Positions 1-64,000 of a stretch of 64,000 bases of DNA are shown in pieces. This DNA is from an uncultured Sulfitobacter sp. (GTDB lineage: Bacteria > Pseudomonadota > Alphaproteobacteria > Rhodobacterales > Rhodobacteraceae), in contig NZ_CANMQS010000012.1 of assembly GCF_947500075.1 (NCBI RefSeq), positions 1,233-65,232 of the forward strand, in the 5' to 3' direction. The notes under the pieces were generated by a model. That model worked only from the letters and a program-made list of their open reading frames with translations, did not search any database and was not told where the DNA came from. The translations under genes and the position numbers were made by a program. The number at the start of each line of letters is the position of its first letter. Positions within the stretch are counted from its first letter, which is position 1.

Positions 1-47
1 CCGCAGGCTAGGGATAGGGCAACCCGATCTGCAACAGGACCAGACCC

Positions 48-1136
48 ATGCCCCAGACCTCTGCTTTGCTCTCTTTGCCGTACATTCAGCCCGCACAAGC
101 TCAGAAACATGTGACGCATAACGAAGCGCTTCGCGTTTTGGATGCAACCGTGCAGCTAAGCGTCGATGCTCTTGGAACAGCAACACCGCCGGGGTCCCCG
201 ACCGTTGGCGAACGCTTTATCGTCGCTCAGGGGGCCACTGGCGCTTGGGCAGGGCAGGAGAGTTCTGTCGCTGTCTATGAGGATAGCGCATGGATGTTCT
301 ATCCGCCCCACCTTGGGTGGATCGCATATGTGCGAGACCAGGGGGCATTCGCCCAATATGATGGCAGCTCCTGGTCGCTGGTGGCCGGGGATGTCAGCCC
401 TGACATGCTTGGGGTGAATACCTCCGCCAATGCGACCAATCGGTTGAGCGTTGCTTCGCCTGCGACACTGCTGACCCATGAGGGTGACGATCATCGGTTG
501 ACGGTGAACAAGGCAGGGCTTGGGGATACGGCCAGTCTGCTGTTCCAGACCGGGTTCTCCGGCCGGGCTGAGATGGGTCTTGCCGGGGAAGATGCGTTCT
601 CCATCAAGGTGAGCGCTGATGGTGCAAGCTGGACCACGGCGATGCGGTTTGATCCCACCACAGGACACGCGACAGGGCAGGCGATCCAGCAAAGCGCCGG
701 GGATACGACCAGCGGTCGGCTGGTGTTGGCCCAGAACGCTGTGTTGCGCGACCAGATCGTCGGTGTCGCGAGCGAAACAGGCGGTATTCCGACCGGTGCG
801 GTGATTGAGCGGGGGTCCAACGCCATGGGTGACTACGTCAAATGGGCCGATGGTACGATGATTTGTACCCGCAAGGTAACGATTGATACCTCGACCATTG
901 CCAACCAACCGTTTGACTACCCAATCCCCATGGCGACGCATCTGACGGCAAGTGCCTCCGGCGCCAATATCGCCGAGATGGACAGCACCCTGCGCACTGG
1001 CGGGGCGGTGCGCCGCAAGGTGGTGGGGGAGTTGGGTATCTGGGCCGATACCACAGGGTGGCATGTCAAATTGCACCAGGCCGCTGATCCTGACACGGTC
1101 GAGGTCAATCTGATGGCCTATGGTTTGTGGTTCTGA
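48..1136 (+). CDS. DUF2793-type tail-fibre-like protein (phage/GTA-related)
   Basis: ATG ORF of 362 aa. The N-terminus LPYIQPAQAQKHVTHNEALRVLD matches the conserved DUF2793 signature as I remember it. The rest is Gly/Ala/Thr-rich and beta-type, as in receptor-binding fibres. Confidence 0.6.
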   Translation: MPQTSALLSLPYIQPAQAQKHVTHNEALRVLDATVQLSVDALGTATPPGSPTVGERFIVAQGATGAWAGQESSVAVYEDSAWMFYPPHLGWIAYVRDQGAFAQYDGSSWSLVAGDVSPDMLGVNTSANATNRLSVASPATLLTHEGDDHRLTVNKAGLGDTASLLFQTGFSGRAEMGLAGEDAFSIKVSADGASWTTAMRFDPTTGHATGQAIQQSAGDTTSGRLVLAQNAVLRDQIVGVASETGGIPTGAVIERGSNAMGDYVKWADGTMICTRKVTIDTSTIANQPFDYPIPMATHLTASASGANIAEMDSTLRTGGAVRRKVVGELGIWADTTGWHVKLHQAADPDTVEVNLMAYGLWF

Positions 1137-1204
1137 GGTGCTGACAGACGTGGGGTAGGCTGCTAAGGGTGCGCTGTAATCAGTAGCATCCGAGAGAAGA
1201 CCCC

Positions 1205-1771
1205 ATGCAGATCGAAGAAACCACCTTGCCCGGTGTGGTGATCCTGACCCCACGGCGCTTTGGGGATGACCGCGGCTTTTTTGCTGAAACCTGGAACCGC
1301 AAGACGCTTGAGGGGCTGGGGATCACCACGGAATTCGTGCAGGACAATCACTCCGTCTCGGCAGAGGTGAACACAGTGCGGGGGCTGCACTTTCAATCCC
1401 CGCCCCATGCGCAGGCGAAACTGGTGCGCTGCGGCAAGGGTGTATTGTTCGACGTTGCCGTCGACATTCGAAAAGGCAGCCCGACCTATGGCAAGTGGGT
1501 CGGGGTTGAACTCAGCGCAGAGAACGGGCGGCAGTTGCTGGTGCCAACAGGGTTCCTCCATGGTTTTGCGACACGGACTCCTGACACAGAGATTTGCTAT
1601 AAATGCTCAGACTACTACGCACCGGAATGCGATGGGGCGGTGCGGTTCGATGATCCCGAGATCGGGATCAATTGGGACCTGTCCGGTGAGGCCGTCTTAA
1701 GCGGTAAGGATGCAGCGGCACCTGTGCTGTCAGATTTCGACAGCCCCTTCGTCTGGGAGGGCGCGGCATGA
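1205..1771 (+). CDS. rmlC: dTDP-4-dehydrorhamnose 3,5-epimerase
   Basis: 188 aa. RmlC cupin signature: [47 protein letters not shown]. Its stop overlaps the rmlB start as ATGA (1768-1771). Confidence 0.95.
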
Positions 1772-2808
1772 AGATTTTGGTAACAGGTGGTGCTGGCTTC
1801 ATCGGGTCAGCAGTGGTGCGACAAGCGGTGCGGGTAGGGCATGAGGTTATCAACGTTGATGCGCTGACCTATGCAGCCTGTCTGGAGAACCTTCGCGAAA
1901 TTGGAAACAATCCGGGCTATTGTTTCGAGAATGAGAACATTTGCGACAGAGCCGCGATGGACAGGGTTCTGGCGGACCATCAGCCGGAGGCGATCCTGCA
2001 CCTGGCGGCGGAAAGTCATGTGGACCGTTCAATCGACGGCCCCGGTGCCTTCTTAGAGACGAACATCATGGGCACCTACACCTTGCTGGAAGCGGCCAGA
2101 GCCTATTGGTTGGGGCAGGGGAAACCGGACGGGTTTCGGTTTCACCATGTCTCAACCGATGAGGTCTTTGGATCTTTGGGGCCAGAGGGGCAGTTTACCG
2201 AAGAAACGTCCTATGACCCGCGGTCACCCTATTCGGCGTCAAAGGCCGCCAGTGACCACCTGGTCCGGGCCTGGGGGGAGACCTATGGACTTCCTGTCGT
2301 CTTGAGCAATTGTTCCAACAATTACGGCCCATATCATTTTCCTGAAAAGCTGATCCCTGTGGTGATCCTCAACGCGCTGCATGGGCGGCCCATACCGATC
2401 TATGGCAAAGGCGATAACGTGCGGGATTGGCTCTATGTTGAAGATCACGCAGATGCTTTGTTGACGGTTCTTCAGAAAGGTCAATTGGGACGGTCCTACA
2501 ACATCGGCGGCGAGAACGAGGCGCAGAACATCGAAGTGGTGCAGATGATTTGCGCCGCTTTGGATCGGTTGAAACCCGGTGACGCGCCTTATGCAGATCT
2601 GATCACCTACGTCACGGACCGGCCGGGTCACGACCAACGATATGCGATTGATCCGACCCGCATCCGGGAGGAACTGGGCTGGCGGCCCTCAGTCACGCTT
2701 GAGGATGGGTTGGAGCGCACGGTGCGCTGGTACCTCGATAATGAGGATTGGTGGCGGCCCTTGCTGGACCGGCCCGGTGTCGGGACACGGTTGGGCAAAG
2801 ACGCATGA
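1768..2808 (+). CDS. rmlB: dTDP-glucose 4,6-dehydratase
   Basis: 346 aa. Rossmann motif [17 protein letters not shown] catalytic [10 protein letters not shown], and [10 protein letters not shown] near the C-terminus. Confidence 0.95.
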
Positions 2809-3665
2809 AGGCGCTGGTACTTGGCACGACGGGGCAGGTCGGTTTGGCGTTGTCCCGGTCGGTCCCTGCGGGATGGACGATGGAAGCCTTGGGTCGGGAT
2901 CACGCGGATCTGACCGATCCTGCGGGCTGCGCTGCTTTGGTGGCAGCCAGCGATGCAGACGTGGTGATCAATGCCGCCGCCTACACAGCCGTCGACAAGG
3001 CGGAGGAGGATGAGGCCACAGCGCTGTTGGTGAACGCAGATGCGCCCACCGCCATGGCCAAAGCGGCAGCGGCCAAAGGCGTGCCCTTTCTGCATGTCTC
3101 AACGGACTACGTGTTTGACGGGCAGGGAACCCATGCGTGGGCCCCTGAGAGCCCTGTAGGGCCGCTGGGGGCCTATGGGCGCACAAAGCTCGCTGGGGAG
3201 CGTGGCGTGGCCTCTGCGGGCGGCTCTTATGCTATTCTGCGCACATCGTGGGTGTTTTCCGCAGATGGGGCGAATTTTCTCAAGACGATGCTGCGACTGT
3301 CAGAGACGCGGGATGCCCTGACCGTGGTGGGTGACCAGATTGGCGGGCCAACACCTGCTGCCGACATCGCGGCGGCACTTTGGGTGATGGCGGCAAAGCT
3401 ATGCGACGATCCGGATGTGAGCGGGATCTACCATTTCTCCGGCGCGCCTGACGTCAGCTGGGCTGACTTCGCGCGTGAGATCTTTGCGCAGGCGGGCAGG
3501 GATGTTGCGGTGACAGACATTCCGACAGCTGATTACCCGACCCCAGCCGTGCGGCCGCCAAATTCCCGCATGGATTGTAGCGCCACGGCGCAGACCTTTG
3601 GCATCGCCCGCCCGGACTGGCGAGCGGGCCTGTCCGCTTGTTTGCGCGCATTGGACGTCGTGTAG
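2805..3665 (+). CDS. rmlD: dTDP-4-dehydrorhamnose reductase
   Basis: Start placed at ATG 2805 ([13 protein letters not shown]), which overlaps the rmlB stop as ATGA. The ORF-track start at 2748 lies inside rmlB. Motifs STDYVFDG and YGRTKLAGE are present. Confidence 0.9.
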
Positions 3666-3804
3666 TCGGCCAAAGCCTGCCGGCACGATGACCTGAAAGC
3701 GACGTTCGTCACTAAATCGCATATCTGCGGATGACTTTTGAACTTCTAGGCTCTATCCGCTGACCAACGGATATGGGTCAAAACATCCGGGATGTGAGGA
3801 AGAC

Positions 3805-4677
3805 ATGACGACACGCAAGGGTATCATTCTGGCAGGCGGTTCCGGCACGCGGCTGTATCCCATCACCATGGGAGTCTCAAAGCAGCTGTTGCCGATCTAC
3901 GACAAGCCAATGATCTATTATCCATTGTCGGTGCTGATGTTGGGCGGGATACGCGAAATCGCGATCATCACAACACCGGAAGATCAGGAACAGTTCCAGC
4001 GGCTTTTGGGGGATGGCAGCCAGTGGGGGCTGGCGTTTACCTATATCATTCAGCCGTCACCGGATGGATTGGCGCAAGCCTATTTGCTGGCGAAGGACTT
4101 CTTGAACGGCGCACCCTCGGCAATGGTGCTGGGGGACAATATCTTCTTTGGTCATGGCTTGCCCACGATGCTGGAAAAGGCGGATCAGCAAGGGGCAGGC
4201 GGGACCGTCTTTGGCTATCACGTTGCCGATCCTGAACGATATGGCGTGGTGGCGTTTGACGAGGTCGGCAAGGCCAGCGCGATAATCGAAAAGCCGCCTG
4301 TGCCGCCATCCAATTATGCCGTCACAGGCTTGTACTTCCTTGACGCCACCGCACCCGCGCGCGCCGCTGAGGTCGAACCGTCCGAGCGCGGCGAGCTGGA
4401 AATCACCACCTTGCTGGAAACCTATCTGCACGAAGGGTCATTGAGCGTTGAGCGGATGGGTCGTGGTTACGCCTGGCTTGATACAGGCACGCATGGTTCG
4501 CTGTTGGATGCAGGCAACTTTGTGCGTACCCTGCAAGCGCGACAGGGATTGCAAACCGGCAGCCCCGATGAGATCGCATTCGAGAAAGGCTGGCTGAGCC
4601 CAGAAGATCTGGAACGCCGCGCGGAATTGTTCAAAAAGAACACCTATGGCGAGTATTTGTTTGAGCTATTGAAATGA
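3805..4677 (+). CDS. rmlA: glucose-1-phosphate thymidylyltransferase
   Basis: 290 aa. Nucleotidyltransferase loop GIILAGGSGTRLYPIT. A GAGGAAG ribosome-binding site sits just upstream of the ATG. Confidence 0.95.
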   Translation: MTTRKGIILAGGSGTRLYPITMGVSKQLLPIYDKPMIYYPLSVLMLGGIREIAIITTPEDQEQFQRLLGDGSQWGLAFTYIIQPSPDGLAQAYLLAKDFLNGAPSAMVLGDNIFFGHGLPTMLEKADQQGAGGTVFGYHVADPERYGVVAFDEVGKASAIIEKPPVPPSNYAVTGLYFLDATAPARAAEVEPSERGELEITTLLETYLHEGSLSVERMGRGYAWLDTGTHGSLLDAGNFVRTLQARQGLQTGSPDEIAFEKGWLSPEDLERRAELFKKNTYGEYLFELLK

Positions 4678-4722
4678 GAACGTCTGAAAGACGTTAAGCC
4701 ATTTGAGTCAGGGAAAGACAAA

Positions 4723-7218
4723 ATGATCAGGCGGCTTCAAGGTCTGTTTCGGCGGTATGCCGCGGCACATCAGATTGTCGAGTACGAGGGTTTTGAACTG
4801 CTCGATGAATTGGGGCGGCGCATCGGCTACCTTGATCGTCTGCGGATTGCGGAAAACCGCGCAATCCTCGAAGGGTGGACCACCGGCCGCGATGTTCACA
4901 TGATCCTCGACGGCAATGAACGCCGTGCGATGCCAAGCATGACCCGCGTGGATGTGGCCGAAGCATTGGGTCTTGAGCGGGATCGCCTCCTGGGGTTCGT
5001 GGTTGCCCAACACTATGTCGAAGGCCGATGCGTGCTTGGGATTGGGATGGGGAACGGCAGGACCTACTTCTTTGAAGTCCCGATGCCGGATGAGGCGATA
5101 CTGGACCGCGCGACGCGCGCGGTCAGGGTACCCTTCGCACGGGATCTGATGCGCGCGGGGCCACATCTGGTAAAATGGGCGGTCACACGGAATCCGGCAG
5201 CGCGTGCAGGTGTCAAACGTGCACTTCGGCTGAGCGATCTGCCGCCGAGCATTTCCCTGTTCGATGCCGAAATTCTGGAGCCTGACACCTCGGCACCGCC
5301 AAAGCCCCAAGAGATCACGATTGTGATGCCAGTCTATAACGCCTTGGATCTGCTGCCAGAGGTGCTGCAACGGATCAGGGACAACACGGATCTGCCCTGG
5401 CGGCTCGTGATGGTTGAGGATTGTTCCTCAGATACCAAAGTCCGCCCGTTCCTGCGGGAATGGGTGAAGGCGCTGCCCGAAGAAACACAGGCGCGTGTCA
5501 CTCTTGTGGAGAATGCTGAAAATCTTGGATTCATTGGCAGTGTGAATCGGGGTTTCGACGAAGCCCGACAGCATGCTGGTCATGTGGTTCTGTTGAACTC
5601 AGATGCGTTCCTGCCCAAGGCCTGGGCCACCCGTCTGCTGCGCCCCATTCTGGAAGATGCGGATGTCGCGACAGTGACACCGATGTCCAACGATGCGGAA
5701 ATCTGCAACGCGCCCGTCGCCTGTGTCCGCCATGATCTGGAACCGGGAGAGGTCGACGTCATTGATGCTTTCGCCCAGACCCTCAATCCGTTGGTCGCGC
5801 GGGGCGAAGCTCCGACAGGGGTTGGCTTTTGCATGGCGATGAATGCGCGGTTCCTGAAACAGGTGCCGGCCTTTGATACCGCTTTCGGACGTGGATACGG
5901 TGAAGAGGTTGATTGGTGCCAGCGCGCCAGAGCGGTGGGAGGGCGGCATGAGATCATCGGCTCCCTCTTTGTCGAGCATCGCGGCGGTGTCTCCTTCGGC
6001 AGCAAGGAGAAGCTTGCGCTGATCCAGCACAACAGCAACCTGATCTCGGACCGCTACAACGATTACGATCTGGAAGTGCAGCAGTTCCTGCAAAACGACC
6101 CGGTGGAGGGGCCACGGATGATGCTGGGCCTCGCGTGGGCCCAGGGCCGCCAGGACGGATTGATGCCGCTCTATATCGCGCATTCCATGGGCGGGGGTGC
6201 GGAAGTTGATCTCAAACGGCGCATCAAGGCCCATATCGAAGACGGATCAAGCGTTGTGGTTGTGCGCGTTGGTGGCAAAGCACGTTGGACGGTTGAATTG
6301 CACGCGCATATGGGCGTGCAGGGTTGCCTGCTTGAAGATGACGTGGTGCTTCATCAGGTGTTGGCCCCTGTTCAGGGGCGCAGGGTGATCTACTCCAATG
6401 GTGTTGGGCACCACGATCCAATGCTGTTGCCAGAGATCATTCTGGCGCTCCGAAACGGGCCGTCTGATGCGCTGGAAGTGCTGGTGCATGACTACATGCT
6501 GGTCAGCCCGGCCTATACGTTGTTGAACAGCAAGGGGATTTACGAGGGGGTGCCGCCCGAAGATACCGAGGATCCCGAGCATCATGCGTTGCGCTTTGAC
6601 AATACGCGGGCACCATTGTCGCTTTGGCGCGCGGAGTGGGCCAAGGTATTGGCGCATGCCGATCAAATCACAGCATTCTCGCAGGATTCGGCTTCGGTAT
6701 TCTCTCAAGCCTATCCGGATTTCGCAGAACACTGCGTGATCGAGCCCCACAAGCCAGACCTCAAAGCCCTGAAGATGCCGAAATCGAAGCATCCCAAAGG
6801 CGACCCGGTCATTGGTGTTCTGGGCAATATCGGGTACCAGAAGGGGGCGTCTGTCCTGCAAGCCATGTCAGCAGATCTGGCGCAGAGCCATGCCGCAGGA
6901 TTGGTCGTGATTGGCGACATCGATCCCACCTATGCTCTGAGCCCGCCTGCGATGGTACATGGGCGCTATGAGAAGACCGATCTGCCGGAGATCGTCCAAA
7001 CCTACGGCATCACGAAATGGCTGATACCCTCCATCGGGCCAGAGACGTTTTCGTTCACCACCCATGAAGCCCTTGCAACAGGCATGCCGGTCTATTGTCT
7101 GGATCTGGGCGCGCAGGCCGAAGCCGTTGGTGCCGCCCGCAATGGCCATATCATCACCCGCCCCGCGGACATGGCCGATCTGCCGGAGGCGATCCTGCTG
7201 GCGATGCTCAGTAGTTGA
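4723..7218 (+). CDS. multidomain glycosyltransferase (central GT2 domain plus C-terminal GT1/GT4-like domain, unknown ~190-aa N-terminal domain)
   Basis: 831 aa. GT2 signature ITIVMPVYNALDLL...VMVEDCSSD...LNSDAF. The C-terminal part (GVLGNIGYQKGASVL...FSFTTHEALATGMPV) resembles the nucleotide-sugar-binding half of GT4 enzymes. Confidence 0.8.
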   Translation: MIRRLQGLFRRYAAAHQIVEYEGFELLDELGRRIGYLDRLRIAENRAILEGWTTGRDVHMILDGNERRAMPSMTRVDVAEALGLERDRLLGFVVAQHYVEGRCVLGIGMGNGRTYFFEVPMPDEAILDRATRAVRVPFARDLMRAGPHLVKWAVTRNPAARAGVKRALRLSDLPPSISLFDAEILEPDTSAPPKPQEITIVMPVYNALDLLPEVLQRIRDNTDLPWRLVMVEDCSSDTKVRPFLREWVKALPEETQARVTLVENAENLGFIGSVNRGFDEARQHAGHVVLLNSDAFLPKAWATRLLRPILEDADVATVTPMSNDAEICNAPVACVRHDLEPGEVDVIDAFAQTLNPLVARGEAPTGVGFCMAMNARFLKQVPAFDTAFGRGYGEEVDWCQRARAVGGRHEIIGSLFVEHRGGVSFGSKEKLALIQHNSNLISDRYNDYDLEVQQFLQNDPVEGPRMMLGLAWAQGRQDGLMPLYIAHSMGGGAEVDLKRRIKAHIEDGSSVVVVRVGGKARWTVELHAHMGVQGCLLEDDVVLHQVLAPVQGRRVIYSNGVGHHDPMLLPEIILALRNGPSDALEVLVHDYMLVSPAYTLLNSKGIYEGVPPEDTEDPEHHALRFDNTRAPLSLWRAEWAKVLAHADQITAFSQDSASVFSQAYPDFAEHCVIEPHKPDLKALKMPKSKHPKGDPVIGVLGNIGYQKGASVLQAMSADLAQSHAAGLVVIGDIDPTYALSPPAMVHGRYEKTDLPEIVQTYGITKWLIPSIGPETFSFTTHEALATGMPVYCLDLGAQAEAVGAARNGHIITRPADMADLPEAILLAMLSS

Positions 7219-8020
7219 TCAGGTCGCGTTTGTAGCGGAGCAGGAACACAAGCCCGATCAGCAACGCGGTGAAGGACAGACCGAATACAAACACCTCGCT
7301 CACATAGGTGGCATCGTAACTGGGGTAGAACCCTTTGCGCATCTGTCCCACGACATGCACCAACGGGTTAAACCAGACATAGGTCTGAAACTGCGCAGGA
7401 ATGGTATCGTACATGTAGAAGACGCACGAAATCAGCAGGAGCGGCCTTGTCAGAATGCTCCATATCCGCTGATAGACCGGGAACATGGTCTGCAAAAAGC
7501 AGTTCATTGTCCCCATGCCCAGCGACAAGGCAGCGAGCATGGCAAAGGCCATGATGATCTGCGGAAAATCAGCGACGGTTCGCGTGTCAAACAGCGCGAC
7601 AATGCCGACGAGGATGATAAAGGCCACCATCAACTGGGTGATGCCATTGACCAGAAACCGCCCTGCGATTGCGTCAAAGAACGTGACACTTGGATAGGCC
7701 AGCAGCGGTTTTGAAAACATGACGGAAGCTGCGGTCTTGTTGGTCACGTCGATGAAAGCCAGAAAGGGCACAAGGCCCGTGGCATAAAAGATCGGAAAGT
7801 TCGACCCGATGGGGGGTGATCTGAACCCCAGTGAGAAGATCGCGGTCAGCAATGCAATGCCGGCGGCCGGTTCAAGCACGGCCCAGATATATCCACCCGG
7901 TGAACGACCGTAGGTTGTTGCCATCTCGCGCAGCATCAGCGCCACAATCGCCCGTGGCGTTGCGAATTTCCGCCGAACACGCGGCGGTTTCTGGGGCAGG
8001 GCAGGGGCGGTCGAGGACAT
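7208..8020 (-). CDS. kpsM: capsular polysaccharide ABC exporter permease (ABC-2 type, KpsM/RkpS-like)
   Basis: 270 aa. The N-terminal RAIVALMLREMATTYGRSPGGYIWAVLEP motif is typical of KpsM. About six hydrophobic segments. Overlaps the convergent 831-aa glycosyltransferase gene by 11 nt. Confidence 0.85.
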   Translation of the reverse strand: MSSTAPALPQKPPRVRRKFATPRAIVALMLREMATTYGRSPGGYIWAVLEPAAGIALLTAIFSLGFRSPPIGSNFPIFYATGLVPFLAFIDVTNKTAASVMFSKPLLAYPSVTFFDAIAGRFLVNGITQLMVAFIILVGIVALFDTRTVADFPQIIMAFAMLAALSLGMGTMNCFLQTMFPVYQRIWSILTRPLLLISCVFYMYDTIPAQFQTYVWFNPLVHVVGQMRKGFYPSYDATYVSEVFVFGLSFTALLIGLVFLLRYKRDLINY

Positions 8021-8101
8021 GATTGAGTGGTGTTTGCGCTAGTTTTCCAAGGCCTTACTATGTATGACGGTCAAAGCAATTGCAATTTCATCCTCGGGGG
8101 T

Positions 8102-9550
8102 ATGCGGGTGAACGACGAGCCCAAACAATCGAAGTCCGAAGGCGGTACCGTTCAGCGGTTGCGATTGAGCCCGACAAAGGCACAAACAACGCAGCAGCCG
8201 ACGTCCGGGCAAAAGCAGCCGCCCGCCGCGGAGGCTTCGACGCCCGAGAAACTCCCACAAACCAAACCGGTTCCCCCAAAGCCTGCCCCGAATGCGGCTC
8301 AGGGCGCCGGCAAACCGGCAGCGGCCCAAACGGGTCAGAATGCGCCGACCGCCGCCCCGCCAAAGCCCCCTGCCGGGGCAGGAGGCCCCGCCGCACAGGC
8401 CGCACCAAAAACCGACGTGAGCGCGTTTCAGCCCGTGAGCCAAGCCAGAGCACGACGGCGGCACTGGGGCGTGGTACTGAGCTTTCTTTTGCTGGTGCTG
8501 CTGCCCATGGCAGTTGCGGGGTTCTACTTGTGGACCAGAGCGGCGGATCAATATGCCTCAACGGTCGGCTTTTCGGTCCGTACCGAAGAGGTTGGCTCCG
8601 CGATCGAGATCTTGGGCGGGATCACCGAACTCTCCGGGTCAAGCTCTTCTGACACCGATATTCTGTTCGAGTTCCTGCAAAGTCAGAAACTGGTTCGGGA
8701 CATCGACAACGCTCTTGATCTGCGCACCATCTGGTCAAAAGCGGAAAACGATCCGATCTTTGCCTATGACACCAGCGGCACCATCGAGGATCTGTTGGAA
8801 CACTGGCTGCGGAAGGTGAAAGTCTATTACGATACGGGCACTGGATTGATCGAATTGCGGGTCTTGGCATTTGACCCGGATGACGCAAATGCCATTGCGG
8901 AGGAAGTCTTTGCCGCCAGTTCGTCCATGATCAACGAGCTGAACGCCATCGCCCGCGAAGATGCGATTCGCTATGCCCGTGAAGAGCTTGAAAACGCGGT
9001 CGAGCGCCTGCGTCAGGCCCGGCAGGTCCTGACCCAGTTCCGCAACCGCAACCAGATTGTCGATCCCACGGTGGACCTGCAAAGCCAGGCCGGTTTGCTC
9101 GGCTCGCTAGAAGCGGAGCTTGCCAATTCCCTGATCGAACTCGACCTGCTGGAAGAAACGTCCCGGTCGGGCGACCCCCGCATTGTTCAGGCCGAACGGC
9201 GGGTGCGGGTCATCGAAGAACGCATAGATGCGGAGCGCAAGAAGCTTGGTTTCGGCAGTGGGGCCGAGGATGGTGATTTTCTCGCGAATCTTGTGGGAGA
9301 CTATGAACGCCTCGTGGTGGACCGCGAATTTGCTGAGACGGCCTATGTCTCTGCGCTGGCCGCCTATGATGCCTCTCTGGCCGAGGCCCGTCGGCAAAGC
9401 CGTTATCTGGCCGCGCATGTGCTGCCCACGCTGGCGGAGCGGGCGGAATATCCCAAACGGGAAATGCTGCTGGGGTTGATCGGGCTGTTTCTGGTGCTGG
9501 GGTGGTCGATCCTTGTGTTGATCTATTACGCCCTGAGGGACCGCCGATAG
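8102..9550 (+). CDS. kpsE: capsule polysaccharide export inner-membrane protein (KpsE/RkpR-like, PCP-3) with Pro/Ala-rich N-terminal extension
   Basis: The ORF-track start at 8027 is a GTG placed directly after a stop codon, so I prefer ATG 8102 (alternative ATG 8060). Has an N-terminal TM (WGVVLSFLLLVLLPMAVAGFYLW), YASTVGFSVRTEE, a coiled-coil central part and a C-terminal TM. Confidence 0.75.
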   Translation: MRVNDEPKQSKSEGGTVQRLRLSPTKAQTTQQPTSGQKQPPAAEASTPEKLPQTKPVPPKPAPNAAQGAGKPAAAQTGQNAPTAAPPKPPAGAGGPAAQAAPKTDVSAFQPVSQARARRRHWGVVLSFLLLVLLPMAVAGFYLWTRAADQYASTVGFSVRTEEVGSAIEILGGITELSGSSSSDTDILFEFLQSQKLVRDIDNALDLRTIWSKAENDPIFAYDTSGTIEDLLEHWLRKVKVYYDTGTGLIELRVLAFDPDDANAIAEEVFAASSSMINELNAIAREDAIRYAREELENAVERLRQARQVLTQFRNRNQIVDPTVDLQSQAGLLGSLEAELANSLIELDLLEETSRSGDPRIVQAERRVRVIEERIDAERKKLGFGSGAEDGDFLANLVGDYERLVVDREFAETAYVSALAAYDASLAEARRQSRYLAAHVLPTLAERAEYPKREMLLGLIGLFLVLGWSILVLIYYALRDRR

Positions 9551-9559
9551 GAGCGCGCC

Positions 9560-10216
9560 ATGATCGAGTTGCGCAATCTCACCAAGACTTTCCTGCTGCA
9601 AGGTCAGCGCAAAACAGTGGCGCGCAACATCAGCCAGGTGTTCCCGACGGGAACTTCCGTGGCGTTGTTGGGGCGCAATGGGGCCGGTAAATCTTCGCTG
9701 CTCAAGATGATCGCCGGCACGATGGACCCCACCGAAGGGGAAATCCGATCCACGGGGACCATTTCCTGGCCAGTCGGGTTTGCAGGGTCGTTCCACCCGG
9801 ACCTGACGGGCGCACAGAACACCCGGTTCATCGCCCGCATCTATGGGGTGGAAACCACCGAACTGATTGATTTTGTCGCCCGCTTTGCCGAACTTGGCCC
9901 GCATTTTCACCTGCCGCTGCGCAGCTATTCTTCGGGCATGCGCTCCCGATTGGCATTTGGCGTGTCGGTGGGCATCCCTTTTGACACCTATCTGATTGAT
10001 GAAGTCGTCGCGGTCGGTGATGCGATATTCAGGCGCAAGAGCGGTGACTTGCTCCGGGACCGCATGCGGTATTCAAGCGCGATTGTTGTGTCCCACTCCA
10101 TGCCGATGGTGCGTCAGCTGTGCGACGTGGGTGCGGTGCTGGAGGATGGCGATCTGACGTACTACGATGATCTGGACGAAGCGATTGAACATCATGAGCG
10201 GAACATGAGTGCTTGA
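9560..10216 (+). CDS. kpsT: capsular polysaccharide ABC exporter ATP-binding protein
   Basis: 218 aa. Walker A GRNGAGKSSLLK, ABC signature YSSGMRSRLAF, Walker B TYLIDEV. A GGAG ribosome-binding site lies upstream. Confidence 0.9.
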   Translation: MIELRNLTKTFLLQGQRKTVARNISQVFPTGTSVALLGRNGAGKSSLLKMIAGTMDPTEGEIRSTGTISWPVGFAGSFHPDLTGAQNTRFIARIYGVETTELIDFVARFAELGPHFHLPLRSYSSGMRSRLAFGVSVGIPFDTYLIDEVVAVGDAIFRRKSGDLLRDRMRYSSAIVVSHSMPMVRQLCDVGAVLEDGDLTYYDDLDEAIEHHERNMSA

Positions 10217-11059
10217 TCAGAGGGTGGCAGCATCCCTTTGAACAATGTGCTTGATCTTGGCCAGCATTGGCGCACGATCTTCTTCAACACGCTTCATGTA
10301 GTCGCCCATTTCTTCACGGAAACGCGCAGCATACACATCGTTGGTGGTGGTTCCGATTTTCCGGTGTGCCGTGTTCAGTTTGAGCCCGGTCATATGCTCA
10401 AGACCAAGGTAATGGCCCATTGCGTTCACAACCTTTGCCGGACGCAATGAAGTGTTTTGTTCATAACTCATCCGGAAAGGTGAAAGATCATAATCTGCGA
10501 AGAGCTTTTCGGTATCCACCTCAGCGTGGCGTATGTGTTCGAGCCAGCGCTTGATCTGGCCAGCATTGTAGGTGAATGATTTTTCCTTGGCTTCCAGTTC
10601 AGCGGCACTTGCTTGCGATGCGTGACCAAGCTGGGTTTTTTGCATTTTATACAAAGAGATTGCTTGAAGCAGGATGTCCTCGCGGATCAGCCAAAAACAC
10701 TTCTCACTGGGGAAGCGCTCAAGGAAATCCTCCCTGTTCCGGAAGACTGCGTTGAGCTGATGGTAAGTTATCTGAAAGCCGAAGACACCTGAGGTATTGC
10801 GCCGCCGCACAAGAATGTCGATGTACTCGTCCATGTTTGTTGCGTTCAGCGCACGGGTCATATTGGGCATGAAGTTGGGGTTAAAACACTCCCCAGGGAT
10901 GCTGAGTTTGCGTGTGCGGTCCGCGATGTCGGTAAGCCAGGAACTGCCGGAGCGCGGCGTAAAGAACATCACATATTGCGTGGGTGCCGCAGGCAGCTTC
11001 ATTTCGCGCGCAAACCTGTTTCGGTCCAGCTCCGATTCTTTGGCAAAACCTTTCCACAT
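10217..11059 (-). CDS. Stf0-like sulfotransferase
   Basis: 280 aa. PAPS 5-prime-phosphosulfate-binding-type loop FFTPRSGSSWLTD. The FWLIREDILLQAISLYKMQKTQ segment resembles the Stf0-family motif R.D...QA.S...A.QT. Confidence 0.6.
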   Translation of the reverse strand: MWKGFAKESELDRNRFAREMKLPAAPTQYVMFFTPRSGSSWLTDIADRTRKLSIPGECFNPNFMPNMTRALNATNMDEYIDILVRRRNTSGVFGFQITYHQLNAVFRNREDFLERFPSEKCFWLIREDILLQAISLYKMQKTQLGHASQASAAELEAKEKSFTYNAGQIKRWLEHIRHAEVDTEKLFADYDLSPFRMSYEQNTSLRPAKVVNAMGHYLGLEHMTGLKLNTAHRKIGTTTNDVYAARFREEMGDYMKRVEEDRAPMLAKIKHIVQRDAATL

Positions 11060-11074
11060 AGATCCGCGATCCCG

Positions 11075-14000
11075 TCAGATAATTGTTAAGCTATCCGAAA
11101 GGCTCTCCGGATCCGTTATCCCTTGCACAAACAGGATATTGCCGTCGCCAAAGTCCAAAACAGTCGAAGACCCATCGTTTGACGCGAACAGAGCGATAAC
11201 ATCCTCGACCGAATAGTCAATGCCGTTCCAAATTGTGTCCGCGATCCTCAGCATGTCTTCGCCAAGTGTGAAATCGGTGATCTGATCAACACCCTGGGCA
11301 AACACAAACGTATCGACCCCCGCGCCACCGGTCATGACATCATTGCCAAAACCACCGTTGAGCTGATCATTGCCATCCATCCCCAGCAATCGGTCGTTTC
11401 CTGCGGCTGATATTAACCGATCATTGCCGCCCGCACCCCAAAGGGTGTTGTTGTTTGCATCCCCCGTCAGGATGTCGTTGGCGTTTGATCCATAGATATT
11501 CTCGATGGAAACAAAGACGTCGCCCGTCGCCTCGCGCGTGTTGTTGGCCGGGTTGCGCAGGTCCACCGTCAGCCCAAAGGGACTTTCCCGGTAGTCGATC
11601 CGGTCAATACCGCCGCCACCATCCAGCAGGTCCCGGCCCACGCCGCCCACCAGAACATCGTTGCCGTTGCCGCCTTGAAGTGTGTCATGCCCCAACCGGC
11701 CGGTCAGCCAGTCGTTGCCATCATCACCAAAAAGCACGTTTGCACTATCGTTGCCGCGCAGCCCGTCTGCGAACCGGGAGCCGGCGAGGTTTTCGATGGA
11801 TAGAAACACATCGTTCGCCGCGTCCCCGGTGTTGTTCACGCCAAAGGCGAGATCCGCCACCACCGCCTGGGCTGCGTTCCGGTAGCTGGCCTGATCCACG
11901 CCATTCCCACCATCGAGCGTATCCGCACCTGTCCCACCTCTCAGGTCGTCATCGCCGCCCATGCCGCGCAAGACATCGTCTCCGCCGCGCCCGGACAGAA
12001 AATCGCGGCCATTGTTGCCGAACAAGGTGTTGTCGTCGTTTGTGCCCAGCAGGTTGTCGCCAAATTCGCTGCCCTGAATTTCCTCGATGGAGACGAAGGT
12101 GTCGCCCGCAGCTTCGCCCGTGTTGAAGGCAGCAAACAGCAGGTCAACGGTGACCGCAGTTTGAGAGGCGAAGTATGTCACCCGGTCAATGCCCGCACCG
12201 CCGTCAAGCCGGTCTGCATCCGCACCCCCCATCAGGATGTCGTTGCCGCCGTTGCCAAAGATCGTGTCGTTTCCGTTGCGGCTGGCGATGTTGTCATTGC
12301 CGCCGCCGCCCCAGATGACGTTGGCGACGTTGTTACCGCGCAGGTTGTCCGCAAAGTTTGAGCCGCGCAGGTTCTCGATGCTGACATAGATGTCGCCTGC
12401 CGCTTCAAAGGTATTGAACTGCGCAAAACCAAGATCGGCCAGCAGGCCGTTGGTGGAGAAGCTGTAGTTCGCCTCATCAATGCCGACACCCCCCTCCAGC
12501 AGGTCCGCGCCCGCGCCGCCGATCATGGTGTCGTTCCCCGACCGACCGATCAGCGCGTCATCGCCGCCACGACCCTGAAGCATGTCATTGCCGACATAGC
12601 CAATCAGACGGTTGTCCCCGCCGTCCCCATAAAGCGTATCGGCCAGAGCGGACCCGTGGATTTCTTCGATGAAAAAGAACTCATCCCCATCCGCTGCGCC
12701 TGTGTTCATTGCGGTGTTTGCCAGATCCACAACCACGGCGGACGCAGCACTTTGATAAGTTACGCGGTCGATCCCGTCCCCGCCGATCAGGCGGTCTGCA
12801 CCCGCACCGCCATCCAGAGTGTCGTTGCCGCCCAACCCGCTGATTGTATCCTCAAGGTCTGTCCCTTCGAGGATGTCGTTTTGCGAAGTTCCTTCAAACG
12901 TCAGAATGGAGCCAAACTGCATTGGGGTCAGATGGGTGAGAGAGAAGAAATCTTCGGTCGCAAAATCCTCAACCCGCAAAGAGCTGCCGTTATGCGTATT
13001 GATCACCAGCCGGTCGCCGCGAAATTCGATGATGGCGCCGCTGCCGGTGGTCGTGAACTCAAGCGCGTCAAGCGTATACACCAACCCCAGACCTGACAGA
13101 TCAATGCGGTCCTCGTTGATGTTGAAATCCGTGATTATGTCGTTGCGGGCCTCATCGGCGCGGAAGACAAACGTGTCCGCGCCACCTCCACCGGTTAGCA
13201 GATCCGTGCCATACCCTCCCATCAGGGTATCATTCCCTGCGCCGCCTGAAAGTGTGTCATCCCCTCCCATTGCCCGGAGCACATCATCGGCGCTGGTGCC
13301 GGACATGAACTGCGCCGCGGTGGACCCGACTTGCGTGACCCCACGGTTGCCGACATCGGCCTGAAGGCGTGTGATGCCCGCGTCGGCTTCCGCAACGGAG
13401 GCGATCTCAATCCGACCTCCGACCATTGTAGCGGCCAGATCGGTGACGTTGGTCAGCGCCGTCTCTGTTGTATCGGCAAAGCTGTCGAGATGGAGCAGAT
13501 AGCCATCCGGCAGGATCTGGAACAGGGAAACACCATCATCCGCGCCTGCCGCCACGACAAAGGCCCGGTCACCATCCTGCACGACGGAGAGCGCGGCGGC
13601 GTTGTCAAAGCGGGTATCCCGGCCATCGATGACATGATCCACAACGCGCATTGCGCCGTTGTCAAACAGCTCCACCACGCTGAGAGAGGCGCTGTTGCCA
13701 CCGGCTATCACGGCGAAATCCGTGCCTGCGACCTCCACAAGTGCCATCGTGGTCGGGTTGGAAACATAAAGACCGCTATCGCTGTCGATTGTGGCGCGCG
13801 GGTTCATGGTGCCATTGGGGTTGACGCGAAAGGACATGAGGCTGTTTGCAGCAGAAGACAGGGCAAACACATGCGTGAAGCTGCTACCATTCAGCGCGGC
13901 GATTGCGGTGATGTCGTCGCCAAGGCCATTGCCCGGAAGGGTCGTCAGAATCGGATTGGCCAGACTTCCATCGTTTTGCACCCTGTAGGTCGCCAGGGTG

Positions 14001-14425
14001 TCCTGACCCCGGTGTGCCGACAGGATCATCTGGTCCGGGCCAAGGTCAAATGTCGTGATTGCCGTCATCGCGCCTGGCAGGGTGTTGCCTGCCACCGACC
14101 GGGAACCAAGCGTGCTGCCCATGACTTCATGCGTCACAAGACCTGCGTATTGAGGACCGGTGGTGATCACAACATCAGCATTGTTCAATTCACCAACGTG
14201 CAGCGCTGCCGGGCTGCCAAGCCCATTTCCGGGCGGCAGAAACGTCTCGTCCCGCAGTGAAATACCGCCACTGGTCAGGGTAAAGGTGCTCAACGTCATG
14301 CCGGTGTAGGACGTCGCAAACAGAACGAGCTGCCCGTCGATCCGCGCGAAGTCTATGTCGCTGAGGATCCGGTCCTCATCGTCCGGATCGCCTTGCCGCG
14401 TGCCAATATGCGTCAGTTCAACCAT
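11075..14425 (-). CDS. RTX-type calcium-binding secreted protein (N-terminal beta-propeller-like region, tandem RTX units, T1SS-type C-terminus)
   Basis: 1116 aa with many GGxGxD nonapeptides. Five tandem units follow the pattern GG.G.D..Y.....V.VDL.....NTG.A.GD.F.SIE.I.GS.F.D.L.G. The acidic C-terminal 60 aa contain no Cys. The ribosome-binding site is GGGGGAGGAAAA. Confidence 0.85.
11300..12880 (-). repeat. about five tandem ~95-100-aa RTX-containing coding repeat units
   Basis: Recurring blocks ...[54 protein letters not shown]... and paralogous copies in the translation. Coordinates are approximate. Confidence 0.7.
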
Positions 14426-14561
14426 TTTTCCTCCCCCAGAAGCGGAAGAGGAATTAAGATGCAGGTCTGGCTGGTAACGGACCTAGAAGGCGGCAAAACC
14501 GTGACCTTTAGGGCCAAGTTTCACCGATTTTTAAGCCGTTTTACATCAGGTTAATCCCGGA

Positions 14562-17500
14562 TCACTCGGTATCGGCCAGCTTGGCCTGCCAGCTCAGGAA
14601 CCGCTGTGCGGCATTGCTGTCGCAATTGGCAGAAAGCACAGGTGCATCATGGTAACTGCGCTTTGGTGTCGGCAGATCGTCAAGGGTCCCACCCGACAGA
14701 ACATGATTGACTGCGTTCGCGGCCACATCCGTTTCCCAATCCAATGTCCGGGGGGCAACATAAGCGCGGCCCGCTTGCGCGCGCTCGGCGGCCAAAGTGT
14801 CATCCTCCATCAATTGGCAAATTGCTTCGGCGATTGAGTCCGGTGTCTGATAGGCCAGAACGCCGGTGCCGGAGGCATAATCAAACAGGTTGTTGTACCG
14901 GTAAAGATCCACAGGCACGCAGCCTGCCGCCATCATCTCAAACGGAATCCGTGAGGGGTTTGTGGCAGAGATACACAGACCCACTCGGCTTTCGTTATAG
15001 ATTTCGTTGAGCTTGGAGAGATCTGTGATCAACCCACGGTGATCGGCCTCAAAGGGGACTTCAACGTTCCGGTCAGAGCCGTACAGGACAATGTCTACTT
15101 CGGGCAGGCGCTGTTTCACACGGGCCAGCGCGGCAATGCAAATCTCCGGAGCGCGGCGCCATTTCTCAGGCTGATAAAGGAAAGCGACCTGTTTCTTGCG
15201 CGCGACTTCCTTGTACGGACTGCCGGATTTGTCCCCGATGGCGGCTTTCACCGGTCCGTAGATGCCATGATCAACCCCAAGGCCGCCTGCCGCAGCCGGT
15301 CTGCCAAATTGGGTTGCCATCATATGCGACAGCCAGTTGCCGATGCTGAGGTGATTTTGAGTCTGCGTGAAGGTGGTTTGCGCCCGCAGATAGCCGTCAG
15401 AGACCGGATTGAATTCGGCCTCGTGATCCTGAACGAAATAGAATGTGTGCGCAGTTTTGCCAAACGTCTTGCGAACATACGGGGCGCTGTAGGCGATCGT
15501 GGCAATGGCTACGTCCGGGGCAAGCGCAGCATTCCAACTCTTGTGATGGGTGAACCCCGCCCCTTCGGTGACGGTCTCCATCCAGCTGCTGGCTTGGTCA
15601 TTGCCTTTAGCTTCTGACATAAGATGTACGTCTGCGCCCAGGTCGGCCAGCCGCCTGCCCATGTTGTAGATCGTCCGATGCCCGCCAGAACCCGCAAGGG
15701 GGGCAGGCGCTGCAATTGCGATTCTTGGCTGACTGCCGTGTTGGCTGCGCAGGTATCTGGGGGCGAATACCTTTGTGGGCAGGTGCAGCTTTGCCTCAAT
15801 AGGCATGTCTTTCAGTGTCTTCTGGATACCATCAATCTGGATGAGTGCTTCGATCCAGCGCAGATCGTTGCCGGTCTCGGACAGCGCAGCGTGCATGTCC
15901 GCATTTTCGTGTTTGAAGCCCGCCTGCAAGCGGGCTTCTGAGCCTGACATATCGTCGAAACCGCCGGTGCCAAATGTCTCATTGTGGTCAAGCTCGGCAA
16001 AAGCCTTTGCGACTTCCTTGGGCGGGTTTGTCATGTAGCTGCGCACGATGCGCCGGGACAGCTGTTGCAGGTCATCGGCGACAAGACCGTGATCGCGGAC
16101 ATAGCGCGCAATGGCGGGCAGGCTGGCGAGTATCTTTGACTGGAACTCGGCAACAGGGCCGATGATCACTTTCTCCTCACCTTCGGAAATCTCTGTTACG
16201 GGCACACCATCTTCATAATCAATGACGGAGCCGCCGGGACTGTTGAACAAGAACTCAAGCGCGGAGTATTCGTTAACAGAGAAATCAAAACTGTGATTTC
16301 GATCAAAGAGATAGGCAGATTTTGTGGTATTTGCAGGCTGTTGGTTGATGAAGAAGTCCAGACCCAGGTAGCTGCCATGGACATCGCCACGTACCAGTTC
16401 GGACAAGCTGTCCTGAATGGTGCCGCGCCATCCGATGTCGACCATCAGCGTCTGGGCCTGCGCCTTGGTGCCCAGACCTTTTCCGGTCAGGTAGGTCTGC
16501 AGGCCCGCGCGTTTGTCCCAAAGCGCCTTGCGTACACTGTCAATGAACCCCTGATCCCGCATCAACCGCTGCACACGGGTGTCTTCCCACGGCAGGTCGA
16601 TCGTCTCATCCATGTCGATGTTTTCGGCGGCTGCAAACGGCCGCCAATCGGCGGCATCAATGTTGAGAGAGGTTGCGAGCATACCCAGCGACTGCTGCGA
16701 ATACTGGTTCCACAGACGCATCAGCTCTTTCATGGTGAAGGTCTTGAGCGACGGCCCGAAGGTGGAGCGGCGGCTGACGTGCAGTGTCTCCGCTTCCGGG
16801 TAATGTGCCAGCTCGAACACGTTCTCCTTGACCATCGCTTCATAGACAGCGCGGAAGAAAACACCCTCACGGGTACAGAAAAAGACCTTGTCGACCCCAA
16901 GCCGCAAGGCATCTTCGATGATGCGCATTCCGAAACCTGCAACAACAATGCCCATTGCCTTGATCGGCAAGGGCGTGTCGCCATCGGTTGCCGGCAGTTT
17001 GAGCAAACGCAGCAGCGCTTCCTGGTGCAGTCGGGTGTCGCCGTTGATATGGCTCCAGAACCGGTCGTGGTCGCGCGCGGCGGAACCGTCATGCCACAGA
17101 TTGATATACTGTTCTGCGTCGATTCCGCGTTGCCGTGGCATTGTCACATCCGCATCTGCCCGGTCACCAACGTGGAACAGCGCGTCGGGCGTGCATTCCT
17201 CGCCCTCAAGTACGACATCGAACAGGGCGCCGTTGCGCTTGGGCAGCAGGTGATCGCAGGAGGCGTAGACTTCCTGCACCTGATCCAGCTTGTGATGCGT
17301 CAGCAATGCGCTGAGCGCGTCGGCATCGTGGTAAAAGTCCGACACGCAGATGACCCGGCCAACGTCCTTTGAAAGGAGCGCAGCGATTGTCGGATCGGGG
17401 TAAGAGGTTTCCTTCTCAACGACGAGATCCATCTCAACAAGTTCTTGGGGTGTGAAATGCCCCGTGAGCTGTACCATTTCGAGCCAGATCGCAGCCGCGT

Positions 17501-18215
17501 CGGCGAAACGGTACTCTCCCAACTCATTGGCTTGAAGGGCTTCGGCCATGCGGCGGGCCTGGAGGACATCAATCGGATGCAAGGCGGCAAGATGGGGCGA
17601 GGCGTGTCTTCCGCGCAGCCAGAGCATCCGCGCGGTGCGCAATTTCACTTCGTCCGGGTGGCAGCGGCGGCGCAGTAACGTATCCCAGATATCCAGCGAC
17701 AGTGTTCGCCCCGCGATTTGCCCCTCCAGATGAGAGATAAAGGCGTGATCCGCGCCCGGGTCTTTGCCATAGAAGGCATCGGGCATGTCATTGGGAATGG
17801 GGAAAGGCAGGTCGTTTTGTGGCCTGCGCAGGTTGTAATGGTGGATGTTGTCGCCCAACCGGTTCAGCATCGCTTCGGTATGCTGCCAATTGAGGGGCCT
17901 GAAGAAATTGAGCAGCAGCAGCGGTCGTGTCAGAGCGTCGGGCCGGGCAAAGGTGGGATCACCGATGGGACGTCCCTCCTCCTGACCGTATTTCAGGTAG
18001 TGCAGATACGGGTTCACCTGCGCCGCGGCGACATCGGGGTTGGCGTCCAGATAAGAAGCTGATGAAAACGAACGGTTCGGGTTCAGGCCAAGAAACCCGC
18101 CAATGCGCAGGTAGTGTTCCGCCGGGGACAAGGTGCTGTGGCGCGCATGTGGATGTTGATAAAGATAGAAATCCTTTTCCAGATGGGCTGAGATCAACTT
18201 GATGTCTTCGTTCAT
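14562..18215 (-). CDS. very large multidomain polysaccharide biosynthesis protein (N-terminal NPDV/HY repeat motif, HAD-like DxWDTL domain, C-terminal GT1/GT4 WsaF-like glycosyltransferase)
   Basis: 1217 aa. The N-terminus has SYLDANPDVAAAQVNPYLHYLKYGQEEGR. LSLDIWDTLLRR matches HAD motif I. The C-terminal third (PRIAIAAPAPLAGSGGHRTIYNMGRRLADLG...) resembles retaining GT4 enzymes. Confidence 0.7.
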   Translation of the reverse strand: MNEDIKLISAHLEKDFYLYQHPHARHSTLSPAEHYLRIGGFLGLNPNRSFSSASYLDANPDVAAAQVNPYLHYLKYGQEEGRPIGDPTFARPDALTRPLLLLNFFRPLNWQHTEAMLNRLGDNIHHYNLRRPQNDLPFPIPNDMPDAFYGKDPGADHAFISHLEGQIAGRTLSLDIWDTLLRRRCHPDEVKLRTARMLWLRGRHASPHLAALHPIDVLQARRMAEALQANELGEYRFADAAAIWLEMVQLTGHFTPQELVEMDLVVEKETSYPDPTIAALLSKDVGRVICVSDFYHDADALSALLTHHKLDQVQEVYASCDHLLPKRNGALFDVVLEGEECTPDALFHVGDRADADVTMPRQRGIDAEQYINLWHDGSAARDHDRFWSHINGDTRLHQEALLRLLKLPATDGDTPLPIKAMGIVVAGFGMRIIEDALRLGVDKVFFCTREGVFFRAVYEAMVKENVFELAHYPEAETLHVSRRSTFGPSLKTFTMKELMRLWNQYSQQSLGMLATSLNIDAADWRPFAAAENIDMDETIDLPWEDTRVQRLMRDQGFIDSVRKALWDKRAGLQTYLTGKGLGTKAQAQTLMVDIGWRGTIQDSLSELVRGDVHGSYLGLDFFINQQPANTTKSAYLFDRNHSFDFSVNEYSALEFLFNSPGGSVIDYEDGVPVTEISEGEEKVIIGPVAEFQSKILASLPAIARYVRDHGLVADDLQQLSRRIVRSYMTNPPKEVAKAFAELDHNETFGTGGFDDMSGSEARLQAGFKHENADMHAALSETGNDLRWIEALIQIDGIQKTLKDMPIEAKLHLPTKVFAPRYLRSQHGSQPRIAIAAPAPLAGSGGHRTIYNMGRRLADLGADVHLMSEAKGNDQASSWMETVTEGAGFTHHKSWNAALAPDVAIATIAYSAPYVRKTFGKTAHTFYFVQDHEAEFNPVSDGYLRAQTTFTQTQNHLSIGNWLSHMMATQFGRPAAAGGLGVDHGIYGPVKAAIGDKSGSPYKEVARKKQVAFLYQPEKWRRAPEICIAALARVKQRLPEVDIVLYGSDRNVEVPFEADHRGLITDLSKLNEIYNESRVGLCISATNPSRIPFEMMAAGCVPVDLYRYNNLFDYASGTGVLAYQTPDSIAEAICQLMEDDTLAAERAQAGRAYVAPRTLDWETDVAANAVNHVLSGGTLDDLPTPKRSYHDAPVLSANCDSNAAQRFLSWQAKLADTE

Positions 18216-18304
18216 TTTTCCTGCCGCATTGGTAAGAACAAGGTCGGCCTGTTTTGACCGACTATAAGGGTGTGATCAACTGTGATTAAGATGACCAGAG
18301 TGTT

Positions 18305-18318
18305 ACCGCTTAAGCGGT
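18305..18318. promoter_or_regulatory. perfect 14-bp palindrome ACCGCTTAAGCGGT in the divergent promoter region between two glycosyltransferase genes
   Basis: Read directly from the sequence. It lies in the 231-nt intergenic region between genes starting at 18215 (-) and 18447 (+). Confidence 0.35.
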
Positions 18319-18446
18319 TCTTGGCGGAAATTCCAATTTTCGTGTGATTATCGGCTCATTTGTAGGGAACTGTGTGCGGTTTGTCCCATGATGCTTGCGC
18401 AGGCGGTGCTGTTTGGCCATCACCGAGGCCAAATGCGTGAGGGACA

Positions 18447-19373
18447 ATGACCAATAAAGACCAGCATGTTGCGATTTTGATGTGCACGCACAATGGCGCG
18501 GCACATCTTGAAGCGCAATTGCAGTCGTTTGCGATGCAAACACACAAGGATTGGTCGCTCTGGGTGAGTGATGATGGCTCCACCGATAAGACGCGCGCGA
18601 TGATCGATGACTTCCGCGATGCGCATCCGGGCCACCGGGTGACGGTTGTGCCCGGGCCTTGCGAGGGCGCGGCGCAGAACTTCCTGTCACTGATCCACCG
18701 CACGCAGGTTCCGGCTGGATTGATTGCCCTCTCCGATCAGGATGATGTGTGGTTGCCGCATAAACTGGCAAGGGCGGTCAGCATTGTCGGTGATGGCGAT
18801 GTGCCAATCGCCTACGGCGCACAGAGCATTGTTGGAAACGATGACCTGAGCACGCAGCGCGCCCCTAAAAACCGGTTATGGCCTGCGCATTTCGGCAACG
18901 CCTTGGTGCAGAATATCCTGAGCGGCCATACGCTCGTGCTCAACCATGCGGCCCACAAGATACTTCGCCGCGCAGGCAGGCCAAGGCAGATCGTGTTCCA
19001 CGATTGGTGGATCTATCAAGTCATGGCCGGCCATGGTGTGGCCTGTATCGTCGATGACGCAGAGGTTGTGATTTACCGTCAGCATGCAGGCAATACACTT
19101 GGCGTCTCGCGTGGGCCGGGCGCGGCCGTCGCGCGCGCGAAAATGGTGATCAACGGCACCTTCGGGGCCTGGTCAGCGGCGCACCGGGAGGCCTTGTGGG
19201 ATGGACGTGACGTGCTGAGCGCGGATGCCGTAGAGCTGTTGCGAGTCTTACAAGATGAGACCCGACCTGCCGGACCCGGCCGGGTTGCCGCATTGCACCG
19301 TCTTGGCGTCAGGCGGACGTCGCGGGCAGGGAATGCGCTGCTTGATCTCGCAGCGCTTCTGGGGCGGTTCTAG
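18447..19373 (+). CDS. family 2 glycosyltransferase
   Basis: 308 aa. VAILMCTHNGAAHLEAQLQSFAMQT...WVSDDGSTDKT and SDQDDVW (DxD-type) motifs. Confidence 0.8.
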   Translation: MTNKDQHVAILMCTHNGAAHLEAQLQSFAMQTHKDWSLWVSDDGSTDKTRAMIDDFRDAHPGHRVTVVPGPCEGAAQNFLSLIHRTQVPAGLIALSDQDDVWLPHKLARAVSIVGDGDVPIAYGAQSIVGNDDLSTQRAPKNRLWPAHFGNALVQNILSGHTLVLNHAAHKILRRAGRPRQIVFHDWWIYQVMAGHGVACIVDDAEVVIYRQHAGNTLGVSRGPGAAVARAKMVINGTFGAWSAAHREALWDGRDVLSADAVELLRVLQDETRPAGPGRVAALHRLGVRRTSRAGNALLDLAALLGRF

Positions 19374-20620
19374 ATTTCCAGCTTGATTGCCTTGCTCTTG
19401 GGGACAAGCGCATTGATCTGGCGCAGATGCTCCGGCAGGCAGACCGTGGCAAAGTCATAGTTCTTGACCACATGTTCGCGCGCATTTGGGCCGATATGCG
19501 CATAAGCATCCGGGTTGGCCAGAATGTCGATGATCTGATCAGCGAGCGCTTCTGGCTTGAAATAATCCACCAGCAGACCGTTTTTGCCGTGCTCGATCAC
19601 CTCCCGCGTGGGCTCCAGATCAGAGCCGATGACGGTAGCGCCCATCGCCATCGCCTCAAGCATGGACCACGACAGGACAAAGGGCTGCGACATGTAGAGA
19701 TGACATCGACCAACACGGATCAGGTCGCACAGCCCGTTGTAGGGAACACGGCCCAGAAAGTGCACGCGGTCCCAGTCAACCGTTTCGCCCAGCTCTTCCT
19801 CCATGATGCCGCGCAGGCCGCCCTGATGTTCGACCTCCTGACCATAGGAGCTTTCAGTACCGCCAACGACGATCACCCGCGCATTCGGGCGCTCCGACAA
19901 CAGCTTTGGCAATGCGCGCATGACCACGTGAAATCCGCGGGCGCGCTCAAGGTTGCGGGCGACATAGGTGATGATTTCATCATCACGGGTCAGCGGTTCG
20001 GGCAGGCGGCCCAAAGTGACGCTCACCTTGGGGTTTGGCTTCAGTTTGTCGGTTCGGATGCCGTCATGGCAAACGTACATTTTGCTATGGAAGCTTTTTG
20101 GAAACCGATCCTGCTGCCATTTGGTTGGACTATGCCCCAGATCGACGGAATCAATGTTCATGTAGGGCAGCGCATTGCGGGCGCGGGCGAAGTAGGCGGC
20201 TTGAGGAGAGACGCGCTCTTCGGGATCAAAGCCGACAATGCCGCCGGTTGCGCGATAGAAATACTCAAAAAAGCCAATGATCGGCACATCGGGCCAGAGG
20301 TCCTTGAAGAACGTCAACTCTCCCCAGCCGGTGTGGCCAATGATGATGTCGGGCAGGAAACCTTCGTCTTCTTCGATCTTCTTGGCCGCCTCAACCACGG
20401 AGAAGCCATGCGCGACACCATCCTCATACGTTCGGGAGAGTTTGAACGATTCCTCCGTTGAGGTGTGGATCGGCTTGTAAATCCGGATGTTGATGCCCTT
20501 GATCTTGACGTCGTCCCGTTGGGTCAGGAAGTAGATCGTATGCTTGTTCTGGGCGATCAGGAATCCAAGAAGTTCCCGATACTGGCCCGGAATATTTTGG
20601 TGAACGAAGAGTATTTTCAT
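19370..20620 (-). CDS. family 1/4 glycosyltransferase
   Basis: Start placed at ATG 20620 (MKILFVHQNIPGQY). The 20 upstream codons of the ORF-track entry have no support. C-terminal GT1 features: RVIVVGG, PFVLSWSMLEAMAMGATVIGS. Confidence 0.8.
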   Translation of the reverse strand: MKILFVHQNIPGQYRELLGFLIAQNKHTIYFLTQRDDVKIKGINIRIYKPIHTSTEESFKLSRTYEDGVAHGFSVVEAAKKIEEDEGFLPDIIIGHTGWGELTFFKDLWPDVPIIGFFEYFYRATGGIVGFDPEERVSPQAAYFARARNALPYMNIDSVDLGHSPTKWQQDRFPKSFHSKMYVCHDGIRTDKLKPNPKVSVTLGRLPEPLTRDDEIITYVARNLERARGFHVVMRALPKLLSERPNARVIVVGGTESSYGQEVEHQGGLRGIMEEELGETVDWDRVHFLGRVPYNGLCDLIRVGRCHLYMSQPFVLSWSMLEAMAMGATVIGSDLEPTREVIEHGKNGLLVDYFKPEALADQIIDILANPDAYAHIGPNAREHVVKNYDFATVCLPEHLRQINALVPKSKAIKLEI

Positions 20621-20707
20621 GACGCCATCCTTTGCGCGGGGCAGGCCAAAGTGCAACCCCGATCCAGCTGCGGATAGCACAGCAGAGATGGACGAAATAT
20701 GAAACGA

Positions 20708-21058
20708 TCAGGGCATTTCTGCGGAGGGGGCCGACTGCCAGAGGGCGACGAAGAGCCAAAGCGCTGCCGCCCAGTCGGCCAGCGTGATGGCCAGATACCA
20801 CCAATCCGGAACGGGACCGTTGCCATAAGACAAACCCAACGCAATTGAGCCGCCAATACCCATCACAAAAAAGCTGAGCCATGCAAGCCAACGCTTGCCC
20901 CGGTTCAGCCCTGCGGCAATCAGCAGATAGACCACGCCAAAGGGGATCAGCACCAGCGCCGCCGTGCTGAGACCGCCGACGGTGAAGGCGAAGAAATGCA
21001 GCGCGGCACTGATCAGCACAAAGACAGCGGCAAGACGGTAAGAAGCAGGAACAGTCAT
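20708..21058 (-). CDS. small integral membrane protein, unknown function
   Basis: 116 aa with four clear hydrophobic segments. Lies directly downstream of the oxidoreductase genes on the same strand. Confidence 0.5.
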   Translation of the reverse strand: MTVPASYRLAAVFVLISAALHFFAFTVGGLSTAALVLIPFGVVYLLIAAGLNRGKRWLAWLSFFVMGIGGSIALGLSYGNGPVPDWWYLAITLADWAAALWLFVALWQSAPSAEMP

Positions 21059-21069
21059 AGCGGGTTTCC

Positions 21070-23307
21070 TCAGGCGAAATCGATGTGGTTGTAGAACGGC
21101 ATCTCACGCAGGCGGATACCCGTTGCTGCAAAAATCGCGTTGGACAAGGCGGGCGGGGCAGGGGGCACGCCGGGTTCGCCCGCGCCTTTGATGTCGGTGC
21201 CGTTTTCCAGTGCACGGGTTTCCACCACGGGACATTGGTTCATCCGCATTGCGTCGTGGACATAGAAGTTGTCCTGCTCCGCCATCCCGTCGGAATATGT
21301 AATCTCGGAATTCATCGCGTGGCCCAACCCCCAGATACAGCCGCCAGACAGCTGTGCATCAAGGTTGATAGGGTCGATGATCTGGCCCACGTCAGCCGCG
21401 ACAAAAGCCCGGTCCAGCTTGATGCCGTCATCGGTCATCGTGACCTCGACCACTTGCGCGCAGGGTACGCCGAAGGATTCGACCATCGCCACACCGCGCC
21501 CGCGGCCCGTCGGCAGGGGACTGCCCCAGTTTGACATCTCTGCCACTGCTTCCAGCACCTTGCGGTGCACATCGTTGTTGATCAGCCGAAGGCGTTCTTC
21601 CATCGGGTCCGCACCGGCGGCATGGATCAATTCGTCCAGAAAACTCTCCGCAAAGAACCCAACCGATGACGCTCCAACAGACCGCCATGAGCTAACAGGT
21701 GCAAGCTCCGGCACCCGGTAGGCGCGCACACGCAGGTTGGGGATGTCGTAGGGCATGTTCCAAGCGCCTGCCGGGATTTGCAGGTCGGGGCCGGGCATCG
21801 GCGCGCCAAGCCGTGTCCCTTGCGAGCCAAGTACGGAAGGCGACGCAATGTCGAGCGCCCAGCTTTCCACCTTGCCGTCCTTCACCACGCCGGAAGAGCG
21901 CGAAATGCCAATGTGCCGGGGATAGTCCTGCGCGAAGTCCTCTTCGCGGCTGAAGGTCAGCTTCACGGGTGTCCCGCGCATCTGCACAGCGATCTCTGCG
22001 GCTACGGTGATGTTGTCGAATTCCAGCCGATGACCAAAACTGCCGCCGGTCATCTGGTTGTGAAACACCACATCTTCAGAGGCACAGCCCACGATTGCGG
22101 CGACTTTCATCTGTACAAACCGCGGCACCTGATGCCCCGCCCAGACCTCCGCCCCGTTGGCGTCTGCGCGCACAATCGCGCTGAGCGGTTCCAGTGGTTG
22201 ATGGGCGACATAGGGTGCGCGGTACTCGGCTTCGATTGTTTCTGCGCCATCAAGGGCTGCGTCAACATCCCCGTCAGCACGCCATTCTGCGTCCAGCCGC
22301 CCAGCCACGAAACTCGCACTGACTTCGGCCCAATGGTCCTCCTGTTCTGCCGGGTAGGCCGCAGGTGCCCATTCGATGTCAAGCGCAAGCGCCCCCTGCA
22401 TCGCGCGCCAGGTGTTGTCTGCGATGACCGCGAAACCATTCGTAACGGGCAACACATCTGTGACACCGCGCATCTCCTTCGCGGCGCTATCGTCATGGCG
22501 AGTCGCCGCGCTGCGCCGCGGAGAGAGGCGGACAGCAGCATGGACCATGCCGTCAAGTTGCAGATCGATGCCGTATATCTCTGTCCCGGTGCTTTTTGCG
22601 GAAATGTCGATGCGTTGGACGTCCTTTCCGATCAGCCGCCACTCAGACGGATCGCGCAGCGTGACATCTGCGACAGGTTCAATCCCCGCCGCCGCCGCAG
22701 CGAGCGAGGTGTAGGGCAGCGCAGTGCCATCGGGCAGGATCACCGTGCCATTTTCGGTTTTCAGGTCCGCGACGGCGACACCTGATTGCTGGCTTGCAGC
22801 AAGCTTCAACGTCTCGCGCGCAACCGCACCGGCGCTGCGCAGTTTCACATATTGGTCAGGCATCGAAGTAGAGCCGCCCGTGCCTTGCAGGCCGATCAGC
22901 TTGATCGCGCCACCGGCAATCCCGCGCACTGTTTCGGCAGCAAAGCTCTTGTCGAAGGATTGAAACGGCACGCCGTCCGCAGCAAAGCCGGTGTTATGAT
23001 AGGCCGCACTGGGTTGCCCAAAAGACAGGGTGACCGCCGTCGGGTCGACGTCCAGTTCTTCCGCGATCAGCATCGCTTGGGCAGACTGCACGCCCTGACC
23101 GATGTCCGCATGTGGCACGATCAGCGTGATCTCTTGATCTGTGATTTTGATGTAGGGGTTAAATGCGACTTCATCTGGCCCCAACCCCTGCGCCAGCGGG
23201 TTGTCGTGGGGGCGGCTGACCGCATAGCTGCCGAATGCAACGCCTCCCATGACGGCAGCGGAGGAAATCAGAAAGGCGCGGCGGGTGATGGTTCTTGCGC
23301 GTCCCAT
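21070..23307 (-). CDS. xanthine dehydrogenase-family molybdopterin-binding oxidoreductase subunit (IorB/aldehyde oxidoreductase beta-like) with Tat signal
   Basis: 745 aa. Twin-arginine leader TITRRAFLISSAAVMGGVAFG. Conserved family blocks include GQGVQSAQAMLIAEEL and the C-terminal GAGEPGVPPAPPALSNAIFAATG. Confidence 0.9.
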   Translation of the reverse strand: MGRARTITRRAFLISSAAVMGGVAFGSYAVSRPHDNPLAQGLGPDEVAFNPYIKITDQEITLIVPHADIGQGVQSAQAMLIAEELDVDPTAVTLSFGQPSAAYHNTGFAADGVPFQSFDKSFAAETVRGIAGGAIKLIGLQGTGGSTSMPDQYVKLRSAGAVARETLKLAASQQSGVAVADLKTENGTVILPDGTALPYTSLAAAAAGIEPVADVTLRDPSEWRLIGKDVQRIDISAKSTGTEIYGIDLQLDGMVHAAVRLSPRRSAATRHDDSAAKEMRGVTDVLPVTNGFAVIADNTWRAMQGALALDIEWAPAAYPAEQEDHWAEVSASFVAGRLDAEWRADGDVDAALDGAETIEAEYRAPYVAHQPLEPLSAIVRADANGAEVWAGHQVPRFVQMKVAAIVGCASEDVVFHNQMTGGSFGHRLEFDNITVAAEIAVQMRGTPVKLTFSREEDFAQDYPRHIGISRSSGVVKDGKVESWALDIASPSVLGSQGTRLGAPMPGPDLQIPAGAWNMPYDIPNLRVRAYRVPELAPVSSWRSVGASSVGFFAESFLDELIHAAGADPMEERLRLINNDVHRKVLEAVAEMSNWGSPLPTGRGRGVAMVESFGVPCAQVVEVTMTDDGIKLDRAFVAADVGQIIDPINLDAQLSGGCIWGLGHAMNSEITYSDGMAEQDNFYVHDAMRMNQCPVVETRALENGTDIKGAGEPGVPPAPPALSNAIFAATGIRLREMPFYNHIDFA

Positions 23308-23309
23308 GA

Positions 23310-23771
23310 TCAGGCCCCCTGAATTTTCGTTGCGGCGGTTTTAATGGCGGCACGGATGCGGGGATATGTCCCGCAGCGGCAGAGATTGCCGCTCATCGCT
23401 TCGTCGATATCCGCGTCAGAGGGGGTAGGGTTGAGATCCAGCAGGGTCGCGGCTTGCATGATCTGCCCCGACTGGCAGTAGCCGCACTGGGCGACCTGAT
23501 GATCGACCCATGCCTCCTGGAGCGCGTGCAGGGCATCCGGCGTGCCAAGACCTTCGATTGTGGTCACTTCGCTGCCTTCAAGCGCCTCGGCCGTGATCTG
23601 GCAGCTCCGAACTGCGATGCCGTCCATATGCACGGTACAGGCCCCACATTGAGCAATGCCACAGCCGTATTTTACGCCTGTGATCCCCAATTCGTCTCGA
23701 AGAACCCACAAAAGCGGCATGTCAGGCTCGACATCCACGGTGTGTTCTTGTCCATTCACAGTGAGTTTCAT
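23310..23771 (-). CDS. (2Fe-2S)-binding small subunit of the oxidoreductase (IorA-like)
   Basis: Start placed at ATG 23771 ([10 protein letters not shown]), preceded by GGAGAGAGG. The ORF-track start at 23801 is a GTG. Cys clusters are [11 protein letters not shown] and CQSGQ...NLCRCGTY. Confidence 0.9.
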
Positions 23772-23793
23772 GCGGCCTCTCTCCGTTTGACAC

Positions 23794-23820
23794 TTGGACA
23801 CATATAATCGATATGTCTAA
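23794..23820. promoter_or_regulatory. imperfect palindrome (core ACATAT-AATCG-ATATGT) in the divergent iorA / TetR intergenic region; candidate TetR operator
   Basis: Read from the sequence TTGGACACATATAATCGATATGTCTAA. It is flanked by two TTTGACA boxes (23786 and 23821). Confidence 0.3.
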
Positions 23821-23855
23821 TTTGACAAGAGCATTTAGTCGGTGAAGATGGGACG

Positions 23856-24422
23856 ATGACGGATCGGGACCGGAAATTGATAGAAGCCGCGCGGCTTGTC
23901 TTTGCACGGTATGGCTTTGCAAAGACAACAATGGCGGACATTGCCCGCGAGGCCGGCGTGGCGCGGCAGACCTTGTACAACGCTTATGCCGGCAAGGACG
24001 AAGTGCTGCGCGCGGCAGTGCGTCTGTCGATTGCCGAAACCGATGCCGCAGTGACCGCCGCTTGGCGTGACTGCGACGGGCTTGACGCGCATCTTGAGGC
24101 GTTCTTCAGAATTGGACCGCTGGCATGGTACGACTTTGCGCAAACCTCTCCGGAAGCTGCGGAGATTTTGGAAGGCCTGCACAAAGTCGCGGCGGAGGAG
24201 TTGCAGCAGGCAGCGCAGGAATGGACAGCACGGTTTGAAGCCTTGCTGCTGGCAGAAGTCCCGGCGGGCCACCCGATTGTGGCCCGTGCGGCCGAATTGG
24301 CGGACTTTATCTACGCAGGCAGCATCAATGCCAAATACAGTGCCGGCAGCCGCAGCGTTCTCGAAAACCGGCTGGAGATGCTCAAGAGGTCAGTCTTGGC
24401 GTTGGTTACGAATACCCGGTAA
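23856..24422 (+). CDS. TetR/AcrR family transcriptional regulator
   Basis: 188 aa. N-terminal HTH: AARLVFARYGFAKTTMADIAREAGVARQTLYNAY. Confidence 0.85.
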   Translation: MTDRDRKLIEAARLVFARYGFAKTTMADIAREAGVARQTLYNAYAGKDEVLRAAVRLSIAETDAAVTAAWRDCDGLDAHLEAFFRIGPLAWYDFAQTSPEAAEILEGLHKVAAEELQQAAQEWTARFEALLLAEVPAGHPIVARAAELADFIYAGSINAKYSAGSRSVLENRLEMLKRSVLALVTNTR

Positions 24423-24424
24423 GA

Positions 24425-24994
24425 TCAACGCGCCAGGCGTGATCTGAGCAGCCCAAGCGCATTGTCAAAATGCGCCGGGTCTTCCTCTGCCCTTGCCCGC
24501 AGCTGCGCGCCTTCCAACATTGCCAGCGTGGCCGCGGCCTCTTGCGCGGGGTCATGGACCATTGCGATTGAGCGGTCCGATCCTCCCAAGTGATATGTCG
24601 CTGCTATCCATGCCAGCATCATCTGACGAAACCCGACGATTTCGCTGATCACTTCTGCGGGCAAGCTATTGCGGCTGGTGGAAAACGACACGCAAAGACA
24701 CAGGCTCTGCCCGCCCTCCAATGCGGCGCGGTAACGATCGATGAGCGCCGCGAGACGCGCCCCGCCGGTCGCGCACTCTGCATCAATACTCTGGCACGCT
24801 TTCGCGAACGCCTGGGTGTAGCGTTTCATGATCGCGGCGGATAACGCAGCCTTGGTCGGAAAGTGGTGATGAATGCTGGCTTTGCGAATGCCAACCTCCT
24901 GCGCCAGATCCGCATAGCTGAACCCGTCAAACCCGCGCGTTCGGGCTGCCCGTTCGGCCGAGTCAAGAAGGGCTGTTTTGGTATCCTTTGCCAT
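24425..24994 (-). CDS. TetR/AcrR family transcriptional regulator
   Basis: 189 aa. HTH: SAERAARTRGFDGFSYADLAQEVGIRKASIHHHFPTK. It is the last gene of the cupin/oxidase operon. Confidence 0.85.
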   Translation of the reverse strand: MAKDTKTALLDSAERAARTRGFDGFSYADLAQEVGIRKASIHHHFPTKAALSAAIMKRYTQAFAKACQSIDAECATGGARLAALIDRYRAALEGGQSLCLCVSFSTSRNSLPAEVISEIVGFRQMMLAWIAATYHLGGSDRSIAMVHDPAQEAAATLAMLEGAQLRARAEEDPAHFDNALGLLRSRLAR

Positions 24995-25006
24995 CTTCGA
25001 CCTCTT

Positions 25007-26053
25007 TCAAGTTTTCAGGCTGTGCAGCGCATTTTCAGCGGCTTCCAAGGCACCTTCCAGATAACCGCCAAACTGTGGTGCGGCTTCAGTCCCGGCGAAC
25101 AAAAGCCTGCCGTGCCAGATGCCTTGAAGCGCTGCGGGCAAGCGGTAGGATGGATGCGCGTAGAGTGGCGCATGATCCAGTGGCGTTGCTGTGTGCGGAT
25201 CAAAAGCCCAGTCTTTGAGGATCAATTGCCGGGGCGCGGCTGCGGCATCCCCAAACAACCTGACCAGCTGCGCGACGATATGCTGGCGAAGGCGTGGCAC
25301 ATCCTTGCGACCCTCTGGCGGGACACCAAGGAAACCAAAAAGAGCGTATGGGCCGCCCATGGCAGGGGAGGCATCGTGGATTTCGACCATCGGCCCATGG
25401 CGGCTGGTCGCATCTCCCGAAAGCCGGGCGTCGCGCCAGAAGGGGGTGTCGTAGATCGCAATGGCCTTTGCGTGCCCGGCCATCCAAGTTGGAATGTCGC
25501 GCATGGCGTTTCGCATCGTCTCCGGCAGGGGGGGATCAAAGTGAAGAGTCGCAGCAATGCGGGGCGGCAGGGCGAGCACAACTTGCTTGGCTTCAAGGAC
25601 GTCCCCGCTTTGCAGCGCTGCGGTTATGCCCTCTTCGGTCTTTTGAAGCGCTCTTACTGCCTTGCCCAGATGGATGCGCTGCGATGACAGACCCCCTGCC
25701 AGACGTGAGGTGAGTTTTTCCAATCCGCCTTCAAGCCGCAATGATCCCTGCATGGATGCAAATCCGCGCCCACGCTCGACACGCCCATCGGGCCCTTCGT
25801 ACAAAAGATCCCCGCGTGCGTATTGCTCAAACGCGGCGAGCCGGTGATCTTTGATCAGCGCTGCAATGCGTGGCTGCCCCGGCCAAAACCAGGCAGGACC
25901 CATATCAAATGCGCCCTCGCCGCAATGTTCAGTCTTGATGCGGCCGCCAAACCGCGCGCGGGCTTCGACCAGCTGATAATCGCGCCCCTCGCGTTCCAGC
26001 ATGTCTGCGAGGGTGAGGCCAGACAGACCACCGCCGACAATCAGCACGGACAT
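25007..26053 (-). CDS. FAD-dependent amine oxidase-like oxidoreductase
   Basis: Start at ATG 26053 ([16 protein letters not shown], dinucleotide-binding GxGxxG), overlapping the stop of the upstream cupin reading frame (TGATG). 348 aa. Confidence 0.8.
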
Positions 26054-26494
26054 CAGGTCGCGGGTGCCTTGGCATGGACAAGGTGACCGGTCTTCATCCA
26101 GACTTTTGCGCCGCCTTCTCCGGCAACGGATCGAAGCGATGCCCCATCGGGCAGTCGCAGCCAGGCGCCTTTGCTCAACGTCTCTCCACCTTCGGTCAGG
26201 CTCCCGCCGATGATGAGAAGTTGTCGGGGGATTGCGGACGTATGTGCCTTCCGGGAAATCCCCGTGTTCATCCTGAAAAACGCCGTCCAGAACGATGAAT
26301 TCTTCCCCACCTGTGTGCGTATGGGCGGAAAAATGGCTCCCCGGCGCGTAGCGCACGATGGAGGTTGCGCGGGCAACTTCGTCCCCGATCCTGTCGAGCA
26401 TCCGGCGGTCCACACCGGCCATGGGGGACGGGGTCCACGCCAGTTGTTCGGAGTGAACAACCACGCGGGCGTTGAAATCTGCGTTCAGTTCCAT
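26053..26494 (-). pseudogene. ChrR-like cupin gene, frame-disrupted
   Basis: The N-terminal half (MELNADF...[38 protein letters not shown]) is in one frame. The family-typical tail ([30 protein letters not shown], stop at 26053) is in the +1 frame. The frame change lies around 26200-26235. Confidence 0.55.
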
Positions 26495-26588
26495 GTGGCG
26501 GGTCCTTTTGTTTTGGGTGTCCGACGGGATGCTGTTGATCCGGGACGTCCGGGCGAGGTCGGAGCTATTTCGCAAATCGCGATCATGA

Positions 26589-26608
26589 TCTACCTACCAC
26601 TAGGTAGA
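26589..26608. promoter_or_regulatory. perfect inverted repeat TCTACCTA-CCAC-TAGGTAGA upstream of the cupin/oxidase/TetR operon; candidate operator
   Basis: Read directly from the sequence. It lies 95-115 nt upstream of the cupin start codon (26494, minus strand). Confidence 0.4.
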
Positions 26609-26728
26609 GATATGGAACAAGTATTATCTGACCTTGCGTCGAGGCCTTCACCGCACTGTGATGTGGCGGGAGCAAAGCCTGACAGAGCGGAGGCCTCAAA
26701 TGTCGCAAGGCTGAAAGGCCTTGCGGGA

Positions 26729-27145
26729 CTATTCGTCGGAACTGTCGTAAATGTCGAAGTCGATTGTCAGACCGCGCTCAGCCAGCCTTTGCAACGTCTC
26801 GTTCGACAGACTGATACCTTCATTGCCTTCTTCCATGAACAGGCCGCAGAAGACGTCTGCCCGGAAACGTGAGGTGAGGTCCTGCCAAATGCTCATGTCG
26901 TCGGTGAGCTGACCAAGTACCTCGGATATCTGAGCGTCAAGGTCGCCCGGTTCGCGCCGTTCTGCACTCAACCGCCAGCCGCCACTTCGGGCCGTTCGTT
27001 TGCTCCCTGTGGTCTTGCCGACAATCTCTTGTCCCTTCCTCTCAGAGTTGGTTGGCTGACGACCCAGGAGAAGGGTGAGTTCATCTGGGTCTAAGTCATC
27101 ACCAAAGAACCGAAGGGAAGCGGCTGAGCCGCTCAATACAGCCAT
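26729..27145 (-). CDS. DUF4279 domain protein
   Basis: 138 aa. The pattern SLRFFGDDLDPDELTLLLG..P......G........GGW.L....., ending in LTIDFDIY, matches my memory of DUF4279. Confidence 0.55.
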   Translation of the reverse strand: MAVLSGSAASLRFFGDDLDPDELTLLLGRQPTNSERKGQEIVGKTTGSKRTARSGGWRLSAERREPGDLDAQISEVLGQLTDDMSIWQDLTSRFRADVFCGLFMEEGNEGISLSNETLQRLAERGLTIDFDIYDSSDE

Positions 27146-27333
27146 GAATTGCTTTCCTGAAAGTGTCTCGTCATCATCTGGGTATATTGTGAGAACTCAT
27201 CCTTGTCAGCCTTCGGCGGTTCGTTCCTCGCGCCTGCGTTCATTATGTGCTTCCATCCTTGAAGGACGACCCGGCGGGCGACGGCCAGCTTGCGGCGTTC
27301 TTCCAGTCTCAGGTGAGAGGAGCAGGATCCCAT
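27133..27333 (-). CDS. hypothetical small protein (66 aa)
   Basis: ATG ORF whose end overlaps the DUF4279 start by 13 nt. No recognisable motif; the coding call is weak. Confidence 0.25.
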   Translation of the reverse strand: MGSCSSHLRLEERRKLAVARRVVLQGWKHIMNAGARNEPPKADKDEFSQYTQMMTRHFQESNSWLY

Positions 27334-27541
27334 GCAACACTCTGTTTTAATACGAAATTTTCATTTCGTTTTTGAATGTGCCGACTACAACGGTCAAATG
27401 AGGGTAAGACATGTTATGTAATGTAAATGACAAATGCCGGATCAACGCTCTGCCACGCTCTGCGCGTTCTGACCCAAAACTGTTGCGCGGACCCATTGGC
27501 GGCTGATAAGCGCGCAGGGTCATATTCTGTCAGGATAGAGA

Positions 27542-28708
27542 ATGAAGATTGCAGTGGTTGGAATGGGCTATGTCGGCCTGTCGAATGCAGTTCTGCTGGC
27601 GCAGCACAACGATGTCACAGGTGTAGACCTGTCCGCAGAGCGGGTGCAGATGCTCAATGCCGGGCAAAGCCCTATCGTCGATCAGGAACTCAGCCGCTAT
27701 CTGAATGACGTGCCATTGATGCTTTCAGCCACCACCGATGGGGCCGATGCGATGCGGGAAGCGGATTACGTCGTTGTTGCCACGCCGACGGACTATGATC
27801 CGGAGACGAACTATTTCGATGTGTCCAGTGTCGAGAATGTGGTTGCTGAGGCTTTGGCACTGTCTGCGACCAGCACGGTCATCATCAAGTCCACCATCCC
27901 GGTTGGGTTCATCGACCGTATCCGTGCGGAGCATGATACAAAGCGTGTGATTTTCAGCCCTGAATTCCTGCGCGAAGGTCAGGCGTTGGCGGATAACCTG
28001 CACCCAAGTCGGATCGTTGTCGGGGATCGGACCGAAGCGGCACAGATCTTTGCGGATATGCTGGTTGAAGGCGCGGTTGCGACCGATATTCCGGTGCTGT
28101 TGACCGGCCCCTCAGAAGCGGAAGCGATCAAGCTTTTCGCCAACACCTACCTTGCCATGCGCGTGGCCTATTTCAACGAACTCGACAGTTATGCGCTGGC
28201 TGGTGGCATGGACACACGTGAGATCATACGGGGGATTTGCCTCGATCCCCGGATCGGGGATCATTACAATAACCCATCGTTTGGGTATGGGGGCTACTGC
28301 CTGCCGAAGGACACAAAGCAACTTCTGGCGAACTACTCAGAAGTGCCGCAAAACCTGATCCGCGCGATTGTTGATGCAAACCGGACGCGAAAGGGCTTTC
28401 TGGCAGATCAGATCATCGCCCATGGCCCGCAGAAAGTCGGCATCTACCGGTTGGTCATGAAAACCGGGTCGGACAACTTCCGCCATTCCTCCATTCAGGG
28501 GATTATGAAGCGGATCAAGGCCAAGGGCATTGATGTTGTGGTTTATGAGCCCAGCCTCAAAGAGGATCGGTTCTACAATTCGGAAGTGATCCGCGATCTG
28601 GACGTGTTCAAGTCATCCTGTGACCTGATTGTCGCCAATCGGCATACGGATGAACTGGCTGATGTTCGGGACAAGGTCTTTACCCGCGATCTCTTCGGCT
28701 CGGGCTAG
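27542..28708 (+). CDS. ugd: UDP-glucose 6-dehydrogenase
   Basis: 388 aa. [20 protein letters not shown] Rossmann motif and the catalytic-Cys region [19 protein letters not shown]. Confidence 0.95.
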
Positions 28709-28877
28709 AAGAGGCCTGCCATCATCCGCGCGGCAAGCGAAATACCGCTTTTGACTCTGGTCATTGGTCATGAGATGGCTTGCTGCGCCTGTGAAAGCAT
28801 GGTGGATTATGAGGCGGCAACAGGTGTTCTTAGGCCCAGTCCAGAGTGTACGTGACCAATAAGAAGGTGTGTAGAAA

Positions 28878-29753
28878 ATGAGCGAACGAAGTAAGAGACT
28901 GGTACTGCACATCGGCTTTCACAAAACCGGAACGTCGGCCTTGCAGGAAGGGTTCTATGCCAATGCGGACAAGCTTGCCGCTGCGGGGCTGATCTATCCC
29001 AAACCGCTGTGCAAGTTTCAGTCGCATATCGAGCTTCCTGCGGCCCTTTTTCCAGATGAAGTGCCATGGGTAGAAGAGAAATATGACCTCGATGAAGTGT
29101 GTGGCCACTACGCGGACATGGTGGCCGATGCGCCGGAAGGGTCCACGCTGATCCTGTCGAGCGAGGAACTGTGCCGTATTGATCTGCGCGAAGAATTTCT
29201 GCGCGCTCTGCATGACCGTCTGGGCAATCTGCCGGATACCCGGACGCAGATCGTCGCGTATACACGCGATGCCGTGGCGTTCCTTGTTTCGCTCTATCAT
29301 CACGAAATCAGGGTGCGGGTCTATCACAAGCACTTCAGCGACTTTGTGAATGGCCATCATATCGCGCTTGAGAATGTGCGTTTTGACCGACGGCTTGAAG
29401 GCTGGCGGGCAACTTTCGGGGCGGAAAATGTTCTGGTGCAGGACTACGATCAGGTTGTTCGGCAGCGCGGTCCCACCGGGATTACCGAAGATTTCCTGAC
29501 CCTGATGGGGCACCCTGATCTCGACCTTGAGATTGAGGACAAATTCGTCAACACCGGTGTGCACCCCTGGCTGGTCTCAGCCTACAGCCAGCTTTACCTC
29601 GCCGGACTGCCCAAGCAAGACTACGACCCCATCCGCGATGAGATCATTCGCCTTGGTTTCAAGCTGCCGCGTGTCAATGCTGCTGAATACTACCTTGGTG
29701 AAGAAGGGGTTGCGGAACTGCGTGCGCGGATTGCCGATCACACGTCCATATAG
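28878..29753 (+). CDS. putative sulfotransferase-family protein
   Basis: 291 aa. The only clear motif is the N-terminal LVLHIGFHKTGTSALQ loop, which resembles the PKxGTT PAPS-binding loop. Confidence 0.45.
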   Translation: MSERSKRLVLHIGFHKTGTSALQEGFYANADKLAAAGLIYPKPLCKFQSHIELPAALFPDEVPWVEEKYDLDEVCGHYADMVADAPEGSTLILSSEELCRIDLREEFLRALHDRLGNLPDTRTQIVAYTRDAVAFLVSLYHHEIRVRVYHKHFSDFVNGHHIALENVRFDRRLEGWRATFGAENVLVQDYDQVVRQRGPTGITEDFLTLMGHPDLDLEIEDKFVNTGVHPWLVSAYSQLYLAGLPKQDYDPIRDEIIRLGFKLPRVNAAEYYLGEEGVAELRARIADHTSI

Positions 29754-29771
29754 CGCCCTGCGTGGTATCAC

Positions 29772-30626
29772 CTACAGGCTGGAGAGGTCAGCTTCCCATG
29801 TGTCTGGCAGTCGGCCCAGCCGTTTCTTGACGTCCCTGTAAGCAGGCTCAAACGCCTCAACCAGCGTTTTGCGGTCGTCTGGATCGCATTCACGCATTTT
29901 CGCAGCTTTGCCCTTGGGAACCTTTGGCCCCAGCGCGGGGTCGAGATCCAGAAAGTCGCAAATGCGGTGATGATAGGTTTCCGCCTCTGGCCCATAGAGG
30001 TCTTCGAAGAAGCCCACATAGATGTCCTCGGCTGGAAACGCACTGTCGAGGGAGGACAACGTCCAGTCATATCGCGTGCGCTCGGCGAAGCCGGGTTTGT
30101 GCAACAGGTGCAGCGGACTTTCCACCTCCTGTGGCTTCAGCGTCAGCGGTGTCGCGTGGTGAGAGACCTGTGACAGAAAGCGGTCAACGGGGTTACGCAG
30201 GATAAACAGGATGCGCGGGCGGTCCAAGACCTGCGGGATGCGCGCGATGTCTTCGGCAGACATCGCGGCATAGGCCGGTGTGAACTCGCCGCAAATGGTT
30301 TTACCCGGCGGTGCGTCCATCAGCATTGCGCGGTATTTTGCGGGATCATGGCCAATGTCAAAACGATCAATGATGGAGCGGATTTCGTTCATCTCTGCGG
30401 TGATGTCTTTGTCCTCGGCCACGGCGGCTTCCAGAAACCGATGACGCAGCCGGATGTCGAGCGTTGCGCGCTTGCGCAGGCCACGGTCATTGCCCAGCAG
30501 ATCAAAGAAATGCACTTCCTTGATCGGAGGAATGTAGACATGCGGATGATGGGCCAGATACCCCGCCAAGCGGGTTGTCCCGGCCTTTTGTGCGCCGATG
30601 CCAAGGAATGTGCGAAGCGAAGTCAT
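29772..30626 (-). CDS. sulfotransferase
   Basis: 284 aa. 5-prime-PSB loop GIGAQKAGTTRLAGYL and 3-prime-PB motif ILRNPVDRFLSQ. Confidence 0.8.
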   Translation of the reverse strand: MTSLRTFLGIGAQKAGTTRLAGYLAHHPHVYIPPIKEVHFFDLLGNDRGLRKRATLDIRLRHRFLEAAVAEDKDITAEMNEIRSIIDRFDIGHDPAKYRAMLMDAPPGKTICGEFTPAYAAMSAEDIARIPQVLDRPRILFILRNPVDRFLSQVSHHATPLTLKPQEVESPLHLLHKPGFAERTRYDWTLSSLDSAFPAEDIYVGFFEDLYGPEAETYHHRICDFLDLDPALGPKVPKGKAAKMRECDPDDRKTLVEAFEPAYRDVKKRLGRLPDTWEADLSSL

Positions 30627-30675
30627 AGGGTACTCAGGTTGCCTCGCGCACTATGCGCAGCGGCGCTTGCGGTGT

Positions 30676-31488
30676 TCAACCCTGGTTGGGGAAACTGACT
30701 TCGCAGCGGTGACCCGCGGGCAGGGCAAGGTCCGGATTGGGCATCACCACCTGCACGCCGAAGGTTCCGGAGGCCGCATCAAAGATGCGGTCGATGACTT
30801 TTATGCGCCCCTGAAAGGTGCCCTCAAGAGGGGCGCGCGGCGTGATTTCCACTGTCATATCAAGGTCTAGCTTGGTGAACATCTCAACCGGTAAAAACGC
30901 TTCGACATGCAGTGGATCCAGCTGGGCGATGGTCACGATCTCTGCATCCTGGTCGGTATATTCACCAGTAAAAAGCGCGCGTGACTGCACAACGCCGTCA
31001 ATGGGGCTGGTAATGGTGCGCTGGCTCACAATCTCATTGGCACGTTTCAGCTCAAGCGTGGCGATGCGGTTGCGCATTTCCGCCATTGCAAGCTCTCCGC
31101 CCGCGACATCGACGGAAGCCTTGGCTTCCTCCAGCTCTTCTGCACTGGTGATATTGCGTTCCACCAGCGTGGCGACCCGCTCCATCCGGCTTTCGGCGAG
31201 CGCAAGGCGCGCGCGCTGCACCTCAACGTCCGATTGGCTCGCAGCGCGTTCTTTCATCAGATCCACGGTGGTTTGTTCGATACTGGTATCGAGGCGGGCA
31301 ATCACCTGCCCTTTCTCCACCAGATCGCCCCGCCCGACGTTTACTTCGCTCAGCAGACCGCCAACCGGGGCGGATATATTGACGGTCACCGCCGGTGTGA
31401 TCACGCAATCGAATGTCTGGGCGGTGGCAGAAAAAGCGCCAAACCCAAAGCAGGCAGCAAGAGCGGTTGTACGAAGCAAAGGCATCAT
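30676..31488 (-). CDS. HlyD-family periplasmic adaptor (membrane fusion protein) with signal peptide
   Basis: 270 aa. Signal-like MMPLLRTTALAACFGFGAFSATAQ, a lipoyl-like hairpin (VGGLLSEVNVGRGDLVEKGQVIARLD), a coiled coil and a beta-barrel. Its start overlaps the SecA-like stop (ATGATG/TGA). Confidence 0.85.
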   Translation of the reverse strand: MMPLLRTTALAACFGFGAFSATAQTFDCVITPAVTVNISAPVGGLLSEVNVGRGDLVEKGQVIARLDTSIEQTTVDLMKERAASQSDVEVQRARLALAESRMERVATLVERNITSAEELEEAKASVDVAGGELAMAEMRNRIATLELKRANEIVSQRTITSPIDGVVQSRALFTGEYTDQDAEIVTIAQLDPLHVEAFLPVEMFTKLDLDMTVEITPRAPLEGTFQGRIKVIDRIFDAASGTFGVQVVMPNPDLALPAGHRCEVSFPNQG

Positions 31489-33503
31489 TTTTCAAATCCC
31501 GAGAAGGCAAGGACGCGGTCCAATTGCCGGTCCATCTTGATAAGCTGTCGGCGTGCGCGGGCGTTCAATCCTTCCGCGCGTTTCTGACTGCGGCGGAAGG
31601 CGATCATGGCAAAGGGGCGGCCCAATATGCTGGGCAATTGTGCAAGCTGGCTGATCACCGGTGTCTTGATGGCTGTGACCAGAGGATCATCCAGCGATAG
31701 AATGGTTTCATAGGACCCCGGCTGACCCTGACGGGCCGTGCGCCCGATCAACTGTCGATCGATACGCGCGCTATCATGGCGTTCGGTCAGCATCACATGC
31801 AGACCACCCGCCTTGATTACTTCGTCTGGCACGTGGATATGGACGCCGCGCCCGGCCATATTGGTGGCCACGGTCACACGCCCCGGCTGCCCGGCATCCT
31901 TGATCACCTCCGCTTCCTCATCGGCGTTGACGGCATTCAGCACATCATGCTGAACACCGCGCTTGGTCAGATGGGCGCTGATCTTGTCCGATGCCCCAAC
32001 CGTGCGGGTCCCGATCAAAACAGCCTGCCCATTGCTGCGCAGGGTGTTCACTCTGTCCGCAATCAGATCAAGTTTTGCCTCTTCCTTTCGGGTAATCCGC
32101 GTGCCGAGGTGGCGCATCTTGGTGGGCAAGCGCGTGGGCAGCCGCAGTGTTGGAATGCGGTACACTGCGCAGATCTCACGCTGCACTTCCTGCACAGTGC
32201 CCGACATGCCGGACAGGCGCATGTAGCGGCGAAAGAACTTCTGGTAGGTCGTGCGCGCGATGGCCAGCTTTCGACCCGTCAGCTCAAGGTCCTCCTTGAA
32301 CTCCACCAGCTGGTGCAACCCATCGTTCCAGGACCGTTCCGGCATCAGACGCCCGGTGTATTCATCCACGATCACGATCTTGCCGTCCTGAATGACGTAC
32401 TGATCGCCTTCCTCAAAGAAGGTGCGCGCGGTGATGGCCTGACTTACAGCATGCTCGCGCTGGATCTTGTTGTGCCACAGCGGCTCAAGGGGCTTGCAGA
32501 ACTCCTCCAGCCGGTCCTTGCCAAAATCTGTCAGTTCAATGCGCTTCTCACTGGTGCGTTTCTTGTAGTGCAGATCCTCAAACATCTGATCCGCCAGATC
32601 ATATGTGGTGCGCGCCCATGCCTCCTCCGCAGCAACGTCTGTTTCCTGTGACAGGATCAGTGGCGTGCGGGCTTCGTCGATCAACACGCTGTCGGCTTCA
32701 TCCACCACAGCGAAATGCAGACCCCGCATCACGGGCGCGTCCGTATCATCCCCTTCCATCCGGCGCAGGCGCAGGCGGATGTCCCCTGTGCCCTGCCCGA
32801 TCTTCACCTGATCGCGCAGGTAGTCGAATGCGATCTCCTTGTTGGAGCAATAGACGATGTCGCTCAGATAGGTCTCACGGCGTTCATCGGGCGTATGTTC
32901 GTGGTCAATGCTCCCAACGCTGAGGCCGAGCCAGTCAAAAAGCGGCTTCATCTCCTCCGCGTCGCGTTGCGCAAGGTAGTCATTCACGGTCACAACATGG
33001 GTGGGCAAGCGGGCAAGTCCGGCCACGGCGGCGGTCAGGGCGGCGGCGAGGCTCTTACCCTCCCCCGTTGCCATTTCAACCAGCTTGCCGCTGAGCATCG
33101 TGAGTGCTGCGAACAATTGTTCATCATGGGGGCGCAGGCCCAAAGTGCGGCGGCTGACCTCGCGCACAAGAGACACGGCTTCGCCCAAGGCCGGGCCGCT
33201 GAGTTGCGTGGTGATCAGCCGCGCGCGATTGGCGTCGATGGCCTCCCGCAGGTCCGCGTCGCTCATGGCCTTGATGTTTTCTTCGCGTCTGCACGCGCGG
33301 CGCAGGATCTGTTTCAGCCGCGCGCGGCGCAGCATCCCGATACGTCCTGTAAGGCGCCCGAATATCTGGTGCATCCGATGGTCGATGTCGCTGAGCCGTG
33401 CATCATCGCGGGTCGGATAGGCCCGAAGGGTGAAAGGGCGCGCGAAGCCCGTGGCCGCGCGCGCCCGTCCAAACAAAGGATGGGAGGATGATGCCTCAGG
33501 CAT
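31485..33503 (-). CDS. truncated SecA-like DEAD-motor ATPase (NBD1, preprotein-crosslinking-like insert, NBD2; no wing or C-terminal domains)
   Basis: Start placed at ATG 33503 (MPEASSS), because the ORF-track extension to 33638 lies inside the SapC gene. SecA motifs: EMATGEGKS (33051-33074), VVTVNDYLAQRDAEEM, VVDEADSVLIDEARTPLILS, TVATNMAGRGVHI, GGLHVMLTERHDSARIDRQLIGRTARQG. Confidence 0.85.
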   Translation of the reverse strand: MPEASSSHPLFGRARAATGFARPFTLRAYPTRDDARLSDIDHRMHQIFGRLTGRIGMLRRARLKQILRRACRREENIKAMSDADLREAIDANRARLITTQLSGPALGEAVSLVREVSRRTLGLRPHDEQLFAALTMLSGKLVEMATGEGKSLAAALTAAVAGLARLPTHVVTVNDYLAQRDAEEMKPLFDWLGLSVGSIDHEHTPDERRETYLSDIVYCSNKEIAFDYLRDQVKIGQGTGDIRLRLRRMEGDDTDAPVMRGLHFAVVDEADSVLIDEARTPLILSQETDVAAEEAWARTTYDLADQMFEDLHYKKRTSEKRIELTDFGKDRLEEFCKPLEPLWHNKIQREHAVSQAITARTFFEEGDQYVIQDGKIVIVDEYTGRLMPERSWNDGLHQLVEFKEDLELTGRKLAIARTTYQKFFRRYMRLSGMSGTVQEVQREICAVYRIPTLRLPTRLPTKMRHLGTRITRKEEAKLDLIADRVNTLRSNGQAVLIGTRTVGASDKISAHLTKRGVQHDVLNAVNADEEAEVIKDAGQPGRVTVATNMAGRGVHIHVPDEVIKAGGLHVMLTERHDSARIDRQLIGRTARQGQPGSYETILSLDDPLVTAIKTPVISQLAQLPSILGRPFAMIAFRRSQKRAEGLNARARRQLIKMDRQLDRVLAFSGFEK

Positions 33504-34281
33504 CGCTCTCCGCTGGTGCCTTCTTGCCTTTCTTGGCAGCTGGCTTCTCAGCCTCGGCCGTTTCTTCGTTGGCGCGGTCCGCGACCTGACCGAAGTGGCG
33601 CAGGGAGGCCAGGTGCAGGAAGGTGCACTCCAGCTCATCGGTGGACATCATCGCTGCAAGCGTGTCCTTGTCGATCGCCTTGAGCTTCTCCCGGTCCACA
33701 GTCATGAACCCGGTCAGGGAACGCTGCTCGCCCCCTGGCATGGTGAACTGTGCCTGCATCGGGCGCAGCAGATCCAGTTCAACAAGGCGCTTGCAATAGG
33801 TCGTGCTGCGGTTGAAGCGCGCCTGATAGTCTTGCAGGAACGCGAGCACATTCTTGAGGTACTGGGTCTGGTTGCCATCCGCATCGAACAGACGTTCGCC
33901 ACGGTCATCCGTGTTCACGCCTTCAAAGCTTTCGTCGATGTGCAGCACCAGCTGGTCGCTGTCGGTCTGCTGGCTGAACACGAAGGGATAGCGGCGGATG
34001 AACGCAGGCACATAACGACCGGCCCAGGAGCCATCTGCGTTCACATATGCGTTCTTTTCGCCCGCAACGCCCAGGATCGCTGTCGGGATCACGTTCTCAC
34101 CCTCGCCCGCGAAGACGACGGGATATTCTGCGGCAGCATCTGCAAATTCAGACGCGGTCAGAGGCACGGAATTGACCTTGCTTGCAAAAGCAAAGCTGGT
34201 GCCTGCCTTGACGCAGGTCTTCGCGTGTTTCTTGGAACTGACAGGTGCAGCGTTATCGTAGAAAAGCAGTTGGGTCGCCAT
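33496..34281 (-). CDS. SapC-family protein
   Basis: 261 aa. N-terminal LLFYDNAAPVSSKKH...VPLTASEFADAAAEYPVVFAG and RYVPAFIRRYPF are typical of the family. A strong AGGAGG ribosome-binding site precedes it. Confidence 0.75.
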   Translation of the reverse strand: MATQLLFYDNAAPVSSKKHAKTCVKAGTSFAFASKVNSVPLTASEFADAAAEYPVVFAGEGENVIPTAILGVAGEKNAYVNADGSWAGRYVPAFIRRYPFVFSQQTDSDQLVLHIDESFEGVNTDDRGERLFDADGNQTQYLKNVLAFLQDYQARFNRSTTYCKRLVELDLLRPMQAQFTMPGGEQRSLTGFMTVDREKLKAIDKDTLAAMMSTDELECTFLHLASLRHFGQVADRANEETAEAEKPAAKKGKKAPAESDA

Positions 34282-34389
34282 AATATCCTCCTGTGCGCCC
34301 CCCGGGACGCAATCTTAAATAAATTCCGTACTCCTTTCGGGTATACGGTCGGCCAAATTCTGAGCATGTGTCGGGCCAAAAATCCACAT

Positions 34390-36537
34390 TTATATGTCAA
34401 ACTGCCTCAGAAAGACCTGTCTGGCCCGTCTATACACCCTTTTGGCGAGCGACATGGGTTCATGCGAGAAACGAACCATCGCGCGGTCGCCTATTGTTTC
34501 AAAAGAATGTGGCACACTTAACGCGAGGTCAAGGTGAAGGAATCGCCCAAAGGCCCGCTGACCGTTCGGATCAGAGGGGTCCAGAACAATGCTGCCGCCC
34601 CCTTCGGTTGCCAAGGCAAGGCTCGGCAGGACGGAGTCCAGCGCGGGTACTTCGCGCAGGATTTCCGCTTCAAGTGTCTCGTCGGGATTGGAGACAAAGC
34701 GAATGTCGATCCCGCGCGTTTCCCGGCGCACGATGTCGGTGTCATTTTCCGGTACAACAACCCGGATCACGGGTTCTGAAAAGGTGCTGACATAGCCCAG
34801 CAGCTGACCCTTGGTGACATATTGTCCTTCAAGATCAGTGGCATTGAAGAGTGCGACCCGCCCGTTTTGCTTTGCCGCAACGGTCAGCGCCCGCTGACGG
34901 TCGCGGGCAAGCTCCAGATCAGCCAGTGCGTGCTCCATTTCTTCTTCAGCGATCTTTGCACCTGCGGGATCATCCAGAGACAACGTAATCCGGCGCAACT
35001 GTATCTCTGCCAGCGTCGCTTCCAAAAGCCTGACCCGCGCGTCAAGCAGCGGGTCGTGAAGCTGGACCAGCGGCGTGTCCACGCTCACGTCCGCCCCCTG
35101 GTTCACGGCGACATGCTGCACAATCCCGTCTGTTTCTGCATGAACTGCACCGTCGCCGGGGACCCAGATCACCCCTTCGGACACGGTCGAGTAGGGCAGC
35201 GGCAGGAACACCAGCAGCCCCACAATGACCGAAAGGGTTACACCCAATACGCTCAGTGCCCTGCCCCGGCGTCGCCGCAGACGCGGGCTGGCGAGGAGAA
35301 ACCAGATCTGTTTGACCAGCGGCACCACGAACATCAGCACCACGGACCAGACAGCCAGCAGGATACCGAGCGAGAAGAACTTGGCCGACACCAGCAGGAT
35401 GATCGCAAAGGTGATGAACAGCCGATAGATGAATGCGGCGATGGAGTAGAAGAAGAACCAGACGGCCTCCCCTTTCGCGGTGGCGGGGTTCTTGGCGTCC
35501 TTGATGCCCAGAATGTAGCGCTGGATCAGGTAGCCGATGTATTCATTTGACCTGCGGCCGAGGTTCGGGATCTCAATGATGTCGCTCAGGACATAGTACC
35601 CGTCAAAGCGCAGCAACGGGTTGCCGTTGAACAGCAACGTCGACACGCCAGAGATCAGCATCACGTTGAAGGCAAAGGCGCTGACCAACCCTCCTTCGAC
35701 ATTCACCCAGACGATCATCGCAATCGCAGCCAGCGCAACTTCGACCAGAATGCCTGCACTCGCCACCAACGCCCTGAGCCATTTGTTGGGAAACGACAGG
35801 CTGTCGGAGGCGTCGACATAGGGCACGGGCATGAAGACAAGGAACATGATCCCGATTTCATGTACCTCCCCACCCCACCGGGTGATGGTATAGGCATGGC
35901 CAAGTTCATGTATTGCCTTGACCAGTGGATAGCAGATCAGCAGCAGGATGATGCTCTCGGTCGAAAGCACGCGGTCAATCAGGTTGTCGGTCAGGCCGTC
36001 CCAATTCAGCACGGCCAGCGTGGCTCCATAGCCAATCAGACACAGGTACAAAATGACCCCGACAATGGAGAAGAACGGCCGGACCAGCGGTTCGGTGATC
36101 TTCAAAAAGCCGTCGGGATCAATCAAGGGCACCCGCAAGGCGAGCGGGTTGAGGACGGATGTCACGCGCTTCTTGAACCGGCTGCTTTCGCCGCGGGTCA
36201 CCATTTCCTCGATATCCGGGATGCTGTCGCTTTGCAGGATGTCAGAGCTGTGCAACTGGCCCAGCAGGCGGATGATCTCATCCTGCGACAGGCTGTCGTC
36301 GGTCATCTGGGCAGAGACGATCTGCCAGATATCTTCCATCGAATGCTCGCCATCCAGCAGGGACACAACGAAATAGGCACCGGGTGTGAAACGATGGAAG
36401 CGACCGGATGTTCGGTCTTGCAGCACGTACCACAGCTTGCCCCGATAGTGGCTGCGGAAGATACGTGCCTGCGCGCGCAGCTTTGGTTTCAGCGGGGCAA
36501 CCCGGTACCAGGAGGCGGAGTAGAAACTGCCTGCCAT
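34390..36537 (-). CDS. fusion protein: PqqD/RRE-like N-domain, M50 (site-2 protease/YydH-like) polytopic metalloprotease, C-terminal HlyD-like adaptor module
   Basis: 715 aa. HELGH at 35896-35910, with several TM segments before and after it. The C-terminal 270 aa have a lipoyl-like hairpin, a coiled coil (LLEATLAEIQLRR...LADLELARDRQ) and a beta-barrel pattern. Confidence 0.8.
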   Translation of the reverse strand: MAGSFYSASWYRVAPLKPKLRAQARIFRSHYRGKLWYVLQDRTSGRFHRFTPGAYFVVSLLDGEHSMEDIWQIVSAQMTDDSLSQDEIIRLLGQLHSSDILQSDSIPDIEEMVTRGESSRFKKRVTSVLNPLALRVPLIDPDGFLKITEPLVRPFFSIVGVILYLCLIGYGATLAVLNWDGLTDNLIDRVLSTESIILLLICYPLVKAIHELGHAYTITRWGGEVHEIGIMFLVFMPVPYVDASDSLSFPNKWLRALVASAGILVEVALAAIAMIVWVNVEGGLVSAFAFNVMLISGVSTLLFNGNPLLRFDGYYVLSDIIEIPNLGRRSNEYIGYLIQRYILGIKDAKNPATAKGEAVWFFFYSIAAFIYRLFITFAIILLVSAKFFSLGILLAVWSVVLMFVVPLVKQIWFLLASPRLRRRRGRALSVLGVTLSVIVGLLVFLPLPYSTVSEGVIWVPGDGAVHAETDGIVQHVAVNQGADVSVDTPLVQLHDPLLDARVRLLEATLAEIQLRRITLSLDDPAGAKIAEEEMEHALADLELARDRQRALTVAAKQNGRVALFNATDLEGQYVTKGQLLGYVSTFSEPVIRVVVPENDTDIVRRETRGIDIRFVSNPDETLEAEILREVPALDSVLPSLALATEGGGSIVLDPSDPNGQRAFGRFLHLDLALSVPHSFETIGDRAMVRFSHEPMSLAKRVYRRARQVFLRQFDI

Positions 36538-36541
36538 GACC

Positions 36542-38533
36542 CTACGGGCTCCAGCGCCAGGCGACCATTTTCGCCCAATTCACCAACCGGCGCGTCCAGA
36601 TGGAGACAATCAGACGCTCATCAATGGCAACCCGTCCGATGCCTTCCATGTTTGGACGCACCCAATCGGGTGCACTGTCCAATTCGGCTTCGACCCGGAA
36701 ATAATTGCGCCCATCCCGTTGCATTGCCACCGGCGTGATGCCCTGCACGGTGAAGAACAGGGGGGTATCCGGGCTGGACGAGAGGCGCAACTGACCTTCG
36801 TGGCCCACGTCAAGCTGTGCAACGTCTGTCTCATCTACCTCCAACAAGACACGGAAACTGTCGAGCGGGGCAATCTTGAACAATTCCTGTCCGCGATTGA
36901 CGGAAGTGCCGACAAGCTGGCTCAGATCACCGGAGACCAGAATGCCCTCAAACGGAGCCTTGATCAGTGTCCGGCTCAATTGTTCGTCCAACAGTGCAAG
37001 CTGTGCATCCGCTTGATCAATCTGGCTGCGGATGATGTTGGCTTCCGCCCGCTCACCAGTCGCCAGGGCGCGGTCAAACTCAATCAGGCGTTGGTTGCGC
37101 GCAGTGGTCCATCGCAGACGCTCAAGCCGCAGGTCACGGTCGTTCAGCGTGGCCAGCACGTCCTCTGCCCCGACCTGCGCCCCAGCCCGCACGGTTTCGG
37201 TCTGGATGTAGCCATCGAAGGGCGCCACGATGGTTCGCTGCACCGACCCTTCGACCCGCGATGGTGCGGATACGGTGAAGGTCCCTTCGGTTGTCGCACC
37301 CAGATAGATGACTGCCGCCAAACCAATGGTAATCAGCTTGCGCCAGAAATAGCGCGGACCCAGAAGGGCAACGATCTGGCGTCCGATGGTGTCGAATATC
37401 TTGGTGATCAACCAGCGGTCGTTCTTGCGCTGCTCGTTCAGGATTGGGGCGATAAGGCTGGCGATCACATCGCAAAGCTCCACTGTTTCCTGATCGAAGG
37501 GTTCATCAGCCGGACGTTCCATGGTTAGGGCACCAAACATCTCCCCCTCTGCACGCAGGGGCACCGTCAGAATGCTGCCGGCCATGTGCGCGTGATAGAG
37601 GTCCTTGTGCATACGCGTGATGCGGTAGTCCCAGGCCTCCGGGGCGGGGTAGAGGATCACGTCTTCCTGATCCAGCGCTTCGTCCATCGCAAGACCGATA
37701 TCGCGCACCAGATTCATCCGACTGCCAAAGCCGGAGGTATGGCTGAGTGCTGCCACGCGGATGCGTTTACGTTTCAGGAACCCAAGGGCCACCTGCTCAC
37801 ACCCAAGGCGGCTGGCCAGTTCGGTCACCAGAGCAGAACAAGCATCCGAAAAGCGCCGTTGTTCAAGCGCGACAGCGACGAAATCCAAGGCCTTGAGTGT
37901 CCGTGCGTGTAGGGCTGAATCCTCGGCTCCCTGCTCCCGGCGTAGCAGGGCTTCAAGCCAGCCTGTGCCCCAGCGCAATTGGTGCAGGGCGTCAGCAGCC
38001 GCCATGCTGTTGGACCCCAGTGTGACCGCCACAGTGCCGTAGATCTTGTCCTCCAGCATCAAGGGCAGTGCCAGTGTGCCGCCGCTGCCGCCTTGCGCGG
38101 CACCGACAACGACGCTCTGCTTTTTGCTCAGCGCTTCATTGGCGGCCTGCATCAAGGCGTTGGAGACGTCATCGGTTCCGGGCCACGTGGCAACCGGTGT
38201 GAAGGGACCGACTTCCGGCTCTCCCAAGACGACCACGGCCGCGGTTGCCCCGGTGATATTGCGGCATTGCAGACCCAGCCAGGCGCGTACAAAACCTTCA
38301 CCAGAACTGGCGTTCAGGAACTGCGCCCAAAGGGTATGCTCCAAAACAGCCACCCGTGGTTCAGAAGCCCGTTCCGTCTTGGCTGCCTTGGTGCTGACGA
38401 TCCCTTTCTGCGGGGTGATCCGACTTTTGCGGGTGTCGCCATCCGCCTCACCATCCGGGTTCTGCCCGCCCTTTCGGACAGACATGAACGCGCCGGTTTC
38501 GGGCATATTTCGCGGTGTGTCCTGATCGGACAT
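36542..38533 (-). CDS. fusion protein: two cytoplasmic GAF-like domains, one TM, periplasmic HlyD-family adaptor
   Basis: 663 aa. The GAF-like segment ends ...SILTVPLRAEGEMFGALTMERPADEPFDQETVELCDVIASLIAPIL. TM is LITIGLAAVIYLGATT. HlyD part is APFDGYIQTETVRAGAQVGAEDVLATLND followed by a coiled coil. A 4-nt gap separates it from the next gene. Confidence 0.7.
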   Translation of the reverse strand: MSDQDTPRNMPETGAFMSVRKGGQNPDGEADGDTRKSRITPQKGIVSTKAAKTERASEPRVAVLEHTLWAQFLNASSGEGFVRAWLGLQCRNITGATAAVVVLGEPEVGPFTPVATWPGTDDVSNALMQAANEALSKKQSVVVGAAQGGSGGTLALPLMLEDKIYGTVAVTLGSNSMAAADALHQLRWGTGWLEALLRREQGAEDSALHARTLKALDFVAVALEQRRFSDACSALVTELASRLGCEQVALGFLKRKRIRVAALSHTSGFGSRMNLVRDIGLAMDEALDQEDVILYPAPEAWDYRITRMHKDLYHAHMAGSILTVPLRAEGEMFGALTMERPADEPFDQETVELCDVIASLIAPILNEQRKNDRWLITKIFDTIGRQIVALLGPRYFWRKLITIGLAAVIYLGATTEGTFTVSAPSRVEGSVQRTIVAPFDGYIQTETVRAGAQVGAEDVLATLNDRDLRLERLRWTTARNQRLIEFDRALATGERAEANIIRSQIDQADAQLALLDEQLSRTLIKAPFEGILVSGDLSQLVGTSVNRGQELFKIAPLDSFRVLLEVDETDVAQLDVGHEGQLRLSSSPDTPLFFTVQGITPVAMQRDGRNYFRVEAELDSAPDWVRPNMEGIGRVAIDERLIVSIWTRRLVNWAKMVAWRWSP

Positions 38534-38627
38534 GGCGTTCCCTGACGTGGTGGCTGGTGCGGGCGGCGTAATTGCCGGCCATCATCGGGGATAGGAGAAC
38601 ACCATGACCTGATGCAAATCAAGCATT

Positions 38628-38667
38628 GCTCAAAGAAGAACCGGCCTCTGTTGTATTAGAGGCCGGT
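38628..38667 (-). terminator. rho-independent terminator after the giant gene
   Basis: On the minus strand: ACCGGCCTCT-AATACAAC-AGAGGCCGGT (10-bp perfect stem, 38640-38667) followed by TCTTCTTTG. It begins about 20 nt after the TAG stop at 38687-38689. Confidence 0.6.
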
Positions 38668-38686
38668 ACTGTTTCTTGAGCTGATC

Positions 38687-41600
38687 CTATTTCAGCAATG
38701 AGGTCAGTTTGGACACAAATCCATTCGCCCCAGCGAGCCAGTTCACTGCACCAGAGCTGCCAGCGCCTTCAGATTCGCTGACTTCAATGGGGGCGCCAAC
38801 GCTGCCATCGTCATCCGCGTCACCGATTGCGGACAGGCTCCGTGCCGTGTCGGGATCAACGAACTGGCCGGTCACATCGTCAAAGACGAGGGTGGCAGGC
38901 GCATCAAAGCGTGTGCCTGTGTCCAGCGTTTCGTTCATCACATGTGACGGATCGAAGCCGATCAGGTGATCGTAGCCCAGTGTATGGCCCAACTCATGCG
39001 TCAGGGTAGACAGGATATCCATCCGGCCTTCCGCATCCGAGCCGTCCACCGCACGCAGGGTGCCTGCATTGTCAGCGACAAAGCCTGCCTCCTCAGCCGG
39101 ACGGACATCGACGAACCAGCCGTGATCAGCCGCGTTGACATCCACCAAAATGGTGTTGCCCTGCGCTGCTGCCAGTGCCTGACCCTGAAGATTTGCCACA
39201 CGGATTTCGACGTCACGCAAGGTTGCGATCTGTTCGTCGTCCAGATGACCGCTTTCTTCCCACAGTTCCTTTGCCGCTTCGAGGACTTCGCGGGCCTCAT
39301 CAAGGGTCACCCGTGCATCAGACACACCATCCGCATGGGTGGAGGCCGTCAGCATCACCATTTCCTCTGGGCATTTCACCGGTGCCGGGATGGTTGCAAT
39401 GAAGGGGTTCAGCTTGCCACGGATGGCGTTGTTGCTGTTCTCCCTCACAACCAGATCGGGCCGGTCTGCGGCAGCGATAAATTCTGCCAGCATGGCCTGA
39501 ACCAGTGTGTCACGTTCGGACTGCGGCAGGTTGTTGCCCGCGATGAAGTCGTTGCCGATGCCGCGGACGAAGTCTTCGCCGTTGCCACCCACAAGCGTAT
39601 CGCGACCCGCGCCACCTTCGACACGGTCCGACCCGTTTTCACCAAAGAGCAGATCACCCGGCTGCGAAGCTGAGCCCGGCTCACCGAAGAAGCCGCCACC
39701 CAGAACACGGTCGCTGCCGCCCTCGCCGCTGGCAAGGTCGATACCGTTGGACAGGTACAGGTTGTCGTTGCCGCCGCCACCAAGCGCCACGTGACGCCAC
39801 AGGGTGTCTTCGTCGGCACCTGGGATCACGAAGTCACGCGACCCGTTGGTGCTGGCGATCAGACCCATCCAGATGATGTCGTGACCTCCGCCGCCGTGGG
39901 CAAAGTCGTGTCCGCCGCCGGTGGCAATCTCATCGTTGCCGCGCAGACCCATGATCGCGTTGTTGCGGTCATTGGCCCAGATGTTGTCTGCAAACTCCGA
40001 CCCGACAACATCTTCGATATTGTCACGGGAGAACAACCGCACAGATCCGTCGGCATCGCCAAGGATGACGTCATCGCTATAGGCCTGAACCCCGATGTCC
40101 TGCAATTCAAGGGTGATACCCGTGTGGAAATTGCTGAAGTCGAGCACATCGCCGGTGTCGTTGGTCAGGCCATCGGGGATCTGTGCCCCGCCGCCATCAC
40201 CATCAGGATCAATGGAAGCCGGGAATGTCCCGCTTTCGATGATCATGTCGGAGCCAAGGCGGCTGCCGGCAAAGACGTAGTTGTCGTCGCCGATCCCACC
40301 ATAGGAGATGTCATCACCGCGACCGCCTTCGATGACGTCGCCACCGCCGATTGTCACATCCGTCAGCTTCAGACCCGTGACTGAGAAAGGATCGAAGTTT
40401 GGATGATCCTTGTTATCCGCCGGGAAGGTCTTGTTCAGGTCAGGTGTGCCGAGCTGGACAACTTCACCAGCGAACAGGCGAACCTGCGCATGATCACCGA
40501 CAGTGATATCATCCCCATCTTCACCATGCAGGAAGTCAGCACCATCACCACCCACGATCACGTCACCGTCCAATCCACCAAAGATCTGGTCGGAGGAGTT
40601 CACAAGGCCGAGCGCTTCGGAGTTCATCTCGTAGGTCACGCGGTCCAGCACACGGATCTGACCCTGGTCACCCAGCACGCGATCACTGTCGAAGTCACCT
40701 TGTGGAACGATGTTGTCCTTGTCGCTACCGCTCACGATTTGCAGCGCTGCAAGAGCAGGCATGTTGCGCCCGTCCTGTCCCGCCAGACGCAGTGAGAAGC
40801 CATCGCCAACGATGTCTTTGAAGACAAAGACGTTCGCCCGCAGGAACGGATCGCTGCCATCGCTGGTGACGAGCTCCCGATTAAACGCGAGGCCCCGTGG
40901 GTTCAGGATGGAATGCACGACACCATTTGCGTCAATCAACTCGATATCCACATCGAACCGCTCCGGGCGGAACTGCATGTCGATATAGAGGTAGACGTCA
41001 TAGGCATTTCCTGCACCGACCAACCCGTCAACACCGGTCAGGTCTGCACCTTGTACGCGGGCGCTGTTTTCGCGCATGTAGCCGTTGTACAGGCGACCCA
41101 GTTGGGTATCAGGGTTGATGGCAGAACTGTCACGGATCTGACCCACATGTGGGAAGCTCGAATCCAGTGCCCGACCAATCAGGAGGCTCACACCTTCCGA
41201 AGAGGTGAAACGTTCTGCTTCCTGACCTTTGGGACCGTTTTCGTCATCCAGACCATCCGCAGGATCAAAGAAGTCACCCAAGGTCCGGTTGTCGAGGTTC
41301 AGCCAGTTATCCGAAGCGACATAGCCTGTCGTTCCTTCAACAAAAGCCTCATCCACGGTCGATGACAGGTTGAACCCAAGCGACGTGATGTCAGGCGTTT
41401 CACCGTGCAGCGCGTCATCCACGCCATTGTGCACGCCGGTGTCACCGACATGGATGCAATCGTCGCCCTGACCGCCGATCACCATATCCTCACCGTTGCC
41501 GGTGATGATGATGTCGTTGAAGCTGAAGACTTCGGACGTGGTCTGGGTGCGCATATCCCGCAGCTCGCCCAGGTCGCCACCTTCTGGTGTGACGGTCCGT

Positions 41601-44600
41601 TCGGTCAGGGTGAATGTCGCGCGGCCATTGTCGCCAAAGACGGCATCATAGTCGGTCGCGCCCAGATCGGCATCGCCGGATGTATCGATGTAGTCATTGC
41701 CGGTCCCACCGAACACCACATCATCGCCGCCGCCAGTGAAGATGGCATCGTTGCCGCCAACTTCGATATCCACCGTCTCTGCCCGGTCAACAGGCAGGGA
41801 TTTGCCCACGATCTGAAGGCCCGCCAGGTTTGGACGGGTCGCAAACAGCGCGCCGGGAGGTGCCGTGACTTCAATCACCAGACGCCCGTCGGTCAGGCCG
41901 GATACAGCGACGTAGTTCCCGATTGTCGGATTGTTCACATCAGTGGATGTGGCCTGAATGTACTGGCCATCAAAGTGGGTGCCACGTGGATCAGCGATGT
42001 AGATCGGATCATCCGACCCGATACGTGCAACCCGTGTCCCCAGCCCGTCAGGCGAGTTGTCATTGTCAGCATCCATGTAGAGATAGACGTCATACTCGGA
42101 ATAGTACTGATCCAGCCCCTCGATCACGACCTCGATGGTCGAACGCTTGGCTGTGAAGATATACCCTTCGAACAGACGCTTGTCGTTGTCCTGACGTGGG
42201 TCGATCTCACGGTGTGCGTCGAAGCGCGCGGGATATTGACCGAAGATGCGGTTCTCGAGGTAATCCGCCTCTGACTTGAACGCTTCCTCGGCGAAGTCGT
42301 AGTCCTCAGGATCATAGCCGAAGCCGTCACTGAAATCATCGTCAAGGTAGGCTGGGACATCATCTGTCTTCACCCGCCATCCGATGGTCAGACCGGCAAT
42401 ATCAATGCCATTCTCATCAGTGATGAATTCACCCGCTTCGTTGCCAATCAGGCCCGATGGTGTGGTCAGGTTGTTCCAGTTGCCGCTGCGCGGTGCTGGC
42501 AGACCGTTGGTCGAGACACTGTCGTTTGTCCCTGCAACACCAATCACAGTCGCCCGACCCGGACGGCTGTCGAAGGAGAAGTTCAGATGTGTGAACTCTT
42601 CACCGCTCTGGTCTTCTGCCGAAGGCGCATCGAAGGTCTCGCTGCCGTTCAGGGTCAGGCGACCATTGTCACCAAAGACCACGTCGCGCACGTTCTGAAG
42701 TGTTCCGGTTTCGATGAAGTCATCACCGGCACCGCCCATGATCACATCTTCACCAACACCACCAAAGATCGCATCCTGGCCGCCGTTGTCGGAACCCACA
42801 CCGATAATCTCGGTGACGGTGTCAAAGTCGGTGGTCTGGATCTTCTGCAACAACTCTGGCGGCAGATTTGGATCCTCAACGGTCTGGATCACGATACCAT
42901 GATCCCCGAAGATGATGTCACGGAACGCGCCTTCTGGGGCGGTTGGGCCACCATCAATGCTGCCGGGTCCATCGCCAAACAGGACGTCATTGCCGGCAAC
43001 CAGATTATCGCGCACCGGCGATGGGTTTGGCTGCAATGTGGTGCCGTCAGAAGGCACATTCGGATTCACCGTTGGCAGTGGGCTTTGGTCGTCCACAGCG
43101 ATCAGCAGGGCGCGTGTCAGGATATCGACGTTCACGCCGCTGTCGCCATAGATGTGATCGGTGCCACGCTGGCCAAGGATGATGTCATCCCCTGAACCAC
43201 CCGCAAGGTGATCGCCTGCCTGGCTGCCGATGATCAGGTCGTTACCTGCCCCACCATAAGCCGTGATGCCCACGCTTGGCAGATCGGCTGTTGCCACATC
43301 CGCAAAGAGTGCGCTCGCGTCAATGATGTCGTTACCGGCGTAGTCGAATGGATTGGCCAATGGCATCACCCATTCGTCGTCCTCATTGTCGCCATCGGGC
43401 AGCAGTGGGAACGGATCGAATGGCTTTTCACCGAAGTCATAGCCAAGTACGGAGTAAGGCTCACCGGCGTACCAGTTGCCGTCCTGACTTGTGTCACCGT
43501 AGATGACCAGCGGGCTGTCAGGCCCTGCACCGCCCAAGACTTCGAACGTGTCGCCACCAATCAGGATGCCGCCATCAATCCGCGGATTGAAGCCCGAGAC
43601 CGTCACCAGACCTTCGATCTGGATGCCGATTGTCTCGCTCGTCAGCAGCATGGTGCCGCCGTCGATGGAGGCCACGGTGGATGTGCCCGGCAGACCTTCG
43701 ATGGTCACTTCCTGACCCACGAAGAAGCCAAGCTCTTCCCAATCGCCTTCGATGTTGAGTTCAAGGATACCTTCGCCCTTGTCACAGCAATCGATGTCGA
43801 TCTCGACCTGCGTCTCGACCCGCTCGGCCTTGGCCACGTGGATCTTCGCATCGTCCAGATTGCCCGTGGTGGTCAGTGGACCACCGTCGAGGATCAGGGT
43901 GGAGCCATCGCCCCAGTTGCCAAAGGCATCCACAGGCTCAAGGCTTGGATCAGCATCCACGATGTCGAGGATCAGACGCGTACTGTCTTCACCCTCAAGC
44001 TGGATGTAGTCACCCACCTGGAACTTGTCGCCCGCCCAGTCGAGACCGTCAAAGCGGGTCAACTCGATCGTGTCGCCTTCTTCGTTGGAGCCGAACAGAT
44101 CAATGCAGAGCTCAAGCGGCATGTTGCCACCACCGTGCAGGACGGTCAGACCGCCATGCGGACCTTGGACAGACAATTCCATCTCGACGACGGAGGTGCC
44201 GACGAAATCGGTGTTCTCAAGCACCAGCGTGTCGCCATCGTCTTCGATGCCGATCAGACGCACGGATTGCACACCCGCATCGGTCTTGATCTGCACCAGA
44301 TGACCAACGAGGAAGTTATCATCTTCCCAATCGCCGCCATCGGAGCGTGTCACACGGGTCTCTGTACCTGTTGTCGCCACGGCGAAGGTGCCGATGGTTT
44401 CAACCAGCGCATCCGTGGCAACCACGGTGATCTCGCCTGCAAGAACAGGCAGTGGATCACCTGACAACACCAGAATGGAGTTGTCGTTGGGGTCCTGACC
44501 CTCTGGCGTGACCGCATCGTCGATGCTTTCCACGGTCCACTGACCGGTCTGGCCTTCGATGGTCACGGTCTGGCCTGCGAGGAAGCCAAGACCCAGCCAA

Positions 44601-47600
44601 TCGATGCCTTCACGGCTGATCGTGCCACCATCGGTGCCGTTTGGCGTGATGGTGAATTCACCCGTGGTATCCACGAAGTTCGCAGGATTCAGCGTGCCTT
44701 CGACAGTCATCGTGTCGTTGCCCTGACCCAGCATCACATTCACCACTTCGATGGTGCTTGTGGTGTCTGCGGTCTGGAACCCGTCCGCACCGAAGGTGAT
44801 CCGGCCAAAGCTGATGCCACCCGGCACCACGGTGCTTTCGCCAAATTCGTTGGCGGACTGCGGCCCGAAGTCGAGCTCTTCTGCCATGCCGAAGCCAGTC
44901 AGCGTGGTTTCTGTCATCACGCCTGTGCCATTCTCAACGGAACTGTCGTTGAAGATGTTCAGCACATCGATCTGCTGGCTTTCAGGCGCCTGTGCCCCAA
45001 TGGCGAACAGGAAGTCGTCCTTCTCACCCGGCAGTTTCAGACCGTTCTGGAGCGAGCGATCCGCACCTGTAACGCCACCTTCGACCTGCAATGGGCCGCG
45101 AATGTTGGACAGAAGATGCGGAGACGCTGGGAAGACTTTGGAGCCTTCGCGCGTGATCGGTGTGTCAAAGAAGCTATCTGCTTCCAGACCGATGGTCTGC
45201 TGTACCCAGTAATCCGCATCGGTGAAGGTCGCCACAGCGGCGATGCGTTCTACGCGGACGTCCGTTGACCCAGACGTCAGCCATGCGGGCAAGGCGGCTG
45301 TGAAGTCAGTCACCTGAAGCTTCTCATCGTTGGTGTCGTTGTCACCGCGAATGAGTTCGATCTTCATTTCGATCTCGTTGGCAGCGTTGTTGAGATCCGT
45401 CACACGGATCCACTGCCCTTCGAGGAAGCCATCAGCCAGCCAACCGGTGCCATCTGCACGGACCAGCTGCGGCCCGCCAAACTCAGGATCGGCGTCGAAT
45501 GCGCTGGTCACAGTGCCTTCATAGATACCAATACGCGCCAGATCGAAGAGGATTGCCGCTTCGGCTGTCGCCTGACCCGCGCCGGTGAAGGCTTCGGTCA
45601 GTGTAATGGTCTGTGCAGTCACAGAAGCGATGAAGTAGTCCCCATCAAAGCCAGTGCCCAAACCTTCAACCCGGATCTGCTGACCGGCTGTGAAGCCTTC
45701 GTCAACAAAGGAGCCAAAGCCCTGCGCCACGCCATCACGGCTGATCGTGCCAACGCCACCGGCGTTTTCAGCCACAACCTGACCCTGGAACTGCTGCACA
45801 GGGCGCAGCGCCCCGACAGAAACATAGTCAGCAGGTGTCACGTTGACACCATTAACGCTGACGACATTGGCCAGACCGTCATTCAACAGCGCCACATCGA
45901 CATCCGCTGTGGGCGTACCTGTCAGACGGATGGTGTAGTCATCCGCAGGCGCCAGCAACGTGCTGCCACCGCTTTCCTGAACAAGTGCACCGGCGGTGTC
46001 GTTGTCCAGCACGGTCACATCCAGGAAGCCGGGATCAGACCGCAGGTTCGGGAAGATGTAATCGGCCTGCGTGGTTGCATCATCACGCTCCACCATGATC
46101 ACGGCACCCTTGGTGTCCTCGATCCGGGCGTCGTCACGCGCTTCCACATCCACAACCACACCGGTGTCCCAGTTGGCAGTGGTGAAGGTCACCCGCAAGA
46201 AGCCATCGGCCCCTTCGAATGCGCCTATATCCGCGCTGGTCAGCAGGATCTGCTTGTCGGCTTCTTCACCAAGCGCCAGCTTGACGACGATGCTTTCGCC
46301 CAACTCTGGCGCTTTCGACAGACGGACCAGCAGTTGGTCAGACAGACCTGTAACCGCATCACCTTCGATGACGGTGGTGTCCTGATCTTCGACAAAGGTG
46401 TTGTCGACAGGGCTGTAGCTGTCTTTCTCGATCTCGAAGATCTGCACACCCGGCGTGTCGTTGTCGCGCAGGTCGACTTCGACGTTGCGGACCGCGATGC
46501 CGTCGTAGGCTTCAACCTCAGCACCTGTGCCGGTCGCAATGACAGTGTGCTGGGTGACGACACGCTGGTCGCCCTCGGCCCGCAGATCATCGACTGCAAA
46601 CAGATGCACGCTTTGCGCCTGATCCCAGTTGGTGTGGTCAAAGCGGAGCACCAGTGAACGGTTCTCTTTGTTTTCGATCACGTTGTCGACGTTCACCGGA
46701 CGGGTGAACTCAACCGCTTGTGGATCGTTTGCATCGGCAGGTGCTGTGGACGACAGCCAGAAGGTGTCACCGACACCGCCGGGCAGACCGTCGTTGAACA
46801 ACGTGCCGTCCTGCTCTTCTTGCGTGGAACGCGCGCCGGAGACAGTGACATATACCACCTGTCCTGCCAGCAACTGTTCCGCCAGACGCACGGTGTAGCT
46901 GTCGGTTGCTGTCGCACCCGGACCTTCGGTGATCCCGGTGAAGCCGTCGGTTTCCTCGATCACGACAAGGCCGGTCTCTTCGCGCGGCACGTTGTAATCG
47001 AACCCGTCGACCAGCAAGCCATCGTAGGCCACATCGTCAGAGGACAGCAGATGGTTCACGGCACCGGAGGCACCTTCCAACTCGCGTGTCACGATGTCTT
47101 CGGTCACGTCACCCGCCACGTTGATCGTGTCAGAGCCGAGGCCTCCGATCACACGGTAGGCCACGCCGAAGGCCGTGGACTGGACAAAGAACTCATCGTC
47201 GCCTTCCAGACCGTCGACTTCGATCACCTCGATGGTGTCGTAGCGCACATTCAGACCAGCGCCGAGGATACCCTCATCCGTGATCACGAAGTCGTCGGCA
47301 AATTCGGTGCCGAGGATGACCACCTTGTCAAAGCCCGTGCCGCCCTCGATGGAGACAGGTGCGTTGACGTTGTAGCGCACTTCATCATCACCACCGCCGG
47401 TGCGCACATCAACCGGACGGTCGATGGAGAAGCCATTGGCGCCAATGATCGGCTGTGGCAGCCCATCATCGCCGAGGATGAGATCGCCGGATCCATCGAC
47501 CAGCGCCAGCGCGAAGGCGCGGACGGTGAAGGTGTCATCGTTGTCGCCACCTTCAAGACGCAGCTCAGACTGGTTGGAGTAGACGGTGAACGTGTCATTA

Positions 47601-50600
47601 CCTGACCCACCCTGCGCCAGCAGTGGTGAATTCGTGCCCGCAGACAGGAAGCCGCGCGTTGTGGCAATCACATTCGGGAAGGCGTCCTGCGGCAGCAAGT
47701 TGCCGTCCACTTCGTTCCGCTTCAGGCCGTAGATCTGGCCGATCTGGAAGTTATCAGCGCCCTCGCCACCGTCCAGCGTGGTGATGACAGTCGTGTCATC
47801 GGTGAAGAAGGAATCGTCGCCCCCCTTGCCCAGCACGGTCATGCGACCATTGATGGAGGTGTCATAGCCAATGCGCTGCACTTCTGCGAAAGGCTCATTG
47901 CCTTGCAGCGTATCGCGGTAGGTGTCCTCATCGCCGTGGACCAGCGCCACATAACCGGGACGATCCGCCGTCTCGTTCGGGATGAAGTTCGAGCCACGCA
48001 GCAGGAAGATATCGTCCTCGGTCTCATTGCCGTGGATGAACAACTCATCGGAACCATCGTTCTGCGCGCCGGTGTCCAGCACGTTGATGATGTAGTTCCG
48101 CTGATCCGGGCCATTGGAGCCCAGCGTGTAGACATTGAACGTATCCGTCCCCTGCTGACCATCCAGACGCAGCGTATGTTCTGCGTTCTCATGGCCAAGC
48201 GCGGTGAGCACATCAAGCTGCGCAGGCGACGTCACGGTTGCGGTGTCTTGCAGGTAGTAGACTGTGATGTTGTCTTCATTCCCGCCGGCCTCAACACGTG
48301 TCTTGGAGCCAAGGAAGATGTAGCCGTCCTGCCCTTGCGTGGTTGTGCCGCTGATACCAGTGGCGTCACCGAACTGGATGTCATCGACATCGCTATTACC
48401 CGTCACCGTGGTGGTGAAGGTCGGAGCCGTGAAGGTTGGCGTGGCGGTGCCCATCGGATCCCCACCGGATTCGCTACCCAGTGCCACATCGGCACCGGCA
48501 ATGATACGGCCGCGCAGGATGATATCGGCGCCGTGACCGAAATCGAAGTTCAGGAAGTCCCCGAAGATCGCGATGTTTTCCGCGGCCAGCACATCGGCGT
48601 TGTCATCGAAGGTGATATCGTCGCCAACCCGAAGGACGATGCCGCCCTGTTCGGCAAAGATGGCACCGTTGTTGATGATCCGGTCTGCATCCGCCTGGTT
48701 GGACGGACCACGGTCGTTGTTTTCCGCAAACCGGGCAGAACCTGCATCGACGATGATCAGATCTTCGTCCAGCTCCGCGGTTTCCCGCACAAGCAGGTTG
48801 ATGTCGCCGGTGAAGCTGTGCGCGAGCACAAGGCGCAGTCCGCCATCGGCTTCCTCGACATAGATGTCGCCCGTTGCCTCAAGTGCGACGTCGGCACCAC
48901 CTGCCGTCGTGCTGGTGTTGTCAGCGATGCCGAACTGGCTGTCGATCTCCAGATCATTGTCAAATGCACCAATGCCACCGCCATTGGCGTCAATGTCGAC
49001 GCTTTGGCCATAGACATTTGTCAGGTTGTTCTCGGGCGCATCAGCGACCGAACCGTCAACCGTCCGCAGCGACACATTTGCATCGGAAGCCACGACACCG
49101 ACCGGCATGTCACCGGCAATTTCATCCAGATAGATACCCATTGCTGTGGTCGCCACCGTGGGCGAGCCAACAACTGAATTGGAATCCCAGGCATTCAGCA
49201 TGCCCGTGCCACCCTTGGCGGTGTTGATCTCAAGGAAGTTGTCCGCGTCACCAATCCCGCTGACGGTTGGCGCAGTTGGGTTCAGCGATGCTGGCAGCAT
49301 CGTGTTCACGCCGGAGTTCAGCGTGATATTCGCCGCTGTCACATCCACCGTCGGCAGGTTGTCCGCATCGGTGATCTTGGCAGAGCTGTTGAGCACCACG
49401 TCACCCGCGGTGGAGTTGATGTGACCCGCCTGCAAGTCGCCTGCGATCTCGTTGTAGGTGATCATGCCGTTGGTGGTGACAAAGATCTGCTCAATGTCGT
49501 CCTCTGACATGCCACCTGCCCAATCGACGTCACCGTTGATGACAAAGTCGATTGTTGTGGTTGGCACATCCGGGATGATGGACAGACCATAGGTGCTGCC
49601 GCCAAGGCGCGTGGTCTCATAGAGACGCTGTTCGCCGCCCACGGCGTCGCCGTCCACATGGCCGATATCCATATCGTCCCCGGAACGGATGTTCAGGAAG
49701 TTATAGACGGAGTTCACCCGTGGTGCCATTGCCATGCCAATCGCACCAGTGCCGAAGGCCCGGAGGATACGGTCAAGCGCCACATCAGGTGTATTATCCG
49801 TTGGCCGGAAATGCTTGGAGAAGAACCCGACCTCTGGTGTTGTGCCGCGATCCGCGACGCTCACGTTGCCGACTGTACCCAGATCGTTGCCTTCACGGCT
49901 GTCATTCACGACGATGGACACGTCATCACCAGCCGTGATTTCGGTGATATTGACCGTCACAGGCAGGTTGTCGCCCAGAGTGGCGGAAGACCGGTCAAAG
50001 AACGACAGGTCAAGCACCACGTCCTGCGTGGCATTGGCTGTCATGTTCTCGGTAAAGACCGTGGTGTCACGGTCCTGATAGCGGACGAGCTCCACAACAA
50101 TCGCTTCGCGCGTCGTGCCGTCCAGCAGACCAATGGAGCCGCCGGTTGCGTCAAGGTAAACTTCGTTGCCGCGAATGACCGCGTTGGCCCCCGCAAGTAT
50201 GTTGCCGCGTTCGTTCAGAACGGTCGTAATGCCAATCGGATTATCGATCAGGCCATTCAGGATGATGTTGGACGGTGCAATGTTCGCCCCCATCCCGGTG
50301 CTCGCATTCAGGTTGAGAATGTCGATCACCGTCCGGGTGAAGGTGTTCACGATGTCAAATTCGAAGGTCACACCGGAATCGGTGTTTTCTGCAAGCGAGA
50401 CATTGTTGGCTGGCGCATTCACCGGACCGGGCACACCCGCAACGCGGATTTCGATATCCGCCGGGTCCACATTGGTCGGATTCGTCCCAAGGCTGCCAGG
50501 ATTGACAGGTGAGATGCGGTTGACCACCACATTTCGGTCGCTCTGGTTTTCGATCAGGACGAAGTCCCATGTGCGATGCAGATCAAACAGACCCGCGTTG

Positions 50601-53600
50601 CCCCAGATCTGACCCGCTGGATTGCCGGCACCCGGTTCATTCGCCGTGAATGTCGCGCGGCCAGAACCGGTGTTGAGGATGTCGTTGATCACGATGTCAT
50701 CGCCGACACCGATTGGATCGCCGACTTCCTGACCACCCGCCAGTGTCACATTGACCTTCTGAACAACAATGCCGCCGGCGTTGACCCGCAGGATCGGGTT
50801 GGGCGAGGACAGCAGGATCACGGTGGATTCCCAGAAGATTTCCCGCTCGATCCGTTCGCTGCGGTTGTTGGAGACGCTGCCGAAATCAATGCCTGACTTA
50901 CGATGCGACGCCTGTGCCGCGACGCGGTCACGGTCCACAAGCGAATTCACGTTCAACTCAGCTGTCCGCACAAAGCTCTCATCGCGGCCAAACACCTTGG
51001 CTTCGATGTTGTTGGCGGTGACGTTTGCACGCCCGTCGGTGTCCCCACCTACCGCATAGAGTTCAGCACGCGGATCTGCCCGGAGGTCCAGCTTGTCGTA
51101 ACGGGCCGAGATGTCGACCTCGCTGTTGCCAAGGATCTGTGAACCGGTATCGAGGATCACATGGCTTGCCCCGGTGAGGGTCACGTCGCCACGTGCATCG
51201 CTGTCCGCGCCAAAGGCGCGGGCGATGGCAAAGGCATCCGCCCGACCGTTCACCTCGTTGGAGGAGACAATGTCGACGTCGTTGGCTTCGAGTACAGCTT
51301 CGTTCTCAAGCGTGACCCGCGTGGTCGCATTTATCGTCACACCCTTGCCACCAGTGTCGTTGGCACTTGCGTCAGCGCCAAAGCCGGAACCGTCTGCACG
51401 GGCGTAGACATCACCATCCACAAAGGTCCGACCCGCTGCTGTGAGCTCTTCGGAGGCTTTGACCAAGCCGTCAATGTCGACAGTATTGGTCACGTTGGTT
51501 GTCGATTTCGCGGTGCTGTCTGCGCCGGCACCCAAACCACCAGTATTGGTGGAGGACGTCGCCTCGGTCTTGGCTTGGACGCGGCCTTCGATATTTGCGT
51601 TGCCAGACGTGTCACCTGCCAGACCGGTCGCTGCATCACCATTGGCGATGATCGTTGGGGCCAGGGCGCCTGCTGTATCAGCACCGCCGTCGTTTTCACC
51701 GATGTCCAGATCGCTGATGATCGTCAGGTTCGCTGTGGCGTTCGCATCACCGACTGACACACCGCCGCCGCCGCGATACGTCGCGACCGCCAGGGAAGTT
51801 CCGCGGATATCAGTGGTGATATCCACTTCGTTGCCTTCGATATGCGCACCGTTCTCAACAGTCAGGTTGCCGTTCACGGTGACGTTTGTCGTCGCATTGG
51901 CAACCTTGACATCAATTGCACCACCGCCGCCGCCGGAGGCGGAGGACGTCACAGCCCGGTCACCGGATGGCGCACCGGAGAAGTTCGCAGCGCTCGTCAG
52001 GTCGAACATATGCGTGCCTGCGCCAGGCTCGATATCGATCACCACACGATGTTCACCACTGCCCGGCGACGTCAGGTCAAGGCCTTCCAACTCGAACTTG
52101 TGATCCCCGGCGTTGTAGCCATTGGGGTTCAGGTTGATCGCCGTTCCGCCCTCGGTCTCTGACAACTGGAAAGAGCCGCCGTCGCTGTTGACGACATAAT
52201 AGTCCGCGCCGTTGGTCAGGTTCAGCTGCTGATCCTGGACCCGCTGAAGCGTGTGGAAATCCTCAGCCGCACCAGCAGATTTGTTCGGTGACAGCGCAAT
52301 AATGCCCTGATCGAAGGTGGCAACAGTGTTGGCACGCTCCACCTGCGCCGATCCGTCAGTACCATCGTTGATCTGATTACGCACAGTCAGTTCAAGGGTC
52401 GTCGCGGAGGCGTTGAGAACCGTGTAGGTTCCGTTTGCGAACCCGGCACCCGACACGGTGATCTGTGTCCCGTTGGTGAAGCCATCATCCAACCAACTGC
52501 GGCCATCGGAACGCACCAGACGGTCATTTGGACCGGTCGGGTTGCCCATACCGTCTTCGGCGGCCTGAATGCCTTCAAGCGCGATCTCGGCAATGGTTGC
52601 ATCAATGCCGCTTGCGCCGGACAGAACCATCTCATCGCCTGAGATGCTGACAATGGTGTAGGTGCCATTTGCCGCCGCGCTCATGGTGATGTCCACCTGC
52701 TCCCCGGCCGTCAGACCAAAGCCATTGTTGCCCCAATTGCCGCCATCCAGACGTTTGGCGGTGACGTTTCCGCTGTTGCCATCGCGGATGAAATCGACGG
52801 AGAGGTTCAACAGGCGGTCGTTCCGCTTGAGCTGAATGGAATCGCCATCTTTCGTTGCGACACGATAGATTGAGCCATCTGTCAGACCCCCGATTGCAAC
52901 CGGATTGGTCCCCGGATCGGTGTCATTGTCGATCAGGTTGTAGATCACCTGATCCCCCACGTTCAGCGGGCTGCCGTCTTCGACGATGATGTTGTTGTTA
53001 CCGGGCACATCGGTCGTGTTTTCCATGCCATCAAGAACAACTTCACCACCGGCGACTGCGACATCCACGAACAGGGAGCTGAATGCGTCAATCTCCGCCT
53101 CGGCGGTATAGGTGATCAGATCACCATCATTGAAAGTGTTCGTCGCAGTGACCGTGTTGCCGGACACGTTGTTGGCTGTCGTGTTCACAATCGCAGGCGG
53201 TACATCGTTGTCCTGCAGCTTGATCACATCCTCCGAGATCACCTTGACGCGGTAATCTTCGCCATCGACCAACCCGCCAATGGGTGTGCCGCTGGAGAAA
53301 TAGGTGACGATCATGCCGTCGGTCAGGTTGTGACGCCATGGGAAGTTGATTGTATTTGCGGCTGTGTCGACAGCTGTGAACCCACCAACAGTCTGTGTTG
53401 CAGCGCCCAGCTGGATGCCATTCGCAGTCGGCACCAGAACAGTGTAATCCGCCCCATCCGTCAGCTGGCTGAGCGGTGTGTTGCCGTTGGCGCTGTAGGT
53501 CACCGAATTATTCGTGGTCAGACCATGCGGCAGATCGAACAGGATCGTATCCGTGGCGCCGTTCACCTGTGCTGCATTGAACGCCCCTTCGGAGGCAATG

Positions 53601-56600
53601 CCATCAGGCACATTGTGATCCGCAGCGATGGAAACAAGACCTGCCAGTGACTGTAATGTGGAGCCACCTTCAACGGTCACGTTTACCGCGCTTGTGCTGA
53701 CTGCCGCACCACCGAAGGTACCAATGCTCAGCCCGCCAATGCCTGTCGAGCGGGTCGTGGCATCCGCATCCGTCAGACCCAGCGCGCGCACCTCGATATT
53801 GCCGGTCGCGATGATCTTGCCTGCGGATTTGCCGACCGTTGCATTGGTGCTGCCGCCACTGCGTGCTTCGGAATTGGACGAGCCAACCTCAAGCAGACCG
53901 CCGCCCGTAGAGATGACAGTGGCCACAGCGGCATCAGAACCGCGCGCGTTTACCGAGATAGACGCGGCACCCGCACCATCTCCATCACGCACCTGGCCCA
54001 GGATGTTTGCGCGCGTGATGCTGGAAACCGTTGCCTTCGGGCTTGCCGCACCGATCGAAAGAAGACCGCCGCTTGTGGAATCCGTCTCGGCAATGGCGTC
54101 GTTGTTGGCTTCGGCAAGAACCACGATGTCTGCAGCGGGCGAGTTGATATCGGCATTGCTGCCAATCTCTGCCTCGGTCACCGCCTCGGACGTAATATCC
54201 GCCTGAGCGTTTGAATCGTTCACACCGACAAGACCGCCGGCAACGGCATTTGACGTCGCCTTGGCGTCGTTGTCCGCCGTCGCACGTACATTGATCCCGC
54301 CCGCGCCGGTTACATCAATATCGACAACTGCACGGGTCTTCGCACCAACGCTTGCGACAGGTTTCGTTGTGGAAACCGCTGCCAAACCACCGGTTTTCGC
54401 ATCCGAGAAGGCAATCGCATCGCTGTCGCTGGTTGCGACAAATCCAAGATTACCGCTGATGGCCGCACTGGACCCATTCGCCGCTGTCGCTTCGGTCCGG
54501 GCATTGTTGCCGACCGTAGCGCTCGACCCGGCCGAGCCAAAGCTGATCGCCCCGAGGCCGAGTGTTTCAGTACGCGCCCAAGCGTAATTGTCGCTGTCCG
54601 CGGCAACGCTGACATCCCCGCCATCGGTGATGTCACCATTCATCTGCGCTCGCACAGCGCCGTCGACGGTGGAAGTCGTCCGAACCACTGAAATGCTGGC
54701 CAGCAGCGCTCCGTTGAAGGATTCGACCTTGCTGATTGCGCGGTTCTGCGCCTGTGCCGCGCCACCATCGCTGTTGGTTGCGCCCGCACGCACGCCATGT
54801 GTTGCATCTACTGTCACAACATCAGCCGCGACACTCGCCGATCCGCCGATGCGTGCAACGATATCCGCTTCGGACCCGATGGTCGCCGTGCCCTGCGCAC
54901 CACTGCCACCCAAGAGGCTGACTGAAAGCAGCTTTGCGGTTGCTTGCGCGTCATTGCTGCCAATCGCATCGATATCGAGCGAGGCCGCATCGGTATCGCC
55001 ATCCGTCAACGTGCCATCGAATGCGGCAGTTACGCCGCCGTTGATGGTTGCAGTTGGCAACATCACCGTGATGGCAATGATGCCGCCGGTGCCGCCGTTT
55101 GACACTGCATCCGCTTCGTTGCGACCCGTCGCGTTGACCGTGACAGCCGCACCCGCAACGGTCAGAACCGCCGCTGATCCAACGCTGGCCACGACATCCG
55201 CTGCGCTGCTGATTTCCGCAATCGCGCTTGCGCCGGCACCACCTGCAAGCCCGATGGCAATTGCAAGCGCCTTGGCATCGGCTTTGTTATCACCATCCGC
55301 ATCTACCGTCACAGCGCTGGCATCAGTGACATCGCCATCCATCGTGGCTTTCACAGCGCCGCCAACCTTGGCTTTCAGCTCTGCCGCCGCAATTCCGACG
55401 ACACCGCCCGCACCGACATCACTGTTGGTAATCGCATCATTGTCGCCGGTCGCAGTCACGTCCAACGCACCGTCTGTTGATAGTTGCGCCGTATCCGTCA
55501 CGCGGGCCACGACATTTGCGCCCTCAACCAGATTGCCGGAAGAGCTGTCATCGCCGAGGATCTCGACAGATGCACCTGTCCCGGAGCCGCTCAAACCGAA
55601 GGAACCGGAAACGGCCAGCGTTTCGGTCTCGGCGTAATTGCGACCATCCGCATTGACGGTGATATTGGCGGATTCCAGCACGTCGCCGGCAACTTCGGCA
55701 ATAACCGACCCGCCAACGCGCGCTTCGCTCAAGAAGACCGCAGCACCGGCAAAGGCACCACCGCCGCCGCCCTTGGCGGAACCCTTGGCATAATTGCCAA
55801 GGCCAGTTGTGCGCGCATCGACTGTAACGTTACCCGTGGTGCGGACCATTGCCGCAGCACCCAGACGCGCTGTGATGTCCGCGTCAGTTGTCACTTCGGC
55901 AACCGCGTTTGCGCCTGCGCCACCAGCTACAAGACCAACTGCTACCGCAATCGCTTCGGCATTCGCGGTGTTCTCACCGCGCGCATTCACTGTCAGGCTG
56001 GAAGCGGCATTGTCTGCCGCCATCTGGCCCGAGAATTCGGAAAGCACCGCACCGCCAACCTTGGCAGTAGGCAGCATTGCCGCGATGGAAAGCGACAGCG
56101 AAGCAGCGCCGCCATTCGCTTTGGAACGGGCATTGTTGTCGCCCGTCGCGGTAACCGATACCGGCGCATTCGGTGTTGTCAGCACAGCCGTGCTGCCCAC
56201 CTTGGCTTCCACATCGGCTGCGGAGGTGACTTCTGCCGTCGCCCCTGCACCCGCGCCACCCGCAAGGCCAACCGCGATGGTCAGCGCCTCTGCATCGGCG
56301 TTGTTGTTGCCGGTCGCGGTGACAGTCACCGCATTTGCATCATTCACGTCGCCGTTCATTTCGGCAATGACCGCGCCGCCGACCTTGGCGCTCAGCACCG
56401 CGCCTGCGACACCGACAAGACCGCCGGAGCCTGCGTCGCTTCTGGTCTTAGCATCGTTGTCGCCTGTTGCGGTCACAAGCAGCGCACCTGTCGTGGTGAT
56501 ATTGGCGGCAGCGCCGACCTTGGCCACGATGTCAGCCTGGTTTGTGATTTCGCTCACGGTCCCGGTGCCTGCTGCGGCGAAGGACCCGATGGCAACGGCC

Positions 56601-59600
56601 AAGGTGTCGCCATCCGCAAGATTGCGGCCATTGGCCGTGACCGAGACGGACTCCGAGCTGGTCACATCGCCGTTCATTTCGGAGCGCACGCCACCTGCAA
56701 CGGTCGCTTCGCTCAACATCACTGTGCCAGCGGCCAGAAGACCCCCTGCCCCGCCGCGCGCTTGTGCTTTGGCGCGGTTGAATTCGGGCTCAACGGATGG
56801 TGCGAAGATATCGATGGAGATGGCATCCAGTGCCGCCTCATTGGCTGTAATGCTGGTGTGTGCTGCATCAACGGTGATCGCGTCACCGCTCATCGACACG
56901 CCGGAACCTACAACCGCTTCGATGTCGGCAGTATCCAGAATGCGCGCTGTGGCTTTGGCACCATTTCCGGCAAGCCCAAAGGACACGTTGGCAATCAATG
57001 CATCAGCAACCGCATCGTTGGAGCCATCTGCGCTGATGTCGATGTTGCTGTCCGCAGAGAGCGTTGTATTGCCCGCCGCACCCGCTTGAATGCGCCCGCC
57101 AATCTCGGCCGTTGGCGCTGCAACGCCGACGGCTGCAACGCCGCTGACGCTGATACCGAGGGTCTTGGCATCCGCATCCCGCTCACCGGAGGCATCGATG
57201 GTGATGTCGCCCTGCGTCGCTGTGACAGATGTGCCCGAGCCTTGCGGCGTTTCCCCATCACGTGTGCCCGCAAAAGCTTCGGTGACGGAATTGATGTTGG
57301 CGTTGGCAAGGCTCACGTCGATGCCCACCAGACCGCTGAAGTTGGCGCTGATGTTCTGGGCGGTCGCGGACTCCGTGCTTTCCGCGTCAATGTTCACTTC
57401 GGTCGCACTGACCGTCGCATCTTCACCCACATAGGCCAGCGTGCGGCCTGCGACCGTCGCATCCGTGAGTGTCAGGCCGATGGTGATACCTAACGAGCCA
57501 CCCATGCTCAGCGGGGTTGCCGCGGTGGTCAGCGTCGCATCGCTGGTCACGTTCAGCGCGCCGCTTGTCAGGGTCAGGTTTGTGGCGCCGGGTGCCGGGT
57601 TCTGGTTCGCGATGGTCACTTCGGCGTTCGGGTTGAACGCAAAGTTGGGCGAACCGGACCGGATCAGGCTGTGGCTGCTGCCCGTACCCTGGCTCCGGAA
57701 GAAGATGTCGTTCTTGTAGACCGCAACATCACCGATGTCGTTGCCATCCTCATCCAGCACATCTTCCAACGTCCATTCTGCAAGGCGAATGGTGCCATCA
57801 TCATCGGTCAGGACATAATAGACCTGTCCATCTTCCAGACCTTCGATGGCATCGCCACCCCCGCTGGAATAGGTCACCAGCTCTCCTTCCGTGAAGGCGG
57901 TATTGCCCACGTAGATGGAGTTGCTGGCAACATCCACGACGTCGCGCGCCTGACGGGTGCGATCGCCCACATAGGATTCCGTTGTCCGGTCTACTGCGCC
58001 GTTGATCACCGAGACGCCAACCGCGAGGCCGCCGCTCAACACAACGTTGGTGCCATCTGGCGTTGCTGTCGCGATGGAATCTGCCGTCACATCCATGTTG
58101 GCGGCATTGACTGTCGTCGCGCCGTCCACGAAGCCACGTGTGGCTCCGCCCAGTGTTGCATCCGCGATCAGCACGGAGACAGCAGCCCCGAGGCTTGCCG
58201 CAACCCCCAGGGATTCCGCTTCTGCGGTATGGTTGCTGTCCGCATCCACCAGAACCTCGTCGCCAATTGCAGTCAGCGACGCGTTGCGCGCATAGGCTTC
58301 GACAGTGCTGTCCAGATTGGTCTGGCTGACCGCACCAGCACCAGCCGCACCAAAGGCGGCAGCAATGGCAGCAACGCTGGCCGTCGCATTCACAGTCTGG
58401 GTTGCATCTGCATCAATAGTGATCGCACCGGAACCCGGTGCACCATTTGCGGTCACGCTGCTGTCTGACACATGCGCGCTGATCTCGTTCTTGACGTCAT
58501 TGAACGCAAGACCGACACCCACTGCAACACCCACAAGACCACCGGCGGTCGCGACGGAGACCACGGATGTGGACACATCGGTAGTGTCGTTTGCCCGTAC
58601 CGTGACCGCACCGGAGGCAGTCACATCAGACCCGCTATCGATGCTTGCATTGATGCTGGCGTTCATGTCGTTGCGTCCAAGCGCACCGGAACCCGCCGCT
58701 GCACCACCAATGCCAACGGCAAGGGCAACAGCGACCGCAGCCGGCGTTGCCACGATGGTGGATGTGGCATCCGCATCCACCGTCACATCGCCTGCTTCAG
58801 CTTCGACCACGGAATTCGAAATCCGCGCATTCGTGCTGCCGCTATGATCATTGGTCGCCTGCGCCGCCGAGACGGAGAAGGCCACAGCCACAAGACCCGC
58901 AGCAACGGAAACCGCCGCCGCATCTGCATCAGCGTCAACCATCAGGTTCTCAGTCGCGTCGACCAGAACGAAGGTGGCGGCCCGGACGGCCTGCATATCG
59001 GCAGCATCAGAGTTTTCAATCGCTGCAGTAATTTCACTGTTCACGGTGTTCGACGTAACTGCCGCAGCAACAGAGCCGGAAATCCCGACCGTACCGCCAC
59101 CAATCGCAATGGCCACGCCGATGCCATCCACTTCGACCTCGGCGACAGAATCCGCAGTCACCGTCACATTGCCTTCGGCATCTACGTCGCTATCGGAAAT
59201 GATCGCCCGGACAGCCGCACCATATGTATTTGATGCCGTTGCAATTGAAACGCTGATCCCGATCCCGACCGTGCCGCTGACGGCAACCGCAAGGCTGACC
59301 GCAACGGAATCGGTGTCTATGATCATCTGATCATGCGCACGCACCAGCACGGAGCCTTCAGCGTCAATCACACTGTCGGCACCGATCAAGGCAACCGTGG
59401 TGGAGGACACATCCGTGTCGGCAATCGACAAACCAAAGGCGGCAGAAATGGACGCTGTGCCAGACGCGGAGATGGCCACAGCCACACCGACCGCAAGCGT
59501 ATCAAGATCCGCATCAGACGTCGCCTGCACGCGCAGCACGCTGCTGCCTTCGTGGGTGATCCCACTGCCCAGGATCGCAGCCTGAGTGGTCATCTGGTAT

Positions 59601-62600
59601 TCGGTCTTTGAGATCGCAACCGCACCTGCGAGGGAGATCGCAGCCGCACCGCTCACCGCAATTGCAGCAGCAGCCGCAACAGTCAGCGTGTCCACATCCG
59701 CGCGGTCCAGCGCATCGACGGTCACTTCGTTGGCAGTAACCGTCGCATTCTCGATCTCTGCCGTGACCGAACCGGTCACCTTGGCAGTCGCCGTCGCACC
59801 TGCACCGGCACCGGCCAGCGCGAAGCTGCCACTGCCTGCCACTGACAGCGCCGCGGAGATGGAGGTGACATTGATATCCTGACGGTCTGAGCCGAACACA
59901 TTCGCCGCGTCAACATCAACCGCACCGGAGGCATCGACTTCCGCCCCGTTGCCTATCTTGGCCAGAACGGCATGGGCCATATCAACCTCAGCCACGCCAA
60001 CCGCAACAGCCAGTGAGATTGCTGCGTTGGAGCTGATGGAAACAGCCGCCGCAACGGAAACCGCTGTGGTTGTCACAGTGTTGGTGCCATAGGCTTCGAC
60101 ATCGACGCTTGTTGCGCCGGTAATGGAACCACCCATGATGCTGGCTTCTGTGATGCCCGCAATCTGCGTGCCGGGATCGAAGGAGAATTCATCCGCACCT
60201 TCATCGTAGGCGTAGCCGCCGACATTCGTGCGTACAACCGCAGCCGCAACACCAATCGCTGCATTGGACCCCACCGCAACGCTGACAGACGCCGCAACTG
60301 CAACCGTGTTGATATCCGTATCACTGCGCGCAAAGACATTGACGATACCCGGATTGGTGATCGTGCTGTTGGAAATCCGCGCCAGTGTCGCGGTCTGCGC
60401 CGCGATGGAGGCCAGCGTGACAGAGACGCTCAGGCTCACCGCAGCACCGGAAGAGATACCCGCGCTGATCGCTGCTGCAACACCGACCGTATCAATATCA
60501 GCCTTGTCATCTGCCGTGACGGTCACGTTGCCCACATTCGTCAGCGTAGAGCCCGCAATCTCAGCCGACACCGCATTCGTCATGATGCTGTTTGCCACAA
60601 CAACCGACCCTGCGCCGCTGATCCCGACGCTACCTGCACTTGCAGAGACAGAGATGCTCGCCGCGACACCGACGGTCTGCACTTTCGTTGTGTTCTCAGC
60701 CGACACATCCACATTGCCGCCCGCGTCAATGGCCGAGCCATCCTCGATCGCGGCACGCACGGTTGTGCCCACACTGTTGTCCACGGCGACAACCGCCACT
60801 GCAACGGAGATACCCGCACCACCGCTGGACACACCCAACGAAAGGGCTGCCGCCACACCCGTTGATGTGACTTGAGTCGCGTCGGTTGCATCCACGCTCA
60901 CACCGCTGAGGCTGGTGACATCCGAACCGTCGATGCGCGCAGTCACCACGTTGTCCAGATCGTTGTTGATCCCGACACCCGCGCCAGCACCACCAATGGA
61001 CACACCACCGGAACTGGCTGAGACGGAAACGCTTGCCGCAACAGCCACGACCTTGACCTGACCGGAGGCCGCAGCCGCCACGTCAACGTCATTGCCGTCA
61101 ACGGTCGAATCCTCGATCAGCGCCTCGGTTCTGCCGGTGCTTTCATTCACTGCCGTTGTCTCGGCCACGGTGAGGGAGACCGTCGCCCCACCCGAGCTTG
61201 CTGCGACACCGACCGCAGCCGCCACAACCGTGGCACCCATCTTGGGTGCGATGGTTTCCGTCTGCGCCCACAGATCAATGGCCGACCCACCCGATGGCGT
61301 CAGGCTATGACCGCCCGCCAGACCGGCAGAGGTCAGATTGATCGCAATACCGAGGTTCGCGTTGGCCAGGCTGTCGGCCAGCTTGATCCGGCCGTCTTTG
61401 CCCTCGATCACGAAGTAGTCAATGGGATCACCCATGTCATCGACAGGCTCAAGCCCGCCGATGTCTGGCAAACCGCCATTGTCATAGGTCACGATGTCGC
61501 CGGTCGTCAGACCCGCCGCATCACCCACATAGATGCTATCATCCGCAGTATCGACAATCGTGATCTCACGGCCCTTGCCGCCGGGATCACCGATGTAGAC
61601 CGTCTCGGTCAGATCAGCTTCGGTCGCCCCGGTGCCGCCATCTGTCGCGGTAAACTTGGACAGGCTGTGCTGGCTGCCGACACTGTTGGAAGTCAGATCA
61701 ATCGCAGTCCCGTTTGCGGCATTCACCGCTGAGGTTGCGAGCCGGATCTTTCCATCCTCCGCTTCGATCACATAGTAGATGTCATTGTTCTGGCTGGTGA
61801 TTTCCTCATCCGCATTGCGGCTCAGCGGTGCGTCGGTCAGACCACCGATGTTGAAGGACGCACGCTCTGCCGGATCTTCAGAAGAACTGCCGTTGCGGTA
61901 AATCACCGCGTCGCCTGTGCTGAACCCTGCGTCTTCGCCGACGTAGATGGTGTTCGCTGTCGGATCGACAATGTCTTCCCGCAGGCGGGTGTTGATCGTT
62001 GTACCTGTGCCGTCCTGCTCAACCGCATCGACGGTCACCGCGCCTTCGGCATCCACGGTGCTGTCTTGGATCAGCGCCTGCGCTTCACCGGTGAAGGTGT
62101 TGCGCGCATTGGCACCGGCAAAATTCACGTTGATGGCCGTACCGCTGGAGGCAGAGACGGAAACCGACGCTGCAATCGTCTTGACCAGCAGTGTGGTGCC
62201 GGAAACGACGTCGATGTCCACAAACTGCGGTGTCACAAGGGTCGAATTCACGACGCCTGACGTGACCGATGTGCCCACTTCATTGAAGGACAGTGCAACC
62301 GACACGGAGCCGGAGAAGGACAGGCTGCCGCCACTCACGCCAACTGAGATTGAAGCGGAGATGTTCAGGGCGTCGACCACCGCAGTGTTGCGCGCCAGGA
62401 TGGTCGCGCTTTGCGCCTCAACCCCCTGCCCGTCCGCCACATCACTGTCGCGGATCAATGCTTCGGCACTGCCATTCACAGTGTTGGAGGCGAGCGCAAG
62501 AACCACGGATACACCAGCCGCGATGCTGCTGTTGGATGCAGAAACCGCAATGCTTGCCGCGATGCCAATCACGTCGACCCGACCTGCGTTCAAGGCTGTC

Positions 62601-64000
62601 AGGGTCAGTGCCCCGCCGGCATTCAGCGTGCTGTCATCAATCAACGCGCTTGTCGCGGTAGTGATGGTGTTTTCCGCAACCGAAATGACGATGTCCAATG
62701 CCACGGCGGCACCAGATCCGGTGCTTGCTGTGACAGAGGCAGAGGCCGCGATAACCTTGGCATCAATCGTCGCATTGTTTGTCGCGTCGATATTCGCCGC
62801 ACCTGTCAGCGTGACATCAGCGCCACCCAGAAGACCGGCGTTGATCTCGTTGCCGATTGTGTTGAAGGCAAACGCGCCCGTACCGGCGCCGCCAAGGCTC
62901 ATGCTGCCGCTGGAAATGGTGACCGCGACCGATGCCGCGACAGAGACGACGTTGATCTCAGACGTCGAGCTCGCCTGCGCATCAAGGCTGGCCGCCTGAA
63001 TTGCGCCGCCGGTGATGGTGGCATCCGTCCGGTTCTGGATGTCGTTATAGGCCACAGAGGCATTGATCGACACACCAACAGAGGTGCTGTTGCTGTTCGT
63101 GACCGAAATTTTGGCCGAGACAAGGTCTGCGGAAATCTCCGTATCATCCTGCGCAAAGAGCATGATCGCGCCGGTGGACGTCACATCCGCGCCATTCATC
63201 GTAGCGTCGACATCGGTGTCCATCTCGTTCACCGCAACTGCGGCTTGCGCGCCGAGGTTCAGGCTGTTGCCCCCAGACGAGTTGGAGATGCTCACCCCGG
63301 CCATGACCGTGACCACGTCAATCGTGGCGTCCGACCGCGCATCAAGCGCGACACTGTCCGCCGTCACTTCAACCCCATCAATTGTGGCGCGTGTGATGTT
63401 GCTGGCCTGATCATCGGTGAATGTCAGATCCATCGGATCGTTGGTGCCGTCATCTGCGGGCCGCATGTCAGGATCTTCTTCGCCCAGCACGATTGTGCCG
63501 TCACCCAGACCAATCCGGTTTACGGCAACGGTTGCACCCAGCGTACCGCTGACAGAGCTGCCGGAGGAGGAGTTGGAGAAGCCGATTTGCGCGCCAATCG
63601 CCGTGGCATCAATATCAGCCGAGTTTGTTGCCGTGACATTAACCGCGCCGCCTGCGTCCACGCTGGCATCCGCATCGCCTGCGCCATTCAGCGCCGCGAT
63701 GGTATCGCTGTCGATCTCGTTGACGGCAATCGCGCCAGTGACCTGCGCGCTGAGAGCGGAACCGTCAGACGAATTCGACAGGGTCACAGAAGCCCCGATC
63801 GCATGGGTCTCAATATCCGCATCATTTGCGGCCGTCACATCAACCGCACCATCCGTATCAATGCTGCCACCGTCCATGCCAGCCTGCGTGATCAGGTTCA
63901 GATCGTTGAACGCACCACCAACGGCCACGCCAACGGCATTGCCGCCATTGGCGAGCGACAGGACACCTGCAACGCTGAGCGCGTCAATCTTGGCGTCGTT
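38687..64000 (-). CDS. giant repeat-rich RTX-type surface/secreted protein (partial; N-terminus beyond the window edge)
   Basis: A single open frame from the TAG stop at 38687-38689 through position 64000 (8437 codons). The 'M' at 63928 in the ORF track is an internal GTG. Architecture runs from repeats through RTX blocks to a metzincin module, as detailed in the findings. Confidence 0.9.
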   Translation of the reverse strand, partial: NDAKIDALSVAGVLSLANGGNAVGVAVGGAFNDLNLITQAGMDGGSIDTDGAVDVTAANDADIETHAIGASVTLSNSSDGSALSAQVTGAIAVNEIDSDTIAALNGAGDADASVDAGGAVNVTATNSADIDATAIGAQIGFSNSSSGSSVSGTLGATVAVNRIGLGDGTIVLGEEDPDMRPADDGTNDPMDLTFTDDQASNITRATIDGVEVTADSVALDARSDATIDVVTVMAGVSISNSSGGNSLNLGAQAAVAVNEMDTDVDATMNGADVTSTGAIMLFAQDDTEISADLVSAKISVTNSNSTSVGVSINASVAYNDIQNRTDATITGGAIQAASLDAQASSTSEINVVSVAASVAVTISSGSMSLGGAGTGAFAFNTIGNEINAGLLGGADVTLTGAANIDATNNATIDAKVIAASASVTASTGSGAAVALDIVISVAENTITTATSALIDDSTLNAGGALTLTALNAGRVDVIGIAASIAVSASNSSIAAGVSVVLALASNTVNGSAEALIRDSDVADGQGVEAQSATILARNTAVVDALNISASISVGVSGGSLSFSGSVSVALSFNEVGTSVTSGVVNSTLVTPQFVDIDVVSGTTLLVKTIAASVSVSASSGTAINVNFAGANARNTFTGEAQALIQDSTVDAEGAVTVDAVEQDGTGTTINTRLREDIVDPTANTIYVGEDAGFSTGDAVIYRNGSSSEDPAERASFNIGGLTDAPLSRNADEEITSQNNDIYYVIEAEDGKIRLATSAVNAANGTAIDLTSNSVGSQHSLSKFTATDGGTGATEADLTETVYIGDPGGKGREITIVDTADDSIYVGDAAGLTTGDIVTYDNGGLPDIGGLEPVDDMGDPIDYFVIEGKDGRIKLADSLANANLGIAINLTSAGLAGGHSLTPSGGSAIDLWAQTETIAPKMGATVVAAAVGVAASSGGATVSLTVAETTAVNESTGRTEALIEDSTVDGNDVDVAAAASGQVKVVAVAASVSVSASSGGVSIGGAGAGVGINNDLDNVVTARIDGSDVTSLSGVSVDATDATQVTSTGVAAALSLGVSSGGAGISVAVAVVAVDNSVGTTVRAAIEDGSAIDAGGNVDVSAENTTKVQTVGVAASISVSASAGSVGISGAGSVVVANSIMTNAVSAEIAGSTLTNVGNVTVTADDKADIDTVGVAAAISAGISSGAAVSLSVSVTLASIAAQTATLARISNSTITNPGIVNVFARSDTDINTVAVAASVSVAVGSNAAIGVAAAVVRTNVGGYAYDEGADEFSFDPGTQIAGITEASIMGGSITGATSVDVEAYGTNTVTTTAVSVAAAVSISSNAAISLAVAVGVAEVDMAHAVLAKIGNGAEVDASGAVDVDAANVFGSDRQDINVTSISAALSVAGSGSFALAGAGAGATATAKVTGSVTAEIENATVTANEVTVDALDRADVDTLTVAAAAAIAVSGAAAISLAGAVAISKTEYQMTTQAAILGSGITHEGSSVLRVQATSDADLDTLAVGVAVAISASGTASISAAFGLSIADTDVSSTTVALIGADSVIDAEGSVLVRAHDQMIIDTDSVAVSLAVAVSGTVGIGISVSIATASNTYGAAVRAIISDSDVDAEGNVTVTADSVAEVEVDGIGVAIAIGGGTVGISGSVAAAVTSNTVNSEITAAIENSDAADMQAVRAATFVLVDATENLMVDADADAAAVSVAAGLVAVAFSVSAAQATNDHSGSTNARISNSVVEAEAGDVTVDADATSTIVATPAAVAVALAVGIGGAAAGSGALGRNDMNASINASIDSGSDVTASGAVTVRANDTTDVSTSVVSVATAGGLVGVAVGVGLAFNDVKNEISAHVSDSSVTANGAPGSGAITIDADATQTVNATASVAAIAAAFGAAGAGAVSQTNLDSTVEAYARNASLTAIGDEVLVDADSNHTAEAESLGVAASLGAAVSVLIADATLGGATRGFVDGATTVNAANMDVTADSIATATPDGTNVVLSGGLAVGVSVINGAVDRTTESYVGDRTRQARDVVDVASNSIYVGNTAFTEGELVTYSSGGGDAIEGLEDGQVYYVLTDDDGTIRLAEWTLEDVLDEDGNDIGDVAVYKNDIFFRSQGTGSSHSLIRSGSPNFAFNPNAEVTIANQNPAPGATNLTLTSGALNVTSDATLTTAATPLSMGGSLGITIGLTLTDATVAGRTLAYVGEDATVSATEVNIDAESTESATAQNISANFSGLVGIDVSLANANINSVTEAFAGTRDGETPQGSGTSVTATQGDITIDASGERDADAKTLGISVSGVAAVGVAAPTAEIGGRIQAGAAGNTTLSADSNIDISADGSNDAVADALIANVSFGLAGNGAKATARILDTADIEAVVGSGVSMSGDAITVDAAHTSITANEAALDAISIDIFAPSVEPEFNRAKAQARGGAGGLLAAGTVMLSEATVAGGVRSEMNGDVTSSESVSVTANGRNLADGDTLAVAIGSFAAAGTGTVSEITNQADIVAKVGAAANITTTGALLVTATGDNDAKTRSDAGSGGLVGVAGAVLSAKVGGAVIAEMNGDVNDANAVTVTATGNNNADAEALTIAVGLAGGAGAGATAEVTSAADVEAKVGSTAVLTTPNAPVSVTATGDNNARSKANGGAASLSLSIAAMLPTAKVGGAVLSEFSGQMAADNAASSLTVNARGENTANAEAIAVAVGLVAGGAGANAVAEVTTDADITARLGAAAMVRTTGNVTVDARTTGLGNYAKGSAKGGGGGAFAGAAVFLSEARVGGSVIAEVAGDVLESANITVNADGRNYAETETLAVSGSFGLSGSGTGASVEILGDDSSSGNLVEGANVVARVTDTAQLSTDGALDVTATGDNDAITNSDVGAGGVVGIAAAELKAKVGGAVKATMDGDVTDASAVTVDADGDNKADAKALAIAIGLAGGAGASAIAEISSAADVVASVGSAAVLTVAGAAVTVNATGRNEADAVSNGGTGGIIAITVMLPTATINGGVTAAFDGTLTDGDTDAASLDIDAIGSNDAQATAKLLSVSLLGGSGAQGTATIGSEADIVARIGGSASVAADVVTVDATHGVRAGATNSDGGAAQAQNRAISKVESFNGALLASISVVRTTSTVDGAVRAQMNGDITDGGDVSVAADSDNYAWARTETLGLGAISFGSAGSSATVGNNARTEATAANGSSAAISGNLGFVATSDSDAIAFSDAKTGGLAAVSTTKPVASVGAKTRAVVDIDVTGAGGINVRATADNDAKATSNAVAGGLVGVNDSNAQADITSEAVTEAEIGSNADINSPAADIVVLAEANNDAIAETDSTSGGLLSIGAASPKATVSSITRANILGQVRDGDGAGAASISVNARGSDAAVATVISTGGGLLEVGSSNSEARSGGSTNATVGKSAGKIIATGNIEVRALGLTDADATTRSTGIGGLSIGTFGGAAVSTSAVNVTVEGGSTLQSLAGLVSIAADHNVPDGIASEGAFNAAQVNGATDTILFDLPHGLTTNNSVTYSANGNTPLSQLTDGADYTVLVPTANGIQLGAATQTVGGFTAVDTAANTINFPWRHNLTDGMIVTYFSSGTPIGGLVDGEDYRVKVISEDVIKLQDNDVPPAIVNTTANNVSGNTVTATNTFNDGDLITYTAEAEIDAFSSLFVDVAVAGGEVVLDGMENTTDVPGNNNIIVEDGSPLNVGDQVIYNLIDNDTDPGTNPVAIGGLTDGSIYRVATKDGDSIQLKRNDRLLNLSVDFIRDGNSGNVTAKRLDGGNWGNNGFGLTAGEQVDITMSAAANGTYTIVSISGDEMVLSGASGIDATIAEIALEGIQAAEDGMGNPTGPNDRLVRSDGRSWLDDGFTNGTQITVSGAGFANGTYTVLNASATTLELTVRNQINDGTDGSAQVERANTVATFDQGIIALSPNKSAGAAEDFHTLQRVQDQQLNLTNGADYYVVNSDGGSFQLSETEGGTAINLNPNGYNAGDHKFELEGLDLTSPGSGEHRVVIDIEPGAGTHMFDLTSAANFSGAPSGDRAVTSSASGGGGGAIDVKVANATTNVTVNGNLTVENGAHIEGNEVDITTDIRGTSLAVATYRGGGGVSVGDANATANLTIISDLDIGENDGGADTAGALAPTIIANGDAATGLAGDTSGNANIEGRVQAKTEATSSTNTGGLGAGADSTAKSTTNVTNTVDIDGLVKASEELTAAGRTFVDGDVYARADGSGFGADASANDTGGKGVTINATTRVTLENEAVLEANDVDIVSSNEVNGRADAFAIARAFGADSDARGDVTLTGASHVILDTGSQILGNSEVDISARYDKLDLRADPRAELYAVGGDTDGRANVTANNIEAKVFGRDESFVRTAELNVNSLVDRDRVAAQASHRKSGIDFGSVSNNRSERIEREIFWESTVILLSSPNPILRVNAGGIVVQKVNVTLAGGQEVGDPIGVGDDIVINDILNTGSGRATFTANEPGAGNPAGQIWGNAGLFDLHRTWDFVLIENQSDRNVVVNRISPVNPGSLGTNPTNVDPADIEIRVAGVPGPVNAPANNVSLAENTDSGVTFEFDIVNTFTRTVIDILNLNASTGMGANIAPSNIILNGLIDNPIGITTVLNERGNILAGANAVIRGNEVYLDATGGSIGLLDGTTREAIVVELVRYQDRDTTVFTENMTANATQDVVLDLSFFDRSSATLGDNLPVTVNITEITAGDDVSIVVNDSREGNDLGTVGNVSVADRGTTPEVGFFSKHFRPTDNTPDVALDRILRAFGTGAIGMAMAPRVNSVYNFLNIRSGDDMDIGHVDGDAVGGEQRLYETTRLGGSTYGLSIIPDVPTTTIDFVINGDVDWAGGMSEDDIEQIFVTTNGMITYNEIAGDLQAGHINSTAGDVVLNSSAKITDADNLPTVDVTAANITLNSGVNTMLPASLNPTAPTVSGIGDADNFLEINTAKGGTGMLNAWDSNSVVGSPTVATTAMGIYLDEIAGDMPVGVVASDANVSLRTVDGSVADAPENNLTNVYGQSVDIDANGGGIGAFDNDLEIDSQFGIADNTSTTAGGADVALEATGDIYVEEADGGLRLVLAHSFTGDINLLVRETAELDEDLIIVDAGSARFAENNDRGPSNQADADRIINNGAIFAEQGGIVLRVGDDITFDDNADVLAAENIAIFGDFLNFDFGHGADIILRGRIIAGADVALGSESGGDPMGTATPTFTAPTFTTTVTGNSDVDDIQFGDATGISGTTTQGQDGYIFLGSKTRVEAGGNEDNITVYYLQDTATVTSPAQLDVLTALGHENAEHTLRLDGQQGTDTFNVYTLGSNGPDQRNYIINVLDTGAQNDGSDELFIHGNETEDDIFLLRGSNFIPNETADRPGYVALVHGDEDTYRDTLQGNEPFAEVQRIGYDTSINGRMTVLGKGGDDSFFTDDTTVITTLDGGEGADNFQIGQIYGLKRNEVDGNLLPQDAFPNVIATTRGFLSAGTNSPLLAQGGSGNDTFTVYSNQSELRLEGGDNDDTFTVRAFALALVDGSGDLILGDDGLPQPIIGANGFSIDRPVDVRTGGGDDEVRYNVNAPVSIEGGTGFDKVVILGTEFADDFVITDEGILGAGLNVRYDTIEVIEVDGLEGDDEFFVQSTAFGVAYRVIGGLGSDTINVAGDVTEDIVTRELEGASGAVNHLLSSDDVAYDGLLVDGFDYNVPREETGLVVIEETDGFTGITEGPGATATDSYTVRLAEQLLAGQVVYVTVSGARSTQEEQDGTLFNDGLPGGVGDTFWLSSTAPADANDPQAVEFTRPVNVDNVIENKENRSLVLRFDHTNWDQAQSVHLFAVDDLRAEGDQRVVTQHTVIATGTGAEVEAYDGIAVRNVEVDLRDNDTPGVQIFEIEKDSYSPVDNTFVEDQDTTVIEGDAVTGLSDQLLVRLSKAPELGESIVVKLALGEEADKQILLTSADIGAFEGADGFLRVTFTTANWDTGVVVDVEARDDARIEDTKGAVIMVERDDATTQADYIFPNLRSDPGFLDVTVLDNDTAGALVQESGGSTLLAPADDYTIRLTGTPTADVDVALLNDGLANVVSVNGVNVTPADYVSVGALRPVQQFQGQVVAENAGGVGTISRDGVAQGFGSFVDEGFTAGQQIRVEGLGTGFDGDYFIASVTAQTITLTEAFTGAGQATAEAAILFDLARIGIYEGTVTSAFDADPEFGGPQLVRADGTGWLADGFLEGQWIRVTDLNNAANEIEMKIELIRGDNDTNDEKLQVTDFTAALPAWLTSGSTDVRVERIAAVATFTDADYWVQQTIGLEADSFFDTPITREGSKVFPASPHLLSNIRGPLQVEGGVTGADRSLQNGLKLPGEKDDFLFAIGAQAPESQQIDVLNIFNDSSVENGTGVMTETTLTGFGMAEELDFGPQSANEFGESTVVPGGISFGRITFGADGFQTADTTSTIEVVNVMLGQGNDTMTVEGTLNPANFVDTTGEFTITPNGTDGGTISREGIDWLGLGFLAGQTVTIEGQTGQWTVESIDDAVTPEGQDPNDNSILVLSGDPLPVLAGEITVVATDALVETIGTFAVATTGTETRVTRSDGGDWEDDNFLVGHLVQIKTDAGVQSVRLIGIEDDGDTLVLENTDFVGTSVVEMELSVQGPHGGLTVLHGGGNMPLELCIDLFGSNEEGDTIELTRFDGLDWAGDKFQVGDYIQLEGEDSTRLILDIVDADPSLEPVDAFGNWGDGSTLILDGGPLTTTGNLDDAKIHVAKAERVETQVEIDIDCCDKGEGILELNIEGDWEELGFFVGQEVTIEGLPGTSTVASIDGGTMLLTSETIGIQIEGLVTVSGFNPRIDGGILIGGDTFEVLGGAGPDSPLVIYGDTSQDGNWYAGEPYSVLGYDFGEKPFDPFPLLPDGDNEDDEWVMPLANPFDYAGNDIIDASALFADVATADLPSVGITAYGGAGNDLIIGSQAGDHLAGGSGDDIILGQRGTDHIYGDSGVNVDILTRALLIAVDDQSPLPTVNPNVPSDGTTLQPNPSPVRDNLVAGNDVLFGDGPGSIDGGPTAPEGAFRDIIFGDHGIVIQTVEDPNLPPELLQKIQTTDFDTVTEIIGVGSDNGGQDAIFGGVGEDVIMGGAGDDFIETGTLQNVRDVVFGDNGRLTLNGSETFDAPSAEDQSGEEFTHLNFSFDSRPGRATVIGVAGTNDSVSTNGLPAPRSGNWNNLTTPSGLIGNEAGEFITDENGIDIAGLTIGWRVKTDDVPAYLDDDFSDGFGYDPEDYDFAEEAFKSEADYLENRIFGQYPARFDAHREIDPRQDNDKRLFEGYIFTAKRSTIEVVIEGLDQYYSEYDVYLYMDADNDNSPDGLGTRVARIGSDDPIYIADPRGTHFDGQYIQATSTDVNNPTIGNYVAVSGLTDGRLVIEVTAPPGALFATRPNLAGLQIVGKSLPVDRAETVDIEVGGNDAIFTGGGDDVVFGGTGNDYIDTSGDADLGATDYDAVFGDNGRATFTLTERTVTPEGGDLGELRDMRTQTTSEVFSFNDIIITGNGEDMVIGGQGDDCIHVGDTGVHNGVDDALHGETPDITSLGFNLSSTVDEAFVEGTTGYVASDNWLNLDNRTLGDFFDPADGLDDENGPKGQEAERFTSSEGVSLLIGRALDSSFPHVGQIRDSSAINPDTQLGRLYNGYMRENSARVQGADLTGVDGLVGAGNAYDVYLYIDMQFRPERFDVDIELIDANGVVHSILNPRGLAFNRELVTSDGSDPFLRANVFVFKDIVGDGFSLRLAGQDGRNMPALAALQIVSGSDKDNIVPQGDFDSDRVLGDQGQIRVLDRVTYEMNSEALGLVNSSDQIFGGLDGDVIVGGDGADFLHGEDGDDITVGDHAQVRLFAGEVVQLGTPDLNKTFPADNKDHPNFDPFSVTGLKLTDVTIGGGDVIEGGRGDDISYGGIGDDNYVFAGSRLGSDMIIESGTFPASIDPDGDGGGAQIPDGLTNDTGDVLDFSNFHTGITLELQDIGVQAYSDDVILGDADGSVRLFSRDNIEDVVGSEFADNIWANDRNNAIMGLRGNDEIATGGGHDFAHGGGGHDIIWMGLIASTNGSRDFVIPGADEDTLWRHVALGGGGNDNLYLSNGIDLASGEGGSDRVLGGGFFGEPGSASQPGDLLFGENGSDRVEGGAGRDTLVGGNGEDFVRGIGNDFIAGNNLPQSERDTLVQAMLAEFIAAADRPDLVVRENSNNAIRGKLNPFIATIPAPVKCPEEMVMLTASTHADGVSDARVTLDEAREVLEAAKELWEESGHLDDEQIATLRDVEIRVANLQGQALAAAQGNTILVDVNAADHGWFVDVRPAEEAGFVADNAGTLRAVDGSDAEGRMDILSTLTHELGHTLGYDHLIGFDPSHVMNETLDTGTRFDAPATLVFDDVTGQFVDPDTARSLSAIGDADDDGSVGAPIEVSESEGAGSSGAVNWLAGANGFVSKLTSLLK
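38690..39360 (-). other. C-terminal metzincin-like zinc metalloprotease module of the giant protein
   Basis: HELGHTLGYDH (HExxHxxGxxH; HELGH at 38984-38998) followed by SHVMNE as a possible Met-turn. It is preceded by ANLQGQALAAAQGNTILVDVNAADHGWFVD. Confidence 0.65.
39520..40370 (-). repeat. RTX GGxGxDxUx nonapeptide blocks of the giant protein
   Basis: GGRGDDISYGGIGDDNYVF, GGGGNDNLYL, GEGGSDRVLGG, GGAGRDTLVGGNGEDFVRG in the translation. Coordinates are approximate. Confidence 0.75.
40730..41320 (-). repeat. lectin-like module, copy 2 (paralogous to 41800-42500)
   Basis: Begins SDNWLNLDNR, has the core AYDVYLYIDMQF and ends MPALAALQIVSG. Same landmarks as copy 1. Confidence 0.55.
41800..42500 (-). 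repeat. lectin-like module, copy 1
   Basis: Begins RSGNWNNLTT, has the core EYDVYLYMDADN and ends RPNLAGLQIVG. Confidence 0.55.
53600..57500 (-). repeat. at least nine tandem ~108-aa coding repeats in the giant protein
   Basis: Recurring A.VGGAV.AEMNGDV...AVTVTATG.N.ADAEAL.IAVGLAGGAGA.A.AEV.S.ADV.AKVGS.A.L. Unit starts lie near 56720, 56395, 56050, 55700 and 55375. Copies are diverged (about 50-65% identity by eye). Confidence 0.7.
57960..64000 (-). repeat. ~64-aa Ala/Ser/Val/Gly/Thr-rich tandem coding repeats (continuing past the window edge), interrupted at about 61290-62000 by two ~100-aa insert modules
   Basis: The period was counted on VAVAASVSVSASSGGVSIGGAGAGVGINNDLDNVVTARIDGSDVTSLSGVSVDATDATQVTSTG and its neighbouring copies. 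Confidence 0.7.

Follow-up and report, generated by a model that had tools for sequence, protein, structure and literature searches.

What kind of process is served by a gene cluster that encodes three membrane-fusion (HlyD) proteins, an M50 protease, a SecA-like ATPase and a SapC-family protein beside the gene of a giant RTX protein? The question is raised by a locus of an uncultured Sulfitobacter sp., analysed here within a stretch of 64,000 nt (the window), where five minus-strand genes at 30676-38533 (the cassette) follow each other in the ORF list as GAF-HlyD > M50-HlyD > SapC > SecA-like > small HlyD. An earlier note on this DNA had described these genes as closely packed and had assigned their domains; the packing, with its overlaps and gaps, was confirmed from the ORF coordinates, and the domains by Pfam and NCBIfam profile searches, in which the PqqD match of the M50-HlyD protein was weak (Pfam, E 0.004). 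The features are as follows.

30676-31488, minus strand: small HlyD, 270 aa; periplasmic membrane-fusion protein with an N-terminal signal-like segment
31485-33503, minus strand: SecA-like ATPase, 672 aa
33496-34281, minus strand: SapC-family protein, 261 aa
34282-34389, minus strand: intergenic gap of 108 nt, the sole sizeable gap in the cassette, ending in cacAGGAGGatattATG
34390-36537, minus strand: RRE(PqqD-like)-M50 metalloprotease-HlyD fusion (M50-HlyD), 715 aa
36542-38533, minus strand: GAF-HlyD, 663 aa
38640-38667, minus strand: terminator-like hairpin between the stop codon of the giant gene and the start of GAF-HlyD
38687-64000, minus strand: 3' 25.3 kb of the giant gene, the presumed cargo; ORF open to the window edge
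38966-38998, minus strand: HELGHTLGYDH, a metzincin-type zinc motif in the sequence of the giant protein

GAF-HlyD and M50-HlyD are separated by 4 nt (36538-36541), the SapC and SecA-like genes overlap by 8 nt (33496-33503), and the SecA-like and small HlyD genes share an ATGA overlap (31485-31488); an AGGAGG ribosome-binding site was read in the gap, 6 nt upstream of the SapC ATG. The SecA-like ORF spans 31485-33638 (minus strand), and the ATG at 33503 gives the 672-aa product of the database gene call. The hairpin (ACCGGCCTCT-loop-AGAGGCCGGT) has a stem of 10-11 bp followed by a T-rich tail and, since it lies between the giant gene and the cassette, the two may be separate transcripts.

Search for export partners

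The absence from the 64 kb of a T1SS-type ABC transporter, an RND or MFS pump and TolC, as claimed earlier, was borne out by Pfam scans. Most non-overlapping ORFs of at least 150 aa within 1-30,700 were searched, and no T1SS ABC transporter, RND pump, MFS pump, SecY or TolC/OEP was found in that region; the only ABC genes, for an ABC-2 membrane protein (7208-8020, minus strand) and an ABC ATPase (9560-10216, plus strand), are of the polysaccharide-export type. A second RTX protein of the window, of 1,116 aa, is likewise without a local T1SS. In the genome loci, the 10 kb on either side of the cassette are also free of any conserved gene for an ABC transporter or another pump, and on a Pseudosulfitobacter plasmid, where the same cassette adjoins a giant gene, no ABC/MFP/TolC or T1SS genes occur at the far (5') end of that gene. 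For TolC the claim holds in the window but not among all relatives, some of which (Methylosinus, Thalassospira, E. coli and Azospirillum) carry TolC within the cassette; here it is thus probably encoded elsewhere in the genome.

Proteins of the cassette

The SecA-like protein matches SecA_DEAD (5e-90), SecA_PP_bind (9e-26) and P-loop_SecA (4e-43) in Pfam/NCBIfam, and scores 524 bits against the NCBIfam SecA cutoff of 814. It consists of NBD1, the preprotein cross-linking domain (PPXD), NBD2 and the start of the scaffold helix, and is alignable to residues 37-603 only of B. subtilis SecA, an alignment in which the wing domain, the two-helix finger and the canonical C-terminal tail have no counterpart; its N-terminal region does not align with canonical SecA. 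Judged from its sequence, the protein has intact ATPase motifs (Walker A, GEGK150S; Walker B, D268-E-A-D) and has kept the preprotein clamp domain. In SecA, the C-domain restrains the ATPase. The N68 fragment of E. coli SecA, from work of Karamanou et al. in 1999, reportedly comprises the DEAD motor and the PPXD. The SecA-like protein ends near the N68 end point (B. subtilis residue ~603-615) and so is without the C-domain; unlike N68, it represents a naturally evolved, conserved family with its own N-terminal extension of ~80 aa and C-terminal tail of ~75 aa.

The accessory Sec systems of Gram-positive bacteria (SecA2/SecY2/Asp1-3), with which the earlier note had compared the locus, also combine a second SecA-type ATPase with a very large repetitive surface protein. 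The analogy fails, however: the cassette has neither SecY2 nor Asp, the SecA-like protein lacks the HWD (wing domain included), the two-helix finger and the C-terminal domain, its NCBIfam SecA2 scores are far under the cutoffs, and the host of the window has a Gram-negative envelope with MFP/TolC components.

The same features bear on a two-step route, in which the SecA-like protein would target a giant with a LEPR-XLL leader (see below) to housekeeping SecYEG, the M50 protein would act as leader peptidase, and HlyD/TolC components would take up the product from the periplasm, as MacAB-TolC does with some substrates. This would agree with the retention of NBD1, PPXD and NBD2, whose conserved blocks share ~40% identity with SecA, and with the purely periplasmic small HlyD (RND_mfp, 142 bits against a cutoff of 94.9, plus HlyD_D23 and HlyD_3; NCBIfam/Pfam). 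Nevertheless, the two-helix finger, which in canonical SecA touches SecY and the translocating chain, is missing together with the wing and the C-terminal region, and the N-terminal region is not alignable; in canonical SecA all these parts contribute to contacts with SecY, lipid and SecB. The LEPR-XLL leaders do not have the hydrophobic core of Sec signal peptides, and it seems unlikely that an unfolded protein of >8,000 aa would pass through the periplasm, so that a two-step route is considered improbable.

In the M50-HlyD protein, Pfam finds HlyD_D23 and a marginal Peptidase_M50 match (28.0 bits against a cutoff of 27.2), with HELGH present. A cytoplasmic N-terminal β3-α3 domain (aa ~26-97) is followed by ~7 TM helices bearing H210-E211-xx-H214 and N304..P307..D312, and by a periplasmic MacA/AcrA-like adaptor with an alpha-hairpin at aa 496-549, the element that docks TolC in MacA/AcrA-type pumps. 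The AF2 model (pLDDT 82) has MacA, MexA and AcrA as best Foldseek matches (E about 1e-12). NCBIfam daptide_HExxH matches aa 29-405 at 1e-46, with 160 bits against a family cutoff of 300, and a resemblance to the YydH/LiaK family is also under its cutoff. The protein starts with an RRE-like fold, and aa 29-405 are homologous to RiPP leader peptidases (daptide, NF041824; YydH/LiaK, NF058609), with which it shares the PqqD-like recognition element and the HExxH membrane domain; it differs from them in its fusion to a periplasmic HlyD and in the lack of RiPP precursor or tailoring genes at this locus. The PqqD-like domain is a candidate reader of the LEPR-XLL motif. The proposed combination of a leader-cleaving protease with an inner-membrane exporter and an MFP recalls the PCATs (C39, double-glycine leader, HlyD partner); in the cassette, however, the place of the cytoplasmic C39 cysteine protease is taken by an RRE-bearing intramembrane M50 zinc enzyme, the motor does not belong to the ABC proteins, and the cargo would have thousands of residues instead of being a peptide.

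These relationships could also point to an exporter of small peptides (RiPP or bacteriocin type), with the giant gene as a frequent but functionally separate neighbour, since, among named families, RiPP leader peptidases (daptide_HExxH, YydH/LiaK) are closest to the RRE-M50 part, bacteriocin exporters typically have HlyD adaptors, and 29 loci have DUF3467, a small conserved gene of ~110 aa, upstream. On the other hand, both leader-peptidase scores are below their cutoffs, no conserved gene for a short precursor or a modification enzyme was found in the window or in most loci, DUF3467 is missing from the window, and the LEPR motif is located on the giant proteins themselves; a small-peptide exporter is therefore regarded as very improbable.

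GAF-HlyD matches GAF, GAF_2 and GAF_3 (two stretches), HlyD_3 and HlyD_D23 (Pfam), and carries its GAF domain(s) in a cytoplasmic N-terminal region. A single TM segment is predicted in it at ~aa 399-417, where hydropathy peaks (aa 399-416), and its membrane-fusion (HlyD) domain is periplasmic. SapC (Pfam SapC, 4.9e-71) is cytoplasmic by hydropathy, and its AF2 model (pLDDT 87.5) has no significant fold match in the PDB, where no sequence match was found either. In 19 of 84 loci (18 distinct), all of them from Alphaproteobacteria, its gene is flanked by those of the M50 and SecA-like proteins, while in the other loci it has a different position or is missing; the cassette in its alphaproteobacterial form has SapC as an accessory gene.

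Conservation of the cassette and its giant neighbours

The M50-HlyD family occurs in at least 589 species of Proteobacteria, Desulfobacterota, Nitrospirota and Acidobacteriota. Of 80 loci in other species, nearly all repeat the order GAF-HlyD > M50-HlyD > [SapC] > SecA-like > small HlyD, which is more than chance would give, with GAF-HlyD first in nearly all and the small HlyD last in most; this order is also found in Mesorhizobium and Oceanicola contigs. The cassette is a conserved unit and not a chance assembly, and the comparison of sequences supports the five genes as a functional unit. Variants without the SecA-like gene exist on E. coli plasmids and in Azospirillum, and the SecA-type motor is hence not essential to the wider class.

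Could the short SecA and the weakly matching M50 be decaying paralogues, and the genes a non-functional remnant? The SecA-like protein is ~230 aa shorter than canonical SecA and the M50 score is marginal, but this length is stable (almost all 640-695 aa) over the best 150 divergent representatives of 50%-identity clusters. The catalytic motifs are kept throughout: 72 SecA-like family members show at least 95% conservation of the Walker A, Walker B and arginine motifs, and HExxH and NxxPxxxxD are invariant in the alignments of M50-HlyD relatives (82/82). With gene order also kept across phyla, the conservation data effectively refute a remnant, the chance of which is practically nil. Lack of synteny in other genomes and degenerate motifs, the testable outcomes that the earlier note had set against its own reading, were thus not what the survey returned.

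The gene combination, which the earlier note took to be uncharacterised, was published in 2015 with the same roles, although no experimental follow-up was found in the literature. Kamneva, Poudel and Ward (PLoS One 2015; PMC4452313) described a "secondary SecA_DEAD" module with three HlyD proteins, whose core genes encode GAF-HlyD, a weak-M50 HlyD, a SecA_DEAD protein and a small HlyD/biotin-lipoyl protein; they proposed SecA_DEAD as ATPase, M50 as membrane component (the ATPase/M50-pore idea) and GAF as sensor, reported no ABC transporter in the module and OEP/TolC sometimes nearby, and ascribed its spread over phyla to HGT. The window has the same four core genes, to which it adds SapC, and the export hypothesis is the same. 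Giant neighbours or cargo, LEPR-XLL, the PqqD/RRE domain, SapC and DUF3467 are not mentioned in PMC4452313. New in the present analysis are the link to giant neighbours, LEPRxLLSAD, the RRE-like fold of the M50 protein and its homology to RiPP leader peptidases, as well as the lack of the wing and two-helix finger in the SecA-like protein, TolC in some cassettes and the SecA-less variant on E. coli plasmids.

The giant ORF has 8,437 codons in the window, and the gene call in the source contig 11,300 aa; the window stops short of its 5' end, and the gene, as computed from its coordinates, reaches the contig end. The protein is rich in Ala, Gly, Val, Asp and Thr, and its sole Pfam match is to RTX repeats in the C-terminal part, within the last ~3,000 aa. 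It has a collinear homologue in the giant protein of the Pseudosulfitobacter plasmid ('LEPR-XLL domain-containing protein' by annotation), with 36-58% identity over roughly 4,000 aligned residues and, in addition, 31% over the C-terminal ~240 aa. Since its own N-terminus lies outside the window and, by computation, outside the source assembly, its LEPR-XLL status is assigned by homology; the position of the 5' end beyond the window also explains why the earlier note missed this feature.

The cassette is linked to giant genes: in 36 of the 47 loci with at least 4 kb of flank on both sides, it is directly adjoined by an ORF of at least 1,000 aa on the same strand, and the other 11 have no giant neighbour. 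LEPRxLLSAD (NCBIfam NF012209) was found at aa 29-104 in 9 flanking ORFs of the 80 genome loci, all of them large or cut by the contig end, and three of these N-termini exceed the NF012209 cutoff (23.9-29 bits against 17). Among the flanking ORFs of these loci with a readable N-terminus, all clearly large ones have the motif. Two others that reach 1,000 aa and whose start is visible (L040 and L069) lack it; that of L040 is dubious and high in GC, and that of L069 has 1,070 aa. Giant neighbours are named 'LEPR-XLL domain-containing protein' in RefSeq in Pseudosulfitobacter, Pontibrevibacter and Thalassospira; the Methylosinus giant, otherwise named, had TLEPRVLLNAD in a blind check, and the annotated giant of Alisedimentitalea has no motif at its annotated start. 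The leaders of cassette-linked giants are N-terminal and net-basic, end in hxLExLEPRxLLSAD, and contain no hydrophobic signal peptide or core.

Proposed export route and the classical T1SS

Of the earlier export-machine reading, the conserved unit stands, with an envelope-spanning export device as its most plausible role, whereas the SecA2 and Lap analogies do not. Because the cassette mostly lies beside the gene of a giant LEPR-XLL surface protein, it is probably a dedicated secretion machine for the giant protein; that this apparatus is T1SS-like yet ABC-independent, leader-dependent and TolC-coupled is a proposal for and against which the case seems about evenly balanced. The giant, nascent or unfolded, would be bound at its LEPR-XLL leader by the cytoplasmic RRE domain of M50-HlyD, and the intramembrane HExxH site would cut the leader off, in parallel with C39-peptidase ABC exporters, which cut double-glycine leaders. 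The SecA-like motor would then clamp the chain via its cross-linking domain and drive it N-to-C with ATP through an inner-membrane assembly of the 7-TM M50 domains and the GAF-HlyD anchor. From there, a tube made of the three HlyD paralogues would cross the periplasm to a TolC-family duct, whose gene would lie elsewhere in this genome. The cytoplasmic GAF domains may gate the machine or dock the motor, and SapC (DUF3467 in other lineages) may be a cytoplasmic accessory, possibly a chaperone.

Such a machine would resemble the classical T1SS (HlyB-HlyD-TolC; LapBCE, SiiCDF) in its alpha-hairpin HlyD adaptors, in the TolC of some cassettes and in the giant RTX-repeat cargo gene adjoining the machinery; it differs in having no ABC transporter, three adaptor paralogues instead of one, a SecA-type ATPase and an N-terminal (LEPR-XLL) instead of a C-terminal candidate signal. 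Alternatively, a classical T1SS elsewhere in the genome may export the giant C-terminus-first, the cassette being a module for quality control, anchoring or release, for example by a Lap-like cleavage, controlled by GAF sensing, of an N-terminal retention segment. The C-terminus of the giant, with RTX repeats and a ~300-aa non-repeat tail, is consistent with this alternative, as are the hairpin, which suggests separate regulation, and the GAF domains, which suggest signal input; the 1,116-aa RTX protein indicates that a T1SS is probably encoded elsewhere. However, no LapG- or LapD-like gene was found by Pfam among the scanned window ORFs, which also removes the basis of the Lap adhesin-release analogy of the earlier note; the predicted topology places the RRE and the active site of the M50 domain on the side of the cytoplasm or inner leaflet, where they would meet the N-terminus before export, not after; three membrane-fusion paralogues and the TolC of some cassettes are hard to fit to pure processing; and no T1SS ABC gene is conserved near the cassette. 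A classical T1SS with the cassette as helper is thus thought unlikely.

For the leader-dependent machine, the independent ATPase/M50/HlyD export hypothesis of Kamneva et al. 2015 (PMC4452313) was counted in favour. Counted against it were the homology-based LEPR-XLL status of the window giant, the 11 of 47 loci without a giant neighbour, the motif-less Alisedimentitalea giant, the hairpin separating giant gene and cassette, the SecA-less variants, the RTX-plus-tail layout usual for classical T1SS substrates with C-terminal signals, and the missing two-helix finger. M50 proteases are, to our knowledge, not known to conduct proteins, and this was counted likewise. In M. extorquens AM1 in exponential phase, expression was seen for the GAF gene only (PMC4452313), which was also counted against the proposal.

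The C-terminus of the giant protein carries HELGHTLGYDH ~100 aa from its end, followed by a VFDDVTGQFV motif, and its last 500 aa show weak NCBIfam matches to metzincin-type families at aa 390-426. Among 38 giant C-termini (the window protein and 37 upstream giants), 18 have HExxHxxGxx[H/D] in their last 210 aa, and 14 have the FDExxGxFV motif.

Composition of the cassette and its published precedent

The five minus-strand genes of the cassette are packed as the earlier note had described them, with a 4-nt gap, an 8-nt overlap, an ATGA overlap and a single 108-nt gap that ends in AGGAGG, and the HMM searches recovered every domain that had been proposed, including HlyD modules in three proteins. 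The features of the cassette, and of its border with the adjoining giant gene (the presumed cargo, 38687-64000, minus strand), are as follows.

Genes of the cassette and its border with the giant gene
36542-38533, minus strand: GAF-HlyD, 663 aa (ORF call and HMM domains)
34390-36537, minus strand: M50-HlyD, 715 aa (ORF call and HMM domains)
33496-34281, minus strand: SapC, 261 aa (Pfam PF07277)
31485-33503, minus strand: SecA-like protein, 672 aa (ORF open back to 33638; the 672-aa start agrees with the database gene call)
30676-31488, minus strand: small HlyD, 270 aa
38640-38667: strong terminator-like hairpin between giant and cassette, directly after the stop codon of the giant and 107 nt upstream of the GAF-HlyD start

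The SecA-like protein matches SecA_DEAD (5e-90), together with SecA_PP_bind and P-loop_SecA, and the SapC protein matches Pfam SapC (PF07277) at 5e-71 (239.3 bits vs a cutoff of 28.9). Domain calls and hydropathy divide GAF-HlyD into a cytoplasmic GAF region of about 390 aa, a single TM segment and an adaptor in the periplasm, where the small HlyD is also placed. The position of the hairpin points to separate transcripts for cargo and machinery, or to attenuated read-through between them. Pfam scans of the sizeable window ORFs revealed no T1SS ABC transporter, RND or MFS pump or TolC, in agreement with what had been noticed from the sequence, and no SecY.

The earlier note was aware of no experimental characterisation of this gene combination; the cassette, together with the core hypothesis, had nevertheless appeared in a study of 2015. 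In that in silico study (Kamneva, Poudel, Ward, PLoS One 2015; PMC4452313), a short secondary SecA_DEAD protein is encoded together with three HlyD proteins, one of them with weak M50 similarity and another with a GAF domain; an OEP is at times found near the module and an ABC transporter never, and the SecA_DEAD protein was proposed as the ATPase and the M50 protein as the membrane component. In exponential-phase Methylorubrum extorquens AM1, the GAF gene alone was expressed (PMC4452313). The window locus has the same composition (SecA_DEAD, three HlyD proteins with weak M50 and GAF, no ABC transporter), and since combination and hypothesis had already been published, it represents a SapC-containing variant of a described module. 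Chlorobi are among the carriers of the SecA_DEAD module (PMC4452313), and the giant proteins of the Chlorochromatium aggregatum epibiont (bioRxiv 10.64898/2026.03.19.712371) may bear the LEPR-XLL motif and depend on such a cassette; the Chlorobium chlorochromatii giants Cag_663 and Cag_665 have sapC and tolC genes as neighbours.

Cargo, giant genes, RTX, SapC and PqqD are not mentioned in PMC4452313, and no follow-up to it was found in the literature searched, where queries on LEPR-XLL, DUF3467, DUF4347 and the M50, HlyD and SecA combination gave no mechanistic account other than the 2015 paper; nor is the cassette covered in the first 300,000 characters of a large 2021 review of tripartite systems. 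With respect to the literature searched, the elements that appear to be new are the link to LEPR-XLL giants, the RRE and leader-peptidase homology, and the existence of TolC-containing and SecA-less relatives, and these make the export idea directly testable.

Conservation of the cassette and its giant neighbours

The protein search with M50-HlyD yielded thousands of full-length relatives, and a scan of one genome per species identified at least 589 loci; the taxa among the matches listed include Alpha-, Beta- and Gammaproteobacteria, Desulfobacterota, Nitrospira, an acidobacterium and one Flavobacteriales MAG. Gene order was surveyed in the best 80 of these at least 589 loci, in which ORFs were called and searched with the five window proteins. 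The order GAF-HlyD, M50-HlyD, SapC where present, SecA-like and small HlyD recurs in essentially all loci with enough flank, which disposes of the lack of conserved synteny that the earlier note had named as a refutation; together with the identical order in independent contigs of Mesorhizobium and Oceanicola granulosus, this recurrence argues that the cassette is more than a chance assembly. The SecA-like protein is about 655-700 aa long in the loci surveyed, and the position of the SapC gene between those for M50 and SecA-like is peculiar to the closest alphaproteobacterial relatives; otherwise SapC is displaced or absent.

Clustering of the neighbouring ORFs within 10 kb on either side of the 80 loci detected no conserved ABC transporter, HlyB-type included, and no conserved pump. 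The same clustering uncovered a DUF3467 gene (about 105-125 aa) directly upstream of GAF-HlyD in 29 loci (L016, L022, L025, L028 at 7692-8042, L030, L036, L038 and L043 among them), in many cassettes between the giant and GAF-HlyD; the RefSeq annotations of Methylosinus, Pontibrevibacter and Thalassospira include it as well. The window has SapC and lacks DUF3467, whose profile search against the PDB gave no match. A role as SecB-like chaperone partner of the SecA-like protein was considered and dropped as unsupported, as hhalign against E. coli SecB returned a probability of 0.3%. The TolC-family duct that the window lacks is located inside the cassette in the Methylosinus, Thalassospira, E. 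coli and Azospirillum relatives, at the cassette end in the first two.

Annotation of these genes in public records is uneven. In RefSeq plasmids (L085, L089, L090), PGAP names the SecA-like gene 'prepilin peptidase' (Pseudosulfitobacter, Methylosinus), 'DEAD/DEAH box helicase' (Pontibrevibacter) or 'preprotein translocase subunit SecA' (Alisedimentitalea), and SapC homologues are at times annotated 'multidrug transporter' or 'peptidase'.

Of the 47 loci whose flanks measure 4 kb or more on each side, 36 have a same-strand ORF of at least 1,000 aa abutting the cassette, in most cases upstream of it and truncated at >2,000 aa where the locus ends. When the 80 genome loci were searched for the motif, LEPRxLLSAD was located within N-terminal residues 29-104 of nine flanking ORFs; eight of these ORFs are longer than 1,200 aa, and the ninth runs off its contig after 141 aa. 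Of the nine N-termini, three exceed the cutoff (17 bits) of NCBIfam NF012209, 'LEPR-XLL domain-containing protein'. The remaining two flanking ORFs that reach 1,000 aa and whose start is visible, a dubious high-GC ORF (L040) and one of 1,070 aa (L069), are without the motif. On a plasmid of Pseudosulfitobacter sp. DSM 107133, a 12,918-aa 'LEPR-XLL domain-containing protein', with the leader peptide MAFPF...KMEALEPRFLLSADP, is followed by a SapC-bearing cassette as in the window; the Pontibrevibacter and Thalassospira giants also bear the LEPR-XLL name in RefSeq. In a blind test, the Methylosinus giant, 'LamG-like' in RefSeq, proved to start ...IIFDTLEPRVLLNAD; the annotated start of the Alisedimentitalea giant is devoid of the motif. 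Net basic and lacking a hydrophobic core, the leaders terminate in h-x-[LMF]-E-x-[LM]-EPR-x-L-L-S-A-D.

The window giant lies upstream of the cassette as an ORF of 8,437 codons that continues beyond the window edge. In the contig it is called at 11,300 aa and, calculated from the coordinates, reaches the contig end, so that its N-terminus lies outside the assembly; no LEPR motif occurs in the six reading frames of the window, beyond which the 5' end of the gene is situated. The giant is collinear with the Pseudosulfitobacter LEPR-XLL protein, with 36-58% identity over about 4,000 residues and 31% over the C-terminal 240 aa or so. With the C-terminal 700 aa of the giant as query, the protein search retrieved only fragments and RTX proteins of up to about 1,200 aa, and the plasmid collection contained no near-identical DNA match.

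By Pfam and sequence the window giant has RTX repeats, and the window encodes a further RTX protein of 1,116 aa (11075-14425, minus strand) with 14 HemolysinCabind stretches and no LEPR motif, whose end, ...SDSLTII, reads as a putative classical T1SS-type C-terminus. As this protein is present and a T1SS is missing from the window, a conventional T1SS is implied elsewhere in the genome, and such a system might also secrete the giant, leaving to the cassette a part in processing or release; we consider such a role for the T1SS in secreting the giant unlikely. An adhesin release of the Lap type, suggested in the earlier note, found no counterpart: no domain of the LapG periplasmic cysteine protease or of the LapD c-di-GMP receptor was detected in any scanned window ORF. 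The C-terminus of the giant itself contains a metzincin-type motif.

38966-38998, minus strand: HELGHTLGYDH, metzincin-type, in the last ~110 aa of the giant, with 'AADHGWFVD' nearby and VFDDVTGQFV after it

This region could be a self-processing or matrix-protease module, as far as its sequence indicates. Among 38 giant C-termini (the window and 37 upstream giants), HExxHxxGxx[H/D] occurs within the last 210 aa in 18 and FDExxGxFV in 14; neither is universal, which makes them poor candidates for a system-specific secretion signal, and since the C-terminal motifs are common to only about half of the giants, the N-terminal motif is the better candidate.

The SecA-like and M50-HlyD proteins and the proposed route of export

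The alignment of the SecA-like protein is confined to residues 37-603 of Bacillus subtilis SecA, and thus NBD1, the preprotein cross-linking domain, NBD2 and the beginning of the scaffold helix are present; the wing domain, the two-helix finger and the C-terminal tail are lacking. Almost all of the top 150 representatives of 50%-identity clusters measure 640-695 aa, a constancy that identifies a stable family and not a fragment. The scores of 518-524 bits against the canonical SecA models (TIGR00963, NF009538; cutoffs 800-814) and the incomplete domain set separate it from canonical SecA. The analogy with accessory SecA2 loci had to be abandoned, given scores of 353-460 bits against cutoffs of 725-1100 and the absence of SecY, SecY2 and Asp genes (Asp1-3) from the scanned window ORFs. 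Decay of the paralogues, which the earlier note would have recognized by degenerate Walker or HExxH motifs, is effectively excluded: across 72 SecA-like members, conservation reaches at least 95% for Walker A (GEGK150S), Walker B (D268EAD), GRG and the arginine-rich motif, and both HExxH and NxxPxxxxD of M50-HlyD are retained in 82 of 82 relatives. The SecA2, Lap and decaying-paralogue readings were all rejected on membership tests. SapC has no sequence match in the PDB, and its confident AF2 model (pLDDT 87.5) has no significant structural neighbour there (Foldseek, best E 0.3).

In M50-HlyD, the HELGH (HExxH) motif and the downstream NxxPxxxxD(G) ligand are both present, with H210, E211, H214 and N304..P307..D312 invariant in the alignments, and the protein belongs to Pfam M50 by a marginal score just over the gathering threshold (28.0 vs 27.2). 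Residues 29-405 are homologous to the intramembrane leader peptidase of daptide RiPPs (E 1e-46) and more weakly to YydH/LiaK; the score against daptide_HExxH NF041824 (159.9 bits vs a cutoff of 300) indicates homology without membership. The AF2 model (pLDDT 82) opens with a beta3-alpha3 unit (aa 26-97), continues through about seven TM helices and closes with an adaptor on the periplasmic side. The elements of the N-terminal unit (E26-31, E34-40, E47-50, H52-59, H67-77, H85-97; pLDDT 66-85) fit the order of an RRE; Pfam PqqD gives this region a weak 17.9 bits, under the cutoff of 23.4, and many homologues have a precomputed PF05402 match or the RefSeq name 'PqqD family'. The adaptor dominates the Foldseek search of the whole model, so that no independent fold evidence was obtained for the M50 part; its best structural matches are MacA, MexA and AcrA, and the predicted two-helix hairpin at aa 496-549 is of the type that contacts TolC in those pumps. 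An exporter of small peptides, to which the leader-peptidase homology might point, is very improbable; the window contains neither a RiPP precursor peptide nor tailoring genes.

The motif and the M50-HlyD protein are also found together in relatives without the SecA-like gene. IncF plasmids of E. coli and Citrobacter, and Azospirillum, encode M50-HlyD at about 26% identity in a related operon of the order giant, TolC, small HlyD, HlyD (no GAF) and M50-HlyD.

SecA-less, GAF-less variants
NZ_CP081687.1 (E. coli plasmid, locus L092), 44829-64580
Azospirillum brasilense plasmid (locus L093)

The giants of the SecA-less operons begin MTTIKNRRLRPRAHRFALESRQLFDGAA and MALEPRFMFDAA, followed by DUF4347; those of the type seen in the two loci, Ig-like or with DUF4347, have an N-terminal ALESRQLFDGAA or MALEPRFMFDAA. 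Judged by sequence, MTTIKNRRLRPRAHRFALESRQLFDGAA and MALEPRFMFDAA are variants of the LEPR-XLL motif, and their occurrence on giants of SecA-less operons means that the motif tracks M50-HlyD and not the SecA-like protein. In the clade that holds the window cassette, the SecA-like gene and GAF co-occur. The E. coli variant was identified in 24 of 5,426 complete genomes, mostly on plasmids, and is therefore a tractable model, with no obvious ATPase.

Taken together, the cassette is probably a machinery dedicated to exporting the giant protein next to it; that part of the interpretation in the earlier note is supported, and its SecA2 and Lap analogies are not. From parts that are observed, we infer an assembly in which the RRE domain would bind the LEPR-XLL leader in the cytoplasm, the M50 site would cut it at the inner leaflet, and the SecA-like motor would clamp the chain and push it from N- to C-terminus, a direction that would let the export of proteins of 8,000-13,000 aa begin before their translation ends; the three adaptors would form a periplasmic conduit to TolC, GAF would gate the machine or dock the motor, and SapC or DUF3467 would be cytoplasmic accessories. 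In this complete form, with RRE, M50, SecA-like motor, triple adaptor and TolC, the model stands an even chance of being correct. Its nearest working analogy is the peptidase-containing ABC exporter with its MFP, M50 and RRE here standing in for C39 and a SecA-type motor for the ABC domains; relative to a classical T1SS, the cassette has the HlyD-family adaptor, in three copies, without the HlyB-type ABC transporter.

Several observations weigh against the export model, namely the roughly one quarter of loci without a giant neighbour, the hairpin between giant gene and cassette, the existence of SecA-less variants, the lack of a two-helix finger in the SecA-like protein, and the location of the window giant's own N-terminus outside the assembly; moreover, we know of no M50 protein that conducts proteins. 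A two-step route via SecYEG, with which a SecA-derived ATPase would be compatible and to which leaders without a hydrophobic core lend little, is quite unlikely. More tentatively, and with rather more doubt than the complete model, the cassette may represent a distinct and widespread diderm pathway, in which giant surface proteins of 4,000-13,000 aa would bear a cleavable, non-hydrophobic LEPR-XLL leader, to be read by the RRE and removed by M50, and would be driven N-terminus-first by a minimal SecA-type motor, possibly co-translationally, through a hetero-oligomeric triple-MFP/TolC conduit without ABC transporter or SecYEG, the SecA-less relatives, E. coli plasmids included, forming a second branch that is powered differently.

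To our knowledge, the ABC-driven T1SS adhesins are the only case in which the passage of a protein of about 1 MDa through two membranes is understood. The cassette, in at least 589 species of several phyla and as a distant variant on E. coli plasmids, combines a SecA-type ATPase, an intramembrane protease and three membrane-fusion proteins with no ABC transporter, and the export of LEPR-XLL giants by it would, if true, constitute a mechanistically new secretion route, explain both the orphan NCBI family LEPR-XLL and the orphan bioinformatic observation of 2015, and provide a function for a natural 'motor-only' SecA and for an RRE domain outside RiPP biosynthesis. With the cargo link, what was a vague 'secretion-related locus' becomes a subject for specific experiments.

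Neighbouring genes in the window

According to Pfam, the other window ORFs encode, besides the 1,116-aa RTX protein, rhamnose-biosynthesis genes, glycosyltransferases, three sulfotransferases and an ABC-2 polysaccharide exporter pair. The sulfotransferase-family genes are located at 10217-11059 (minus strand), 28878-29753 (plus) and 29772-30626 (minus); the last follows the small HlyD gene by 49 nt on the same strand and may be co-transcribed with it, and this sulfotransferase beside the cassette is not conserved in other species. Sizeable ORFs without a Pfam match are found at 8027-9550 (plus), 20424-21215 (minus) and 26171-26872 (plus), of which some may not be real genes; one of the Pfam-less ORFs, of 507 aa, sits between the ABC-2 permease and ATPase genes. 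The surface-glycan locus adjoining the cassette (1205-4677, 4723-7218, 7208-10216, 14562-20680 and 27542-28708) comprises four dTDP-rhamnose biosynthesis genes, several glycosyltransferases, the ABC-2 exporter pair and a UDP-glucose dehydrogenase. One of the glycosyltransferases, of 1,217 aa, resembles WsaF, an S-layer glycan rhamnosyltransferase, and the locus may serve the glycosylation of the secreted giant or RTX proteins, or the synthesis of a capsule.

Follow-up and report, generated by a model that had tools for sequence, protein, structure and literature searches.

To our knowledge, ABC-driven type 1 systems are the only ones for which the passage of proteins of megadalton size or larger through both membranes is understood. 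In Campylobacter fetus, the sapCDEF genes combine a SapC family gene with genes that export a large surface protein, an arrangement that resembles the one described here, and sapD, sapE and sapF form an ordinary ABC/MFP/OMP set. [quoted passage not shown] Another gene set, the 'secondary SecA_DEAD' module, was described in silico by Kamneva, Poudel and Ward in 2015 (PLoS One, PMC4452313), who called its role 'completely unknown' and hypothesized a type-1-related module in which SecA_DEAD replaces the ABC ATPase and the M50 protein is the channel; SapC is present and giant proteins are absent in their supplementary cluster table, and the main text contains no SapC, RTX, giant proteins or cargo. 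Giant proteins of Omnitrophota and Actinobacteria have been associated with a divergent unit of SecA DEAD and preprotein-binding domains, without scaffold and wing domains, that was proposed to export the giant itself (West-Roberts et al. 2023, 10.1101/2023.11.21.568195).

The locus studied here, a stretch of 64,000 nucleotides from an uncultured Sulfitobacter sp. (the window), carries the same module as that of Kamneva and colleagues, with GAF/HlyD, Peptidase_M50/HlyD, SecA_DEAD paralog and HlyD/Biotin_lipoyl genes in the same order and with the same taxonomic spread (PMC4452313). Their hypothesis on the SecA_DEAD ATPase and the M50 channel is followed here as well. Beyond that description, the module is tied here to an adjacent giant LEPR-XLL gene, and the N- and C-terminal features of the putative cargo are described. 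We lean towards the view that the giant is an acidic, calcium-binding extracellular fibre or surface protein of the LEPR-XLL family and, most likely, the dedicated cargo of the ABC-less exporter encoded downstream. The visible part of the giant gene is organized as follows (residues counted from the window end):

38690–64000, minus strand: giant open reading frame, a C-terminal fragment with its 5' end beyond the window (open frame and coding statistics)
57971–64000, minus strand: stalk part 1, residues 1–2010, about 30 copies of a 61–63-residue unit rich in A, S, V, G and T
53681–57418, minus strand: stalk part 2, residues 2195–3440, repeats of about 107 residues
42644–53359, minus strand: conserved core, residues ~3548–7119, mostly non-repetitive (BLASTP to complete giants)
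39563–43255, minus strand: RTX nonapeptide blocks, residues 6916–7098, 7431–7517 and 7817–8146 (HemolysinCabind)
38801–39385, minus strand: metzincin-like module, residues 8206–8400 (motif and profile search)
38690–38779, minus strand: extreme C-terminal tail (...AVNWLAGANGFVSKLTSLLK), candidate secretion signal (alignment of 33 C-termini)

Translation of the window yields 8,437 minus-strand codons without a stop (38690–64000), closed by a TAG at 38687–38689, whereas the remaining two frames of the same strand contain 306 and 383 stops. The probability of such a frame, given the base composition, is about 1e-127, so chance does not explain it, and GC content by codon position (0.64/0.48/0.67) is typical of coding sequence. 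The initial annotation had described a frame that fills 40% of the window with no start in view; the measured share is 39.5%, and the opposite end of the frame indeed leaves the window. An assembly artefact or a decaying pseudogene is an extremely unlikely explanation of the long frame. With its repetitive sequence, the gene breaks short-read assemblies, and a near-identical Logan contig, L002, ends inside it; however, this independent assembly is 99.6% identical to the window gene over 1,604 aa, and intact orthologues of 9,000–13,100 aa occur in complete genomes and plasmids. Furthermore, Tandem Repeats Finder detected no DNA-level tandem repeats in the giant gene except one 52-nt array, and the repeats within the protein are divergent (30–50% amino acid identity), which makes assembly collapse unlikely. 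More generally, giant genes of this type fragment short-read assemblies. Because the product on L002 reaches at least 9,094 aa and still runs into the contig end, a GTG at 63928 in the window is not the true start. A metagenome scan with the first 300 aa of the fragment returned no match. The giant frame is a genuine gene; its product exceeds 9,000 residues, and the full length, at least 9,094 aa, is probably 10,000–13,000 aa. Transmembrane segments were not found in the visible 8,437 aa, which carry a net charge of −827 and only five cysteines, a make-up expected of a protein that folds outside the cell.

The visible stalk begins with the 61–63-aa units, close to the ~64-aa repeats read earlier, and is broken by insert modules at aa ~661–905 and ~2010–2110 whose YYV..IRL motifs (aa 740, 861 and 2058) correspond to the inserted YYV modules of that reading. 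In stalk part 2, lags of 106–108 at aa 2250–3400 agree with the ~108-aa repeats previously noted, and each repeat consists of two half-units related to the 62-aa unit, with the unit HMM matching across the whole region; in total, this HMM finds 48 copies within aa 1–3440. An AlphaFold model of aa 964–1272 (window 60185–61111; pLDDT 87, pTM 0.81) contains two antiparallel strands of 25–31 residues per unit, and a Foldseek comparison of the repeat model with the PDB found no analogue (best E 0.11, TM at most 0.15). The stalk units are therefore predicted, on the basis of this model, to be long antiparallel beta-hairpins. Long antiparallel-beta structures are also predicted for the giants of Omnitrophota and Actinobacteria (10.1101/2023.11.21.568195). 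That the repeats are not the usual Big or cadherin beads, as first suspected, is in line with the absence of Big and cadherin family matches.

The core aligns by BLASTP with the complete giants of Pseudosulfitobacter (37–58% identity) and Sinorhizobium (40–45% identity) and contains YxV modules, a beta-helix-like segment predicted to be all-beta, DNDT motifs and W..DGF modules. It has no Pfam family match, and its residues 4350–5550 have only 11 homologues among 5.8 billion proteins. The further YxV modules announced for this region are present at aa 3580 and 3709, and four W..DGF modules were recovered by pattern, paired by BLAST. An all-beta AlphaFold model of aa 4376–5275 (window 48176–50875; pLDDT 72) lends qualitative support to the proposed beta-helix-like segments; the best Foldseek neighbours in the PDB are beta-helix passenger domains, and since these matches are non-significant, the beta-helix reading stays qualitative. 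Two other proposals survive in part: four nonapeptides at aa 5411–5619 fit, by pattern, the degenerate RTX region placed at 50–47 kb, where Pfam is silent, and the DNDT motifs exist (aa 5844 and 5997) without a match to Calx-beta or cadherin families in the segments to which they were assigned. Across a Pfam scan of the fragment in ten overlapping segments, Calx-beta, cadherin, lectin and Big assignments were rejected, having no Pfam match at E ≤ 1 and no sequence match in the PDB. The label of two lectin-like modules accordingly has no support at the sequence level; the region so named (aa ~7130–7800) is variable and lineage-specific, sits among the RTX blocks, and is found only in the closest relatives, conserved in L007, L008 and L015 and partly in L010 and L011.

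Towards the C-terminus, the RTX nonapeptides reported earlier are recovered by HemolysinCabind (E 1.4e-16; 3–5 stretches per scanned segment), and the GGxGxDxU pattern matches 16 times between aa 5411 and 8138. The metzincin module is supported at its active site, with an exact HELGHTLGYDH at aa 8335–8345 (window 38966–38998), followed by a candidate Met-turn (SHVM), that aligns to the active site and Met-turn of matrilysin. Pfam Peptidase_M10 scores 18.6 bits (E 0.0018) here, below its 24-bit cut-off, and a family profile matches karilysin (1.2e-6) as well as MMPs in the PDB over only ~30 residues around the active-site helix. The metzincin-like domain occurs in 5,358 representative proteins and is kept in 26 of 27 upstream giants of the related loci described below. 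The protein ends in a tail whose pattern across related giants, from 33 aligned C-termini, is W-x(2-6)-[RK]-x-G-L-L-x-R-L-x-x-L-F; the Pseudosulfitobacter giant ends in ...IAWSENNGLLKRLGSLFKK. This conserved amphipathic tail is a candidate secretion signal.

According to the initial annotation, no cognate type 1 secretion genes lie at the 3' end of the giant gene. This does not hold, as a conserved type-1-related module begins 153 nt past the stop, on the same strand, with a hairpin ahead of it:

38640–38667, minus strand: GC-rich hairpin with a 10-bp stem and a weak T-tract (consensus match only)
36542–38533, minus strand: GAF-HlyD protein, 663 aa (domain search)
34390–36537, minus strand: PqqD-like/site-2-protease (M50)/HlyD fusion, 715 aa (domain search)
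33496–34281, minus strand: SapC family protein, 261 aa (PF07277, E 4.9e-71)
31485–33503, minus strand: SecA paralog, 672 aa, ATG at 33503 (domain search and SecA alignment)
30676–31488, minus strand: short periplasmic HlyD/RND-type adaptor, 270 aa, with a signal-like N-terminus (domain search)

The GAF-HlyD and M50-HlyD genes are separated by 4 nt and the latter lies 108 nt from SapC; the SapC and SecA-like genes overlap by 8 nt, and the SecA-like and short HlyD genes by 4 nt. Gene order and spacing look operon-like. The hairpin, 20 nt past the giant stop and ahead of the exporter genes, appears to be terminator-like.

The GAF-HlyD protein has its GAF domain (aa 230–365) in a cytoplasmic N-terminal region, after which come a single moderately hydrophobic segment (aa 400–418) and a periplasmic HlyD-type adaptor domain (aa 420–630). 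The M50-HlyD fusion combines an N-terminal PqqD/RRE-like domain (aa 37–100; PqqD E 7e-6 to 9e-4), about eight hydrophobic segments and a periplasmic HlyD domain (aa 464–634). Its Peptidase_M50 score is 28 bits against a cut-off of 27.2 bits, and HELGH and NPLLRFDG are invariant among four orthologues. PGAP names for this protein are 'site-2 protease family' or 'PqqD family'. SapC has no solved relative. The SecA paralog keeps NBD1, the preprotein cross-linking domain and NBD2, with intact Walker A (MATGEGKS), DEAD-like (VDEADS) and arginine finger motifs, and ends inside the first scaffold helix, aligning to residues 24–603 of the ~800 of B. subtilis SecA; it lacks the wing domain, two-helix finger and C-terminal tail. 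In this it matches the Kamneva SecA_DEAD, a DEAD motor plus preprotein-binding domain without scaffold, wing and C-terminal domains. The SecA paralogs of these modules are currently annotated as 'prepilin peptidase' or 'DEAD/DEAH box helicase'. Judging by the intact ATPase motifs, the invariant HExxH and NPxxxxDG and the detected PqqD domain, the SecA-like and M50-HlyD machinery looks active.

As in classical type 1 systems, HlyD-type adaptors are encoded beside the putative cargo, and the exit is likely to be of the TolC type, since the Thalassospira cluster includes a TolC family gene. By contrast with those systems, the window module has no ABC transporter and instead a SecA-derived ATPase, and of its three HlyD-type proteins one is fused to GAF and another to the site-2 protease. 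The 64-kb window holds no TolC gene, the giant gene has no HlyB-type ABC gene next to it, and no lapD/lapG-like family was found among the window ORFs scanned. A 218-aa ABC ATPase (9560–10216) and an ABC-2 membrane protein (7208–8020) were considered as the missing type 1 transporter and rejected, as both belong to a sugar-nucleotide/glycosyltransferase cluster and are neither of the HlyB type nor adjacent to the giant gene. This pair presumably serves polysaccharide export.

A scan of species representatives with an M50-HlyD alignment identified 80 related loci, spanning Alpha-, Beta-, Gamma- and Deltaproteobacteria, Planctomycetota, Bacteroidota and Methylomirabilia and sharing a single gene order; the best M50-HlyD identity among species representatives is 65%. 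GAF-HlyD occurs in 77 and short HlyD in 62 of the 80. Among the 44 well-flanked loci (at least 6 kb upstream and at least 5 kb downstream), the module is adjoined in 33 by an ORF on the same strand that measures at least 2,000 aa and continues past the end of the fetched flank. The adjacent giant accompanies 28 of the 29 loci with SapC (29 of 29 when L040, overlooked by the filter, is counted) and 5 of the 15 well-flanked loci lacking SapC. The 11 well-flanked loci without an adjacent giant are mostly Burkholderiales modules next to hrpA; a 1,371-aa ORF that accompanies them was weighed as a possible smaller cargo and dropped, being the HrpA helicase itself. Some clusters carry DUF3467, which has no solved relative, in place of SapC. 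In annotated records, a 12,918-aa 'LEPR-XLL domain-containing protein' precedes the same five genes in Pseudosulfitobacter, and the arrangement recurs with giants of ~10,600 aa in Pontibrevibacter and ~8,150 aa in Alisedimentitalea, and with a 4,033-aa protein in Thalassospira; three further genomes have giants of 13,105, 9,642 and more than 10,227 aa beside the module. Among the carriers are culturable strains, for example Pseudosulfitobacter sp. DSM 107133, Bradyrhizobium sp. DOA9 and Marinobacterium lutimaris DSM 22012.

Clustering of ORFs over the 80 loci revealed no other conserved neighbour, which bears on whether the module might instead mature and export a small RiPP-like peptide, the giant gene being merely a frequent neighbour. 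The best NCBIfam match of M50-HlyD is daptide_HExxH (1e-46, below that model's own cut-off), and among known proteases its M50 domain comes nearest to those that mature daptides and epipeptides. With RiPP machinery (daptide, YydH/LiaK proteases) it shares the succession of a PqqD-like domain and an HExxH intramembrane protease; the PqqD/RRE-like domain is a hallmark of leader-peptide recognition. Unlike that machinery, M50-HlyD carries a fused periplasmic HlyD domain, neither modification enzymes nor a short precursor lie nearby, and a megadalton protein is its likely client. With no conserved small ORF or modification enzyme in the cluster, gaps of 4–108 nt inside the module and the giant gene as the only conserved partner, we regard the peptide explanation as very unlikely.

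Complete relatives of the giant begin with a basic leader and an LEPRxLLSAD motif. In each of the 13 downstream cargo ORFs with a visible N-terminus, and likewise in the complete Sinorhizobium giant, the motif is placed 20–105 aa from the start of the ORF; its strict form matches only 13 times across 2.8 million six-frame residues. The NF012209 (LEPR-8K) model matches the N-termini of complete relatives (E 1e-5 to 2e-8, above the 17-bit cut-off), and PGAP names these proteins 'LEPR-XLL domain-containing protein'; the model describes a 24-residue motif alone, with no function attached. In the literature searched, 'LEPR-XLL' appears in two papers, once in each and in neither title nor abstract. 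The motif is absent from the window, as the N-terminus of the giant gene falls outside, so the assignment of the window gene to the LEPR-XLL family rests on homology of its core and C-terminus; L087 and L088, homologous to the window protein in both, pass the LEPR-8K model.

The basic N-terminal leader could also speak for the SecA paralog as an accessory, SecA2-like Sec ATPase that passes the giant N-terminus first through SecYEG, with the HlyD-type proteins and TolC as a second step. The motor and preprotein cross-linking domain are kept, and the paralog scores strongly against SecA2 models, yet below their cut-offs. In canonical SecA, the wing domain, two-helix finger and C-terminal tail serve SecY engagement and chain pushing, and it is these that the paralog lacks; moreover, the conserved cluster contains no SecY2 or other Sec gene, and the cargo leader is without the hydrophobic core typical of Sec signals. 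This route therefore seems distinctly improbable. The window also differs from the giants of Omnitrophota and Actinobacteria (10.1101/2023.11.21.568195): there, the giant itself contains the SecA-like domains along with many transmembrane helices, and its neighbours are type 2-like systems, whereas here the SecA-like protein is a separate 672-aa gene product in an HlyD/M50 module.

A stronger, though still unlikely, competitor would place the protein among the classical giant RTX adhesins such as LapA, SiiE and MpIBP, secreted C-terminus first by an ABC/MFP/TolC system encoded elsewhere, with the module confined to regulation, processing or quality control. Like those adhesins, the window giant is huge, repetitive, acidic and cysteine-poor and carries RTX repeats close to its C-terminus. 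Its conserved tail would also suit this reading, and the window encodes a second, canonical RTX protein (11075–14425, ending ...DSLTII), implying the presence of a classical type 1 system in this genome. Against this stand the absence of an ABC transporter beside the giant, the ABC-ATPase signature being nearby in only 1 of the 80 related loci; the tight, phylum-crossing synteny with an ABC-less module; and the architecture, as the window giant has no BIg or cadherin beads and complete relatives start with an LEPR-XLL leader and no retention module. For these reasons we do not retain the LapA/SiiE/MpIBP class proposed by the initial annotation.

Operon-like spacing, synteny across phyla, conserved cargo ends and intact machinery motifs make the giant most likely the cargo of the adjacent module, and we infer its export by that module, the roles of the parts and the leading end. 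From N to C, the protein would comprise a basic LEPRxLLSAD leader (seen in relatives only), a long stalk of 50–60-aa units, a ~3,500-aa all-beta core, RTX blocks, the metzincin-like module and the conserved amphipathic tail. The five genes would encode a type-1-like, envelope-spanning exporter without an ABC transporter, in which the cut-down SecA may serve as cytoplasmic ATPase, gripping the unfolded chain and pushing it. A terminal signal peptide would be recognized by the PqqD-like domain of the M50-HlyD fusion, whose polytopic membrane domain could provide inner-membrane passage, signal cleavage or both; against this, site-2 proteases are not known to serve as protein-conducting channels. 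The three HlyD-type periplasmic domains would bridge to a TolC-type channel encoded elsewhere, calcium-driven folding of the RTX blocks outside the cell would prevent back-sliding, and the GAF domain and SapC may act as gate or chaperone. More tentatively, the module might represent a distinct, unnamed class of double-membrane secretion system for megadalton LEPR-XLL proteins, with a SecA motor replacing the ABC transporter and an LEPR leader that the PqqD-like domain binds and the site-2 protease cuts off. Export might then proceed N-terminus first, possibly co-translationally, which would dispense with the need to complete a 10,000-residue chain before secretion.

Several observations count against the giant as cargo: the terminator-like hairpin separates its gene from the module, a quarter of the well-flanked loci (11/44) lack an adjacent giant, TolC is missing from the window, and RTX repeats and tail would also suit a classical type 1 system elsewhere in the genome. 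In M. extorquens AM1, most module genes were reported to be barely expressed in exponential growth (PMC4452313), which points the same way.

What emerges is a cut-down SecA genetically locked to giant cargo genes in many phyla, with an intramembrane protease in the transporter's place. If this link is functional, it would represent a new way of energizing a tripartite exporter, provide the module described in 2015 without a role with a client, and give a function to the LEPR-XLL motif already flagged by annotation pipelines. There is a connection, too, with the SecA-like domains that the largest bacterial proteins known contain.

The minus-strand frame at 38690-64000 is stop-free for 8,437 codons, closes with a TAG at 38687-38689 and has its 5' end beyond the window (residues are numbered here from the window-end codon, aa 1-8437). 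The remaining two minus-strand frames contain 306 and 383 stops, and the probability of meeting no stop over 8,437 codons, given the base composition, is about 1e-127. That the long frame is an artefact or a pseudogene is very unlikely: alongside the absence of stops, GC content at the three codon positions (0.64/0.48/0.67) is of the coding type, the giant locus recurs, at 99.6% protein identity, on a contig of a public read set, and Tandem Repeats Finder detected no DNA-level repeats in the gene except one 52-nt array. The protein repeats are old and divergent, and thus do not form a collapse-prone array. In the near-identical contig the frame is open from base 2 and the product is at least 9,094 aa long; the GTG at 63928 called by the ORF finder was rejected as the start of the gene. 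The visible protein carries a net charge of -827 and contains five cysteines.

Comparison of 120-aa pieces of the giant protein with its full length mapped the following repeats and paired modules:
aa 1-1750, repeats with a period of 61-63 aa
aa 2250-3400, repeats with a period of 106-108 aa
aa 3420-3730, repeats with a period of 65-67 aa
aa 3721-3890 with aa 6061-6260, paired modules
aa 6421-6522 with aa 6753-6824, paired modules

A hidden Markov model of the basic unit finds 48 copies across aa 1-3440 and identifies the 107-aa repeats as double units of the same kind. Pattern searches placed the 'YYV', 'W..DGF' and 'DNDT' motifs where the initial annotation had put them. Searched as ten overlapping 990-aa segments at E <= 1, the protein yields Pfam matches to RTX repeats within its last ~1,500 aa, as had been proposed, and a sub-threshold match to Peptidase_M10, nothing more; a PDB sequence search added nothing to this. 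The Big, cadherin, Calx-beta and lectin families are without a Pfam match at this threshold, which agrees with the earlier view that the repeats are not the usual Big or cadherin beads, and the Calx-beta/cadherin-like and lectin-like segments then proposed found no counterpart in Pfam or in the PDB search. An AlphaFold model of five 62-aa units, with further units from the giant protein as the alignment, reached a pLDDT of 87 and a pTM of 0.81 and predicts two antiparallel strands of 25-31 residues per unit; Foldseek returned no analogue of it from the PDB (best E 0.11, TM <= 0.15). With the eleven homologues available, aa 4376-5275 were modelled as all-beta (pLDDT 72, pTM 0.75); the best PDB neighbours of this model, none of them significant, are beta-helical autotransporter passengers, EtpA, tailspikes and RsaA.

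Near the C-terminus, residues 8206-8400 contain an exact HELGHTLGYDH followed by ..SHVM, a region that aligns to the active-site helix and Met-turn of matrilysin. This C-terminal module belongs to a very large, apparently unannotated family with 5,358 representative members at E <= 1e-3; it frequently sits near the C-terminus of large proteins, and the family profile matches karilysin (1.2e-6) and matrix metalloproteinases in the PDB only around the zinc site. Given the active-site alignment and these profile matches, affiliation with the metzincins is likely, read from the zinc site and not from whole-domain homology; the metzincin module of the initial annotation is thus upheld in its zinc site and Met-turn, the similarity to karilysin and its relatives being limited to that region. 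Among more than 5,000 representative proteins (P0134, P0137, P0142 and others), about 40% of the module copies have lost the full HExxHxxGxxH, and some proteins carry two to four copies.

The initial annotation had also held that no cognate type 1 secretion genes flank the 3' end. This was wrong: five closely spaced genes, HlyD-type domains among them, follow on the same strand:
36542-38533, minus strand, GAF-HlyD protein, whose long cytoplasmic N-terminus contains the GAF domain, with a single moderately hydrophobic segment and a periplasmic adaptor domain
34390-36537, minus strand, three-part fusion of a PqqD/RRE-like domain, a site-2-protease (M50) membrane domain and a periplasmic HlyD domain
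33496-34281, minus strand, SapC
31485-33503, minus strand, SecA paralog of 672 aa
30676-31488, minus strand, short, signal-bearing HlyD-type adaptor

In the M50 domain of the fusion, HELGH and NPLLRFDG are invariant. The SecA paralog can be aligned to residues 24-603 of Bacillus subtilis SecA, and its Walker A, DEAD-like and arginine-finger motifs are intact; since it ends within the first scaffold helix, the wing domain, two-helix finger and C-terminal tail are absent. Public names vary for the SecA paralogs ('prepilin peptidase', 'DEAD/DEAH box helicase', 'preprotein translocase subunit SecA', 'hypothetical') and for the M50-HlyD fusions ('PqqD family peptide modification chaperone', 'site-2 protease family protein', 'peptidase M50', 'biotin/lipoyl-binding protein'). 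Ahead of the exporter genes and 20 nt 3' of the giant stop lies one further element:
38640-38667, minus strand, GC-rich hairpin with a 10-bp stem, followed by TTCTTCTTTG, a weak T-tract

This hairpin, which we take to resemble the hlyA-hlyB terminator, is a possible partial terminator or RNA-stabilising element.

The five-gene set is a member of the module that Kamneva, Poudel and Ward described in 2015, consisting of a secondary SecA_DEAD, M50/HlyD, GAF/HlyD and HlyD/Biotin_lipoyl proteins, with SapC in a supplementary table (PMC4452313). These authors proposed a type-1-related function, with SecA_DEAD as the ATPase and M50 as a possible pore, and called the biological role 'completely unknown'; their main text mentions neither giant proteins nor RTX, SapC or cargo (PMC4452313).

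Across genomes, the module keeps company with giant genes. We looked up three distant homologues of the SecA paralog, and each lies in a module adjoining a giant gene: the product has 13,105 aa in the case of a marine alphaproteobacterial genome and 9,642 aa in that of Bradyrhizobium sp. DOA9; the Marinobacterium giant, which is downstream of the module, exceeds 10,227 aa. A scan with the M50-HlyD alignment, one genome per species, recovered 80 loci from many lineages with identical gene order throughout. Flanks were long enough on either side in 44 loci; in 33 of these a same-strand ORF of at least 2,000 aa adjoins the module (27 upstream, 6 downstream) and extends past the fetched 10-kb flank. 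The metzincin-like module occurs in 26 of the 27 upstream giants. An adjacent giant is present in 28 of 29 SapC-positive loci (29 of 29 with one locus lost to the overlap filter) and in 5 of 15 SapC-negative loci. The giant-free Burkholderiales loci adjoin hrpA. Eight modules of this type (loci L048, L050, L062, L063, L067, L070, L074 and L081), with hrpA a few kb away, have neither SapC nor an adjacent giant and carry the short HlyD gene on the opposite strand; if they have a cargo at all, its gene must lie elsewhere.

Annotated plasmids repeat the arrangement in curated records. On a plasmid of Pseudosulfitobacter sp. DSM 107133, a 12,918-aa 'LEPR-XLL domain-containing protein' precedes HlyD, site-2 protease, SapC, a 'prepilin peptidase' that is the SecA paralog, and the adaptor. 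HlyD, M50-HlyD and SecA-like genes likewise follow a ~10,600-aa LEPR-XLL protein in Pontibrevibacter and a ~8,150-aa 'calcium-binding protein' in Alisedimentitalea, and the Thalassospira cluster combines a 4,033-aa LEPR-XLL protein with a TolC gene. The SapC-less clusters of Pontibrevibacter (L089, 17863-18144) and Thalassospira (L091, 17687-17983) encode a ~95-aa DUF3467 protein between the giant and GAF-HlyD, possibly the same as the 'conserved hypothetical' that Kamneva et al. list as cluster 5; a search for a solved relative of DUF3467 found none. All-against-all ORF clustering of the loci revealed no conserved neighbours beyond the module and the giant, and a small peptide as the client of the module is unlikely, as this clustering brought out no conserved precursor or modification genes.

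The putative cargo proteins share candidate signals at both ends. Their visible N-termini, in 13 downstream ORFs and in the complete Sinorhizobium and Pseudosulfitobacter genes, have a basic leader and then [LI]EPRxL[LFMY]SA 20-105 residues from the ORF start; the strict LEPR motif matches just 13 times in the 2.8 million six-frame residues of the loci. NCBIfam NF012209 'LEPR-8K', a 24-position model of this motif, is passed by the giant relatives, and 'LEPR-XLL' occurs in two papers of the literature searched, once in each and in neither title nor abstract. The putative leader has a further conserved element: many cargo N-termini open with M-A/S-H/F-P-F (MAHPF, MAFPF or MSHPF) before a long basic stretch (L027, L030, L034, L039, L051, L071 and the giant relative in L088). 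The giants finish in ~25 residues conserved as W..[RK]xGLLxRLxxLF. Over aa ~3548-7119 (37-58%) and in the C-terminal module, the window giant has homology to the complete giants of Pseudosulfitobacter and Sinorhizobium; by this homology it is a predicted LEPR-XLL protein, and it very probably shares, beyond the window edge, the N-terminal leader and first domain of its complete relatives.

Together, these comparisons make it most likely that the giant protein is exported by the adjoining SecA/M50/HlyD module, and the putative pairing of the two rests on strong comparative evidence. The protein would be synthesised as an unfolded acidic chain, whose terminal signal would be recognised by the protease fusion through its PqqD-like domain, and perhaps also by SapC and the GAF domain. 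The truncated SecA would grip the chain in its preprotein clamp and drive it by ATP hydrolysis into a passage made up of the site-2-protease membrane domain and the three HlyD-type periplasmic domains docked on a TolC-type channel. Outside the cell, folding of the RTX blocks with calcium would make the movement irreversible, and the signal would be trimmed, or the protein released, by the site-2 protease, the cargo's own metzincin-like module or both. The tail conserved at the C-terminus and the RTX blocks argue for a C-terminus-first order, as in type 1 secretion; the conserved N-terminal leader, the PqqD-protease pairing, which is typical of leader-peptide systems, and the N-to-C direction in which SecA works argue for the N-terminus first.

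The giant may instead be exported by a classical ABC type 1 system elsewhere in the genome, of which only 64 kb are in view here. The window encodes a canonical RTX protein, so that such a system probably exists:
11075-14425, minus strand, second RTX protein (1,116 aa, 14 HemolysinCabind stretches) with no family match for the N-terminal ~350 aa and with the end ...DSLTII, which resembles a classical type 1 secretion C-terminus

Within the 80 loci, an ABC ATPase (Walker-A plus LSGGQ pattern) occurs in one only, on the opposite strand. A SecA2-like two-step route via SecYEG is less likely, as the SecA paralog lacks the SecY-coupling elements. The proposed system resembles type 1 systems in its working, yet it has no ABC transporter and therefore falls outside the type 1 definition. 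In giants of Omnitrophota and Actinobacteria, similarly truncated SecA domains are fused inside the giant proteins, and West-Roberts et al. proposed in 2023 that these domains export their own proteins (10.1101/2023.11.21.568195); a SapC gene likewise adjoins the Chlorochromatium giant proteins (10.64898/2026.03.19.712371). No later work tying the Kamneva module to giant genes was found in the literature searched. Relative to that literature, two points appear to be new: the module's systematic pairing with giant LEPR-XLL cargo and the account of the cargo's terminal signals.

The rest of the window includes a large surface-glycan gene set, placed around the giant gene and its module, and two other loci:
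48-1136, plus strand, DUF2793 protein of 362 aa at the window start
1205-4677, plus strand, glycan set
4723-7218, plus strand, glycan set
10217-11059, minus strand, glycan set
14562-20680, glycan set
25007-26575, minus strand, ChrR-type cupin and flavin amine oxidase in a single 522-aa ORF
27542-30626, glycan set

DUF2793 is known from tail-fibre-like proteins of alphaproteobacterial gene transfer agents and phages. The cupin and amine oxidase are called as two genes of 222 and 348 aa in the 99%-identical contig (L002, 17024-18738), which could reflect a frameshift or a gene-calling difference. The glycan set includes rmlC/B/D/A and a UDP-glucose dehydrogenase, at least three sulfotransferase-like ORFs, several glycosyltransferases (a 1,217-aa one has WsaF-like domains), a small ABC ATPase and an ABC-2 membrane protein. 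In two related loci (L003 and L006), too, genes for a glycosyltransferase, a methyltransferase or UDP-glucose dehydrogenase are found close to the module. These neighbouring genes suggest a surface or matrix role for the giant protein, which may be glycosylated or act together with a sulfated polysaccharide.
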